In this document: in pieces, positions 1 to 64,000 of the stretch
Layout: the number at the start of each line of letters is the position of its first letter
How positions within the stretch are numbered: the first letter of the stretch is position 1
From: Pelagomonas calceolata
Taxonomy: Eukaryota
Length of the DNA: 64,000 nucleotides
Reading direction: 5' to 3'
Assembly (NCBI GenBank): GCA_918797485.1
Contig: CAKKNE010000005.1
Span: 1,674,001 to 1,738,000 of the forward strand
Translations under genes and position numbers: made by a program
The notes under the pieces: generated by a model
The model's input: only the letters and a program-made list of their open reading frames with translations
Database searches by the model: none
Told to the model about the DNA's origin: nothing

Positions 1-344
1 TGGCATCACGAGGTCCCCATTTCGTCGGCGCCAAGGGCGGCAGCGCCTTATATGGCGGCGCGTCGCGGCCGGGCCCGGGGGGCACCGTCACGGTAACTGC
101 AGCGGCCCGGCGGGTCACGCTGGCGGTACCGTGACCGTGACCCCGGCCCGGGGCCGGGGCCGTGACTCAGGTAGTACCGTGACTCAGGTCCAGCAAGACT
201 CAGACAACGTAGCCGAGATAGCGGACTGTCACGGTAATTTATCACGCCACGGTAATTTAATGTGCAATAATATGTAAGGGGCTACAAAGATACATATCGC
301 GGATACTTCGTTACATACTTTTCTTTTAGCTATCTTTCTCGATC

Positions 345-968
345 ATGGAGCTTAACGCTAGCCTGCCTGCACACCAGGGGCCACGGGCGCTCGCTCGGGC
401 TCGAGCAGCGCATATACTCTCGCAGAAGTTCGCGAACAGAGACCGCGTGAAGGCCAAATTGCTCGAGGACAAGGAAATATCTCGCTCCCAAGCTAGGGCT
501 GGACGCCAGGCAACACAACGGCGCTGGAAACTTAAGACACGACATTCGCCCTTTCTTGTCGATTTGGTGGCAGAGAATGAACGTCTTGACGAAGAGAATA
601 AGGTACGGCTTGCTGCTGAAGCGCATCAACTGAGACTTGTAGAAAAGCAAAGAGTGACTCTCAAGCATAAGGTTCTAGTGCGTGCACTGCGAGAAGAGTC
701 TGATCTCGATGCGCTACGCCGCGAAAAGCGCGCAATCGTTGATGAAGAGCGTCGCTTGAAGGCTCTTCTCGACCTTGAGAAAACGCAAACTCGCAGTAGG
801 CTTGACATGCGAGCTGCCCAGCGGGCAGAACGACAGCGTTGTACAGCAACGAACGACCTACGCCGTCGGAGCAACATTAATCGGCTCCAAAAACAGCAAC
901 TTTTGAACCTTGCATTGCTTCGTGCAACCACCGATGATGCTCCTGATAAATTCGATTTTACTTTCTAG
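345..968 (+). CDS. Hypothetical coiled-coil protein (207 aa, single exon)
   Basis: Clean ATG-to-stop ORF rich in E/R/K/L/A with heptad-like character (LRREKRAIVDEERRLKALLDLEK). No family recognised. Confidence 0.7.
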   Translation: MELNASLPAHQGPRALARARAAHILSQKFANRDRVKAKLLEDKEISRSQARAGRQATQRRWKLKTRHSPFLVDLVAENERLDEENKVRLAAEAHQLRLVEKQRVTLKHKVLVRALREESDLDALRREKRAIVDEERRLKALLDLEKTQTRSRLDMRAAQRAERQRCTATNDLRRRSNINRLQKQQLLNLALLRATTDDAPDKFDFTF

Positions 969-1682
969 ACGGCACCCTGATACTCGTCGGAATTGAATCA
1001 AACCACACTCGTCTGGGCGGATTCTCCACAGGGGGAATTTGCTACTGTCAAATAGAGAGGGACTTTTTTGTCCCTTAAGTTACATGGTACTAGTAGCATG
1101 CCAGAGTGACGAAAATATGAGCCATGACCGTCATTTTCGACTTGGATATGAAGTTGAGACTGCTATTGCCAGCACGAAGCCTAGGGTGCAATTTACGCAC
1201 TTGCGTTCTTTTTACGTGAGAAAGCGGCCCACCGTAAATTACGCCGTGTTTTAATCGTAATTTATGCGTGCTCTTGTTTAGTAAAACCCGCAGATATATA
1301 GCTAGAGTCTCTAAAATGGACTTGTTGTAGCCACGCAGATTGCCAAAAGCAGCCTGAGCACGAGCGTGATCTGCGTTCCGTGTAACTATGCTGCGCGCCC
1401 CACGCACGCGGTATAAGACGCCAGTACTACTCTCGGGCTGCCGGGCACCGCCTTCAGCGCCGAGTCGTCGACGAGGTAGCGACCTCAGGCTCCGAGTCGG
1501 TACTTTGTCCGAGTCTAGCGGCCCGGGGCCACCACTGGCAGGGGACTGGCAACCACGGGCCGGAGGCCCTCCGAAACATCAAGTTACACCAGAATCCACT
1601 TTACCCTCCAGTATTACCCCACTTACTTCCGCACTTACACTACCTAGGTAGTACTTTCTTACACATTTAAAATTAAGCGGGC

Positions 1683-4600
1683 ATGAGTTTGCTCGTGCCC
1701 CAGACCTTCTGGGATCGCCTTTCCCTCTTACATGATTCCCTGGCAACCGGCGAATGTTGGAATGACGTTGACTCAATCGCAGTTCCAATTGACCCCCCCT
1801 CCGAGGACGCTGCATTCACAAAGTCCTCGGCATTCTTCATTCATCTTTTCGGTCTAGAACTGCACGACTCCTTAGCAATGCTTTGCAAAGGCGCACTTCA
1901 CGTCCTGGCTACGGACGAGAAGTGTGCAATGCTTAAGGCCCTACAGGAAGAAGGCCAATCAGCAGGGCTTAAGTTCCAACTTCACAGGTTTGACTTACCA
2001 CACTACTCACAACTGCTTGGAAAATTTGGGCCTAGGGTCTGCAAGGATAACCACGAATCAACACATGCAATACTAGCAAAGTTGGTGAAGAGCCAAGCTG
2101 GCAGGAAAATCGGATGTCTAGAGAAGATACAATTTCAAAGCACACTTGCTCTTGCTTTGAATAAGGCAATTCAGTCTGCCCGTGCCTGTATCGATAATCG
2201 AAATTTAGAATGTTTGCAAGCCGATACTAACAGGATGAAAATAGGCCGGCGCAGAATGTATCGATGTGACTTCTGTACTTGGTATGGCACTAAGTGTCAA
2301 AGATGGTCACGCACTGGCCACTTTTCGGAAGGCAGCAGTAGTAACACATAAAATTCTCAAGCACAGCTTTGTGAGGCTACTGGAGGACGCCTTCGATCAA
2401 GCTAAGTCCATAACGCATGAAGAGATTGCAACACATGTTGACGAATGCTGCGAGCACCCATCTAAAGTTAACATTAAATCCCCACAGGGTCACTACGAGT
2501 CATGCTATTTCCCGATTGTACAGGTGCGATTGGTTTTAAAATACGAAAAGCATACACCTATAAACATAGAGTGGTGGCAAGTATGACATCCGACCCAGTG
2601 CATCCACAAATGGCGAAACGCTTTCCGATGACGTGATCATCATATCACTAGGAGTGCGGTACAATTTTCATTGTGCTAACATGGCTCGGACATTCTTTGT
2701 TGACCCGGTAGATGTTGTCACTTAGACGATACCCTAGCAGACCCAATAGGTAGAGAGTGTTAGACTTAATTATAGCATATTGTTGGAACTTCGTCGTGAA
2801 TGTCTGGCGGTCATGCTTGCTGGCCGATGTGTTGGATCAGTTGCAGAAACGGCTAACCGTTTTATCCGCCAAAGATGCCCTCACCTGCTTAAGTTCCTGC
2901 CTAAGGTAAAATTTCATTTTAATTTATTTTATTTTTTTGATGATATGCTAGAATTTTGGATTTGGCCTTGGTTTGGACTTTCGTGAATCTTCACTGATAA
3001 TGAACGCGAAGAACCAACGCAAATTTGCACAAAATATGGTTTTCAATCTTGCAATTGGTTTCCATGACCTAGAGCTGACTGATATGCAGAAAGCGGACGC
3101 ACAGGGCTCCATAAGGAAACTTTCCAAATATTCCATGCTGATTGCGGACACTGTCCTAATTCAGGTTGGTTGCACCGGTTACTTGCATATTTTTTTGAAT
3201 CACAATATATTTAGTCTGGCGACGAGCCCCCCGATATTGTAACCAAGCACTCCGTGGAATGGAAAGATGTTTCCTATTTCATTAACGAGAAGAATGATAA
3301 AGACATCATGCCACCTCAAGGTATCTTTATATTATGATGACTTCTTGACAATATAACTCTCAGGAAAACACTACACGCCCGAACAAGTTTTCGCCCCAGT
3401 TCATTGCTTCGATGATATCTTGCAAAGATCCAAGGGCTTGTAGGTTGAAAGTCAGAGTGCAATAATGAGCAGTCGTCTTCGCGAACGTAGTAAAGCTTGT
3501 GCTCCTGATCGCAGTAGCCTTGCTCGCAATGAGAAGCAAGCTGAGCTTATGCAACAAAAGCTGTCCGTAAAGAGAAGCGAAAAAAGTAGTGCGTGGAGTC
3601 AACAAGGCCAATTATCTTCACGAGCTGATATTCTGGAAGTTGATGTGTATCAGCACAGGCCCGTGCACTAAGAATTAGTTGCAGTGGCATTAGCCCAGCC
3701 CTAAAATAGTCTCTTTTGAATAGGTCTGCTGGGGAGTATCCAAGAGACCTCCCTTCAAGTGAGGTCTACGTAGATATGCAAGGTCAGGTGCTGTTTGCCC
3801 CGATCAATGGCTCACAAGTGCCATTTCACATAAGCATGATCAAGAACGCGGTTCAACCCGATCCAGACCGGACTGCAACGTGATTTTTTGCCTCCCTTGC
3901 ACACTAGATAATAGCAATATTTCTAGGTACCTTCGCTTAAATTTCTTTACTCCTGGACAGACAGCTTCTAAGGATATAGCACCAGCCACGTCAAAATTGA
4001 TTGAGCAGCACGGTCATAATTCTATGTTCATCAAAGAGATGCTATATCGCAGCCGGGAGTCACAGCGACTGACAGCTGCTCATCGTATGATTCAGGAGCT
4101 GCGAAAGCGCTTCAGACAGCACGCGGCAAAAGCGGCTGAGGAAGCTGATCTTATCCCCCAGGAAAAGCTGGTAAGCTTTTGTTGCTGCCACCCGTCACCA
4201 GATAGCTTTCTGCAGGTGAAAATGCGTGATCAACGAATTCCACGCATGGCCGACCTTACAATGCGCCCCTTTATAAGCGGAAAGAAAACAACGGGAACAC
4301 TTGAAGCACACACCAATGGTTTACGTTTCACATCAAAGAAGCACGAAATTGTTGACATCATGTACGGCAACATTAAACACAGTCTATTTCAGGTGTGTGG
4401 GATTTACTAATTTTATGTTGAACAGTAATATAGCCGTGCGAGAACGAAGTCATGGTGCTCATTCACTTCTACCTTAAGAACCCTGTCTTGGTTGGAAGAA
4501 AAAAGTCACAGAACGTCCAGTTTCTCACTGAGGCAAGTAGTCCGGTGGCAAATCGGGAACGATTCCTAGCTCCATGATTTAGGTTGTCGATGCCTCAGTA

Positions 4601-5675
4601 GCACTTGACAGTGCTCGCCGGTCAATGTATGACCCCGACGAACTCGATGAAGAGCAACGTGAACGACAGTTGCGAAAGAAGCTCAATGAAATGTACCTGA
4701 TTGAATTTCATTTTTTGGTGGACTCATGTTTTCGACGCAGGTTCAAGGAATTCTGCAAGAAGATGGAGCGAGTTGCAAAACATCATCGCTTTCATCTCGA
4801 GTATCACGAGAGTACCAAGATATCTTCGCAGAATATCAGTCAAATTAGGTTTGACATACCATATCGAGACCTTGGCTTCCATGGCGTTCCCAATCGAGAG
4901 ATGGTGTTGATTCAACCAACAGTTCGTTGTCTAGTAAACCTCACTGAAACGCCATTTTTTCTTGTTGAGCTCGATCGTGTTCCCAATCAGAGTGGTCAAT
5001 TTTGATTACTAGGAGTGTGATATTATACATCACACTTTCTTTTTTATAATAGGTTGAGCATATTCATTTTGAGAGATGCACCTTTCGATCAAAGAATTTC
5101 GACATGATCATAATCCTGCAGAATTTTGATGTTTTGCCACTATCCATCAATGCGGTGCCCATGAATGAATTAGATGCAATTCAAGAGTGGCTTACCGATT
5201 GCTCTATTACTTACACCGCTAGTCTCCGCGTGTGACCTGTTTGGTCACATTTAATTTAGAATATTAATAATAAAGGCTGGTCAAGCAAGTATGTCGTGGA
5301 AAAGTGTGATGAACCTTGTAAAAGGAGATCCTCGTTTTTATGAAGAGACTGATGAGCATGGTGAGTCAAAACCGGCTGGTTGGCAGTTCCTTCAGGCCGA
5401 TGACAATCATGACGGGAATGAAGAGGAAGATGATGGCGATGAAGATTATAGTGCTGGCGACGATGATGATGAGGATGAGGATGAGGAGGACGAGGACGAG
5501 GAGGAAGATGACGAAGAAGATGTTAACGGAGATGATGATGAGGTAGGAGTGTAGCTACTTTTTCCTTAAGCTTTTTATCTAGGATGATGATGCTTTGGAC
5601 TGGTAGTGTATACTGTTGCTTATGTGAAAAGTAGCGCATCTTTTTAGGGACGCAATGGAAGCATCCGCGCAGTAG
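1683..5675 (+). CDS. SPT16: FACT complex subunit SPT16, about 18 short introns
   Basis: Spliced translation gives SPT16 motifs: YFPIVQ|SGGKYDIRPSA, IISLGVRY..CANMARTFFVDP, FGFGLGLDFRE, VPFHISMIKN, YLRLNFFTPG, GTLEAHTNGLRFTS, YDPDELDEEQRER, FDIPYRDLGFHGVP, VEHIHFER, plus an acidic C-terminus. The final exon/stop (5673-5675) is less certain. Confidence 0.96.
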
Positions 5676-6220
5676 CCCAAGAGCCTGCCTATGGTAGCAT
5701 ATATCCCTCTAGTTTACATTTTCATTCTGGTCACACAGACGAACTTTGTAGTAAAGCCACGACATGATACTGGCGCTGGGGTGGCCAACTCTTCTTTGGC
5801 CTCAGCCTATTATTGACTGCAGGTCCCGGTGGATACAGAGGTATGGAGGACTTCCAGTAGGCCTATGCATACCCCTGGCGGAAATTTCCTGTTATACCTG
5901 CAAGTGGAACGGGAGAAATAGGTCGTAATGTGGGTTCTATGATAAGCCTAACTTGAAGGGGTCCTAGTCGATGTGATATTAAGGTTGGTCATGGTTTGGG
6001 CATTTAAGAATTTGACTTACCGGCTCCAGCCAGCAAGAGGTTGCTCTTACTGGCAAGACGAACAGAGCTAGGGGCGTCAACGTGAAGTAAAACCGCCGTG
6101 TGCCCTTTGGAGGGTCCTTGGGGGTTTCATGCGCCATCCAAGTCCCTTCTGTTCCTAGTGGCTTTATCCTAGTATCTATCAGTTTCCAAGCTGCCGCGGC
6201 ACGTCCGATCCGACGAGACG

Positions 6221-7421
6221 GGAAGACAGGGAGACAGTAAGAGATTTTAGCTAAAAATAGCTAAAAATCCCTGGGGGAGGGGGGTCGTTGCCACTAAGAC
6301 AGTGAGACACGAAGACAGTAAGACGCGGTCCTCAGGTTCTGAGCAAAAGAAGGCTGCCCAACACCATTGACAGGCGTAGGGAGTCGTTGCCGCCTCCAGG
6401 ACGTGTCGTTGGTCCAAATCGCTCGCGTGCCGGGCAGCGCGGCCGGCGGCCGCTGCGAGAACGGCTGGCGTCGACGACGACTGCGTTGCGCGACTCAAAC
6501 CGATGGCGCGGCGTGTCGTCGAGAGCGCTCCGCTGCGCGGCCGCGACGCGTGCGCGCGGTTGCGCGTTTTTGCTATCGACGAGTTGACCGGACGCGACTC
6601 GTACGAAGCGCGGCGCGCCGAAGGCAGCAAAAAGTCGACGCGGCTCTAAAGCGTCGCAGCGCATTTATGACGTGTGTGTCGGGAACGCTCGGCCAGAGCA
6701 CTAGCCACGGGGACGGGCGCGACGACGCGCCAATATGCAAAAACGTGTCCGCCAAGTTTTTGGGTGGTCGTACCCTAACACCCACCCAACCCCCCGAATA
6801 ACCCTGCCACGTGTGCTTAACCCGGCTTGGGGGGGCGCTGTCCCCACCCCCCAAACCACCCCAGCCTTCACGTTCGCCCCGACGTGCGTAGCCGCGATCA
6901 TTCGAAGGCGACGAGCGTCCGGTACTACCTTGCTGAAGGGACGCGCGCGAGCACGCCACTCTCCGGCGGGCGACGGGCGATCGCCCCTTGACTTTCTTGA
7001 ACGCTGCCTTCGGCGCGGGTTCGGCGCGCCGCGCTTCGTACGAGTCGCGTCCGGTCAACTCGTCGATAGCAAAAACGCGCAACCGCGCGCACGCGTCGCG
7101 GCCGCGCAGCGGAGCGCTCTCGACGACACGCCGCGCCATCGGTTTGAGTCGCGCAACGCAGTCGTCGTCGACGCCAGCCGTTCTCGCAGCGGCCGCCGGC
7201 CGCGCTGCCCGGCACGCGAGCGATTTGGACCAACGACACGTCCTGGAGGCGGCAACGACTCCCTACGCCTGTCAATGGTGTTGGGCAGCCTTCTTTTGCT
7301 CAGAACCTGAGGACCGCGTCTTACTGTCTTCGTGTCTCACTGTCTTAGTGGCAACGACCCCCCTCCCCCAGGGATTTTTAGCTATTTTTAGCTAAAATCT
7401 CTTACTGTCTCCCTGTCTTCC
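6221..7421. repeat. Long inverted repeat (fold-back): ~400-bp arms 6221-6628 and 7003-7421 around a ~375-bp spacer
   Basis: Arms read as reverse complements (ggaagacagggagacagtaagagattttagctaaaaatag... vs ...ctatttttagctaaaatctcttactgtctccctgtcttcc). Mirrored ORFs in the six-frame track confirm this. A partial extra copy of the outer end lies at ~7459-7510. Confidence 0.95.
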
Positions 7422-7920
7422 TGTCTTGTGCGAAAGCCAATCCTGGGGGCCCCGGCATATTTTAGCTATTTTTAGCTAAAATCTCTTACTGTCTCCCTGT
7501 CTTACTGTCTTAGGGGAATCCCACCCTGGGGGCCCTGGCCGCGATTTTGCCTATGTTGCCGTCAATGACCCGCTGTGACCCGCCTTTTGGCCTATGTTGC
7601 CGTCAATGACCCGCTTCTCCTGTCTTACCAGCAAGAGTAAAACAAATTTCTACCTTGGTTTAGGTCCCATAGTGGGGTTGAATTCGATTCGGAAAAGGTA
7701 CTAGCGATCTCTTGAAAAACCACGGCCCGGGGATGTGACGCGTAGATGCCGGCGCAGCGAGCAGGGGATATCAATCTACATTAGTGCATAGCGTTGTTCG
7801 AGAGCGTTGAATATCGTAGAGTCGGGTAAATGCCAACCTAGAGCTTACTGCAAACTTGAACTTTTACGTAAGTACTTCCTCCGAGTCCACCTACTTGGCG
7901 CGTCCCGAAGACGTCCAAAA

Positions 7921-8565
7921 GCGTCGGGAAGATCCCAGCAGAAGTAGGAGTAAGTTTGTGGAGCCTGAGGTCTGAGAGGGGTCCGTGGCTACCTATGACT
8001 ACCCTTACTTCAACTTGAGGTTGACGTCACTGGAAGTTGAAGCCGAGATACTACGGAGAGCTAAAACCCGCGCGGTAGGGGGGCTGTAGTCTTGGAGGGC
8101 CCGCGCGCGGTGACGGGGGTGGTGCGGGTTTTCCTTGCACCAGAGAGTGCCCCCAACCCCCCACCCGCGCTGGTATCCTATGATAATACGCCTAGCGTCC
8201 TAAAGACCGCTCTCGGACGAGTTCGACTCCCCGCGGTCGGCGTCGCGGGCCATAAGTCCCTTCCACTGGCGCGGCGCGTCGGCGCGTCATTTTGTCGATA
8301 GGTGCCCAAGCGGCCCAAGCGTACTCTCCCGACCGGCCGCGGGTTGACATGTGGCGACGGATAGCTGGTGGACTCCTGGAGGTGCATCGTTGTTTGCGTT
8401 GGTCACGCGCTTCTCTACTAGCAATTTGGAGATCTGTTCGCAGTCGCGCGCCGATTTAGGGCCTTCGCAGAGCACCAGCTTTTGGGCACTCGCAGACCGC
8501 CGAGGCGGCTAGCTTTCGACGCGCGCTCTTTACGCCAGGCGACGCGCGCTCTTTACGCCAGGCGC
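7921..8565. repeat. Dispersed repeat family A (degenerate); other pieces at 22251-22362, 22372-22549 (inverted) and 23771-23866
   Basis: Shared blocks: gtccgtggctacctatgactacc; gggttgacatgtggcgacggatagct vs agctgtccgttgccacatgtcaacc; gcagagca..agcttt..ctcgcagaccgccgag. Confidence 0.85.
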
Positions 8566-8991
8566 GGACGAGTTCCTAGGACCTCCACACGCGCTGGGGG
8601 CACAAATGCGCCTCCGCGCTAGCCGCAGAGCGCCCCCAAACCCCACGCGTCAAGTAGGAGGACCCGGACTAGTACTTCAAACGTGTCCCCCCGTTACCTC
8701 GCTAGGGAGGCGGCCAATCGCCGTATATGAAAGGACTGGAGAATGGGGGGGGCGCCGACTTGGGAGTGCCTCGTACATACAGTCGTCCTCTGCGACGGCT
8801 CCCGGCAACCCCGGCACCGCTGAACATGCAAACGGCCTCAGGGACTCACCAGCTATTGTCGGCGGGTTTCAGCTTCGTCACGACCATAGAAATACTGGCG
8901 AGTTAGACGATAAAATTCCCAAGGCCCGGAGATGAGTTGTGGTTGATCCTTACGCCAAATATATACCCAGGCCTTGACGCAGCAGCACGGC

Positions 8992-10679
8992 TCAATCAGA
9001 CACCTTGGTTTGCTGGGCTGCTCCGGTGTCCTTTTTAGGGTTTGCACCAGGGAGAGAAGGGAATGCATCGTCCACGGCAGAGAGATCAGCGGCATTAAAA
9101 CCTTTGACCTTGATACCTCGAACCGATGTCTTGGATGTCGGCGCACTGCTCTTTTCATTAAAATCACCGTGGTCACGCCTGGATGTCTTCTGCTTCGCTT
9201 CATCAGCTCTCTGCTTATCACGGAGAGAGGGAACCTTGCCACGAGGTAATGTGCAGAACCAGGTCTTTTTCTCCTGCAACTTTTTAACGGTGTCAGAAAC
9301 ACCATTGATTGTGGATGGTGGTTCCAATTCAAGCAAGGCAAACATCTCAATTGTTTCAGGTACTAGCATAATTTTCTCATTTATCTTCAGGCCACCTTTC
9401 TTCTTGCCACGACCTTTCTTTTTTCCAGTTGTTTTATTAAGACTCAGGTAGTCATCTTCGTGATCACGCCCTGCATTCTTGCCTGAGAGTACAAGGCCTT
9501 CGAACTCGCCTGCTAGCGAGATGTCGGCCTCGTCGGAATTGATCTGGGAATCATGGTTTACATGTTTTCCATACGTTGTCTCTAAGTAATTTGAGAGATA
9601 CTCACAAAGTTCCATTTCTTCCTCGTAGGGCACCCGCTTCAATTCCTCCGCTTCAGCTTCTTGTTGGCGTTTCTCTAGCTCTGCCTTGCGAGCTTCATCT
9701 TCGGCTTTTCGAGCTTCATTCCTAACGCGTCGGACCTCGCGCTGGTGTGCACCTGAGTTCAATAATAACTACGTGATAAATTGGCGCTCAACACGCTGAG
9801 TCCTGCGAAACTCATTCTCTAAAGTGCGAAATTCAGCGCGAAGGGCCTTGATAGTCTCTACCTTGGCTTGCTTTTCCTTTCTCAAGGCATCCTTGTCCTT
9901 GAAGAGGGCTGGAAGCACGGCCCGGCGTTCTGAGTTGGCCTCATTCAGTGAATCCAATATTTGTTTTTGTTCCTCGATTTTTTTCTTTAGAACATCGAGT
10001 TCTGCATTCTTAGCTGATAGATGCTCTGATATCGATTGGGAGCTCTTTCGTTCTGAGGAAATTGAGTCGTTGTTCGCAGCGAGATGTGAGACTAATTTCT
10101 TGGACTGCTTTAATTGGTCGATTTCCTTTAGCAACACTTTCTCGTCTTTAAGCGACATCGATGTCGTCGCCTGTCGCTTCTCTAAGGATGCAATCTTCTT
10201 CTCTATGTCCTCTGGTGAGGTATATTTGAGCTCCGCACGAAGTGACCGTCCCGCCTAAGTCATTTCAACTTAAATGTAATTGATTCCTGGCACATACAGT
10301 AATTTTCGAATCTAAGGATGCTTTCGCTGACTTCTGGAGAGTAGCAATTTCTGCACGATCGCGCATGATAGCATCTTTTCGTTCACGAAGAGACTTCATA
10401 GTTGCTCGCGCCTCTCTCAGCTCTTCAGACTGATTTCCTCCGGAGCACTTGGCCTCAGATATCTTAGCGTCGACTTCTGACAAGCGCTCATTAAAATCCT
10501 GCACTTCGTCGTTGAGGGCAACAATCTTCGCATCAAATTCACTTTTATTGGGGCCTGCAAACAGTAGATCAGCATCGATAGAGTAGTTTAGCCTCACGCG
10601 CGACTGGCTTCGCTGATTCCACCCTGGGTGGAATTTCATTGGCGGTTGCGCGACCGTCTTCAGCCGCCCCAGGCGGCAT
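8992..10679 (-). CDS. BFR1/proton-pump-interactor-like coiled-coil protein, 3 introns
   Basis: Exons join as MPPGAAEDG..KPVAR|PNKSEFDAKI..SKIT|AGRSLRAELKYTSPEDIEKKIASLEKRQATTSMSLKDEKVLLKEIDQLK..PYEEEMELCEYLSNYL..GKKKGRGKKKG..FALLELEPPST. This layout resembles Bfr1-type proteins. Confidence 0.7.
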
Positions 10680-11762
10680 AATCGCGAGGTTGGCGATCTT
10701 GGCTTGGACACCAGGTAGGAGGCAGGACACCAGGTAGACAGACAGTAGCGCTAGCGCGACGCACGCGTCCAACATCGCAACCGCGGTCCAACTTTGCCTC
10801 TTTCAGGCTTACCTTATTAGGCACTCAGGCTTACATCGCTCAAACTCAGGCTTACATCGACCACCCCCTGGGCCGGGCCTGGCCCCTTATCTGACATTCT
10901 TAAGAAAAGGCCGAGTTCATCCGTAAAGACCCGCACCGGCCCGCGTGTAAGTTGCTATGGCCGCGCGCTTCGGCAGTGTCGTATACTCAAACGCAGGTGC
11001 ATGCTCAGTGACTGGGGCTGCTCGACTCGAAGCGCCTGGAGATGCGGAATACTCTGCCTTTTCAGCACTTTAAAATACGCGCCTCTCGCCGAGATCCGGC
11101 GACAGGCGCATCATGGAATCTAACGAAGATTTCCTGCGTTGTGGATGAGACGCGCGTCCACTCAACCAGTATTTTCGTCTTGATTCGCCTGTCACGGTCT
11201 CAAATTTGCATTTGCCCCGGACAGTCGTCGCTGCGACAGGAAGGTCCGTGGTAACACCCCAAGTCATTTGCGCGTACTACGGATACTTTGGAGTGATGCT
11301 AGGGTAAGTTTAGGGGCGGTTTTCGCGGCGCGCAGCCTGCTCAGGCTGGTTTCGGACGGTATCAGGTACTAGGCCCGGGCCGGGCCTGGCCCGAGGGTTC
11401 CATTGGGCTCCCGCGTAGGCCTCGGCGGTCAGATACAGATTCTTGTGGGACCGCGGCCTACGCGGAGCCACTGGCAGCGCTGGCACGGCAGGACCTTTCC
11501 GGGGCGCTCGTCTTCGACTTCAAGTTGCCAGTGAATTGGCGGACTCGATAGCGGAGCCCACTCAGGTTCCCCGGCCCGGGACCCCCGGTTGCGCAGGAAC
11601 TTGGAAGTTGGAGACGAGCGGTACTTCCGTTGCTTACCACTGCAGTTGTCGTGGCCGCGCTAGCGAAAAGTAACTCCATCCGCAGCTCGCCTTCCAAAGA
11701 GCCCATGCTATCTCTTGACTTAGCCTTAGGTCTAGTATTCTAGTACGTTCGACGAGTTGAAG

Positions 11763-13225
11763 ATGGCACCGTCTTTGCGTCTGCTGTTGGCGCCGCTGCT
11801 TGGCACGAACGCACTACAGGGTGTAGCCACCAACAAGCACCTAAGGTACGGCCACCAGCCTTTTCTTGTATTCAAAGTCACAATAACATGATGGCAGGCC
11901 GACTGTCGCTTCAGTGGCGACAAACGATGACGTTCCTTATCCGCGCCCTCGTGATGCGAGATTACATTCCAAACTTTAGGTGTTTACCGAAACTATTACA
12001 AGCAAAGAAGCAGGCAGTAACTGGGAGACAAAGTATCGAGTGCTCACTCCAACTACCTTGGACGTAAAAAATGAAGAGTACACTCGTTTCGATAAATACA
12101 AGTCAAAGTACATGGGTCGATATAATAGCGTCGATCAATCGAAGACAGATATGAGCTATGCAGACTTCGGCGCGTTGGTGACAGCTCAAGAGTACTCCTT
12201 CAAAAATGGAGACATCTTGACAGGGACTGTTGTGCAGTATGATGGTCCCCAGAAGGCGCTGGTCGAGGTTGGAGCTAAAACAGCAGCAGTCTTGCCCCTT
12301 CGGGAGGCAACAATTTCACCTTTGGGGGATGGGGAAACAATATCTAGCTTTGTCGATGTGGGTGAGCAGTACGAGTTCCAAATCGTGTCGGATTCGCGTG
12401 ATGACGGACAAGTCACAGTCTCCATCAAGAAAATCATGTATGCAAAAGCATGGCAAAAACTGAGTGAACAGTATGCAGACGACCCTGTCTTTGAGGCAGA
12501 GATATTTCAAGTGAACCGCGGAGGTGCAATTGTCCTGGTAGAAGGCTTGCGTGCTTTTCTTCCAGGCTCGCATATAATGGGCACTGGAGGGGCGTCCGAG
12601 GCGATGGTTGGCAAGCGAATTCCTCTCAAGTTCCTAGAAGTCAATGAAGCGGCCAACAAGCTAGTCGTCAGCAATCGCCGAGCGGTAATAGAGCATTCGA
12701 TGGCTTCAATAAAGCGCGGTGACGTTTACGACGGTATCATCACAGCGGTTAAGCCCTATGGCGCTTTTGTTGAAATCATGGGCATGTCAGGGTTACTGCA
12801 CATATCACAAATTTCTTATGATCGTGTTGAGAATCTCGAAGCCACCCTAGCCGCCGGCATGGCCATCAAATGCATGGTGATTGACCACGATAAAGCCGCT
12901 GGTCGGATTGCTCTTTCGACAAAGACCCTCGAACCAGAGCCTGGTGACATGCTCCGCGACCCTGAGCGCGCATGTTACTGCGTTCTGACAAAAAGTGATG
13001 GTACCTGAAGCTACAACTCCATATACATAGGTATTTGCCCTCGCAGATGAAACCGCTGCAAAATACCACGTGAGCCAGTTTGAAATTACACACAACATCA
13101 CATTCATTCGCAACTCGCAGGCCCGCGTTGAGGCTGAAAAGTTGGCTCGCGAGCAGGCTGCTAAAGAAATGGTCCTCGGCCTTGGCGACTCGCTAGGGTC
13201 TTTAGAAGTCGCTGAGGAGGCTTAA
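11763..13225 (+). CDS. RPS1: Plastid 30S ribosomal protein S1, nucleus-encoded, 4 introns
   Basis: Three S1 domains (GDILTGTVV..ALVEVGAKTAAVLP; VNRGGAIVLVEGLRAFLPGSH; VKPYGAFVEI.GMSGLLHISQISYDRV..IALSTKTLEPEPGDML) and a hydrophobic presequence MAPSLRLLLAPLLGTNA. Confidence 0.93.
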
Positions 13226-13913
13226 TCGCTGCACTCCACTAGCACCAGATTAAGCGTCTGTTCTTTATATCAAACCCGCCGTGACTCGAAGAGAAGGGGG
13301 CCCGGGCCGGGGCTCCCCGGCGGCCTTCTAAAAAGGCTTTTTACTCGACCGGCCGCTCTATCTACTAGTAGGTTGCCACTTACCTGGACGGAATCATCGG
13401 AAGTCTCCGGACGTGGCGCGGCCCGGGGTCATTAACCCGGGTAATTGCCGGTTAGTGCGGGTGTTAACCCCAGGATCTTATATTATAGACTCGGACTCGG
13501 CCCGGGAGCCTGAGGGGTAGGGGAGGGGGCCCCATGGGCCACTGGCGCGGGCCCTGGCGGCCCCGCCGGGCCGTTGGCGGCGACATGCCTCGGTACTTGG
13601 CTCGGCGCACCTGAACGTACTCCAAGGCCCGACGGGCTGCTTGCGCCCATCCGCTCGCCCGGACGAGTCTTTTTCTCTAATCTCACTAAACGGGTTTTTA
13701 GTTGTAAAACCCGTCTGGTTATTAAGTACCGGGTTAACCCCATATCCCTCCCAAGGGGTAATAATAGGTAAATAACCGGTGAGTGCGAACCTGGCGAGAC
13801 TCGAAAATGGCCCTAAAAAAGGAGGCATGAGTACTTGCACGAGTCCGAGTCTTGATTACTTCTAATACTAGTGGTGCCGTTACGGTGACTCGTTTGGTTT
13901 TAACAACAGGAAG

Positions 13914-15513
13914 CTAGACTGAAGAATGGGGGTGATCATGATGGACATGGAAGCCAATACTTGCGGCAACTAAGGAAGGGGCGAGCTGTGTTGTCGACTG
14001 GACGAGCGAGAAAACACATTTTTTGTTGCGGAAAGCACCCACTGCATCCCAAGGAAGATCACCGTGGTACCAGACAGGGTTGCAGAAGGTTTCTGATTCG
14101 GAAGCCACGTGAATATTATCAAAGAGCCCTCTAATATCAAGGGCTAGCCGATAAAGCGTATATTCGCTCCACCATGTGCCATTGCTCCACGACCCCAGCC
14201 ATCTCTGCTGCCAGTCATCATCTTCAAATACATCTCGGATAAGTGATGTTGTGATTACCGAGCCAATAGTGGAAAGGACTGCCGGTGTGACGCCAAATGC
14301 TGCATTGGGGTAGTCATCTTCAGTTAGGCCAAGAATGTCTGCTGAGCCACGCCACCAGTGCGGATGTACACCACGATGCTCTTCCACGAAGCTGGAACAA
14401 ATGCAAAGAGTCAATTGATGAACACGGAATCATGCTGACACTGAATGCCACGTGCCTCTCCCACCCGGGAAAAATAGGGCTGCATCGAAGGTGCCAACCA
14501 GAAGAATATCTGCATCCACAGTTACATAGTAATTTGTCGTGACTCTCTGCGCCACAAGGAGTTTCACCGCCATTTGAAGGGCGTATGTATGCCAAGTCTG
14601 CTTGACAATTCCATTGAACAATGAAGATTCATTGATGACGGATGTTGGTGGACAAGTGTGCGACGCCTCGAGTACAGCTAGAGCAAAAGCTTGTGTATCC
14701 GGCACGACAACAAGCAGCTATATGAAACGGCATAGGCCACTGATTAGACCTTAGAAGGTACCTCTTGGATACTCTGATGAGTAGGGCTACTGTGAGCTTG
14801 CAGTGTTCCAACAAGCAAAAGTGCACGATGCGCATCATCAATCATTAGCCTATTCGCGTAATACTCTGTGGAATAAATAGTCAAGTACCCTTGGGCTCGC
14901 GGTAGAACCAGGGTGACTTTGTCGTCAACATTCTCCTCTAGCACCTTGAGATGTTTGTATTTAAATTGCAGTCTGCAATGCAATAATATATCTACCGGAA
15001 GCGAATAGACATTCTGAACCTTCACTAAGATAGGAGTGCTCGCATAGACGGGACCGGAGCTCGCATCATTGTCGTTTGTATTATTGCACCTAATATATGT
15101 TTCTTAGAATAAAATGGACGATCCGAAACCGCGCCGCCCCCGGGGCAAAATAGCAAATACAGCCCTGCGTGTATCCAAGTTTGTCCAACTTGCCATAGTG
15201 TCGATGGCACTACAATACTGTGTGCGGAGCTCATGGACACAACCCCGATATGAGCGTGCGCGGTTCCATTGATATAAAGGCAAAGAACATGCCCGTAGAA
15301 TGCAGTTGCATATTCCTCGTGTGTACGCACCGAGACCGATATATCCACATCGAGGCCGTTATTGGCACGTAGATCTGCGATGTTCATGATCGTACCATGC
15401 TGCGGCGCAATGATTCGCAGTTTGACACCCCCTGCGCACGTTACAAAGAGCGAAGTCGTTAAGCAAGCACATATACTATATACAGAACGACTTTTTTTTT
15501 TCCTACGATCCAT
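13914..15513 (-). CDS. Membrane-anchored/secreted protein with a DUF6492-like (nucleotide-sugar transferase-like) C-terminal domain, multi-exon
   Basis: N-terminal hydrophobic segment. Exon fragments YALQMAVKLLVAQRVTTNYYVTVDADILL (DxD), HPHWWRGSADILG, FGVTPAVLST and WSEYTLY across successive minus-strand ORFs. Confidence 0.6.
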
Positions 15514-18169
15514 TCCTACTTCCTACTTGATCCATTCCTACTTCCTACTTGGTAAAAAAAAAAAAAGTCGTTCACATTCCTACTTGGTAATACTAGCTCG
15601 ATACTGTTTCAGCCGATTTGGCTGCCTTCCGCCCCATCATTTTGTGCGCGCTCGTAGTATGATAGAGCAACCCCTACGGGCAAGGTCTCGACCAATTTAT
15701 AGCGGCTGCCGAGCGCCTGCGGCGCCGAACGGCACTGCCCCATCAGCACACACCCTCCGTACGTCGCCGCATGACGTCGTACCATGACCGTCTTCCGGTA
15801 TAACGTTCACCAAGAACCCACGAGCGGCTGACCGACAGGGTTTTGGGGTGCGATGAAGTTTTACCGTAAACGCGGGCGTCAAACGAGGTGCGTCGACCAC
15901 CGATACGCGAAGCCTGAGTGCGAAACGGGCTCAGGCTCCACGACCAAAACCTGTTGGCACGGTCCTCCGCGGGGTTCGTGGGAACTGCGCGGACCGCTTG
16001 GGTGCTCGGGAAAACCCTCCATGCTGTCACTTTCCCCTAAAAATGTTATAGATAGCTATAGTCAATTCGGGTTGCGGGGGCGCGCGCCTAGACCTAAAAA
16101 TGTTAATTCTTATTATTACTAAACGGGTATTTTTGGGGACAGACTCCGGCGAGCCATTTGTTACCCTTAGCCTACGAAGGCACAAACCCGCGTCTAGGGG
16201 CCATCGACACGGACCAGGAGACTGCCCTGGGGCCGTGGGAGCGGCCGAGGAGTCGGTGGTTTTGCGGCCGGCGCGGCCTACGACGCCACCGCGCGCGGCG
16301 ACTGTATAAGGGCAAAAACACACTTTTCTATTACCATGGAGCCTAATTGACGAGTCGCGATAACCTGATGGTATGTGCCGAGGTCGAATTTCGTCCGTGG
16401 GTACGTCAGTTCTCGCCGACACGCCATGGACCTTCGCGCCGCGACGTCGTCGAGGTGCAACACGCGGCGCGAATCGCAAGCTGGGGCAGCCCTTCGCGTC
16501 TCGCCACCCGGGTCGATACCTTTGGCGGCCTCGGTGCTCGCTGAGCTGTGCCAATCGGCCGATCGTGCAATTTCGCAGAGCATCGAAGTCAGGGAGAGCA
16601 AAACTCAAGTGGCACAAGCTCGTGAACGCGGCCGCGCCCGGCTGCCGCTGGCGGCGCTCGTCGGAGGGGATGGTAGGCCGCCCTGCCACGCCAATCCGCA
16701 CTGCAAACGACCGCGTTTAGGCTGAGAACGCCGCCGGAGAGCTTGACGTGCGCTGAAGCTAGTATGAGGCTGCAATGTGTATAGAGCCAAGGTGGTCATG
16801 GCAACGGTATTGGCGACTGAGGTCATAGGTGAATCCTTGTTTATAATATAAGCACTAGGTGTAACCCCGGCCTTACCAAGACCAAATAACGGCTGGCACC
16901 GCGCGCACCAAGCCCGCCGGACCTCTGAGTGAAGGCTGCTCGACTCGGAAGCGCCTAGTACTCCGAGAGTCTGCTTTTTAATTTAAGCATAAGAAAAGCA
17001 TTACTAATGCGAAAGCCGCACCTAGCGCCAAGATACATCGACAGAAGGCTTGCTCCCCCATTCGGGCCGCAGCGACCATCATGACCGTTTTGACGTCGCG
17101 AGAGACTAATTAGGGGTCCTCTTTGTACCAAACGACATGAATGGATGACGTTTAGGTATTAAGGAGGACAAGTGCAATCAATCATCGCCGCGAGTCCGAG
17201 TCGAAGGAGCTTGCCGGCCTGTGCGGCAACCAGAGCTGCGGCGCTACGGCGATAGTGGCCCATGTCTAACTTAAACCCTGCCGCGATGGAGCCGCAAGCG
17301 GAATTTGGGCGGGAGCGGGAAAGGAGGGATGTTCAAGTTCATTGCGATTACCACCGGCGTCCATGTTGTATACTAGTATACTGTACTAGTAGTTAGTAGT
17401 CTGGTAGGCGCGTGCGGCCCGCCCGTAAGTGATGATATCGTGCTTGGGTAACGAGAAAATCCCTCTTTGGTCGCATATCAAAAGCATCAGCGCGGGAACC
17501 GCGCCCCTTCCACGCAACCGGTAGTCGCCTGGTTAGTGGTGGTAAAGGTAACTTGCCAGTGAATGCAATAGCTAAATAAGGGCCACACACAGGATCGCGA
17601 CTGCTCTGCAATCTCTGTAATAAATTTTAATTGCTACTGTTTTTTATCGGACAAACAGTTACCGCAGTACACACCCGTTGCGGCGCCGTGTTTTCCTCAG
17701 TCCCGAAAGTCGTCGATTTGTGGATATATCGGTATCCACACGACGCTAACACGGGAACTAGATACGCAACCGCAGCCTCGGCGCTCATAGCAGCCGCGAA
17801 ATCTCGTGCGTAGAGTACGCTATCGACGTAGAAACCCGCGAGCTCAATAAGCGCGGGCCTACCTATCTTTAGCGTGCGTAGAAGTCATCTATCGACGTGC
17901 GTAGAGGGGGCGCCGCTGCGTAAACCCGCTAAAAAGCAGAGTTATCTTGAAAATCAGAGTCTTGCGGGCGCTCGAGCACCGACCATGCCCGCAGGAGCGT
18001 GCATTCCCTCGCGTAATCTCTTCAAGTAGAAGACGCGCTAAAATTGCGTTGGCGTCACGATTTATGTTGTCCTTTACTAGTTTGCCGCCCGACTTTATTG
18101 GAGTTCATTCAACTGGAAGTTACAATACAGAGCCTAAGTGCCGGTTTTACCAATAGCTGCATTGCAAGC

Positions 18170-19370
18170 TCAGGCTAACAAACAAATCATCATTTGCGAG
18201 TTGACCCGGACTCGGGCCACGGGGGTGCAACGAGCAGGGGCCATCGCGGCCGGAAGTGTGCAGCCTCGACATTCGGTAATAATCCCTCTCCGCCGCGACT
18301 TCGGTTGCTCTAAGGCCTCGCGAAGTTGGATGTCGTAGAACGCTCTGCGGCTACCCGTGGACAGTTGCATGCTCACAGCCCCAAAACTCTTAGAGTTAGC
18401 CCCATCACCATCACTAGGAAACACCGAGACCGTAGGATCGTCTTGCGTCGCAAGACGGTCACACGATGGCGCATTAATTTGACCGTCCTTCTTTCGTGCT
18501 TTACGAATATAAACGGGCTGGTTCACGTCGGAGTGCCGTTGGGCAATGAATTGAGGCCAACGGAGGAGCTGCAGGCTCGATCGAACCGGCGGTTTGCTTT
18601 TGCGCACCTGGCCTGGCTGGTCAATGGCTCGATATACATTCGCCATTCGCCTGTTGAAAACGATATGACGAATATAGTTCTCACGCGTCAGCGATGGCAG
18701 TTTACTTGATGGCTCGTGGTCTCCATCAGACGCCAGTGGAGCTCGAGCTTGCGTCATTTGCCAACGTCCTCGATAACTGAGTTAATGAGGAAAGACAAAA
18801 AAAAGCCTCGATATATTACCAGCAAGTTCCTTCGGACCTAATTCGAGTCAAAGATACATCCGGCTCGCCATCGAAGTGCGCAGCGACAGGAGCCTGCCTG
18901 GATATAGAGCCAGCTGTGGGCGCTTGGGGCCTAGCTGCCCTTAGGTGCGACGCACGGGGCCTTCGTTCGTATAAAGTCCACGCGCGTATCAAAATTGTAC
19001 TAGTTATTGCCTTAGTAGAGACCGCAAAATGCGCTTTGCTGAGCCGCGGCTCAAACAAAGGCAGTGACTGCCGGCCAACTCCTCGTGGTTTGGTCGATAC
19101 CAATTCACTCTTCTTTGACCTTGCAAGTGGTTCGATTGGCTTGTAGGGGTTTGTGCAACGGGTGCTCGAATCACATTCGCCGATTTGCGCTTTTGTGGCG
19201 CATAGATCATTATTAAATACCACGCGTCTTTACACCAGGATGTATCTATGCTGCTTAATCACCACGTGCATGATGACAATATAGACTCTAAATCTATCGA
19301 AGTTCCAGTGACTCCGATTCGCATGTAAATAAAGGTGCACACTTCCACAGTCGGCTCTCGTCCATTTCCA
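18170..19370 (-). CDS. Possible multi-exon hypothetical protein
   Basis: Consecutive minus-strand ORFs (18170-18757, 18816-19223) with gene-like composition and few intergenic 8-mer words. No recognisable domain. Confidence 0.3.
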
Positions 19371-20397
19371 AAATCCGGTTGCTGCGGTAATAAACGGAGC
19401 AGACTCGAGTTCTAAGTGAACCTAAACCCGACACGCCACGAACCCGAAACAATCTCTCGCGAGACCAAGACCCTAAGATCACCGTTGTGCGTATACGCAC
19501 ACTAAGTTGACTAAGCTACGCGCATCCGCGCGAGATGCCCCTTTCTGTTGCTGAAGCAATTTTGCATTTCAGCATGCGTCTTTTTTCAGTATGATAGGGC
19601 CATGCCATTATCAACAACCCGCGAGCGTTGGTGCCACAGTGGTATGCCATACATATCGACGGGTTGGTTACCATTTCGACATGTATGTGTCCAAGGTACG
19701 ACGGTTGATATTTCGGGCGACAAGAAGTCCGACGAAGAGGAGAATATGATTCAAGTTGATGTCATTATCTCGCCTCCCAGCCTAGGCGCACCCCCAAACT
19801 ATTTTTCATCAGAGGCCGCCACTGTTGCGTCCCAATTGCATCTTGGGCGACCGGCGAGTGCGAAGCGAGCAGTATGCATGGTTCCCATTTGTTGAACCGA
19901 GCCCCTCGAAGGTTTCGACCGAGGCCGCTTGAAGGTCTCTGTGCCGGCGCAATTCCAACGCAATTCCAGGAGTGAGGGGCCCGGGCCGCGGAGAGGGAAA
20001 TCGTCACTTTGCCAGTGCGCTCTCCCCAAAAAAAAGCCGATACCGACTAGCCGCGTTCACGAGGTACACACGCGCCGGGAGTTTGGTCGTGCATCTGTGA
20101 TTCGTTCCGGCGCTCCCTCGGCAAGAGCGTCGGCTCGCAGCGTTCCTCGTCTAGTAGGACCGGTGGGTGTCCGACGCGCCGCACGCACGCCCCCGACGCA
20201 CGCCACTGGCATGCCGGTGGCGGCCAACGAACGTATATGCGCGCTCACGAGGACGGCAGTGAGTCGCAATCTCGATTTTTGCCGGAAAAAACGAAAACAG
20301 CGCGCGAGCCCTCGGAGCCGTGCTGCGCGGAGCATTAGGCTAGTTGAGTGAGCTCTAGGTCCCTCGCACGTCACACTCGCTTAAGGATTGTGTAAAA

Positions 20398-21576
20398 ATG
20401 GGCACTTTGACGCTCTCTCTCGCGATCCTCGCACCTGGCAATGCCTTGCTGCCGATGCGAGCACGCCGTTTAGCGCCTGCGCGTGTCTCAATGGACTACA
20501 TGAATCCGACGGCTGGTGGTAACATGGGCGGTCCAGCGGCCTCGACAAAGAGTCAGATTTTGACCGAGTCACCTTCCGGCAAGAAGCAGGACTTCCTCGA
20601 AGCCTCGCCCTATTGGGATCAGGCCACGGTTCCGGTTAATACCTGGAAGAACAAATCCCCTTACACTGCAAAGGTAGTTTCCTGCAAGCGCATTGTTGGG
20701 CCCGAGGCGACCGGTGAGACGTACTTTTCCGCGCAATCCAACTAACAAAATCAAAGTCATCAGCGAAACCTTAATCGTCGCAGGTGTCATATCATCTTTG
20801 ATCACAAAGGAGAGATGCCGTACTGGGAGGGCCAGTCGTATGGCGTGCTCCCACCAGGTACTAATCCCAAAAATGGCAAGCCGCACACGGTTCGACTGTA
20901 TTCAATTGCATCGTCACGGTACGGTGATGACATGTCTGGTCAGACCTCTTCGCTGTGTGTCCGCCGCGCGACTTACTGGGACCCTGAAATGGGCAAGGAG
21001 GATCCGGCCAAAAAAGGTGTATGTTCCAACTATCTGTGCGATAGTAAACCTGGAGACGACTGCAAGATGACCGGTCCATCTGGCAAGGTCATGCTCATGC
21101 CCGAGGAAAATTCTAAGACAGATTACATCATGGTTGCCACTGGCACTGGCATTGCCCCGTACCGTGGATTTATCCGTCGCCTTTTCACCGAGACTACTCC
21201 TGCCGGTGAAGCATACCAAGGCACTGCGTGGCTCTTTCTTGGAGTTGCCAACTCAGATGCCCTTCTCTATGACGAGGAATGGCAGGCAGTTCTTGCCAAG
21301 CACCCGGATAACTTCAAACTTGACTATGCCCTCTCAAGGGAGCAGAGCAACTCCAAAGGAGGCAAAATGTATATTCAGGACAAGGTAGAGGAATATGCTG
21401 ATGATATTTTCAAGCGTCTAGAGAATGGCGCAGTCATGTACTTCTGTGGTCTCAAGGGTATGATGCCCGGTATCCAAGACATGCTCCGTGGTGTCTGTGC
21501 CAAGAAGAATATTGATTATGATGAGTTCATAGCCAAGCTCAAGAAGGCTGGGCAATGGCGAGTTGAAGTTTATTGA
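20398..21576 (+). CDS. petH: Plastid ferredoxin-NADP+ reductase, 1 intron (20721-20783)
   Basis: Motifs [66 protein letters not shown]-terminal signal-like presequence. Confidence 0.98.
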
Positions 21577-21856
21577 AGCATTCATTTATTTAGGTATCAT
21601 ACGGAGGCTGATTGATTTCAATATAAACGAACGAAGGAAGAGGTGGCGTCTGCCAGTGAGCTGATGCAACCGCCCAGGAAAACACCTTGGCAAATAAATA
21701 AATAGAAATAAATACCGCCGGCGTGACTTGGTCCCTAAGAAGTTAGCCGGAGACATTCCCACTGGCATATGTATTCATAGGGCGCCACCCGGGGTATTTC
21801 TTTCTTCTAAGATTAGGACGCATCCTCCATGAGTCCGAGTCCGAGTCCGAGTCCTA

Positions 21857-22224
21857 CCCTGCGAATCATGATGATCTTAATACTGCGTGGAGTCTTCGAA
21901 ATTTATAGGGGGGTCAAGCGCAATAGTCGACGTTGATTTGATTTTTGGCGCAATGCGCGTACAACCACGCGCCGGCCGAATGGCTGGAAATTTTTACTGA
22001 GGCAAGTTCCGTATGCTAAAATAATGGGCTGTGCAAAAATTGGCACCATGCGGGCAGCCTCGCGCTGAGAAAGCAGCTGCGACGCGGTGCGATGGTCCGA
22101 GATAAAACCCGCCCAAAAATCGCCCCTGAGACGTATAAATTGAACCATAATTACCGTGACGGAAACTTGAAAATTATTTCCGAGCGTTCCATATCTATAC
22201 AGGACTCAAAGGGATTTTCCGGTG
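21857..22224 (+). mobile_element. MITE-like family B, copy 1 (partial copy at ~22600-22790; full copy inverted at 43911-44200)
   Basis: Shared core gttccgtatgctaa..atgggctgtgcaaa..gcagctgcgacgcg..gatggtccgagataaaacccgccc..atatctata..ctcaaag. Begins TA|CCCTGCGA. Confidence 0.75.
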
Positions 22225-23169
22225 TTGGCTAGGCCGAACGTTCCCAAGCATCCGGAAGAACCCAGCAGCCTGAGAGGTAGGAGTAAGTTTGGAGGTCGGA
22301 GGGGGAATGGGAGGGGGTCCGTGGCTACCTATGACTACCTTTAGATCAACTTGACGTTGACCTGGGACTTAAGCTGTCCGTTGCCACATGTCAACCAGCG
22401 GGCGGTCGGGAGAACATATTGGGTGATGTCGATCATGATGGCGAGCCAGTTGGACGCCGCTCAAAAGAAATCATCGCCAGGACGATGGAATGACCGCGCC
22501 GCGCAAGTTGAATGGACTTAGAGGCTGGCGACGCCGACCACAGGGAGTCTTTTGTCACCTTTGATTGTATTGGGCTCAATCTGCGTACAGCCACGTGCCG
22601 CCGGAATTTTTACTGAGGCGCAGGTTCCGTACGATGGGCTGTGCAAAGTTTGGTGCAGCTGCGACGCCCGGGCCGGGGATGGTCCGAAATAAAACCCGCC
22701 CCAAACCGAAAGTCGTCCTGTACATGTGACCCGTACTAATCATGATTACGAAAAACTATTCCCTATCGTCCCATATCTATATAGGCTCAATGAAGGGTAG
22801 GAATGTTTCGTTTAGAAGAACCAAAGGACACCACGAAGACATAGTTTCGGACCGGGTGGGCCAGGACCACTGGCATATTTTACCACCTTGTGCCCGTGTC
22901 CGACTCGGCCCGCACTAGATCATTGGATGACTGGTTCTCTAGTCGGGTACGAAGGAATTAATTTTCGTTGTACTTAAGAGAAGAGTTGGATTGCAGGACT
23001 TTGGTTTCGGTGTCACTGGTCAGGCCGCTGTGAAGTAAGGTTCAGATCTCGATTCCTACCCTGGACCTGGAGAGCTGAGCAGCAAAATGGGTGACTAGTC
23101 ATTTGGGATTTTGCTAGTTGGGAATTTGCTCTCCGCGATAATCATGCGCCGGCGGAAAGTTTAGCTCGT

Positions 23170-23616
23170 TCACGAGGCATCCGCAGTGTTTCGAATGATA
23201 TCGCCTACCACACAAGTTTAGTTCAAACCAACAATATAGCGAAACTGCGCGGTAGATCGCTATCACCGGCATCGATCACGGTTAGCATAGACACACGGAA
23301 GTATTTGCCACAGGCAGTTCCAAGGTCAACATTCGACCCATTGTAATGTATCACCTGGCATTTTGAAAGCATTGCATAATATTCAACCTCGCTCTTGCGG
23401 AGCGGTGGCGTGTTGTTAGCGATAAGCACAAGTTTTGACTTATTCGAGCGGAGAGTCTTGAGGGATGTTTTATAGCCTAGTGCGACCTTGCCACTCTTCA
23501 TTACGAGCTGCAGCCTGGAGTTCAAATTCTCTACCTAATTGCTTATTGTTACATCGGTCCGGACAGAATGAGACGCGGAAGTTCGCCGACTTCTTTGACT
23601 TCTTGGCGGGGGCCAT
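23170..23616 (-). CDS. RPL30: 60S ribosomal protein L30 (eL30), two GC-AG introns (23535-23586, 23205-23260)
   Basis: [74 protein letters not shown]. Confidence 0.97.
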
Positions 23617-24118
23617 ATTTTGTGTGTCGGCGATCGCGAGCGAATAAGTATACACAGTATACTAGTATACTAGTAAAAATTCTAGTTCGCCCAACTGAGG
23701 TGGGGTCGGCTCTCCCCCTTATTAATTGCACCGGCACCCTCGCAGGCTAGTCATGCGCAGTGCGCCACGCGCAGAGCAGTAGCTTTGGGGAACTCGCACT
23801 GGCAGACCGCCGAGACGGCTACCTCTCAACGCGGCGCGCTTGGCTTTAAGCATGCCAGTGACGCGGAACTAGCGCAAGACCAAGTAGGATCAGTGGGACA
23901 AGTAGTCTCATCCGATCGGACATGCGGCCGCGGGGGCGGGTGCGACGCAGTGGAATAGAGCGAGAGTATATACTAAGATAAAGCCACTAGGACCAGATGA
24001 GACGAGGATACGTGCCTTTGGACACACGGCGGTTTGCTTCATGTTGAATACAGCTGCGCTACTGAATACAGCTGCCCCACATGCGCGCAATTAGGATCCT
24101 GTCGCAATAATGCAAACG

Positions 24119-26523
24119 CTAATCAGATCGCGAGCCAGCCAGTGTAATCAACCTATCGAGAAATTCTCCGAGGTCTCTCTCCTTAAATTCACTGGCAGTA
24201 GGCATGGCACGCTTGAAAATTGTTTCCCCGAATGAAATAAAAACTAATTCAGTGGCGTTTGATAGCCCACGGGATATGGCCATTTTTGTTAGTGGGGGGC
24301 TGCTCTCTGAGAAGCCAACTTCTGCAGAAAGTGCACACGAGTATACGGGCGCGGAATCATCTCTATTGAGATCGAAAGCATGTAGATCACCGTTGGCATG
24401 TAGAACAAAAAAAATATTTGGGACATTCGGTGACCATTTAAGGTCGCTGACGCATGTTGCATTCAGTGCTGTGCATCTAGAGAAAACATAGTAAGGCCAT
24501 GTAATAAGTGGCGTAGCAAGGTTGATGTGGTGTACTCGGCAGCCACCATCCAGCTGGCCAACAATGCAAAGTTCTTTGAAAAATGGAGAAAAGTCGAGGC
24601 AGACCGCACGTGTGCCAGAGAAACCGTCAGGTAAGGTAGACTGTGGCGATGCTTGATATGCTTTTGCAACTTTCTTCATTGAAGTTGTCGAAGGAAATAG
24701 TATTCGAGGCTCTGTTGTCATACCCAGAAGTGAGCACTTGACTAGATGGCCGTTACTGAGACCAACCTACACAACCGTGCGATACGGGGGAGGGGCAATA
24801 ACTGTTTCGCTTAGACTAACAAGATACTCGTCGGACCTAGCCGGCAGAGTAGCGAAGGCTGATATGCAAGGTGAGAGAGGGCCGAACTCATTGTCTTTAG
24901 ATATTTTCAGATGGGACTCCGTGCGTTGTCTGGCCGGGGACTGCCCAAAAGATCCTCCAAGGGTTGTTGGCACTGATGACCAGACCGTAAAAGAACGCAA
25001 ACAGATAAGACGTGGATCTCGCCCAGGGGCTGTGGCATTCATTGTATCTATCGTGTGTGCAACGACACCTTCAATATTTAGTGGTGAATCGACCACAAGC
25101 CAAATAGCAAGAAGTCCACAATCATCAACACTGAGCAGCTGGAATGTTAAGCATTTATCATGTATTGGTGATGTGCATGAGCTCAGCATAGGGCATAGCT
25201 CGAGAATGGTGGATTCATGAACAGTCTCTTGCGGATTTGAAATCACGCCTCCCATCATAAAAGGTTCTTCTGGGTGCCCGGGCCTTGACGTAACAACCAT
25301 AGACAAATCCCATAGGATTATTAAACCTGTCGCACTACCTGCCACTACACACAGCGTACCGCTTGGCGCAAAGCAAGCACAGGTCAAGACTGACTCTTCA
25401 CATAGAAGTGCAACAGGAGTGTCAGGGTGCCTCACATCCCAAATTGTAGCTTGGACACTGTTCTTGTCATCCAAGAGAGGAGCAGATTTACTCGGATGAA
25501 AGTAATTTGGACGGAGCGGTTCTTGTAATAGTGCGATGAATATGGAAGTGTGGGTACGCGAAAAAATCAATTTAGTTACTGACCTACATTTCCTGCTGGT
25601 GAAGCAAACCAACATCCTCTCGGGACAAGGCACCGGTTCCGGCTTTGGGGACTTGCACAATTTGGCCCACGGACCTGCTTCATGAAGTGGAGGATTACTA
25701 GGCTGGCTCCGTATCGCATTGTGTTCAACAGTGGCATCATGTGGTTCTTCAGTGTGTGGCCGAATCAATGCCATACAAGTCGCAGATACTCGGTGCAAAA
25801 ACCTCAAAAGCAGCTCGTGTTTTACATAGGTACTAGTTTTAGCACCGGACCATGTCGCTAGCTGCCCACCTTTGCGATTGCAGACCTTCCCTTGCAGGCT
25901 TTTTGCAATGAGATTTTCGAAGTCAGTGTCATCAATCCCATTTGCGAACTGCATTTCTGCGTCTCTAGTCCAAATAGTATCAGCCTGCATTCCTGTGCTG
26001 ATTAACTCGTCTGCTGTACCTACTGCACGCCTGCAAGAATGGTTAAATAACTTGGTGCCTCAGGTTGTAAAGACACTTACTCCTTCATACGCTTTTTTGC
26101 GCTGCAGAGTCGAGGTCGGTAGAGCTGATATTCTGTTTGAGGGAGCTGATCAAATGCAATAAAGCGCTCAGACACCAAGGCCAAATGGCCCTGGAGCCCT
26201 CGTGCGCGGTGGACGGCTGGGTCAAACCAACCAATGAGGTTTCTCGGATTTGCAGTTAAGTACTTTGGCTGTTTCACATCTGCCAAAGCCTTGGATTCCG
26301 TCTGCTTTGCCCTCCTGTCGTCCATTGCTACTTCTCTAGCAATTGCTACTTCGGCCTTTCCCGTCCGACTTAACAGGTCAGAGTTTTCGTGGATAGCTGT
26401 GAAGCTTTCCTCAAGTGTTGAAACCAGCCTGGGTGCTCTCGACTGAAATTCCACAGCGTCATCAACGTCATCTTCGTAGTCCTCGAAATCGTCTTTGTAC
26501 TCATCTATGGCCCCCGATGACAT
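24119..26523 (-). CDS. WD40 protein resembling dynein-2 intermediate chain WDR60/DYNC2I1 (FAP163), multi-exon
   Basis: Acidic YKDDFEDYEDD N-terminus and FDQLPQTEYQLY motif. WD repeats IWDVRHP, VVAGSATGLIILWDL, LSVDDCGLLAIW, CLDFSPFFKELCIVG..DG, LKWSP..PNIFF. Confidence 0.65.
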
Positions 26524-26574
26524 CCTTCTAAAAGCTTTCTAACGACTATCCCATTATACAGTAATTATTCGGAC

Positions 26575-26637
26575 TGCGGTACCGTAGGTACCTGCGGTAC
26601 TTACGGTACCGTACCGTACCTACGGTACCGTAGGTAA
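26575..26637. repeat. TACCG/GGTAC word cluster upstream of the WDR60-like ATG
   Basis: ggtaccgtaggtacctgcggtacttacggtaccgtaccgtacctacggtaccgtaggta. Confidence 0.9.
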
Positions 26638-27367
26638 TCAACAAACAGTATCGACCTAAGGATGCTCCTAGGAATGAAGGGGGGCCAGGCAATCGGGGCC
26701 CGGGCGCGGCGTATGAGATACTTTTAGGTCCAGCAATCGGGGCGTGCCGGCCCGGGGCTCGGACTGCTTCCCAAGTCCCGGCCACCGTTTCGAATCGTGT
26801 CTTACCAAACATGAGTCGTATCCAAGGTTACCCGTCGAATCTACCTCAATCAAGAGTCTGGGCTTTGAAATTGCCTAAAAATGCGCTGCATGTACGGGCA
26901 TCGCCGCGCGCTGTTACTGCGGGCACAGGACGACCCTCCGATGCAAATCAGCATCTTGGCAAGTGCGGGTATGATGCGCAGCGCCGACGCGACGCTCGGA
27001 GCAGTACGCGCCAACTAGCTCATTCTTTAAGTCTACATGGACATCTAGGACAAGTGTCACTCACCACAACGCCATCTACGCCCCCCAAACGCCACAACGC
27101 CGATACTAGACTGACCCCCCGGGCCTTGATCATGAGGCTGAGGGGGATACTATTGCATTTTGACAGCCGAAATCGGTCCGGACGCTACCAATCCTGATCA
27201 AGGGGGAGTCGTTACTACTCCCGAGTCCGGCACTGGTGTAGACTCGGACTCCCGGGCGGCCGCCGAGTCCGAGTCGGATCCTTCCGTCGCCACCGCGGGC
27301 ATGCTGCTCCGCGGCATGAGTCGAGACGCGAAATATCAATCGCGTCGGTCGTGTGGTACATAAAGCT

Positions 27368-27496
27368 GTACCTGTACCTGCGGTACCTACGGTACGGTAC
27401 CGTATACATGCATTATGTACTAACATCATTGAATACCGTACCATGGTACCAGTACCACGGTACCTACGGTACCTACCTACGGTACGGTAGGTACTG
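27368..27496. repeat. TACCG/GGTAC word cluster upstream of the 27516 ATG
   Basis: gtacctgtacctgcggtacctacggtacggtaccgta...ggtacctacggtacctacctacggtacggtaggtac. Confidence 0.9.
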
Positions 27497-27515
27497 TGTG
27501 TAATACTAAGCACGC

Positions 27516-30500
27516 ATGTCTGTGGAGGAAATACGCTTGCGTCATGCTAGGCGGCTGTCCAAAGCACATCAGACAAACTCAGTCGAAAACGCAGGACTTC
27601 TTGTTCATGCCCAAAAAGCGCCTCGGCTATCGAACCCGCATACGGCTCTCTACTCCATCATGTTAGAGCAATGTCGCTCTTTCGCTATTGCCCTTAGAAA
27701 CGCCGCTCCACGAATAGCGCGAGCGTGCATGTGGTGGTGCGACGAGATGCGCTCCGATGAGCATGCACTGCTCAATTCTGCCATTACAGAAATGGAAAGG
27801 TGTCTCGGTTACGGCTCCGGCGGTGCGGGATGTTGTGCGTCTGCCGGCTTGCTCAATCCAGGAGCACAATCAATATCTTATGTCGCAGCTAGTCAACATG
27901 GTCGCATAGGGGGGTGTAGTATCAAAGCCGGACAAGGCATGGCCTTCAAATGCATTGATGAAAACAAAACTATCGTAGTTCCAAATCTTTACATGGCGAA
28001 GCGCCTTGGCGTGCATGTTTCGAAAAATTCGCGCGATATTTTTCCTTGTGTTTGCACGCCATTGCGTGCAGAGTTTGGGCGGCCAATTGGTGTACTATCA
28101 GTTGACAGTTTGAGTATCGATACCGATATTCTGGCTGGGAATGCCAACCCAGTAGATTTTCATGAGAGACTTGCTCCCTTTTTGGAAAACAACGATGAGG
28201 CATGCAGGCGCGTTCCATTCTGGAGAATGGAAAAGCAAAGCATGGTTAATCCTAGCACTCGCATAGCTGCCCGTGTTATCCACGGTCAAATTTCCAGCAT
28301 TGAACGACGTGGGCACCTTGGCTCTGTTTATGGTCTCTGCTGGGAAGATGGGTTGTGCGAGCATAATATACCTTTTCGAACAATAAAGGAAAGGCTCCGC
28401 TCGACGCCAGCACTCTTCGGCATCGGTGTGCCGTGTGATGCTGCTCTTCTAGGTTTTGTTGAGTACACTGGCAAGGTTATTGGAGAACAATTGATAAGGT
28501 TGATTTTTGCGGCCAATCGAGTGTAATAGTTTGTTTGGGCTTAGGCTTCGACTAAGAGTGCATGCCAGCGACATCAAGCAGGTTCCTTACGTGCCAAATA
28601 TCACCATCACAGATCTCTTCCACAACAGTCTTGCATCAATGATGTGTTGCATAGTCCATGCAGAAGCTGCAGAAATTTGGGAATATGATGCTCACCAACA
28701 ACTGAGTGTAATTGCTCGGATGGGGCATAACTTTGCCTTTTGCACAATGTCAACTACAAGGCGTTTATTGGAGATACCAGCACATAAGCGATATTTGTTT
28801 TGGGACAAAATCAAGGGCGCTTTGACCTTTCCGATGCCCTTTGTTAATCATACTATGGTTACTCCATTTGCTTGCTATCAACCAAAAAAAGAGAAAAAGG
28901 GTCTTCTATTGGTGACATTATGCGCATTTCACAATTTGGACGCCAATGATCTCATTTTCATTCACAAAATGGGTTCTGCTCTTACAAGTGCACACGAATG
29001 GATGAGTTTGCGCGAGGCTCGAGCACAAATGCGCAAGCTTGCATTGCAACGTATTGGTTCAATGTGCCTAGATCATGGGACTACAGTGCGTGAGCTCATA
29101 CCGGCACTCCGCACTCGTGTGAGTCAATGTTTTCCTCAATCATCTGTTCAACTTGGATACTTGGAACTTGGTGGTGATCGTGTAACCATCATGGGTAATG
29201 TTGAGTATCGTCGGAACAAAAGCCTAGAATTCGATTGTGTTCCTCCTGCAATATGTGCTAGTTTGACGGTTTCGAATCCTGTTAAAATTCAGCGAAAGGA
29301 GTACCTGCCTGGGACAAGAGTGCAGGTCCAGTATGGGAAGTTGTGGTATTTGGCTGTCATACATTTAAATCGAGGGCATCTCACATATGATGTGACTTAT
29401 GATCTTAAAGATTGGATGGGAAGGCCCGTGCGTGAAGCTGGTGTCCCGATTGCGCGACTCAAGCCCATACCTGCGAGGCAATTTAGGGGTTTTCCACAGT
29501 GCCGGTGCGAGGTCAAAACGACGGCGCACGACGACATACACTGCTGGCCATATCTTTTGGTACCTTTAGGCTGCATGCGAGGTATTATCTACTTCAGCTC
29601 CTGGGCAATTTCAAGCCCCGAACCTAATTTTGATGAATTGAACATCATTGGGTTCTTACAAACTGCTGGCATTAGTTTAGGAATGGCGATGGACGATAAA
29701 GTTCGTGGTGGTGCGCTGCGGTACATGCGATCGTTCACTAAGAATAGTGTGTCGCTTTCGAGCAAGGAGATCAAAAAGAAAATGATTTGGCTACTAAACG
29801 AGTGTGCAATGCTTGCGAAGTCTCTTTTGCTTTACAATTTAGTAGACTTATACTCAAATGCTCGTTTTTTGCCGGTGAGCAAAAACTCAAATATGACAAG
29901 TCTTATTATACGCTGCATGGAGATATCAACTAATCTGAGTCTGCTCGATTCGTCTCTACTCATCGAGTCAGATGCAGTATATACTGTATTTTTGACCGTT
30001 TTTGATGAAACCAAGAAGGTGCTCAATAGTCGCAACTCAGCAGTAGTCAGTTCCAGGAGTTTTATTTTTCTCTCGTACAAAGTAGAGTCCGTCAGTTTGA
30101 CATTTAAGCCAACTCGTTATCTCTAGGTCAAAATACACAGCAATTACCCGCGAGGACATGGCATTTTGTATGAAGCTTAGTGAACTTGCCAAAGTACCAT
30201 TGGCCCAAATATCTACCTTGGAGCAATCGGCTTTATTGAGAATCAAGACTCTCCGGGCACTGGAAGCACTGATCAAGCATAAACCTGCTGAGCTGTCACG
30301 AAGCTTACAGATTGCCGGCACACACATTTCAGAAACAGTTAATCGGCTGAATGTATTTATTGCCTATGTGCTACCAGACGATGGTCCGCTTCGTATTGTG
30401 TGGTCTTCAACTAAGCCTCTGAAGGCGGGACCAAGCGCAAATACCTTATTAATCAAGCGCAGATCAAAGCATCTTATGGTTCAATGTCTAATCACCAAGC

Positions 30501-33127
30501 AACCCATTGTTTTTGAGGAACTGGGCGAGGCAGCGCACAAGCTGCATTACTCAAAGTCAAGAGGTACAAAGTTTTGGCCTTGGATATGTGCACCAGTGAC
30601 TACACGTGGCATTCTTGTTTTGGATGCGGGGCTGCAGTCGGTTGCCTTAAGCTCAGGTGACTTCGATTTCTGTGAATCAGCCGCTACGATCCTTGGGTCC
30701 ACTATTGATATGCAATGCAAAGCATCCGAGTTGTCTGCACTCCGACAGATGGAGCATTGTCACGGCAAACACCAGGTGTCTACAAGGGACATATACCTGA
30801 GAGCTCTAGGCGCCATTTACCGTCAACTGAGTTTCCCGTGTCGCCTGTCAGTATTGCAAATGCGCTCGTGGTCATTCGAAGGTAATAAAATATATAGCAG
30901 TGGGAAATGCGATGTTTCATTCACCGCTATCACGCTGCTGCTTCGCTTGCTCAGCATTCAAGGTCCCTATGAGCTAGTTACCCCTCTAGTGGGTATTATG
31001 TATCTCAATAATGTTGAGACCGGGCGAACTTATACAAAAGAACAAAATCCATCATGCTTTAAGTCAGAGCTTTTCTCGATCCCGCTTAGAGTGAATTGGT
31101 TGTCATGTTGTCTCCGGGTTGAAATTTGGAAGGTGGAGTCTGAGCCGAGTATATTAAACCCTCTCAAGGTCGCTCGTTTGATTGGGTCTGCGGAGCTGAG
31201 TGGCAGCTACTACCTTCATTTATCCGACTGCTCACGAGCATATCCGCTTGTTGATACGTGCTATCAGCCGCTATCACCCTCGCTAAAACTCCTATTCGAT
31301 CTGACCCTTCAAAATAGCACGGCGTTTGGTCCCTCCACGGTACCCGCCATATCCACTTCACTATATCAAGAGCGTCCGCACCTGCACTTAATACGTGCTT
31401 CTGCTGAGAGTATGCTACCTCAGCCTGGGCAATATATTTGCGTTTTCTGTGCGGAAGATGGCTCTGAATATGGCAGGACACAAACCTCGCCTCATACAAT
31501 GTGCCCAGAATGGAACAACTTAAATATATCTCTATCCCGTATTATCTATCCCACACCCTGCACAATGCGAGTCGAATTGAGGTCTACTACATGCTACAAG
31601 TCTCATCAGGTCATTGGGTCCGCTATCGTTTCTGGCTCGTCCTTGATATATTTGCCCCGCAACTTGTCTGAATTGCGGCTCCGCCTGACGAATATGTGTA
31701 AAACACCAGACCAGGTGGACTCACCGTCACAATTCGAACAAGAATATATTGTTATTCTGCTGCGCTTTGGGCAAACGAGAAATGATGTTTCCAAGCTAAA
31801 TCGCAACCTGATATCATACCCAGCAGCATCTGTGGCCCGCCTGGTCAACGGCATACTGGAGTTTCGAACTGTTGCGATAGCTCCTGATGCTCATTTCAGA
31901 GCAGAGGCCAGATCCAACGCGAAGACTTCGCATGTTGTACCATTCAGTGATTTTGCAATTAGAATAGGTGAGCGCATTGTTGGACCAGCTGGCGGAACCT
32001 GCTTTGCTGTTGTCGTAGCCTGTGCTCCAGGCGCTTTAGGCAGAGAGCATATCTCGTTCATTGATGATGTTACAAAGTTGCTGGAAGCTAACATAAGGCA
32101 TTTGCGTCACAGAGAACTTCGCAGCTGTGCTCGAGCTCATGGGTTCAATCGAACGTTGGCTGTTTGCAAACAGTGGGCCAGTATCTCACTGCCTGAGCTT
32201 TTCAATGATGTGCTGCATATTTCAAGCCAGTGCTTGCCTGGCTGTTGTGTATATTTGTCATTACTTCAACCTGGTGGAGACGAACTAAGATGCGTGGCGT
32301 CTAATACTCAAAGCAACATGTACGGAAAAAGGTTACTGCGAGGTCAGGGGGTCAGCTTTAACTGCCTGGAACCTGCAACCAACAAAGACATTGTCGTTGG
32401 CTTGAGCACTGAGCACGTTCATGTTTTCAATCAACAAAATTATGGATTGCCATACCTTTGTGTCCCACTGAAACACCATAGAAGTAGATTGGGTGTGCTA
32501 GCTACTGACACATTTGAATTTGTCAGTAAAGTTTGCAAGGGACCTAAGGAGCATCTTGAGGACGGAGTCTTGGAATTCCTCATGGGGCTAGGCGCCATCG
32601 TGGGGCGAGCCATTGACCTGCGAAGAAAGTGTGATTCTCTGGCTTCGTTGCATATCAAGCCTTTCCGGTCTCCAGCTGCGATATTGAATATGTCCCTGCG
32701 TGCTATCTTCTCAAACATTATATTTGCGCTTGCTTGCGAATTCTGGCAAATGGATGAGGAGCGAAAGCTTCGTGCCATTTTGAGCGTCAAACCAGGCTCC
32801 AAAATGTTTCTTTATGGTATTTGGGGTCAACCTAGCGTGATGAGCACAATATACCCATATACGACCGACATGCTCTTGGGAAATTTGCTCGATGCCATAG
32901 CACATGCCAACAGAATGGAGCCAAAGCTGATCGGTAAGCCTTGCCAGATGATAATCATTCCTTTCATTGAGTTTTCAAAATGTCATGCCATTTCTCTCGT
33001 ACCCACACGAGACTTCAAGCCGTGTGATGCAGCTCAAAGCTATATTATGGCAATTGCAAAGGACACGCAACGCATCCTAATTGAGTTTGATTCTTCCAAG
33101 AGCACCATCAGGGCGCAGAAACACTAG
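27516..33127 (+). CDS. Very large protein (~1800 aa) with several GAF-like repeats, a Tudor/SH3-like barrel and two C2-like domains; multi-exon
   Basis: Three long ORFs joined by short introns. Repeated GAF-like motifs (GQGMAFKC..FPCVCTPL..GVLSVDS; WPWICAPV; GQGVSFNC..PYLCVPL..LGVLATDT), GTRVQVQYGKLWYLAVI, and C2-like EYGRTQTSPHTMCPEWN..MRVEL..VIGSA. Confidence 0.7.
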
Positions 33128-33590
33128 GAATGCATGGAAAAAACAAAACCTGAAAGGCTGCCATGGCCATCACCACGAACTATGCGTCATAAAAGACAGA
33201 CAGATATCGCTGCTGGCAACAGCCACGCGGGGCACTTGCGGTGTGCCCGTCCCAGGAGTATTTATTTACTTGTTTATTTATTTGGGTCCCAGATAGACTA
33301 GAGAGGATGCCAGATGAGTTTGGTCAGATAGCAAACGATTTAGTGGCCCACGAACGTTGCGACGGTGCCTGGCTCGGGCGTTTTGAGGTGGTCTCGAGAC
33401 TAGCTGACTACCGGACAACAATTCATCGAAACGGTGCCCGGTCCACACCCACGCCCTCGTGCACGCAGATTAGCGGCGAGTTTGTTCTACCCCGAAGGGT
33501 AGAAGTCAGCCTGAGGTCACTGTCACCAGGCACACTGGCCCATGGGCCGCCCCGTTGCCAGAAGCAGGCAGTTTATTTATAAATTATGCA

Positions 33591-33790
33591 AAAAGGTATA
33601 AACTCCTCCAGGGTCAGCTGCCCTGAGGGCAGCTAACCCTGGAGGAGTTCACACCTTTTCCCCTGCGGGGGGCTGCTCCGCAAGGGTGCTAAATCCGGCG
33701 TGGGGGGTGATGGTTCGGGTTTAAGACTTTTTGATTCTTATAAACCACCGATTTCGGGTTTCGCGGAAGGTTACTGAGTCTTCGTGGCGT
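33591..33790. repeat. ~200-bp hairpin-containing dispersed repeat D, copy 1 (copy 2 inverted at 50076-50276)
   Basis: A near-identical reverse-complement copy exists (both give the ORF start MILINHRFRVSRKVTESSWR). Terminal ~70-nt palindrome. Confidence 0.93.
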
Positions 33791-34385
33791 CCTCGAAGGC
33801 CTTACATTCAAACAACGTGTATTGGATTGTCTCCGACTCGCGAGATTCGCAACAACTTGGAGGGCATTGCGCGCCGTATCACTGGCCAGCATGCTAGTAC
33901 TAGTACTACGGGTCCTGTCACGTTTAGACCACGCCTCCCGAGCGGCGGACGCGTCTAGGTTTACCCTAGTTTCTCGGAGCGGAGGAGTCGTGGTCTATAC
34001 TCGACAGGTACGGGTCCGGGCAATTTGAAAAACGGGAACCACACAGCCCAGGGCCAGGCCTGGCCCCGCCGGAGAGCCGAGGCTGGGGGACCTCCCATTT
34101 AGTTTGGAAGTCACAACTAGTCGCTGTGTCCCCCTCCCTTGCTGTTTGTGGACAGATCACTGCCACGGCCTTTTTTGCCAGGTTCCCGAATGTTGATTAC
34201 TCCGCTCACCGGAAGTGCCTGGATGTTGTCATCTCTCTAAAAGATGCTAGTGGTGACCTGGACCTTCTGGCCTCCTCCGAGTTTTGATAATGTTGATTTG
34301 GTGTGTATGCGTGGCATCCAGCGCAAGAGTGCTGCAGTAGGAAATGGCGGCCAGCAATTCTATCCATATTTTTAAGAAGCAGTAT

Positions 34386-37300
34386 CTAGGCTTTATTGTC
34401 AGGTGGACATACCCTGCCATAGTAAATCCAAACCTACATCGAAATGAAAGATGACATGGCAACGAGTCTTTGCAACACTGCCACACACCGAACAAACATG
34501 ATTTATGATCGGATGTACGTATGCCGCTACAATGAACTGGACGTCTCGATGTGTGACATTATGGATATTCATCGCACGTAAGCGCTCAAGAACTCCACTC
34601 GTGTTGGCGTAGGGCAGGTTGACTGCAATAGCTTCAATACCCACGTTTTGAGTAAACCCTAATGTATCCTCTTTGTGTGCCTGTATTGCGGCGCCAGTCA
34701 ATTCACCAGAGTCCCGGAGTGCTTCTAGTGCTGGCAGTAAGCTATGACAACCGACTCTCAATAAGAAAAAACCAGAGATGTTCTTACTTTTGCAAACGCC
34801 GAGATATGTCAACATTGAAAGAAGTGCTTGCACAACGACGGTTCCCTAAATTCATACGCCATCGGCGGACTGATTTCTGCGCAAAATTTGATATATTCAG
34901 ATACAGATAGACATATTATTGGCCTTACCTTGATTTCTTCTGTTAGCTTGACTTGAATTTGTTCCGCGTGGACAATATTGGGTGCATCATATCGCAGATG
35001 CAAGTCCTGAATTGATGCCAATGTAGCAGGTCGTGAAATTCGCGAGGGCCCAGGGTTACAGACACAACTACATCCAATGCACCAATCATCCCTTTGGGCC
35101 GATGGATCTTGAAAGAATGGCCGCCAAATGCTGCTGTCCTTTACATTGTATGATAGCAAGTGAGGACTGGTATCTCCTTGTATATTCGCAAATATATTTT
35201 CCGCAGTGAGAATGCAGCCGATGTCAATTAATGGAGATTGTTTATGACTCGCGACAAATACATCTCCAGTGCACGGATTCCAGAAAGAAACACCACCGTC
35301 TCCCGAGTGCGTGTTTTTTTGCATCACATAAACAGTGTCTCCCTCCGGGAGCCCAGAGCCAATAACCAGATACCATTCCTCTGACGCGGAGTCAGAAGTG
35401 GCACCTTTCAATTGCAACCAAATGATCAAGTTGTGCAAAAGTATCCCATGTTCTTCCCAGTCCCCGGCACCGACGTCAAGAAATTCCTGTGAGGTGCACC
35501 AAATATCAAGACTTGCGCATCCAAATGATTTCCAATCTTCCAGGAATGGGATAAGGCTAACAAACCGCGCCACTTGGTTGAGACAACTTACGCCCGGAGG
35601 TGGTGTTTGTGGACTTAAGTAGCGACAAATGAGAACTGCATCTCCATTCATATTATTCCCAAAAGCTTGAACGAGGCGTTTCGATATGCGCCCATCGACT
35701 GGTCTTTTAATGATTTCATTCATATTTTCAAAGTAGATTCTTAGCTGCTGAATCCAGCTTGCACCATACCGAATAAGCCGCTCGTCTTCCATTGAGGAAA
35801 AGACAAGTGGATCTTTGAACGGTACTGACAAAGGGGGGCGCAAGAACACAGCAAGGTGCAGATATGACGCAGCCTTGGATTCGTATGTCGAAGAAGGACT
35901 TTGCCCCTGGAAGTCATGGGTACGTATTGTAATCAGAGGTGTCCTTAATCGAAATTGACCCTCCAAGTATCCATTGACCCCACTGTTAGAATACAGCGTT
36001 ATGAATGGTATCTCAATATCTCCAATGAATTCATGCCTGGTAGATGGATCTCTGTACATCTCTTGGACCCGTTGGGTAGGTGTTTTGAGAAGTGACTCTG
36101 AAAAGAGGCTCAGCCGTAAACAGTCGCTAACATGCATCAAGCTGGTTGGTGAAAAGTCCCCCAAGGTTGGAATAAATGGGAAGTCCAGGGTCTCTTTCCA
36201 ACGTGGTGTGCGTCCCATTGCCAACATTGTGCGGCGGGAATGCTCTTGGAAGGAAGCAAACACAAACTTCCCCGAGTTATTTCCAGCTGCCTTGGCAATA
36301 TTGTCACTATCCATCGTCTGTTCTAGTGGGAAATCTGCTAGTTGATGAGCGGAGATGATCTGCACCAGCAATGAACAATCTCTAGCTGAAGATATCATCA
36401 TTCGCCGCTGACGCGAAGGCCGAAGAGAGCGTCTGCGGCGTGCTGTATACTCCAAAGCAGCATCAATCAATCCACGTGCACGTAGTTGTGGCAACGCATG
36501 TCCTTCGCTGACTAAGGCTGTGAGTGGGAACGAAGAAGCTTTTTGTGATGTGCGCAAACGAACAGTGACGCTGTCTTGAACTTGTTTGACAAATGCCATT
36601 ACCTGTCGATCTCTCTTCAGGCCATTAGTATCTATAGTACCCCCCCCTCCCGATTTATGTCCTATTGTTTGCTTTCCCAAGGCCCGCTGACCACGAATAT
36701 CGTCCTGCACAATGAATTTTTGCAGGAGAGCATTCGCGATAGTTGCCATATCTGTGGCCGGAACAGGTTCACTCATCAATGCAGGTTGATGCATCCGGAG
36801 TCTTAGAAGGCGGTGTCTTTGGGAGATTGGTGCATGTTTGTATTTATCAAGTGCAAATCTTATGCGAGAACCAACAACTTCTTTCGGTAGCTCACACATC
36901 GACGCATCTTGCTGTGCTTGACTCGGCTTGTATTGAGAATGAAATACCTTGCGGGCCTGAACTGCCCCCGAAGTCACCTGGTGTCGATACTCGCCGGTAC
37001 GAAAAGCTCTTTGTGATGCCGCTTTGATGTGGGTCCCCGTCATGCGCCCGCGTATAAATGAACAGGAGCCCCTTGGATCATTAGGATCACCTTTGCTATC
37101 AATTTTATGCGTCTCTGAAGCACAAGTCTCGGGTGTCCGCAGCCAACGGCATCCATCTGTCATGCCTGCATCCAACTTATCTAGGCCTTTTCGCAAGCCA
37201 CAGGGATGCTGTTGGTTAGAGGATCGCAGCGATTCCGAGAGAGCGTTTTCAGACCCGGCAGCTGGGTCGTAGGAGCAGGCTTTCAGCTGTTGATCTCTGG

Positions 37301-38846
37301 CTGTCCAATACAGGGACACTAGCGCAGCACCAGCGAGCTGTCGTTGGCTGACCTCAAACTGCAGCCATTCACTAAAAGGTGCCAGCGAAGCAGCGTTCAC
37401 AGCGTCATGACACGCTGATATACCAGGGACAGGCACAAATATTGTTGCAAGGTGGACGTCGACAAGAAGTCTCCTGCGCCAGAACTCCACCTTGAGTTTC
37501 ATAGGATGCCGAGCAACTATTAATCTTAGAGGCTGCTCAATCCGAATTGTGAATGCGGGCCAAGCGACTGCCTGTGGTAGTGTCGTAGCAACCCGCCGAC
37601 CATTCAATGATAAAATTGCATAGAGGTGCTGTTGTCGCACACGCCGACGACGCATGAGCTCTCGGCCTGGTAGTGATTCTTCGTCATCAGCTGTGAGCCC
37701 AGCAGTAGTGTACAGCTTCAAAACAAAATCGGTCCTCATTGTTAGTGTTCTACAACATCGCTTGAATCGTGCAATAAGACGCTCTTGAGAGGGACTGTTT
37801 TGGTTCTCTGAGGCATATTGAGCAATACGTGTGAGCATTTTGTGAAAATTGTCGAGTAGTGGCTGCATTGTTCTGGAATCAAATTGAGGAGACCGACTGA
37901 TATTTATGGCAACTAACTTCGCAGGAGTAGATACGAAATTCTGATGCTGGCGCAGGCCTTTCAGCTGGTTCCAAGTAGTGTAGAGCGCCTCCGCGATCTC
38001 ATTCATGGCTTGTTGTTCAAGTGCCAAGGCATCTAAGGTTTTGAAGCAGCTTGAGCTCAGCTCAGTTACATCTACTTCGTGCTCAACTGACATGTCCAAG
38101 TTTTGTTGCACCGCATCCAGTAACTTGTGGAGACGGAGCCTTAGGTAGCTAGTTTTCTGAAGTTTGAGAATACGGTGGTACTCCCCGTATAATAGCCGCA
38201 TTTGGGCATACAGTCTGTCTTCAGAACCAAATAGTGGATGCTCATAGAGGGCCAACTGGGTTAGTATTACATGCAGTTCTCCATGAGTGCCCGTCAGTGA
38301 TGTATTGCTAGTGTATTCGGGCTGAGAAATACGCGTAGAATGGTGTGCTGGGGTATCGAGTTCTGCAGAATTGTATAGAGGTGGACGCTGATTACCGACT
38401 TTAAGGGGATTTGATTCAACTCTTAATGTGCCATCGTGCGAAAATAAATTCAGCATGTGCAATAAAGGCTGGTGGCGTAAAGCCGCTTCGAAGAAGAAAC
38501 GTTCACTAGCTCTCGATTCATCCAACTCTAGCAGCAAACTAGCCATTGGTGGGGGTACAGGAGTATAGGTTCCAGTCCTTGGGTCAGGACTGGATGCAGA
38601 CAGATCTCGGTTAGATCTGACCGACATGGACTTAATTTGGGACCAAGCGTGCACAAGTTTCCCAGTTTTGTTCTTATAACAGGAAGCCTCCGGAAAATCA
38701 GAGAGCTCCTCCTCGTTTAACAACATGTCCTCACCGAAGAGACATGGGCGAAAAACAGCACTCGACGAACGCGACAGCTGGACCTCTGCGTCTGCACCGT
38801 TATCGAAGAGTTCGGGCAGATTATCCGCGCTTGATTCAGGGCTCAT
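34386..38846 (-). CDS. CC2D2A: Coiled-coil and C2 domain-containing protein 2A (MKS6), ciliary transition zone
   Basis: EHPLFGSEDRL motif; C2 domain FVFASFQ..GRTPRWKETL; VARFVSLIPFLED..DIWCTSQEFLDVGAGDWEEHGILLHN, FWNPCTG, NIFANIQ; spliced C-terminus YVHP..CS|VWIYYG. Confidence 0.92.
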
Positions 38847-40342
38847 GCCGAAATTAGATATTTTAATTTGAGTGCGGCGGGCTCGTTATTATTATGTATA
38901 TCTCGCGATCGGTTTAACTTACAACCGTCTGCCGATCAACTGGGGTGTAGGTACCGCTACCCCTGTTAATGCCCCCATTGGAGCCCAAAACTCCGTTGAC
39001 GCTTCGCATCCGCACAAAACCCGAGGTTTCCTCGTCGATATCGCTGGCGAGGCCTCTGGTTTATCCGCACGCTCCCGACTCGGAAGGGCCTTGCGCCACT
39101 GGTTCAGGTTTTTCCGAATTTCGCTGAAGTCGCGCACGCGCCAACCGTACATGTGTGTCAACTCGGAGTTTCCATAAGGAGAGCCCCCGATAAAAGTCCA
39201 GAGACGAACTTCAAGTTTCAGCTGGCCAGGGGACTCAGGCTCTGGCAAGTCAAAAGCCAAGTTAACCCCACTACTCAGGTTTACAAATCCTGGAGCTAGC
39301 AAGACACGGCACGTGCGGATCATGAGAACCCAGAACCCAGAGACAACCTTTTGCCACTGTGTCAGAGTCCGAGTCGACAGGAAGATGAGCACGACTCGGA
39401 TATCATGATATGAGCAGGTCGCCGATGTTTGTGGCTCAACGGGAATGAGAGGTTGCAGCCCTCACCCCGGCCGCGTAACTCTGCCAGCCGCGGACCTCCT
39501 TAGGTCCTCCTACAAACTCATCGTGACAGTGACTGCACTGCCAGTGGTAGTCTGAGGGCTGAGAGTGAGACTGGGGCCATACATAAGTAATTATCATGAT
39601 GACACGGTGACACCACTTCTCCCTGCGGAACTTGAAATGCCCTCATACATATGCCATTGGCACATGTCACCGTCCTCGCAGCCTGAGTGGCGCACCAAGC
39701 ACGAGTCCATCGCTTGGCGGCCCGGACCGCCCGGGCAAGCGCCCGCCGCAGACCCCGTGGTATTTCGGGAGATTTATTCGCGGTCGCGCGGGCGCCGCTT
39801 TGGAGCCGCAGCTGTTGGGCGCTTCAAGTTGGAAGCCACGGCGACGACTGGCTTTCGACGCGCACGCTGCAAGCATGTCACGGCGAGTGCCAGAACCCTG
39901 CGCGCCCCCGCCCCTGGCGGCCAATCCCCATAAAAGCGGGCACACGGGGAGCTCTTTCAAACTAGCGACCGTGACCACTGGCACGTCACGGTAGGATCAT
40001 GATAACTTGAAGTACCAGGTACCAGTGCCCGAGTCACGGACACGGTGCGAAACGGGATTCAGGGTCAAACCCATCGGCGTGGGGCCACCGTGACTCGGAT
40101 CTTTCCTTGATCATCATGATGATTGGCAGCCTGCCAGTCAGTGCCAGTGTCAGTGAATGCCACTCGCAGTTGCGCGCCGTCAGGCAGCGTAGGGTCGTCC
40201 GAAACATAATGTATAGTACTTCCGGATAGATCAAGTAGTCCAGGTAGCTGTAACTTCAGGTGGTTCGACTCAAATTGCTCGGTATGTGAGTAGCTTACTT
40301 AGCGTATCTCTCAGACGACGTCAAGCGTTATTTAGAAGTAGG

Positions 40343-42730
40343 ATGACGCGGGACGACCAGAATGATTACCTGGAACGAGTTCTAAAGTCTCTTGTGCTGG
40401 ACGTGAATAGGCTCGCTGCTCGCGTCCACCATCTGGAGAGTGCCCATGGCCCCGCAATCATCAACATCAAGGAAGAGATGAGTGCTCTGACCGCCAACCT
40501 CCAAGGGTTTGTCTCCGTGGACGATCTAAGCGAGAGGCAGCGCCGGGAACGTGAGTGTTACGTGCGTCACTCAAAAAATGTGTTGAAAAAAAGGTGGGAC
40601 AGTGGTCCCCAGCTACCCGACCCCCTTGAGTTGCAGGCATATGAAAAAAAGTCTTCTTTGCCTGATTTCTCCCTGGAAAGTGTGCACGTACCATTCGAGT
40701 CTACGAGTCGACTGCGAGCAAAACAACGATGGCGCTGGGTATTACTGAAGCTCAGCATGCGACATATTAGGAGGAGAGTTCCCATGTCGAGCTCATACAT
40801 TTTGCAACGACGGTCGTTTGCCACGCGTCTCCAGGAGCTGGAAATACGCACGAACCACACGGAATGCCGCGTACGCTGTATTTTAGCGCAAGCAGGACCT
40901 GATAAGTTTACCAGGGTAAATCAAATGATATTTTGGCTCAACAGAGCAATAAACGGAGACGAAGGTCGAAATTTGGAAAATGCACGGGGCATTCTTCGCC
41001 GACTTGCGGCCGTGGAGGAGAAAATGAGCAATACGCATGAGCTTGCAACTAAAGCAAACTTGCGTAGCGAATTGACTGAAAGACATTCAGAATCTTTAAA
41101 ACTTGAGATTCGAGATGCTGCGAATCAGGGAGCCAACGCATACAAAGCAGCGATGTGTGCCAAAAACAAACTCGACGAATCAGAAATATCCTATAAGACC
41201 AGGCTCCCTCGTGCCCGTGCCCGAGCTAGCTTTATGCTGCGATGCTTGTTAGATACATGCTGCAATGCTATACAATCGAGACATGTTGCTGCCCTGCCTG
41301 GGGGTACCAGTCTGATTAAGAATCGAATTTCACCGTTATACCATCTGCTGAAAACTTCTGAAGTCACTACCAAAGAAACACCGGTGAACATGGAGAATTG
41401 GCGAAATGTAGCACGCTCCATTGCACGAAATTTGTTCCTTGTATTACGCCAAGACAAGCGGTTGCAGGATATGAATCGCAGAGCTCATTTAGACAATATG
41501 TGTACATTACTGGATGTGGGCGTCGACTTGCATATTGACGAAACCAACGCTGACATACTACCACTTGAACATGGCAGCAATTTAGTAGTTGGAGTCAACA
41601 ACCTTTTGAACGCACGCCAACTCGTGCACGCCTGTGCCCGACAGATGTTAAAATATACGTACTTTGACTGTTTCAACTTAGGCTGAAGCGTGTCTGCGAT
41701 CTCTGAATGTAGTCTTGACATTAGATGAGGGCGACGAATCGACCGATGCGGGCATGCTGGCTCTACAAGCTTGGTGTGTGGGTAAGGACGGTCCTGATGC
41801 AGAAATGGTGAACTCGCAGTTGTTTAGTTTAAATGCAGGGCTTGTTGCTCTTCAAGCCTCGCTTAGCTTTATGCCTGATAACTCAGTCGTTGAAAAATTA
41901 AAAGAAAGAATGCAACTAATTGAGCATGCAAAAAGTCAGTCCTGTGACAACGTCGCTGCAGCAAGTATGCACAGCAAATTTGATTTTCATGCCTCTCTCG
42001 CTGCAACTACGCAGACTGTGGACAGACTAAGAGATGAGATCAGCACAAAAGCAGGATATGAGGACACGCGCATAGCTTTGAGTCTCCTCGAAAGAGAAGT
42101 GGTTAAGCTCGGTGAGACGACAGTTGAACAAAGTCAGCTTGAAACAATTCTACGTTCGAAAATAGACCGCAACGACTTGAGTCAAATTGCGGCTCTTGTA
42201 GCAAATGGCAACTTCGACGGAATAAATTCACAAGTCACACAGACGTGGACCCGAAACACCAGATTTGTCCTTTTAAGACTTGAAACAAGATTATCATCGC
42301 AAATAGGTTGCTGCGAAACTCCAAAATCCCCGATTGCGCTGCCTCTGTTGTGACAAACCATTAACCAGGGCTAGCGTGAGCATGGAGACTATACTCCAAA
42401 CACCGCAATCACCCAGCTCCAATCCAGCAAACGAAGCAAATGTCCACAGCAAAATTTACAATATGGATAAATAAATTTGCTCGCACAGGCAATGCTAGTA
42501 AACTCGTCACTCAAGACCAAATACCTCTCGGTAAAACCGCAAAACAGCTCAAGTATACTATCAGGAGAAACACCGGACATCATCAAGTTAAATAGGCTTG
42601 CTCCAGAACCACCCTTCTTGCCAAAGTGCGTTTTGTATTTTAGCGGGAATTCCAACGTAAAGTCTCTTGTTGGCGCATTATAGGTCCGAGGTTAGTCGAT
42701 ATCCACGTTTAAGACCTGTGCAGACTTCGT
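40343..42730 (+). CDS. Hypothetical coiled-coil protein with a C-terminal RCLCCDKP motif (DUF4795-like), multi-exon
   Basis: Long ORFs 40286-41686 and 41715-42353, then a spliced VAAKLQNPRLRCLCCDKPL. Both ends are approximate. Confidence 0.55.
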
Positions 42731-43639
42731 TGCGAAAAGCTAACTAGAACTGCAAGCATCCGGCGGCATCTGCACAACAAGCGCAGATATTTACACCGCA
42801 AGAAGCCAATCGACCCCGAACCATCACATGGAAGGATTGGATTGAGACTCATTGATTCGTCCATAGTGGTCTTAAGGATGGCCATGTGCGCATTTCAGAA
42901 GCTTCGCTCGGACGATCGTCTGCAAAAACAGTTTCAAGGTGAAGGACTGTACTAATCTGGTTCAAACGCGGGGCAAGTTGTCTGGACTCTATAATCGTCC
43001 TCTTCTGGCCCGGTTTAACTCAAAAACATTCCTTCGCCAGACGCTATGCTTGAGGTTTCACTGATAGCCTTAGACTACAGCCTGGGATGCTTCGAGTTCC
43101 CAAAACGGTTCCTGGCCTGCGCGGCCGGGTCTCCCCTATAAACAACTAATTGGAAAATTGAGGACGGAGGAGGCAGGGCTCCACATCACGCCGCTCGGGC
43201 CGACGACGCTCAAGTCCGAAGACGCGTGTTTGTCGCCGCACGCGTCCCGGCACGGGTTGCGGTTCCACTCGCGTCCCGGCTCTCGGCGTATAAAGCAGGG
43301 TCCAGGTCTCCTGCGTCAGCAACGGCACGGAATTATCCAGTCGCCAGCCTCGGGCACTACTCGCCGCGTTCTGCTCTTAGCCGAAACGCATCGAGTCCCA
43401 CTCTCAATAGCGACTCGTCGGGGCGCCTCCATGTCTGGTGCGGGGGCCTCCCCTAATTTGACATTCGAGTCCCCAGCCGCTTATGCGCCGGCTAGCTACT
43501 AGCCTGACTCGGAGGTTACGAGACCGCAAAGAGGTCCTTTGCGTGCCCCAAGACCGGAATGGAGTAATATAGGCTTGGTGTATGTCCTTTTTCTTTAGGA
43601 TATTCCTTCCTTAATTAATTATTTATTTATTTATTTATT

Positions 43640-43880
43640 TATAGGGATTTGTATACTTTATGTCCCATCCTGACGGATGATACTACATAAAATAATGTTA
43701 TGCAAAATCCATTCTTTTAAAACTGACATAAAAATCGCCAAAAACTGAACTGGCATCCCATCCAAAAGAAGGAAGTAGTATAGACAAAATCTATAAAATT
43801 AGTTCGCCGGCGGCCTAACGGCGAGGCACGAAATTCATACATGTTGTAGGGTCAGAGCGAAGTCGCCACGGCAACACAGG
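43640..43880 (+). repeat. Dispersed repeat family C, copy 1 (copy 2 at ~57249-57658)
   Basis: Shared blocks atactttatgtccc.tcctga, agtatagac.aaa..tataaa, ctaacggcg.ggcac, tcagagcgaagtc..gccacggcaac. Confidence 0.85.
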
Positions 43881-43910
43881 TCACGGTGTACTCTGGCTGG
43901 GGGGGTGTCA

Positions 43911-44200
43911 CCCTGCACCGGAAAATTCCTTTGAGCCCTATATAGATACAGAGCTATATGAAATGACATGTCCATTTATACGTCTGCAGACAATTTGTTG
44001 GTTGGGGCGGGTTTTATCTCGGACCATCGCCGCGTCGCAGCTGATTTCTCGGTGTGAGGCTGTCCGCACGGTAGAAAACTTTGCACAGCTCATTATGTTA
44101 GCATACGGAACCTGCGCCTCCGAGTCAGCAAAAATTTGCCGCCAAAGCGCCCGAATCCCCTAAAATTCGAAGTCTCCACGGAACATTAAGTCTCGCAGGG
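43911..44200 (-). mobile_element. MITE-like family B, apparently complete 290-bp copy with CCCTGC...GCAGGG termini
   Basis: Reverse-complement homology to 21857-22224. Terminal inverted hexamers. Flanks are CA (left) and TA (right). Confidence 0.7.
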
Positions 44201-44621
44201 TAATTCGGCCTAAATTCACCTTAGGGAGGATCGCTCAGAATCTTACTGTCAAAACTTTCCCGCCGGTGTGGGGGTGCTAGTGGGGGGGCGCGCCGGGGGG
44301 GGGGCTGGTGGGTGAATTCACACCCTCAAGTTTAGGCTTTACCCTCAAGTTTAGGCGGTCGTGTTCTTGGGGCCATGCCGGTCACTGGCACGCCGCGGCT
44401 GTCGCCAGTCACTGGCGGCCGCACCGTGACTGGCATCCGAGTCTGGTCCGAGTCTGGTCTTGACTGTAGTTCTCAAAGGGCTACTCAGGCTCTTTGCTTT
44501 TCTTAGTCCTTCTTTGGGACTCTTGGAGAGTTTCGCGACGTCCATCTATCCTTCTTCTAGTATCATGATGCAATGCAAGCTCGTATCTCGCCGCCGACAC
44601 ATATTGTGACACAAAACCGTC

Positions 44622-46223
44622 ATGGATCCTGGGGTCCACAGCATTGGCATCCCACAAGATCGGTTCGATGCCTCAAGGTTGCAAATTGAGGGTGCAATAG
44701 GAAATCTATCCTCAACAAATCAACAGAAGATCGCTTGCTCGCGAGCGGTGCGGGCGTTCGTGGATGCAAAAGAATCTTCACGTAGTTCAAGCGTGGCCGC
44801 CTCCCTTTTCAGGGAGGTGGAGGCAGTCCGTAAAAAGGGCTTGGATGCACATCACCTGACACTGCAGAATTTGAGATACCGCGAAAGCCGTTTGAAGGAA
44901 GAGGTGAAGCTGTGCCAGAATTATCAGTGCCTGGGATTGGTGAAACTGACCGATGAATCGCATTTTATCTTTGAATCCTCGTCAGCGGGAACCAAACCAC
45001 ATAATCATTCGCAGCAGCTTGATATGCTAAAAGAAGAACTAGAGAAGCGCCGATGGCTTGATGCACAAAAGAGTGCGCTACAGGAAAAACTACGCAAGAT
45101 CGAAGCGGAAATGAAGAACCGGCACTCAATTCTCAGACAGCTACCGACATACCTTAATGCAGCTCAGCAAGCGTGTAGCCCATTATCGCAGCTGATCCTT
45201 AACACAGATTGGATGCAAAGGACCAACGCAAATCATGGGCAGCTGCCCCGGGCCCTCTCATTGATCTATTGGCAATTTCGTAGCCTCGTATCTGCAGGGG
45301 TCCTTAGTCCGTCGACAGAACTCTTCTTCGGACAGGAGTCTCCTGCGAGAGCAAGGTACGGGGATCTGGTGATTGAGAGGAGCATAGCTTCTTTGAAAGT
45401 CAGTTTCCACGGTACTCTTGTTGTTTTCCGCACATTGCCGTCCATGGGCAATATTGTGGTTGTTGAACCATCAGACGGAACCTTAGTAAACTTGTTTCCG
45501 GGTGATAGTGGAGATAAACTTTACACCACGGCTATGGCATGGCGCCACGAGACAGTAGGCGTGGGCAAAAATGCATTGTTCCCTCACAACGTACTTGGCC
45601 GCCCTTTTAGCTGGGCACAGTGGCTCGGCGGTGGGGTGACTGGGACCATAGCATGTGGCACGCTAGAGCCTTCATGTCGCTTAGTGGCCCTGCGACTCCA
45701 AGACAGGCTTGCTAGTACCACTGCGCTCCATGAGCAACTTGATACCTTGTCAAGGAAACCCTGTCCTATAAAGCATCCCTGCAGAATAAATCATCTTCAA
45801 ACTGCAGACGTACCACCGGGGCTGAACTACTCCTGGGCTGGCCCTGCACCAAACATTTATCGGTCTACATCGGAGTCGTATTACTCCACGTGTAGATGTA
45901 CATTACAGACCCCGAGAAAGGAGTTTGTCGCTAGCATTGAGTTGTCTCCTGAGTACCCCTACCGCGCCCCGCGTTTCTTTTTGCAGTCTCGCGATGGCAG
46001 CGCAGAACCCCATGACCCCCGATTGAAGCATATAGAAGCCGAGCTAAATGCAAGATACGACAAATTTGCTGACCACAATGACAATCCTGAGGGCTCTCTA
46101 CTTGAGCACCAACTAAGAGGTTTTGAAGTGATGATAGTGGCCCCATGTGGCGCGATGATAGCCGAGAGTTTATTCAAACGCACAGTTTTGGGCAGAGCGC
46201 GCAATCAGCACCTTTCTATCTAG
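44622..46223 (+). CDS. THOC5: THO complex subunit 5 (FMIP family), single exon
   Basis: EVEAVRKKGLDAHHLTLQNLRYRESRLKEEVKLCQNY, LKEELEKR, LPRALSLIY, LVNLFPGDSG, GRPFSWAQWLGG, SPEYPYRAPRF. Confidence 0.88.
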   Translation: MDPGVHSIGIPQDRFDASRLQIEGAIGNLSSTNQQKIACSRAVRAFVDAKESSRSSSVAASLFREVEAVRKKGLDAHHLTLQNLRYRESRLKEEVKLCQNYQCLGLVKLTDESHFIFESSSAGTKPHNHSQQLDMLKEELEKRRWLDAQKSALQEKLRKIEAEMKNRHSILRQLPTYLNAAQQACSPLSQLILNTDWMQRTNANHGQLPRALSLIYWQFRSLVSAGVLSPSTELFFGQESPARARYGDLVIERSIASLKVSFHGTLVVFRTLPSMGNIVVVEPSDGTLVNLFPGDSGDKLYTTAMAWRHETVGVGKNALFPHNVLGRPFSWAQWLGGGVTGTIACGTLEPSCRLVALRLQDRLASTTALHEQLDTLSRKPCPIKHPCRINHLQTADVPPGLNYSWAGPAPNIYRSTSESYYSTCRCTLQTPRKEFVASIELSPEYPYRAPRFFLQSRDGSAEPHDPRLKHIEAELNARYDKFADHNDNPEGSLLEHQLRGFEVMIVAPCGAMIAESLFKRTVLGRARNQHLSI

Positions 46224-47754
46224 ATAGAACTTTGACATTCGATATTCCCGGGCCTTACAACTGATCCTTACGACTTCGCTTCATGAGCCTCATAATTTAC
46301 AAGCAGATGCTTGGCGGGTCGCGGTTAGTAAACCTAGCGGATGATACAAAAAACACATACATAATCCAAGATATTGATTTCCGATATGAAAACCACCCCT
46401 TTCTTCGAGTCACGGTTAGTACCGGGCAGTGACCGTGACAACTTGCAACCGTGACCGTGAAACTTGAAAATACTACAAGTACAAAAAATACTTTCAAGCC
46501 TGAGCCTGGGTTATCCGCTGGGGGCGATAGTACCATACTAGGAAGCTTGGGACCCGGGCCCGCCAAAATCCCCGGGCTGTGTCGGTTTCAACCTCAAGAC
46601 CACCACCGTGACTCGGACAGCGTGGTTCACTAAGGCTGCCCGGACCAGTGGCAACTCAGGCTTGAAGTTGTAGCAACTTGAACTGGACGAGTAGGAACCT
46701 CGGCTTTCTTGTCAGTCTTGATAGCAACTTGAAGGGCACGAACATATCATGATTACCCTGACCGCCCAGGTGGCTTTAAAATTTTGGTACCGTGACCGTC
46801 ACAATACACAATACACAATACATCTTGGGTCATATAAAGAGACCTCAGGCTGGATAAATAGATGGGAGCGTCTCCGGCCCGGAATGGGATGGCCGAATTA
46901 CCTCTCGCACCCCATAAGGGAACTGTATAAAGCGGAAAGACGAGTTGCTCAGCGATCACAGTCTCTGAACAAAAAACAAACTCGATTAAGGATGTGAACG
47001 GCCTCGCTGACAGCCGCAGCCCTCCTGGAATACCCTGAATTCTGCCATTTTTTTTTGCTCAAAACCCCTTGAGCGATGCGGATGCTCCGATAGTTAAGCT
47101 AATCGGTCAAAACCCGTTTAGCTGGCAACTAGTTAGTTAACTAGCTGCGTCTAAACGGGCTGATCCGTGCCCGGCGTCCTAACCCGTCCGAAAGGTATCA
47201 GCCGCGGGTCACTAAGCCTGACTAGCCGCCCACCCTGGTTCGAAGCACCTGACTAACTACCCAGGGTGGCAACGCGTCGTCTGCGAGCAGCTTCAGGACA
47301 CGCTTGCAAAGTCCGCCAAGGCAAGGACGTCCACTTGGGGCCGAGCTCAAGTCCACCCCAAAGTGGCCGAAGGGGCACCGGACGCTTCAAAGGGTCTACG
47401 CGGCCTTATTCCGTCAGACGAGGTTACCCGCCATCTGGTGAACTTGCCCTTGTGTACAGAGGCAGGATATATTAGAATTAGACTAGGGTTAGGGTTGGGT
47501 TGGGCGAGAGTCGGGTTAGAGCGGATCCGAAATGGTCCTAGCGTCGGCGGCAGTTTCGCGGCAACATGGGCTCATCGGAACGCGGGGAGCGAGAGAAATG
47601 TTTTAGACGGGCGGAAAGGGCGAGCGGCGAAGAATAGCGTTCTGACCCGCCCCTGGACCTACGGCTCATGGACCCGCACCTACAGAGAGCACCCTTTTAG
47701 GAAGGAGGTCCATGCGACCACCTTACTCGGTCCTAGCCCGACGGGTGGGTCCAG

Positions 47755-48255
47755 GGGGAGCGGGACCGCCTAGCCCTAGGTGGCCGGCGGCCCCCGGTGC
47801 CCCCCTAGGTAGGGCGTAAAAAAACCGAACCCGGCTCATTTCGCAATTATTTTTCGCGCGGTTCGCTGCCTCGCGGCGCGACGACGCTGCTCAACGACTG
47901 CGTTAAGGCTATGTCCACACGCACATGATCTCAGCGACGGAATTGGCACAGATAGCTGCCCCTGCGCGTTCCACTGGCTTCAGTACCTTCTCGGGCAGCC
48001 TCGGCTCGGCGAAAATTTTTCGCGGGGAGCCTCCGAGTCACGGGGCGCGTCGAACGGCCGAACTTCAGGCCAGCTTTTCTCGGCCGCATCACGTGCCCAA
48101 CTGCCAACACAACGTGCGCTGGATAGCCCTATCTATGGGCTTTCCAGCGCACCATCCCGTGGCAGTTGGGCACGCAATGGCGCTCAGGCTGAGCACAGAA
48201 CGTGTCACGGTTTGGCGCCAGTGGCCACAGCTCTAGGTCTGCACTGCAGAGGCCG
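47755..48255 (+). repeat. Hairpin-containing dispersed repeat E, copy 1 (copy 2 inverted at ~53835-54138)
   Basis: Both copies translate to QHNVRWIALSMGFPAHHPVAVGHAMALRLSTERVT on opposite strands and share ggggagcgggaccgcctagccctag and aaaattttttcgcggggagcctccgagtcacgggg. Confidence 0.92.
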
Positions 48256-48715
48256 GGGTTCCTTCCATAAGACTACGCACAACAGGAGCGGGATACGCAG
48301 CGTGTGCATGGCTACGCCGCATGCGAGACGGGGCGGCTAAGCGTGCGACACCCATCGAACCAAACTGAGTACAAACACGGGGACCGCTCCGACCGAACCG
48401 TTCCTCCTACGCGTATACGGGGGGTCGAAGGACCGGGCGGCGTGCGGGTTGGGGCGAGCACAGCAGCAGCGACCTGCGCGACTGTTATTTGTCCCAGTCC
48501 GTAGATTGGTCCTGTCGCAACCCCCTGACGTGACGCACTCGTTGAGTCGACGTTGCGTTGTTCGCGGTTACCCGCGGGAGTCACGCAAAGGGGTCGGTCA
48601 GTGGGGATCGAGATATGGACCTACGTACTAGTTCTAGTCTGGGTTTAGAACGTACTGAACGCGCTCGTAGTCTTGGAGGCCCAAGATGCAAGCTGGACAT
48701 GAACGCTGAGACTAA

Positions 48716-49564
48716 ATGAGTATGGCTAACTCGTCAGATCTCATTTTCAGTCCGCGAGACACATTGACGATTCGAGTGTCAGAGAGTGAGCCAGCGGAGA
48801 CCGCCCTGAAAATATCGAATCCCACGTCTGAGCACATCGCTTTCAAGGTCAAGACCACGTCCCCAGAGCGTTATCTTGTAAAGCCAAACCATGGATTAAT
48901 TAGATACGGGCGCCAAACTGAAGTAACAATCATCATAGTGCATACGAAAAAGAAAGATATCCTCACCGAGGCACTAACCAGTCCTGCAAATTGCAGGGAC
49001 AAGTTTCTGGTACAAAGTTTGGGGATTGATGCCATACTCGCTGATGAACTTGAGTCTAAAACGTCACTTGAGCTCGCAGATGCAATAACTCAGCTCTTTG
49101 TAAAGAAAGACAAATTCAAATTGCAAGCGAAGAAGCTGCCTGTTGAACTACTACTTGACGACCCCCCTAGAAAGGATGGCTCTGGGGTGGAAAAAGGCCA
49201 CATCTCCGTGGGTAAATCACCTGAATTGACAAACTCAAGATTGATGCCTGGGACCCCTGAGGCCATGTTTGCGGAAATAGTGGCTCTACGCAAAAAGTAT
49301 GATGATCTTGTGGCTTTTACAGTAAATCTAACAGCCGAACGTGACAGTATGTCTCTGGACTTACCGAACTCTCATACTTGCCCCGAGGGAGTGCCGCAAG
49401 ATAAAACTGCATCCTTTGGTGGCTCATCCTTGAACGCTGAGAGACGCGGTATGGATAGTGATATGCCTCCAGCCTCTTCAATGACATCAGTCATCTCCAT
49501 TTCACTTATTTCATGTCTATTCGGCTGGTGCTCTTCGCAATTGGTCCGTCAGTGTGGATCATAG
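48716..49564 (+). CDS. VAP: VAMP-associated protein (MSP domain, coiled coil, C-terminal hydrophobic anchor)
   Basis: LKISNPTSEHIAFKVKTTSPERYLVKPNHG, DKFLVQS, LRKKYDDLVAFTVNLTAERD. Confidence 0.88.
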   Translation: MSMANSSDLIFSPRDTLTIRVSESEPAETALKISNPTSEHIAFKVKTTSPERYLVKPNHGLIRYGRQTEVTIIIVHTKKKDILTEALTSPANCRDKFLVQSLGIDAILADELESKTSLELADAITQLFVKKDKFKLQAKKLPVELLLDDPPRKDGSGVEKGHISVGKSPELTNSRLMPGTPEAMFAEIVALRKKYDDLVAFTVNLTAERDSMSLDLPNSHTCPEGVPQDKTASFGGSSLNAERRGMDSDMPPASSMTSVISISLISCLFGWCSSQLVRQCGS

Positions 49565-50075
49565 TTCGCAAAGCTCTTATCTACCTTCCTCCGGCCACAA
49601 ACATCTGCTTGGGCAACAGTCCTGCACTCTCGGGACTGCATCGCAGCAAAGTAGACCCCGTTAATAGACGATATTTGGACTTGAGCGACTAGATGTCGCC
49701 CGGAAGCTGGGGACTAGACCCTTGGTCGCTACTCAATCAGTTTGAGACCGAGTCTGTTTAGTATGGAGATGGTAGGTCGGTCTGTGAAAAATGGAGGAGT
49801 AAGCATTCGTACTTTACTAGTAGAACTTGCCGTTAGTAAGTTTAGTGCAGATTGGTAAGTTAGGAAGCATCTACCCAATGCCACATATGGGCTATTTACA
49901 ACGCGATGACTAAGTGTCTAGTGGGGGTTAGAGTTGGGGGCCAATTCAATTTCAGCAATCTTTTTTTCTTTCTCCTTTTTATACTTGCCAAGGCAAAGCG
50001 TACTGACGTTCCGTCAGCACGTTTCACCGCGAGAAATTCAACGTTCCGGTCGGCGAATCGAATGCTCCGCACCTT

Positions 50076-50276
50076 ACGCCACGAAGACTCAGTAACCTTC
50101 CGCGAAACCCGAAATCGGTGGTTTATAAGAATCAAAAAGTCTTAAACCCGAACCATCACCCCCCACGCCGGATTTAGCACCCTTGCGGAGTAGCCCCCGG
50201 CAGGGAAAAAGGTGTGAACCAATCCAGGGTTACCTGCCCTCAGGGCAGCTGACCCTGAAGTGGTTCATACCTTTTT
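50076..50276. repeat. Repeat D, copy 2
   Basis: Reverse complement of 33591-33790. Confidence 0.93.
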
Positions 50277-51543
50277 TCTCTCCGACTCGGCCCCGGGAGT
50301 CTGAGTCACCGTGACTCGGACCGAGCCTGAGTCTCAGGCTTACGCAGTAAAACTCTAAAAGCCTGAGGGCTGCCAGTGCGGCTAACGGAACCCTCTAGGA
50401 CGCGACCGATTCCATTGAATGGGCCGGTACTAGTAGTTCAAGTTCAAGTTGTGTTCGTTATTTGACCTCACTGGCCACAGCCTGAGTCATACCACGGCGG
50501 GATTTTGTTTTTAATTTCTTTTTGGCATCCGCCAGGCAGGACATAAATAATAATCATCATCATGGCACGCCTGGGCAGCTACTGACATCATCAGTGACAT
50601 GTACTCCTCTTTCGAACTTCAAGTTCTATTGAGTTCTATCGAGGGTGGAGGATTCGGATGAAGCAAAATCTTCAAGTTGACGCGATGTTACAACAGTTGC
50701 ACTCGCCGAGGCGCCCAGATGTTGCCCTGCTACATCATATGCTACTAGTCCAAGCGGGTCTAGTTGCCGTTAGCGTGGGTGTGCAATAGTCACCGTTGGC
50801 GTCGAAAGAACGGAATGCTCGAGGCGTTTCTCGCAAAACATGTTGACGGAGCTAGTAGACGATATACAACGCTGTGGGGCGGGGAAGACCGTCGAACGCC
50901 ACTGATGCTCGCTGGCACTCCAGGAGATCGCGATGGCCATGATTCCTATCGATCTGTGACCCGCGTGCTTTTGTCAAACTTCCACAGCTCGGAATTATTG
51001 TAGTCTGAAATACTCGGGTCTTCAAGACCAGACCTTCTTAGGTTGATGATACCAATCATTCTTTCCAATAGTTCACTATTCATCCAGTTAATGTGCTTGC
51101 GCAGTCAAGCGGGGTTTTGAAAAGCAGTTGTAATTGCAGCAGGAATTCCTGTTGAATGAACGACCTTACTGCGTGCCAAACCAATACCGTTTGCAAAGCT
51201 TGCGCTAATTAAACGATTCCGCGTGGTCGATCCTGATGAGATGGATGACGAAGAGAATTTGCATATAAATGATGACGATGAGATGATGAGTTGTGTAGAG
51301 AAAAGAGTTCGGAACACATGCCTATATCTGTCGAGTCATCTCAGATCATCTGGACTAGTCACTAGCCACTGCAGCAGCAGCCTAGAACTTGAAGATGGTA
51401 CCTGGATTTCGGTTTGGGTTCCCAATCACGGTGCGTCGTCTACTTGTTGTGGAGCACTTGTAGTGACGCAAGACTAGCCGCATTTTCATTGCAGTCAAGC
51501 CCATAGACGCAGAAGCCATCACATAGTACTAGAAGATTATGAG

Positions 51544-53679
51544 TCATGCTTTGGTGTCGCTTGGGCTAGATAAGGAGCCAAAAAAGTTCCACACGCAGAT
51601 GCACGAGTCGATGCCGATGGAAACAAGTTGACGCTCATCTGGGGACCACTGAACGGAACTTACGACAGCAGAGTGGGCCCAGCCGTCAGCAATGCACTTT
51701 GGTGGGGCTGTTGCTAACACGTTGAGCTCAAACACAGTCACCATTTCGTCACGGCAGAGAGCAAAGTATTTTCCTGATGGGGAAACAGCAACGCATGTGA
51801 CGGACTGGCCATTAATATTAATGGAAAGAACAGGCTCAGGCGCATCGCAGTCCCAGAAGAGAACACGTCCACTGGCATCGCAAGTGACTAATTCTTGCTC
51901 GCTGTCAATGCGCTGTGTCAGACCAGTGAAAGCGCCCTCACGCATCATATGACCAACTGTGCGTTTCTCTTTGGAAATATCGTGTGTGAACGCAGCACAA
52001 TCGGAACCGGCGCTATGAAATAAATGCGGATTGATAGCATCAATAAGTAGGCCAGTGACTCCCTTGAGATGCTCAGCAAACTGCATCATCATCTCACGTG
52101 TGCTCAGGTTCCAGACACGTACTGAACCGTCAAGGGAACCTGTGACAAGATAGGCAAGCTTGGTCTCAACCCAGCATGTTATTGCCGAGACAGGTTTACG
52201 ATGAGCTGTTGGAATAGTCCATTCAAGGTCACCACTCCCTGAGTTGAAGCACCTTACATGGCAGTCGCCATAGCCAACAATGACAGCAACATCGGCTACC
52301 CAGCATAGGCATCGCGCGCCACCGCCAAACTTTGCATCACGTTGAACTGAGTTTGGTGCTGACTCGGTTAGCCGCTTAGTTGTTGCTATTGCGGAGTAGT
52401 CTGAGAGGTCCCATATGATGACCTCGCCATCAGCAGCAGCCGTTGCAAAGACGTCAGGGCGCACGCCGAAGGCGAGAGCAGTTGGCTTCTCAACGTGTGA
52501 TACTGTCAACAACACCCCTGGCAGTGCAAGATTGTCCGCAAGTAAGCGATATGTTTGACCATTACTTGTGCCTGCGAGCAATTCGGCACCTCCATCGACA
52601 CAAGACAGGGCAATAATGGGACCGTCAAGTTGCGCCTGCGAGTGAAGCTTCCAGCGCATATCGTAGCCGGTGATCTTGCGCACAATGCCATCGCCACCAC
52701 CCGCAAAGACAGCAGGTCGGTCAACACCATGTGTCACGGGCGCTAAGACCATAGCAAGCATACCCCCTGAGCACACCGGCACAGATGCACGGTATGCGCC
52801 ACCTGGGCGTGTTGTGTCTAGTCGGGCCTCGCCCCTTGACCCTGCAAGGCGCAAAACAAGAAGATCACCCTCCATGGTGCCAGCTAGCAAGTACTTTGCG
52901 GGCTCCTCTTCAGGGGCCTCCGCCGCGTATGTTGCCAGCGTCGAGCACCGATAGTTCCGAGCCATGCCTGCAGCCGGCATGACCACAGGCACTGTAGCTA
53001 ACTGCCACTGCTGGCGTGTTGCATCGAAAGAGAGCTCGCCATGATATACTTCGGCAATGCCACGCATAGCGGTTGCGAGACGATAGACGCGGCGGCGGCC
53101 GCAGTCACGCGCACCAACCCACTGGAAGAGACTGAGCTGCTTGATGTACCGCTTGCCAAAAACAACCTCACCTGAGGCAGTATCCCAGATGTACAACACA
53201 CAGTCTTCTCCAGCCGCCGCCAGGAAACGCATATCGTCCGAAAATTCCAAAATTACAACACGCTGCGTGAGACCACGCAGCCTGAAGGCTACAGTTTGTG
53301 TCAAAGTGTCCCAAATAACGACAAGTGCAGCGTAGCCTGGGACGCGCGTCGACCCGAGCTGGCCAGAGGCTAATAAACTTCCGTCCCGCGACGTAGCGAG
53401 CGCCGAAATTGGCTCGTCGTGTGCTCGAAGGAGCTTTTGTTTGTGTGGGTCAGTTAGATCACCAATGACAGCAATTGATCCCATTGCTTTGAAAAAATTG
53501 CTCCCGCCCCCGGGCAACGCTAGGAATGTCCGGGGTGAGTTGCCAGTGTACCCTATCACATGCTCAAGGTCCAGTGGACCCTCGCCGACCTCTCCTGCTC
53601 CCCTGTTGTTAACCTTGATACATTTTTCATACACGTCATCAGAGCCCCCCGCCGCCTCTTCTAGTCGTGCTTCGTGCAT
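51544..53679 (-). CDS. WD40 protein, CFAP52/WDR16-like, single exon
   Basis: LDLEHVIGYTG, LLRAHDEPISALATSRDGSLLASGQ, LVTGSLDGSVRVW, AHSAVVSSVQWSPDERQLVSIGIDSCICVWNF. Confidence 0.8.
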   Translation of the reverse strand: MHEARLEEAAGGSDDVYEKCIKVNNRGAGEVGEGPLDLEHVIGYTGNSPRTFLALPGGGSNFFKAMGSIAVIGDLTDPHKQKLLRAHDEPISALATSRDGSLLASGQLGSTRVPGYAALVVIWDTLTQTVAFRLRGLTQRVVILEFSDDMRFLAAAGEDCVLYIWDTASGEVVFGKRYIKQLSLFQWVGARDCGRRRVYRLATAMRGIAEVYHGELSFDATRQQWQLATVPVVMPAAGMARNYRCSTLATYAAEAPEEEPAKYLLAGTMEGDLLVLRLAGSRGEARLDTTRPGGAYRASVPVCSGGMLAMVLAPVTHGVDRPAVFAGGGDGIVRKITGYDMRWKLHSQAQLDGPIIALSCVDGGAELLAGTSNGQTYRLLADNLALPGVLLTVSHVEKPTALAFGVRPDVFATAAADGEVIIWDLSDYSAIATTKRLTESAPNSVQRDAKFGGGARCLCWVADVAVIVGYGDCHVRCFNSGSGDLEWTIPTAHRKPVSAITCWVETKLAYLVTGSLDGSVRVWNLSTREMMMQFAEHLKGVTGLLIDAINPHLFHSAGSDCAAFTHDISKEKRTVGHMMREGAFTGLTQRIDSEQELVTCDASGRVLFWDCDAPEPVLSININGQSVTCVAVSPSGKYFALCRDEMVTVFELNVLATAPPKCIADGWAHSAVVSSVQWSPDERQLVSIGIDSCICVWNFFGSLSSPSDTKA

Positions 53680-53834
53680 CTGTTTATGTACGACGAGACA
53701 ATTGCGTTAACTCCCAGGAATACCTGCTATGATATGGAACGACGATTTTTGCTTTGGTTTCAATTTTCACTTCAATTATATCTGGAATACCTGGATAGAG
53801 AAGGCATAGTGAATACGGTAGCCATGGCTTGCAG

Positions 53835-54138
53835 CGGCCTGTACGCTGAGGGTAGAGCTGCGGCCACTGGCGCCAAACCGTGCCAGTGACACGTTCTGTG
53901 CTCAGCCTGAGCGCCATCGCGTGCCCAACTGCCACGGGATGGTGCGCTGGAAAGCCCATAGACAGGGCTATCCAGCGCACGTTGTGTTGGCCGTTCGACG
54001 CGCCCCGTGACTCGGAGGCTCCCCGCGAAAAAATTTTCCGAGGGGGTTGCCGGCTGAGGCGAACCCTAGGGGACCACCTGGGATCGCCGGCCACTGGCAC
54101 CTAGGGGCCGAGGCTAGGGCTAGGCGGTCCCGCTCCCC
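53835..54138 (-). repeat. Repeat E, copy 2 (internally deleted)
   Basis: Reverse complement of parts of 47755-48255. Confidence 0.9.
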
Positions 54139-54535
54139 AGTCACACAGATATCCCATCTTCGAGCTCTAAACGCGTACTCACCACATCAGGCATCAGGCT
54201 GTACCGTAGGTAATAAAGCTAAACTCTGAGATAAATCAATCAATCAATCCTGAGCTCGCGGGGGTCACGCTACAACTGTGCGCTTAGACCCGCCAAACTT
54301 TTGCGTGTCGCGTGTCGTGAAATAGTGGGCGGAACACGCGACGAGGAGACGCCGTTTGGGCTTACCATACGAGCACATTTGGCTGCACTAAAGATAAATC
54401 AACTAGCGACGAGCCGGGGCCTAGCTCGCGGGTTTCCAGCTGCCCTCCGTTCCCGTCCGCCATACAGTCGGCTCAGGGGCTTAGAAAGCTACATTCTTGT
54501 CTGGCTCCGCTCATGCTAATCGCCGACGGTTTTTG

Positions 54536-56667
54536 ATGAAGCTGGGATCGAGGTCAGCTTCACCGTTCTATACTTTGCGAAACAAACTCTTAATTCATGA
54601 AGACGCAGATTTGCAGCCATTGGAAGGCCAGGAAGCTTCTGTATTTTGGGAAGATCTTCAAAGGGAGACCAGCTCGCGGAAACGCATATATGGTATTGCA
54701 AACGCGCACAGGATCGAACGCGAGCTTGTGGAACGCTTTGGTGTTTTCAAAGCATTTGTGGCACATCCATATTCGTAAGGTGGCGACGTCGTTCTTTTTC
54801 TTCTATTATCCATTAAAATTCATTATGATTATACAGGCGGAGATTGGTGCAGTGCACAGAGTCCGTGCTCAAGGACCAACTAATAGGGGATCCGATCCTG
54901 CCTCAGCATACCTGCCTGGTATTGCTATTCATGGCTTATCGGGGTAAAATGCCGATAATTAAATTTGTTTTACTGGCATGCCTGTTGTTTGCAGTACATC
55001 CAGTGTTGATACTCACAGGCCTGGTAATGCTTCAGTGCCTGCACAGACAAATGAAGGCACCAAAAGGCAAGTTTACTCGTGGATCCTTATCCAAGGTCTC
55101 AACAATTGATGCAGTAGTCTATGGCGGTGGATTGAGGGGCCTTTACACTGCCGCACTGCTGGCACGTGCAGGGGGGAAGGTGACAGTGCTAATACCACAG
55201 TCCCGTTGTGAAGGTGGGGCCACTGCTTGTCTGGATGGTGCTCCATGCGATTTTATTCTGGATCGATGCGAATTTGGACAGGTGTCGCGCTATGAGACGC
55301 TGCTCTCAGTGTGTTTGCATGCAAGTAAGCCAGTGATTTTCGAGCCTATCGGTGATCAACGGACGGGTTGGGCACACGGAGTCCTCGTTGTTGGTGATCA
55401 CTGTCATCCTGTTCCGCTGCGCAGTGGTGCAAAGGCATGGGTTAATGACCTCTCTCGCGCATCTGGCGCCGACAGACGCATGCTGACAATTGCGCTAACA
55501 CAGGCCATTGCGGTGTATAATGAATTGCTCCCTTTTGTGCTAACCAAGATACCCTACAGCGCCACCCTTCTATGCTGGCTTGGAGTAGGTTGCCAGCGAA
55601 ACGAGACAATACCCGGCTTCACCGCTGCTGCGTGTATAACAGTTTCTGAGGCTGCCAGTCACATCACGCACATCACCAATAATTCTTCATCACCCACAAA
55701 TAGTCATTTTGTGCGCTCCTGCACAGTCTATGGCCTCCTCAGAGAAGAACATGCTCCAATATGCGAAGTATCGTTCGCGGCCTGGTCTGCATCTGTAGTC
55801 CATGGAATCAACGGATATCATATTCCCAAAGGAGGAATCTCTCAGCTCTGTGCCTCCCTCCAAGCTACCGTTCAAGCAAATGGCGGCCAGGTCCTAACCA
55901 ATGCATACGTTCGCGCTATCAGACTTCGAGACCATTCACGCAACTTGATCCACATCGCCTCGACTATAGGAGAGTTCACCACAGATAAGCTAGTGCTTGC
56001 TGTGGATGCTATAGAGTGCTTTCGGCTTATTGACCGCACCAAAGATGTTGCCGGAATCTGTCCTCGAAGAAACAGCAAGACCGTGTCACCGTCCAACCTA
56101 AAAGGGCCCAGCATCCGTCAGGTTGTGCGAACCCTAATTGCTTTTCCTGGGACTTGTAAGGATCTTGATGCTCCCAAAGATTTGCCCATCTTCTGGCGAA
56201 AGCAAAGTGCAACCTGCAATGACCCTAAGGTCCTAGATTGCAAGACAATTACCCTCCGGGACTCGCCAAATGGTGTCGCTTCTTGTGTTGTGGAGGGCCC
56301 CGTATCGTCGCTGTGGGTCAATGCCTTTGGTGGAAATGATACTGCCACGGATACTCGTAACAGACTCCACAATGACATCCTCAGTACAATTGCTCACCTC
56401 TTCCCTCTCACTCGAGGCAGAGCCTTGTACATCAATACATTGGCGCCGTCACCACGAGGCTTCTCTCACACCCCAGCAAGATACTTGGTCGGAAAGGATG
56501 CGTTGGGACCCGTCATTAATGGGCTGAGTGACATTTTCCTTGCGCTCGATGACTTTGCTGTATCGAACTCTGCTGGATCCGTGATAGCGGGGTATCTAGC
56601 CGCCCATACAGCGCTTGGCTACACAAGAGCCGCAATAATATCCCAGCTTAATCAGGACCTAACCTAG
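54536..56667 (+). CDS. FAD-dependent oxidoreductase, retinol saturase / carotenoid isomerase-desaturase-like, 1 intron (54775-54836)
   Basis: TM segments followed by the Rossmann motif DAVVYGGGLRGLYTAALLARAGGKVTVL, GYHIPKGGISQLCASL..VQANGGQVLTNAYV, HTPARY and GSVIAGYLAA. The start is uncertain. Confidence 0.75.
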
Positions 56668-57248
56668 AGGAATGTTCGATTGAAACAGACCACCATTGCC
56701 TTTTTGGGGGAGGAAGACGACTCCTGACGCTGACAGCGTCACAATCAATACATTTATTCCCTGCAAATTACCCCAAAGGCTGTCATACGATGGCAACAGT
56801 GTCACCTGCGGCTCTGATACTACTATCAGGGAGGTTCATATGGCAGGTGACGACTCAAAAAACAACATTTCGCTTGGGGTCTGAGTCATGCCAGACACTA
56901 TTTTGCGGTGCCGGTTGGCGGTTGACTTGAAATCGCGCTTCAAGTTCACTATCCAGAGAGCGAAAATATAGTGCCAGCGGCCAGGCCCGGGCGTCCTTGG
57001 CGCGGCTGCCGGGCAACGCTGTGGAGTTAAATGATTCCTGCCCCTACCACCGCCACGGACCAAGGTCACGGTAGCGTCAGCATGACTACCACGGCGGTGA
57101 GTCGGAGAGCCAGTGTATTACTTGTGCACTACGCCGTCTACGGTACTTAGTATATACATACCTCAATTTGCGCTGGCCCGGGGGCATGCTTCGAACTGGA
57201 TTTGTAGTAGATAACTTGAACCTATAATTACTTACAACCACGCCGTAG

Positions 57249-57658
57249 TATAAGGATTTTGCATACTTTATGTCCCGTCCTGAGTCCTGACTGATAAAAC
57301 ATACTCAGGCTCAGGCTAGTAATAACTTGAAGACCATTAAAAATCCGACCGTGACTCCGAGGCTCGGTCACGGTATTCAGTTCTTGAACTTGAAATCCGA
57401 GATAAACTTTGCCAGTGAAAGCCGGCGTCCCCCTTTTTCGCCAATTATGAATGCTGCTAAAATCTTATGAAAACTTAAAAATCGTGATCGCCGAATACTT
57501 CGCCCGTTGGAGAAACCGTGACAGTATAGACGAAACATATAAATCTAGTTCAAGTTCCCGCCCCCCCGGGCCGCCTCGGGCTAACGGCGTGGCACTATTT
57601 CATACGTTTCGTGGGATCCGATTCAGAGCGAAGTCACGGTCGCCACGGCAACGCAGGG
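57249..57658 (+). repeat. Repeat C, copy 2, expanded by multiple 6-bp insertions
   Basis: Colinear with 43640-43880, with extra ctcagg, caagtt, cacggt and cttgaa units. Confidence 0.8.
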
Positions 57659-58464
57659 CGATGTTGGCGTAGCCCCCGCCGACCGAGTGAGGGATGGTGG
57701 CGACGTAGAGCGAAGCTTAAGCGACCTGGCTCGCGTGCCACGCAGGACCCTGGAGGCCCTAGTCGCGTCACCGACGTGGCCACGATGGTTATTATCAGTA
57801 CCGCGTCACGGTGGGGCCACTGCAACGAGTTTCGGCCTAAACTTGAATGGGGCTTTGACGACCACGAGAATGGGACTTGGCGGCGGAGAATAGTGAATAT
57901 GATTAGGGCGTCATAGGCCACTGGCAGTCTAAGCCTGCATGTGAACCGGGCAGGGGGCGATATCGCAGTTGCAGCGTATAGCCGCGATGTTGCAATGTGT
58001 GGCCCCCATGCGGGTATTATCCTAATCGCGATTTTGGGGCGCTAGCACTTTGGGGTAGACTCGAAAGTGAACCCAGCAAATAGGGGTGGGGCTCCACGCC
58101 GGGGCGTGGTCGTCCGGTGGGCGGCCAGCCTGAGACTCTGAGTCAACCGGGCCGTCACGGTCACGGTCACGGTGACCGTGACCGTGACTGGGCACTGGCA
58201 GCCGGCTCCCGGGCCGGACCGTGTAGCGCTGGCCACTGGCACGGCCTCAATTTAGGGAGCTTGAAGGCCCAGGCCCGGGCCGGCGGTGGCCTTAGTGCAA
58301 GACATCGATTTTGGTGATCTTCAACTTCAACTTCAACTTGAAGTATGTTGCAATTTCATTCAGTCCTATCTTGAATTCGTCGCGCAAGGGGTCAAAGTCA
58401 CGTCGACGGGCCAATCAACCCTCCATATTTGGCTAGTGCCTACCGTGGTGTTGCATAATATTAT

Positions 58465-58540
58465 GTACCGTAGGTACCGTAGGTACTAACCAAAACCTAC
58501 AGCCTACCTACGGTACCAGCAAGTACGGTACCGTAGGTAT
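58465..58540. repeat. TACCG/GGTAC word cluster upstream of the dynein ATG
   Basis: gtaccgtaggtaccgtaggtac...cctacctacggtacc...gtacggtaccgtaggta. Confidence 0.9.
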
Positions 58541-58579
58541 TCAACGCGGCTCATAATAGTAGGATGCAACGCTGATATT

Positions 58580-61500
58580 ATGGATTCCGGTAGCAACTTG
58601 GTCGCAGACGATAGACTCGTTTTTGCGCTAGATCCTCAAACTGTATATCAGTATGATTTGCGTACGGCGCGGGCAACTATGCGCCCTCGGGGACACAAAG
58701 TTTTGTCTGTTTTGCCGACCTTAAAGAGTAATGAACGTCTGCATGCACCATTACGAGCCCGATTGCGTCCATTGCTAGCAGAATCTACATCAGGGCAGCA
58801 CAACGAGACAAGACCGGTGTCCCTCAAGCATTGCAGTACCAGGGTAGAAACAAAGTTACCAATTCATGAGTCGCGGCAGCTAGCTGAGCTATCGGATGAC
58901 GAAGACTTTAAGATTGCACAGCTGGGTCTGACGACAGGAGAAGACGCGGTAAATTATTTCACTACCGCAAGCAAGGACTCGCACGTCAAGTTCGTGCATC
59001 TTGTTCCAGCGGCCGACGGTTTAGAGCTCAACCCTTATCTGTTGGTAGTAGTTCCTTTCAGTGCTGCCCTTTCGCGTGGCGAATACTTCACCATGTCCCA
59101 AACTGGTCTCGTTCGTTGTGTCCAGAGCAACGGTGTAAGCGAGACAGAATGTGTATCAATGAACGAATGGGTACGACATTCCACATTTTTTAACATTCTA
59201 CGAAGTATACCGTATTTCAAGTTGTTTGTTCGGCTAAAGATATTCCGCCAATGGCACGCTAATGTGCGCCGGAAACTTTTTGTACGGCAACAGCGCTATT
59301 TGAGAAGCAGACTGCTCTTGGCTCGTGCCATTCTTTGCCAACCAATAATTGAGCTAAAGACGAAGATCTATGAGCTCAGGAAGGCATCCTTCATCGCACC
59401 ATTATCCCACAATCGTCTTCAAAGCAAAACACTCTTGATATTTATAGAACAACAGTTGGTCGCAAAAAAGGAGGCAATGTTTACGTGTGAAAGGATAATG
59501 AAACGGGTAATAGATATTACAGGCGTAGCTTGCGAATCAGTAAAATCACTCCAATACACCAAAGACAAATCTGCTAGTTCCCCTAAAGAGCTATGTACTC
59601 TTTTGTTATCTAAACTGGAGGAGGGCGGGACTAGAGGCCCGTCCATTAACAGCGAAATTGAGGAAAGACGAGCCCATAGGCGATTGGTTGCCAGTGCTTC
59701 GAAAGATCGAGGGCTGCTCACTAATTTTGTGCGCCTAGTAGATTGCATTATGGTGGAAACCGTCATATCTAATGTAATGCTCAGCTTCACCGAAACCTTG
59801 CTGGCTAATCTCGTGGATACTCGACACAAGGTTGGGTTGTTTGAGGTCATGCTTGGATTTGAGCTTACAGGAACGACGTTCTCCCCAATGCTCTCTGATT
59901 TTCTGGACATGTCACAGCGCGTCACTGACGATGTCATAGCCGATTTATGTCGCATTCCACGTGTCCTAGACTCTCGAAGTTGTGTCGAGCATTGTCCCTG
60001 GACTTCCTTTGCGTCGAAATTCGATGAAGTTATTTATTCTCTCCCTCTTTTTCGTCGCTTCGTGGACGCGTTGCGCAACAAGTTTCGTTTAGATTTCAAG
60101 CTTGCAATGCACAAAGCGGCGGTTTTTGATTCAGTGAGGCCAATCTACGAAGAATCGAGGAATTTCATTCCGCGCGTGTATCGGTCAAAAGCAAGAACAT
60201 TTTCTGAGCTGCAAATTGAATTCGAGCAGATCTGTGCCTGGCAGCAGGAGCTAGACAGGATGCGAGCTCGCGAATCTTCTGGGACAATCGAAGCTACGTC
60301 GCGGCATCTCAAGCAGACGCTGCTACCCTTTGTCGAAGCAAAGCAGGGTCTGCTTAAGAGTATAATCAGAGATGAGGCACGTGTTCAGTGTTCAAATTTG
60401 CGGACGATGCTAATGATGCGTGTTGAAGTTCTTGAGGCAATTCCAAAAAATCTCGATGACTTTGCTAGCTATCTTGAACAGACAGGAGCATACGACGAAC
60501 AAGAGATTAGCCGCATTAGAGGACCTGTGGACCGAATGTACTCACTACTTCAAATAAATGAAGTTAAGGTCCCGCCTGATGATCTTGTTGCATTGGATGA
60601 AATGCACAGCCTCGCGGCTCGATACAGCAAGCAGCTTGTCGCTGCTCAGACCTTCAAGGAGAACGAGCATGCAAATCAGAACGAACAACTTGATAAGGAC
60701 ATTGTAGCTCTAAACTCTGACCTGTCGGTGGTTACGACTGAAATCATGTCAGGCAATTTTGTCGATGTCATGCATTTTGATGATCCAGAGATGCCCGTTA
60801 TCAAAAGGGAGCTAGCAGCGATGCACTACCGTTTGGAACAGCTCGCCACGCGCGCTCAAACATATGCCAGCTACAAAGAGTTGTTTGGACTTCACGCAGA
60901 TGAATTCCCCCAATTAAACAAAGCAACAGACCGGCTGAGACTTGTCGACAGGCTCTGGACTTCAATCGCTGACTGGCACGCTTCCTATTCTATTTGGATG
61001 CGTGGAGATCTGACGACGCTTGACGCGGAAGAAGTTGACAGTAAAATGCAGGTCCTCCAGGCCGACGCATTTTCGCTCAATCGCAAGGTGAACTCTCCCG
61101 TGACAGAGAAATTTGTGCTGGTTATTGACGAGTTCAAGCCAGTCATGCCCCTAATCGTGGACCTCGGGAATCCGGCCATGCAGTCAAGGCACTGGGAGCA
61201 GCTATGCAAGGCGATGGGAAAGAATTTTGATCCTAGCACAACATTCAGTCTCGAGGACTTCCTCGCATGGGGCATCACCAGCCACGCGGAACTAGCGAGC
61301 GACGTAAGCAGTACTGCGTCCGGAGAGTTCCAATTGGAGAAGGGTTTAGCAAAAATGGAGACTGCCTGGGAAACGCTTGCCTTTGTTACCAAAGAATGGC
61401 GGACGAGCTACATTCTGGTCAGCACGGATGAAATCCAGCAGGAGCTTGATGACCAGATTGTAAAAACACAGGCCATGCGGGGCTCTAGCGCATCTCAGCG

Positions 61501-64000
61501 TCCTAAACATCTTGCGAGGCCGCCCAAGGCGACGGTCTGATCAGAAACTCCGCACGCGTGTGTGCGTTGAGTTTCTCGATGTATAGCACACTCACGCCAC
61601 CGTCCTCTCGCAGGATTTGTGAAACCCTTTCTAAATAGAACGACGGCCTATGAGTCAACTCTCGTCCTGTTGCAGGATATTATTGACAACTGGTTGAAAG
61701 TGCAAGCCGCCTGGCTTTACCTAGAGCCCATCTTCTCCTCGGACGACATAATGAAGCAGATTCCTACCGAAGGTCGCTTGTTCAAGACGGTGGATGCGAC
61801 TTGGATCGATTCGATGGCGCAAACAGCACAAGAGCCCGCCTTGTTATCCGTGGTGCGGCGACCGAACCTGCTTGAAAGTCTGATTGATGCAAACGTCAAA
61901 CTGGAGATCATCCAAAAAGGACTCTCTGACTACCTGGAGACTAAAAGACTGGCGTTCCCGAGATTCTTTTTCTTGTCGCTGCCTGCGCGAAAATCACCGT
62001 TCTTTCTCTGTCCGGAGAGTAGGCGGAATAACCGCGTTCTGTCGGGTCAGTATCGACGCGACGTTTTACTCTCCACGGTGGCATCGTCGAGCCCCACGCC
62101 ATCGACGCAACACGGTCGCGTGTCACTGTTTGATTTATACGCAGGTCGAACGACGAACTCCTCGAGATCCTGGCTGAAACAAAAGACCCGACAAAAGTCC
62201 AACCGCATTTGAAGAAGTGTGCGGACTCAGCGTCCCTGAAGCTGCCGTCAACTTGGGAACAGTGCATGAATCACACACGCCATCGAGGTGGCTTCCTCCA
62301 AACTTCATGCCAAAAAAGAGATCACCGTGGACTCTCGGGACAGTGCCCACGCAGGCTTCGACGGCGTCGCTGCACTCGAATTCACCGACCGCCTGGACAT
62401 TTTGTCGTGTTACGACGGCCCCGTAGATCGGAGTGAACGTCTAGAGTTCTCGTACGGTCCGTGCCATCACAGACCAATTAATCCGCGAGACAGCGGAGGT
62501 AACGTCGAGAAGTGGCTCGTAGAAGTGGAGAGCATAATGAAAAAGTCTCTCGCGTTTGCAATAGACGAGTCTTTAGTTGACTACGCAAGGGCCAAGAGAT
62601 CGGACTGGCTTCAGAGCTGGCAAGGTCAGACCGTGCTCACGGTGAATCAGATTACGTGGGTTGTTGCTGTTGAGGCGGCTATCATCCAAGGTGGAAATGC
62701 GATGGAGGTCCTTTATGAACAACGGCGCGGCGAGCTCCTTGACGTCGTTAAGTCTGTCCGCGGCAATATATCCAAGATGCTTCGGAACACCCTCGGTGCA
62801 TTAGTAGTGATGGACGTACACAATCGCGACATCACCGAATGGTTGTCAGAAACATCAATCTGTGCCGTGTCCGAATTTGACTGGCAGGCGCAGCTGCGGT
62901 ACTACTGGGCCGATGCTGGCGCGTCGTCGCAAACGGGCAGGCCAGAGACCATTTCTTGCCGCATGATCAATGCCATGATCTTATATGCATATGAGTACAT
63001 AGGGAACTGCGGAAGGCTTGTGATTACACCCTTGACAGATAGATGCTACCGCACGCTGATGGGCGCTATTCATCTCAACTTAGGTGGAGCTCCTGAGGGT
63101 CCCGCAGGCACCGGTAAAACGGAGACCACCAAAGATTTGGGCAAAGCCATCGCTATTCAATGTGTGGTGACGAACTGCTCGGACGGGCTGGACTATAAAG
63201 CGATGGCCAAGTTCTTCAAGGGGCTAGCCGCCTCTGGTGCCTGGGCCTGTTTTGATGAGTTCAACCGTATTATCCTAGAAGTTTTGTCTGTCGTGGCGCA
63301 GCAAGTGCTGACCATTCAGCAAGCAAAAGCGAGGCAGGCGGAGCGGTTCATGTTCGAGGGCACGGACCTCCCTCTGCGAATGACTTGTTGTCCTTTCATC
63401 ACGATGAACCCTGGCTATGCCGGTCGAGCGGAACTCCCGGACAACCTCAAAGTACTCTTTAGGACTGTGGCGATGATGGTGCCGGACTACGCGATGATCG
63501 GCGAGATCATCCTGTACTCCATGGGGTATACCGATGCGAAAGCCATGGCCGTCAAGATCGTTACGACCTACAAATTGTGCAGCGAGCAGCTCAGTGCGCA
63601 GTCGCACTACGACTATGGCATGCGCGCCGTCATCGCGGTTCTCAGGGCTTCGGGCAATTTGAAACGAAGCGAGGGCCACCTTCCGGAGGACATCTTGGTT
63701 TTGAGAGCCATTATTGATGTCAATGCGCCGAAGTTTTTAGCACCGGACGTGCCCCTGTTCAACGGCATCACGTCTGACTTGTTCCCGGGCGTCAAATTGC
63801 CGGAGCCGGACCGCCAGGCCATGCAGTCGAAGTCAAACGAAAGTTGCGTCGAGCGCAACCTGCAACTCACGGACTACTTCTGGGGCAAGATTGTGCAGAT
63901 CTACGACATGATGGTCGTGCGGCACGGCTTCATGATCGTCGGGGCGCCGTTCTCGGGCAAGACGTCCGCTTATAGAGTCTTAGCCGACGCCTTAAGTAAG
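58580..64000 (+). CDS. Axonemal dynein heavy chain (single-headed inner-arm type), runs off the window; introns 61488-61613, 61975-62144, 62219-62354
   Basis: DHC linker motifs ([51 protein letters not shown]), [21 protein letters not shown]1 [19 protein letters not shown]2 GAPFSGKT. Confidence 0.97.

Follow-up and report, generated by a model that had tools for sequence, protein, structure and literature searches.

The 64,000-nucleotide stretch of Pelagomonas calceolata DNA that we analysed, referred to below as the window, contains 189 copies of an 8-mer built by a rule, d-C-rc(d)-G-d, where d is a dinucleotide and rc(d) its reverse complement. These words occur in large excess, are restricted to non-coding DNA and are present in one copy of a locus and absent from another, among paralogous repeats as well as among wild haplotypes, mostly as gains. 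We consider it probable that they mark the excision of a cut-and-paste DNA transposon that has C...G ends and duplicates 2 bp of its target, and that they form when flank hairpins are joined. They are thus likely scars left each time a jumping gene cut itself out, some of them carried by one wild haplotype and lacking in another.

Abundance and composition of the words

A third-order Markov model predicts 18.8 words for the window, and 30 dinucleotide shuffles gave a mean of 16.4 with a maximum of 23, so that the excess is about 10-fold. The non-coding fraction holds 178 words in 36,928 bases (about 4.8 per kb), and the scars make up about 3% of its bases, while open reading frames hold 11 words in 27,072 bases. 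When four of these 11 coding words, in THOC5 and FNR, were examined by protein alignment, all proved to be ungapped conserved motifs and hence chance matches, which rules out in-frame scars in these four cases. By per-kb counts, the words are densest at about 39000-40150, 46250-46850, 50300-50680 and 56940-58340.

72..58342, no strand assigned: field of 178 non-coding d-C-rc(d)-G-d words, defined by word positions and the coding/non-coding split

Fourteen of the 16 dinucleotides are used as d, about equally, and eight different words (strands merged) are each enriched with nothing fixed in common except the C and the G. Because these two bases are invariant while the bases flanking the words are near random, the C and G are not derived from the target. 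Analogues with d of 1, 3 or 4 nt show no such excess in the window, and other unit lengths and other spacer pairs show no independent excess: the 15 other spacer classes number 7-44 non-coding cases each, against 178 for C...G, and 25 of the 60 C,C or G,G cases and 31 of the 44 G,C cases overlap true words. Plain d-rc(d)-d stands at background (259 vs 258) and plain d-C-G-d is not enriched (259 vs 271). No tRNA or Rfam matches were found, and our search of the literature, which covered mostly open-access main text, returned no description of the rule or of such scars in pelagophytes.

Presence and absence among paralogous repeats

The earlier note had read eight pairs of repeat copies as filled and empty versions of the same site. 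Both strings of every pair were recovered at the stated place or at most a few bases away from it, and alignment shows the copies to be paralogous. Seven pairs are clear, two of them reciprocal as had been claimed (7934/22267 and 22291/7962); the eighth (43801 vs 57549) is weak, with one matching right-hand base and a diverged flank. In each listed pair d stands once in the empty site and on both sides in the filled one, a doubling that we take to be the target duplication of a transposon.

22267..22274, + strand: filled AG-C-CT-G-AG; empty paralogue AG at 7940-7941
7962..7969, + strand: filled AG-C-CT-G-AG; empty paralogue AG at 22293-22294, reciprocal to the preceding pair
23797..23804, + strand: filled CA-C-TG-G-CA; empty paralogue CA at 8493-8494
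53881..53888, + strand: filled TG-C-CA-G-TG; empty inverted paralogue at 48206-48207; orthologues in L001, L004 and L005 empty
54092..54099, + strand: filled CA-C-TG-G-CA; empty inverted paralogue at 47781-47782
44119..44126, + strand: filled TC-C-GA-G-TC; empty inverted paralogue at 22615-22616
57633..57640, + strand: filled GT-C-AC-G-GT; empty paralogue GT at 43862-43863
57549..57556, + strand: filled TT-C-AA-G-TT; TT at 43803-43804 is the putative empty paralogue (weak, its right flank having diverged)

The word at 53881..53888 is filled in the window only among the compared haplotypes and represents a gain in the window's lineage.

Insertion differences between wild haplotypes

We compared the window with orthologous metagenome contigs (L001-L011) for indels, where the 6-bp peak proposed as a test indeed appeared: 17 of 115 distinct indels were 6 bp long (4 had 5 bp and 5 had 7 bp), and in this unfiltered set the rule held for 11 of the 6-bp indels. 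After a clean-flank filter, 14 of 59 indels were 6 bp long, with exact C-rc(d)-G-d in 11 of the 14. Fourteen word sites were polymorphic, comprising eight gains (in a single haplotype or small group), one loss and five sites without polarity, the polarity being based on a coarse haplotype grouping from 800 bp in which one haplotype is mosaic. The single inferred loss removed one unit of a tandem word pair. This balance of gains supports the claim that the words entered as 6-bp insertions once the repeats had already dispersed. The gains include the words at 49815 and 53881, filled in the window only, and one at L004:14658, which is filled in L004 and empty in L005, two haplotypes separated by 15 substitutions across 21,588 aligned bases. 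Between two haplotypes we counted 6-9 scar differences per 295 substitutions, or about one per 35-50 substitutions.

43506..43513, + strand: polymorphic word, empty in L002, L004 and L005; without polarity
44013..44014, + strand: empty TT in the window, filled in L002, L004 and L005
48032..48039, + strand: polymorphic word, also as an inverted copy at 54009-54016; empty in L001, L004 and L005; without polarity
49807..49808, + strand: empty TC in the window, filled in L011 only
49815..49822, + strand: word filled in the window only; empty in L001, L004, L005, L006, L010 and L011
50313..50320, + strand: word present in the window and in L011, lying within the right end of the 50308 word; empty in L001 and L004-L006
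50437..50450, + strand: tandem word pair, a single unit in L001 (the one inferred loss)
50470..50471, + strand: empty AC in the window, filled in L001 only
50479..50486, + strand: word present in the window and in L011; empty in L001 and L004-L006
54256..54257, + strand: empty TC in the window, filled in L004 and L005; without polarity

A proposed hairpin model of excision

In the mechanism that we favour, insertion at d would give d-[C...G]-d. On excision, the non-transferred strand would be nicked one base inside the element, so that a C is retained on the flank, and the resulting 3' end would attack the opposite strand precisely where the element ends. This would create a hairpin on the flank, d-C-rc(d), whose apex is the element's first C. 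The host would then open each hairpin about 2 nt beyond the C, so that d-C-rc(d) and rc(d)-C-d remain as 3' tails, which could anneal through the 2-nt overlap guaranteed by the duplication and, after fill-in, yield d-C-rc(d)-G-d. Joining such tails in silico gave the word at a 2-nt overlap for all seven dinucleotides tried. Where d is self-complementary, the two 5-nt tails could instead pair over their full length around a C-C mismatch, producing d-C-d or d-G-d (+3), a route expected to win at CG and GC targets; in silico, a 5-nt overlap with one mismatch arose for the four self-complementary dinucleotides only.

The composition of the words is consistent with this expectation. Dinucleotide frequency predicts about 29 CG and GC words among the 189, whereas 6 are present (P 8e-8), and none was seen among 24 words in L008 and L009 combined, 62 in L004 and 46 in L001. 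AT and TA words, at 10 and 9, show no depletion. We rejected CpG decay as the cause of the gap because words with one CpG (AC 31, GA 24, CC 27) are as common as CpG-free words (AA 26, AG 27, CA 29). The earlier note offered no mechanism and did not mention this gap. Among the clean 3-bp indels, 5 of 6 are d-C/G-d at a self-complementary d (null 0.245, P about 0.004), although the +3 idea was conceived after the indel and dinucleotide counts had been seen; in the unfiltered set 5 of 15 fit by eye, near the null, and across the non-coding DNA the enrichment of d-C/G-d at palindromic d is not distinguishable from that of d-A/T-d.

43681..43685, + strand: TA-C-TA, a candidate +3 product of a self-complementary target; TA alone in L002, L004 and L005
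43805..43812, + strand: CG-C-CG-G-CG in the window, CG-G-CG in L002, L004 and L005; the two alleles are possibly the +6 and +3 products of one site
48434..48441, + strand: candidate +3 product, GC-G-GC or CG-G-CG; absent in L011

A flank hairpin intermediate is thus suggested by the form of the product and by the CG/GC gap. Sides on which the flanking bases lengthen the hairpin stem to 5 bp occur about three times as often as expected (20 of 356; permutation mean 7.1, maximum 16 among 2000). A preceding rc(d)-G is overrepresented 6-fold (36 of 356 sides, 16 of these being full tandems, from eight adjacent tandem word pairs), and the hairpin model accounts for this in part only.

Comparison with described transposons

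Flank hairpins, P-nucleotide footprints and microhomology joins have been established for hAT, Transib, RAG and MULE elements, in the parts of PMC5499845 and PMC5873905 that we draw on. Like the footprints of hAT (Ac/Ds), Transib, RAG and the MULE Muta1, the words carry an inverted flank copy (P nucleotides) at a joint made by microhomology (PMC5873905, PMC5499845), rc(d) lying mid-word in 189 cases where 16-19 are expected. In the Ac/Ds palindromes described in the consulted text of PMC5873905 and PMC4561436, however, the centre is the complement of the flank base adjoining the element and element bases are lacking. Here no flank base is lost, since both duplicate copies are intact, and a fixed C/G stands at the apex. 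The duplication is 2 bp rather than the 8 bp of Ac/Ds, or the 5-8 bp of hAT elements generally, empty sites showing one dinucleotide only, and a single product dominates without a spread. A hAT-like pattern was found in no case for 6-10 bp and in one for 5 bp, and a 4-bp hAT-type parse, which needs C and G flanks at every word, finds them in 21 of 178.

The CMCT clade (EnSpm/CACTA, Mirage, Chapaev, Transib, PlavakaB, ESTA and Lanisha) is described in the consulted text of PMC12730594 as having mostly CA..TG ends and 2-5 bp duplications, with motifs shared with RAG1 and Transib. Our 2-bp doubling of d falls within that range, and the clade fits a C...G element with a variable 2-bp target. Of its 5'-CA..TG-3' termini with TIRs the scar displays the first base (C/G) only, and neither such an element in the window and eight further loci nor a DDE transposase with C(2)C and H(3-4)H motifs among 164 ORFs was seen. 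The two plant CACTA footprints reported in the part of PMC3859356 that we cite are variable, TGCATGG and TGGCCGG at TGG, and do not follow the d-C-rc(d)-G-d rule. Within the excision reading, the likeliest donor is a CACTA/CMC-clade element, a guess at an element not seen, to which we give a little less than even chances. The numerous small intergenic '10-bp repeats' of Ustilago maydis, suggested to be footprints of vanished elements (PMC4081816), differ in length and lineage, a comparison that follows their description in that citing paper.

An inverted-repeat and duplication scan of the window and eight loci found no d-[C...G]-d element and no filled donor site, 16 large breakpoints disclosed no C...G-ended element with a 2-bp duplication, and a listing of CACTA/TAGTG sites gave nothing convincing. 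Pfam revealed no transposase domain among 30 + 134 ORFs, the only exception being a weak sub-threshold zinc-ribbon match in a LINE-like fragment of L004, and a similarity search (Atlas) with ORF 345-968 returned unnamed matches only, at <=0.85. A hairpin of 83 bp at 48092-48174, flanked by CA on either side, was set aside, as it lacks an empty site and its second copy is differently flanked. Other recently polymorphic TIR elements are present in this organism. The missing element is weak evidence, because the search covered about 64 kb and short loci only. Under the excision reading, such elements would be short-lived relative to their own near-neutral scars.

We lean slightly towards the view that the scars record a cleavage geometry distinct from the three pathways described so far, in which a nick lying one base within the element is coupled to a hairpin on the flank; such a geometry would be part mariner-like and part hAT/RAG-like. 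If the excision reading is true, the scars show at base resolution the way in which an uncharacterised transposase cuts and also reveal how the alga opens and joins hairpins, with a testable prediction at palindromic targets. Transposon turnover would then be a large, otherwise invisible source of mutation in this wild marine phytoplankton lineage, although we saw no element. As presence/absence markers for populations the scars are nearly free of homoplasy, and any genome can be searched with the rule to chart where elements of this kind have been active.

Alternative origins of the words

The words could instead be a standing class of mutation made by the host without any element: in this algal lineage a dimeric, Spo11/topoisomerase VI-like nuclease would make symmetric 2-nt staggered breaks in intergenic DNA, and fill-in, C-capped hairpins and rejoining would then yield the same word. 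The targets show almost no sequence preference and lie between genes, the product varies unusually little, neither element nor transposase was found in the regions searched, and all the evidence for hairpin joining fits equally well. Against this, the process requires an untemplated addition that is always C together with hairpin sealing, for which we know of no precedent, whereas an element end would provide the C and G without extra assumptions; the absence of the element counts for little given the extent of the search and the presence of other polymorphic TIR elements. We therefore regard an element-free origin as improbable.

Excision without hairpins, as in Tc1/mariner elements, would leave one element base per flank, and a polymerase copying the flank backwards would supply rc(d). 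Footprints of this type (Stowaway), as given in the consulted part of PMC4561436, keep the 2-bp duplication on both sides with element-end bases between, and our C and G fit that arrangement if they came from an element. Mariner elements, however, are described as TA-only (PMC4423477, consulted in part) and their footprints carry no inverted flank copy, whereas TA accounts for 9 of 189 words here, almost any dinucleotide serves and an inverted copy lies mid-word. Plain d-C-G-d, moreover, is at background, and unprimed backward copying amounts to a hairpin in all but name, so that this route seems very unlikely to us.

Template switching or slippage during replication would generate short inverted triplications with neither break nor element. 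The d-rc(d)-d core is such a triplication, and slippage does act on existing words, as the eight tandem pairs and the one tandem loss attest. As the origin of the words it is largely refuted, and highly improbable, since it leaves the fixed C and G unaccounted for, the other spacer classes are sparse and often overlap true words, d-rc(d)-d alone is not in excess and neither are units of 1, 3 or 4 nt.

Selection for a motif (a binding or uptake site) and assembly error are both scarcely credible as explanations: the confinement of the words to non-coding DNA would suit such motifs, but each of eight strand-merged words is enriched, the C and G are all the fixed sequence that these have in common, the words come and go as complete 6-bp indels, and an assembly artefact is refuted by the independent assembly L005, in which 43 of 49 resolvable word sites (21 further sites being unresolvable) are filled at the same place.

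A dense field of segregating insertions

The field in the window is one of real, dense, still segregating and stereotyped 6-bp insertions. At an empty site the dinucleotide d stands once, and at a filled site the 8-mer d-C-rc(d)-G-d (the word) carries d on both sides, its reverse complement rc(d) at the centre and, read on either strand, an invariant C next to the left d. We counted 189 words, against 18.8 expected under a third-order Markov model and a mean of 16.4 (maximum 23) in 30 shuffles of the window, while analogues of the word with 1-, 3- or 4-nt units showed no enrichment in the window. The 36,928 bases outside annotated ORFs hold 178 words (4.8 per kb), and the 27,072 bases inside them hold 11 (0.41 per kb, near background). 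Four coding words (in THOC5 and FNR) were considered as scars and rejected, as they fall in conserved motifs without gaps. Words with one mismatch also exceed expectation (347 versus 201), indicating that scars built up over time, and the bases flanking words show a slight GC lean only. All eight paralogue pairs in which the earlier note had read 6-bp presence/absence differences were found in place; seven are clear and one (43801/57549) is weak.

A metagenome scan yielded 11 orthologous loci (L001 to L011), nine with 98-100% and two with 79-82% THOC5 identity, and words occur in all of them at 2.1-6.7 per kb. The spike of 6-bp indels matching C-rc(d)-G-d that the earlier note had proposed to test for was indeed found: of 115 distinct indels between these loci and the window, 17 were 6 bp long, 11 of the 17 being exactly C-rc(d)-G-d. 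In a filtered set, for which ten close sequences (the window and every locus but L008 and L009) were compared in all pairings and an indel had to be flanked by 8 identical columns at either end, 6-bp indels made up 14 of 59 and 11 of these fitted, one of them as a tandem unit. Fourteen word sites are polymorphic, with eight gains, one tandem loss and five sites without a polarity call, polarity being approximate since the grouping of haplotypes used 800 bp and included a mosaic, L010.

Polymorphic word sites (window coordinates unless a locus is named)
49815, 53881, 50313, 50479: gains in one haplotype or a small group
49807, 50470, 44013: gains of the same kind, window empty
L004:14658: gain of the same kind
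50437: tandem loss, in L001
43506, 48032/54009, 54256, L001:6049, L002:4741: polymorphic, polarity not assigned

Over 21,588 bases, 15 substitutions and 4 indels separate loci L004 and L005, and one of these indels is a word, so the insertion process is very recent or ongoing. The window and L005 differ by 295 substitutions and 6 words in a BLAST alignment, or up to 9 words when other comparisons are counted. An assembly artefact is excluded, because L005 has a filled site at the identical position for 43 of the 49 resolvable window words (21 further words gave no clear call). The sister lineage (L008 and L009, the two loci at 79-82% identity) carries the same words, 24 of them distinct, and the process therefore predates or spans this split. 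In two species, copies of a single repeat family carry two independent words one base apart in the same TTTT run (L002:4494 and L008:8556; window 44010-44015 and paralogues), and this run is possibly an insertion hot spot.

A proposed hairpin model of the scar

The scar is probably an excision footprint of the kind that hairpin-forming transposons leave. An element that has C...G ends and duplicates 2 bp would be nicked 1 nt inward from its 5' end, its flank would be folded into a hairpin with the element's C at the apex, the hairpin would be opened about 2 nt past this C, and the two tails would anneal via rc(d)/d to give d-C-rc(d)-G-d. Artemis opens hairpins in such a manner. When tails were joined in silico, the word arose at a 2-nt overlap for 7/7 dinucleotides tried. 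A 5-nt overlap with one mismatch was possible only at the four self-complementary dinucleotides (AT, TA, CG, GC), and +3 products (d-C-d or d-G-d) are therefore predicted there.

The flank lengthens the hairpin stem to 5 bp at 20 of 356 sides, versus 7.1 in permutations, an enrichment expected if longer microhomology is favoured. Directly before a word, rc(d)-G stands at 36 of 356 sides, 16 of them full tandems, and rc(d)-C at 20 of 356, permutations giving about 6-7; two words lie entirely within an older word, at its centre. The hairpin model accounts only partly for the excess of rc(d)-G.

Examples of words preceded by rc(d)-G or rc(d)-C or nested, window-wide
13844, 17195, 27268, 39368, 57387; 145, 40113

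CG and GC words together number 6 of 189 where about 29 are expected (P 8e-8), which is background level, and there are none among the words of L004, L001 or L008+L009. CpG decay as the cause is contradicted by the counts per word class. AT and TA words show no such shortage. Of the 6 3-bp indels in the filtered set, 5 have the form d-C/G-d with a palindromic d (P about 0.004 against a null of 0.245), a post hoc result in that the +3 idea came after the indel list and dinucleotide counts; unfiltered against the window, only 5 of 15 fit, judged by eye, and a count across the non-coding DNA showed no excess of d-C/G-d over d-A/T-d at palindromic d. The proposed cleavage geometry is unusual and the CG/GC prediction is testable. 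In THOC5 (window 45819), an in-frame +3 (GC-G-GC) in L004-L007 matches the variation in length (533/534 aa) within the THOC5 protein cluster and is either slippage or a +3 scar in coding sequence.

Known footprints and the donor

Three cleavage pathways have been described, and hAT, Transib, RAG and Muta1 form hairpins on the flank (PMC5499845). Ac/Ds P-nucleotide footprints have the complement of the flank base at their centre, show microhomology in 51-100% of cases and comprise many different products (PMC5873905); they are flank palindromes without element bases, whereas mariner footprints are element bases between duplications (PMC4561436). The window scar has the flank palindrome of the former and, in its fixed C and G, putative element bases between duplications like the latter, and by the defining features of either it is not a hAT or a mariner footprint. 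A 4-bp hAT parse of the words fails, as flanks suit only 21 of 178. Two CACTA footprints of carnation (PMC3859356) break the d-C-rc(d)-G-d rule. Morning-glory and dahlia footprint sequences appear only in figures (10.64898/2026.08.24.746626 and PMC3193017), and PMC4081816 refers to numerous 10-bp repeats in Ustilago maydis for which an origin as footprints has been suggested; PMC4423477 and PMC4455052 give general background. We found no description of the rule in the literature searched.

No element combining TIRs, C...G ends and a 2-bp duplication turned up in the window and eight loci (L001, L002, L004, L006 and L008-L011), at 16 large indel breakpoints or among CACTA/TAGTG sites, and Pfam revealed no transposase in 30 + 134 ORFs (31 of 47 listed locus ORFs included). 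Viral and prokaryote collections yielded no further DNA of this organism. TIR elements of other kinds, which duplicate 5-7 bp, do segregate here, so transposition is active. The CMCT clade would be the best candidate donor, since it has mostly CA..TG ends and 2-5 bp duplications (PMC12730594).

Other elements and setting

A second stereotyped word, TA-CCGTAGG-TA, occurs in 11 clustered copies on both strands, mostly at GTAC, with a +9 polymorphism in L011 at window 48651; it is asymmetric and was likely left as a scar by another element, one that targets TA.

Other repeats, elements and indels
26580-26636, 27384-27491, 54202-54212, 58466-58539, L011:2814, both strands: TA-CCGTAGG-TA
L002:4519-4905: 387-bp TIR element, 7-bp duplication, in L002, L004 and L005, already holding one polymorphic word; window empty at 44025-44031
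L001:about 6230-6977: about 750-bp element, GC-rich TIRs, 5-6 bp duplication, missing from L004
6213-7429: young foldback-like element, 410-bp inverted arms 99.5% identical, subterminal repeats, no words inside
47755-48235 and 53853-54138: pair of inverted copies, about 6 kb between them, internal 83-bp hairpin
33590-33790 and 50076-50276: 201-bp repeat, 95%, with 69-bp terminal hairpin; the 49957-50277 copy is missing from L001, L004 and L011
L004:14802-15182: fragment weakly similar to zf-RVT, likely a non-LTR retrotransposon piece
39429, 42799, 47569, 50875: 19-33 bp indels edged by 3-5 bp microhomologies (by eye)

One word common to both inverted copies in the window is missing from both in L001, which suggests conversion between the arms, and the microhomologies at the 19-33 bp indels suggest frequent microhomology-mediated end joining.

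The window is eukaryotic, with 50.9% GC and long ORFs for Spt16, an S1 protein, FNR, CC2D2A, THOC5, a VAP/MSP protein, WD40 proteins and a dynein heavy chain. Pelagophytes are the closest named relatives of its THOC5 (40-42% identity), which is near-identical to a 244-member cluster of metagenomic proteins. In an FNR tree of 26 rows, drawn from 25 of 120 listed matches, the window shares a group of 16 rows with Pelagomonas, Aureoumbra and Sarcinochrysis (group support 90/88, not starred). An uncultured pelagophyte of marine origin is the likely source. Three successive ORFs at 27516-33127, two with weak GAF-domain matches, are probably one large gene.

Follow-up and report, generated by a model that had tools for sequence, protein, structure and literature searches.

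Six-base insertions in spacer DNA of Pelagomonas calceolata follow a single dinucleotide rule and are probably excision footprints of a transposon

Non-coding DNA of Pelagomonas calceolata carries a real and highly regular signature, a family of 8-mers of the form d-C-rc(d)-G-d, where d is a dinucleotide and rc(d) its reverse complement. These words arise as single-step insertions of 6 nt at a pre-existing dinucleotide, in any flank and for eight of the ten strand-symmetric classes, and the scars so formed vary between alleles from the wild, and some lie within older ones. We consider it probable that the +6 insertions are footprints, of stereotyped form, left on excision by a cut-and-paste transposon that has C...G ends and makes a 2-bp target-site duplication (TSD); the element and the enzyme behind the scars are still to be caught.

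In the stretch of 64 kb that was analysed as a whole (hereafter the window), d-C-rc(d)-G-d has 189 matches, whereas the other 15 families of the form d-X-rc(d)-Y-d have 15-52, so that the control patterns are not equally enriched; 14 of the 16 words rank among the 50 commonest 8-mers of the window. When the frame d-C-xx-G-d is compared with the full rule, rc(d) is the clear top middle dinucleotide for 14 of 16 d. The focal spacer at 39200-40150, in which the initial annotation of this DNA had counted about 18 words by inspection, holds 19, whereas a first-order Markov null gave 0.34 on average and never more than 4 over 5000 runs. The five almost back-to-back words that it had described there were located at 39968, 39976, 39985, 39996 and 40004, and all seven regions that it had named as filled with the same words hold 20-55 words/kb (Table 1). 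Its remark that the words are scarce in exons is borne out by a count in which long-ORF intervals, picked by hand, contain 12 words in 31,971 bp (0.38/kb), while the remainder contains 177 in 32,029 bp (5.5/kb). Words thus make up ~4% of the non-ORF bases of the window (177 words of 8 bp in 32,029 bp) and, in the densest spacers, 16-36% of all bases. The annotation had also stated that all ten classes occur; all are indeed present, but CG and GC, with 3 words each in the window, are not clearly enriched. The focal cluster itself occupies a divergent spacer, with a CC2D2A-like gene on the reverse strand to one side and the next gene on the forward strand to the other.

To widen the sample, the multicopy repeat R1 was used as bait, which favours low-GC loci, and 30 metagenome loci were collected; counts refer to the window plus 15 of these 30 loci, a roughly non-overlapping set of 229,306 bp. 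This set contains 590 words, as against 64-213 for the control families. Enrichment is not limited to two or three classes: under an order-3 Markov model, 14 words, that is, eight of the ten classes, were each observed 25-55 times where 2.3-5.6 are expected (~9-20-fold), while the CG and GC words stay below 2-fold (17 observed vs 9.1 expected and 17 vs 10.3). The repeat unit is exactly 2 bp, as 1-, 3- and 4-bp analogues are not enriched in the same 229 kb. Word density is 0.6-10/kb in 29 of the 30 metagenome loci; one locus (L025) has none, and two (L016 and L020) lie near the control rate. An assembly artefact is ruled out, since metagenome contigs that were assembled independently show the signature too, and it is present in loci of a sister lineage as well (L007, ~92% identical in coding DNA). 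Across all loci, 62% of the bases that directly flank the target are C or G, a mild preference, and CG and GC dinucleotides are scarcely used as targets, which may have a link to methylation.

How the words arise is seen in alignments. In an all-against-all comparison of the window and the 30 loci, 21 of 29 six-nt indels with clean flanks follow d -> d-C-rc(d)-G-d without deviation, and among indels longer than 1 nt the 6-nt size is the most frequent (53, 23, 15, 11, 2, 29 and 7 indels of 1, 2, 3, 4, 5, 6 and 7 nt, respectively). In a set of 12 alignments, most of them between alleles, the rule also fits 6 of the 9 six-nt indels. Among window paralogs, read by eye, four of five six-nt gaps are exact and the fifth has a single mismatch; one of the insertions is nested in an older word. 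The copies of R1 give the polarity: with 29 distinct copies, and an insertion called against at least 5 other copies, 3 of 4 six-nt insertions fit the rule against the copy majority, and therefore the long form is the derived one. The 6 bp at 44119 are missing from contigs of runs X5, X12 and X16, and a comparison of the window with the wild allele L002 shows three scar events in ~20 kb vs about 149 substitutions. Collapsing all words uncovers 18 and then 1 further word, as against 0, 4 and 0 for controls, and second insertions are found at all seven internal positions of a word (46, 13, 12, 30, 12, 13 and 46), where the counts at the end positions may include growth by slippage. Template-dependent writing, rather than selection of binding sites, had been proposed from the sequence at the outset, and the single +6 insertions at existing dinucleotides support this view. 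A separate observation concerns an AT site of R1, where copies in L001, L012, L014, L015 and L018 carry three different insertions of 6-12 nt that duplicate 5-6 flank bases; these break the main rule and are possibly minor repair products.

The same data bear on whether the words were made by selection, as protein-binding, centromere or promoter signals, or by replication slippage. The words are confined to non-coding DNA, in a putative centromere, as selected signals might be, and tandem arrays of 6-nt words exist that may lengthen by slippage. However, eight unrelated classes are present without a common consensus, and slippage cannot make +6 inserts that hold an inverted copy and two new bases; in fact, plain tandem duplications account for none of the 29 six-nt indels. 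Moreover, six other classes of words occur at only 0.22/kb in 56 viral loci that were chosen by the same hexamer microsatellite, vs 1.65/kb here. As an origin of the words, selection or slippage is largely refuted and we hold it to be most improbable; some words may have been co-opted at a later stage.

Table 1. Positions of word clusters, individual scars and neighbouring features in the window
Feature	Position	Strand	Remark
Cluster of 19 words, 6 classes	39210..40149		16% of bases in 39200-40150 inside exact words
Five near back-to-back words (AC, CA, GT, AT, AA)	39968..40011		
TC word in one R1 copy	44119..44126	+	Other copies have bare TC and are 6 bp shorter
CA word nested in older GT word	53881..53888	-	Paralogous copy at 48204 is the older word alone
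AG word	22267..22274	+	Paralogous copy near 7941 is AG alone
CA word	23797..23804	+	Paralogous copy near 8495 is CA alone
GT word	57633..57640	+	Paralogous copy near 43860 is GT alone
CC word	27118..27125	+	Missing from wild allele L002
Dense cluster	46400..46860		24% of bases within words
Dense cluster	50280..50490		36% of bases within words
Dense cluster, 29 words	57060..58350		Nested 6-nt-periodic arrays near 58154-58188
Cluster, 7 words	60..240		
Cluster, 5 words	1480..1570		
Cluster, 6 words	11340..11530		
CC2D2A-like gene beside the focal cluster	34399..38885	-	Pca_5p09670 by gene order; family by eye from translation
Gene on the far side of the focal cluster, likely Pca_5p09680	40343..41686	+	
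Degraded relative of the candidate element L007:10198-10760	10858..11400	-	Right end aligns to the G-run-TCG terminus; left end unrecognisable

Taking into consideration two traits by which a footprint of flank hairpins can be recognised, and which are found here: (i) insertion at an existing site with a direct target duplication (21/29 indels; 3/4 in R1), (ii) an inverted flank copy at a microhomology joint (14/16 d, and in simulation); we propose that the words are left by excision, as follows. The element would insert and duplicate d. On excision, the transposase would nick each end one base within the element, and the 3'-OH would attack the opposite strand, with the outcome that each flank is sealed as a hairpin d-C-rc(d) that keeps the terminal C of the element. 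A host nuclease would then open each hairpin two bases beyond the loop, giving 3' tails that end in rc(d) and d, and these tails, complementary for any d because of the target duplication, would anneal and be filled in to d-C-rc(d)-G-d. Alternatively, opening one base beyond the loop and joining without overlap would lead to the same product. The product would in either case contain d three times (d, rc(d), d) with a constant C and G, since the TSD would give two copies of d and the two flank hairpins two inverted copies, which would merge on annealing. Repeated cycles of this kind in the non-coding DNA of a haploid genome would build up the clusters of words.

In a simulation with a +1 nick in an element starting with C, the rule was obtained in 100% of flanks opened at position 2, in 69% when opened at 1 and joined directly and in 5% when opened at 3; nicks at -1, 0 and +2 gave it in 0%. 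The simulation of the +1 nick shows sufficiency, not proof. The central C and G are not derived from the flank, as only 142 of 1180 words (both strands), or 12%, lie between C and G and alleles show the bare +6. The same count excludes a hAT geometry acting on a 4-bp CNNG duplication, for which, in addition, the -1 nick gives 0% and the unit found is 2 bp only, where hAT footprints have a duplication of 5-8 bp. Artemis favours opening ~2 nt past the hairpin tip. Opening of flank hairpins by the host is described for hAT, Transib, RAG and Muta1 in the accessible part of PMC5499845, and, from the portion available of PMC5873905, the flank hairpins of Ac/Ds are opened by host enzymes and joined via microhomology. 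The cleavage geometry in which one element base is kept in the flank hairpin is a prediction of the model, and the literature searched gave no description of a nick at +1 together with a hairpin on the flank.

The same intermediate and product might also be reached by a transposon-free route, in which a host enzyme (Spo11/TopoVI-like) would make a 2-nt staggered break at any dinucleotide, both ends would be filled in, one untemplated C would be added by a Rev1-like dCMP transferase, and the hairpins would be sealed, opened and joined. Spo11 breaks have a 2-nt stagger and Rev1 prefers dCMP. This route, which we judge quite unlikely, would account for the scarcity of elements and for the missing transposase, and its enzymes have counterparts in the P. 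calceolata gene table, where Spo11 and Rev1-like genes are annotated. However, no such pathway was found in the literature searched, it is hard to see how an end linked to a protein would be filled in, the trough that contains the window is regarded as poor in recombination, and there is an intact element with C...G ends and a 2-bp duplication. In more general terms, it is unlikely that a host or domesticated break-and-hairpin enzyme continually rewrites Pelagomonas spacers with no mobile element needed.

A hairpin-free route would start with a staggered cut of the Tc1/mariner type that leaves the C of the element on each flank, after which a polymerase would add the inverted dinucleotide through templated fold-back or template switching. 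Tc1/mariner typically nicks inside the element, and one Tc1-like DDE protein is the only transposase among the P. calceolata gene-table entries listed. We regard this route as decidedly unlikely, given that Tc1/mariner is normally TA-specific, while 14 dinucleotides are used about equally here, and that inserts templated by a polymerase should differ in length, while here one product dominates; among d-X-rc(d)-Y-d forms whose spacers are longer, enrichment is confined to single values of d, mostly TA.

Returning to excision of a transposon with C...G ends, the best-scoring TIR with a 2-bp duplication is L007:10198-10760, which measures 563 bp and has a 26-nt TIR, C...G ends and AA on both sides. 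It is the only intact candidate with a 2-bp duplication found, it belongs to the sister lineage (62 differences in 828 coding bases), and a 2-bp match is expected by chance in 1/16. Many copies of its interior are present in run X1, where bin depth reaches 1734 as against 182, and degraded relatives in L006 and in the window align to the same termini, without a testable duplication. By class, the element behind the words would most likely be a relative of the CMCT clade (EnSpm/Plavaka/Transib-like). EnSpm is present in brown algae, according to the part of PMC12477816 at hand. A Pfam scan found no DNA transposase in 84 ORFs, and none of Artemis/SNM1, ligase IV, XRCC4 and DNA-PK is among the P. 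calceolata gene-table entries listed, though Ku70-like and X-family polymerase genes are. Elements are few against some 5 scars per kb, and no site was seen both filled and with a footprint in allelic and repeat-copy comparisons across the window and the loci.

Several other candidates were examined and set aside. At 49957-50277, where the wild allele has a word, the window has a 321-bp insert; this insert is without C...G ends or duplication and hence gives no support to the footprint model. In contigs of runs X5 and X12, 15 other bases stand in place of the 321-bp stretch, which opens with a 69-nt palindrome and has 201 nt in common with 33590-33790. None of the large allelic indels in L001/L008 and L011/L021/L024 has C...G ends together with a 2-bp duplication. 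R1 was rejected as the source element, as its duplications in L015 and L021, read by eye, are of 9 bp; R1 is a passive substrate for the scars. An inverted repeat in L016 (2111-4799; 180-nt arms, 96% identical) was likewise rejected as an autonomous element, as the reading frame that it encloses resembles DUF707 glycosyltransferases. The patterns of the candidate TIR and of R1 had no matches in viral and prokaryotic collections. The first TIR scan of the window was dominated by a 410-nt inverted repeat (6213-6622 / 7020-7429; 99.5% identical, 397-nt spacer), whose tandem subterminal repeats extend out to about 7620 and which resembles a 209-nt pair at L024:11277-12881.

A second insertion family is found at TA only, where TA becomes TA-CCG-TA-GG-TA or the reverse complement (+9). 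Its two forms have 18 and 19 copies in the 229 kb vs 0.02 expected each (37 vs about 0.04), with allelic indels; sites in the window are 26574-26645, 27374-27502, 54202 and 58465-58548, others lie in L001/L008, and GTAC-rich arrays are built by apparent re-insertion. This family is likely the footprint of a TA-targeting transposon; that it obeys the same grammar, which it would if the ends leave CCG and CC, is speculation. R1 measures ~450 bp and has short TIRs, and its copies lie at about 21780-22230, 22560-22790 and 43916-44280 of the window, at L015:6221-6676 and in L021. We take it for a non-autonomous element of the Mutator-like kind, and it could be among the repeats of low-GC regions that the genome paper leaves unclassified. 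With its 9-bp TSD and TIRs, R1 adds, together with the TA-only +9 family, other DNA-transposon traces to the same DNA. Further features were recorded in passing. At about 47190-48210 the window has a high-copy repeat with telomere-like TTAGGG words; its depth, summed over contigs, reaches about 1500 as against 30, and part of it is duplicated at 53853-54138. In run X16, a divergent strain, 54 nt are inserted at 39424-39430 and about 109 gap letters fall within 38500-43573. The reverse strand of L021 has a long ORF (1219-7206) for a reverse transcriptase of the copia type (RVT_2).

As to the genomic setting, from their translations, read by eye, we take the proteins of the window to include SPT16, ribosomal S1, WDR60, CC2D2A, THOC5, MSP-domain, WD40 and FAD proteins. 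An FNR gene lies at 20.4-21.6 kb and its nearest named matches are pelagophyte; the named P. calceolata FNR shares no more than 71-74% identity with it and is probably a paralog. The gene order of the window is that of Pca_5p09550-09740 in the P. calceolata gene table, as given in the available part of PMC9481584. DCC1, which is listed among the genes of low-GC regions (PMC9481584), lies five genes upstream of the window's genes in the published order, and the GC content of the window is 51%; on these grounds, the window most likely sits in the low-GC trough of chromosome 5, a putative centromere. This trough is marked as the centromere by Hi-C, and for low-GC regions no transposon accumulation and three unclassified repeats are reported (PMC9481584). 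In bins of 62% GC or more, 6 words of 7 classes were counted over 13 kb of mostly coding DNA. In L017 and L006, dense clusters adjoin genes with a GC3 of 0.70-0.72, yet they are near low-GC3 genes.

Excision footprints are usually met singly, in laboratory assays, while here they would form a visible share of spacer DNA. If the footprint model is true, the words record many vanished visits of a transposon in regions published as being without transposon accumulation, and the predicted cleavage geometry differs from those of hAT, RAG/Transib and Tc1/mariner. Since each insertion keeps the frame (+6) and can be recognised by itself, the scars could be of use as polarised markers in population studies, and counting them could show how often excision takes place in this abundant alga of the open ocean. 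If a transposase of new geometry, or a host enzyme, does lie behind them, they represent a major and ongoing class of mutation in the centromeric troughs of an abundant ocean eukaryote.

The initial annotation knew of no description of the signature, and a literature search, with most subscription journals outside it, likewise found none. The P. calceolata genome paper (PMC9481584) and the pelagophyte pangenome preprint do not mention it in the sections available, where the word 'motif' is absent from the main text of both, and the accessible text of PMC11282704, PMC12130899 and PMC3627910 has nothing specific to it. Footprints that derive from hairpins, with P nucleotides and microhomology, are known already; what was not found described is a single dominant C/G-centred footprint that occurs at nearly any dinucleotide, several times per kb, and segregates in nature.

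Among known systems, Tc1/mariner leaves scars with terminal element bases and a 2-bp duplication, as is proposed here; however, these scars are TA-specific and have no inverted copy in the middle, whereas here 14 dinucleotides are similarly enriched and an inverted copy is present. RAG/Transib and the MULE Muta1 are alike in that, in the part consulted of PMC5499845, a hairpin on the flank is opened by an enzyme of the host, for instance Artemis. The RAG/Transib joint, with a nick at the border, no element base in the hairpin and a 5-bp duplication, was rejected, as the nick at 0 fails in the simulation, and excision of Muta1 in yeast is >90% precise, unlike here (PMC5499845, same part). In the CMCT clade (EnSpm/CACTA, Mirage, Chapaev, Transib, Plavaka and ESTA), whose transposases are kin of RAG1 and are DDE enzymes with C(2)C and H(3-4)H motifs, termini begin with C and duplications are of 2-5 bp, as the words would imply for their element; the usual ends are CA..TG, while the candidate in the sister lineage starts with CG (clade features from the portion available of PMC12730594). 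Footprint data for CMCT members with a 2-bp TSD were not found in the literature searched. Ac/Ds, of the hAT group, is alike in having an inverted flank copy round a central base, flank hairpins opened by the host and microhomology joins, but the base at its centre is complementary to the flank base beside the element, its duplication is of 8 bp, and its footprints are heterogeneous, with 28 kinds in 128 clones (as far as covered by the available text of PMC5873905). In the Pelagomonas DNA, by contrast, one product dominates, its centre is always C/G regardless of the flank, and its unit is 2 bp.
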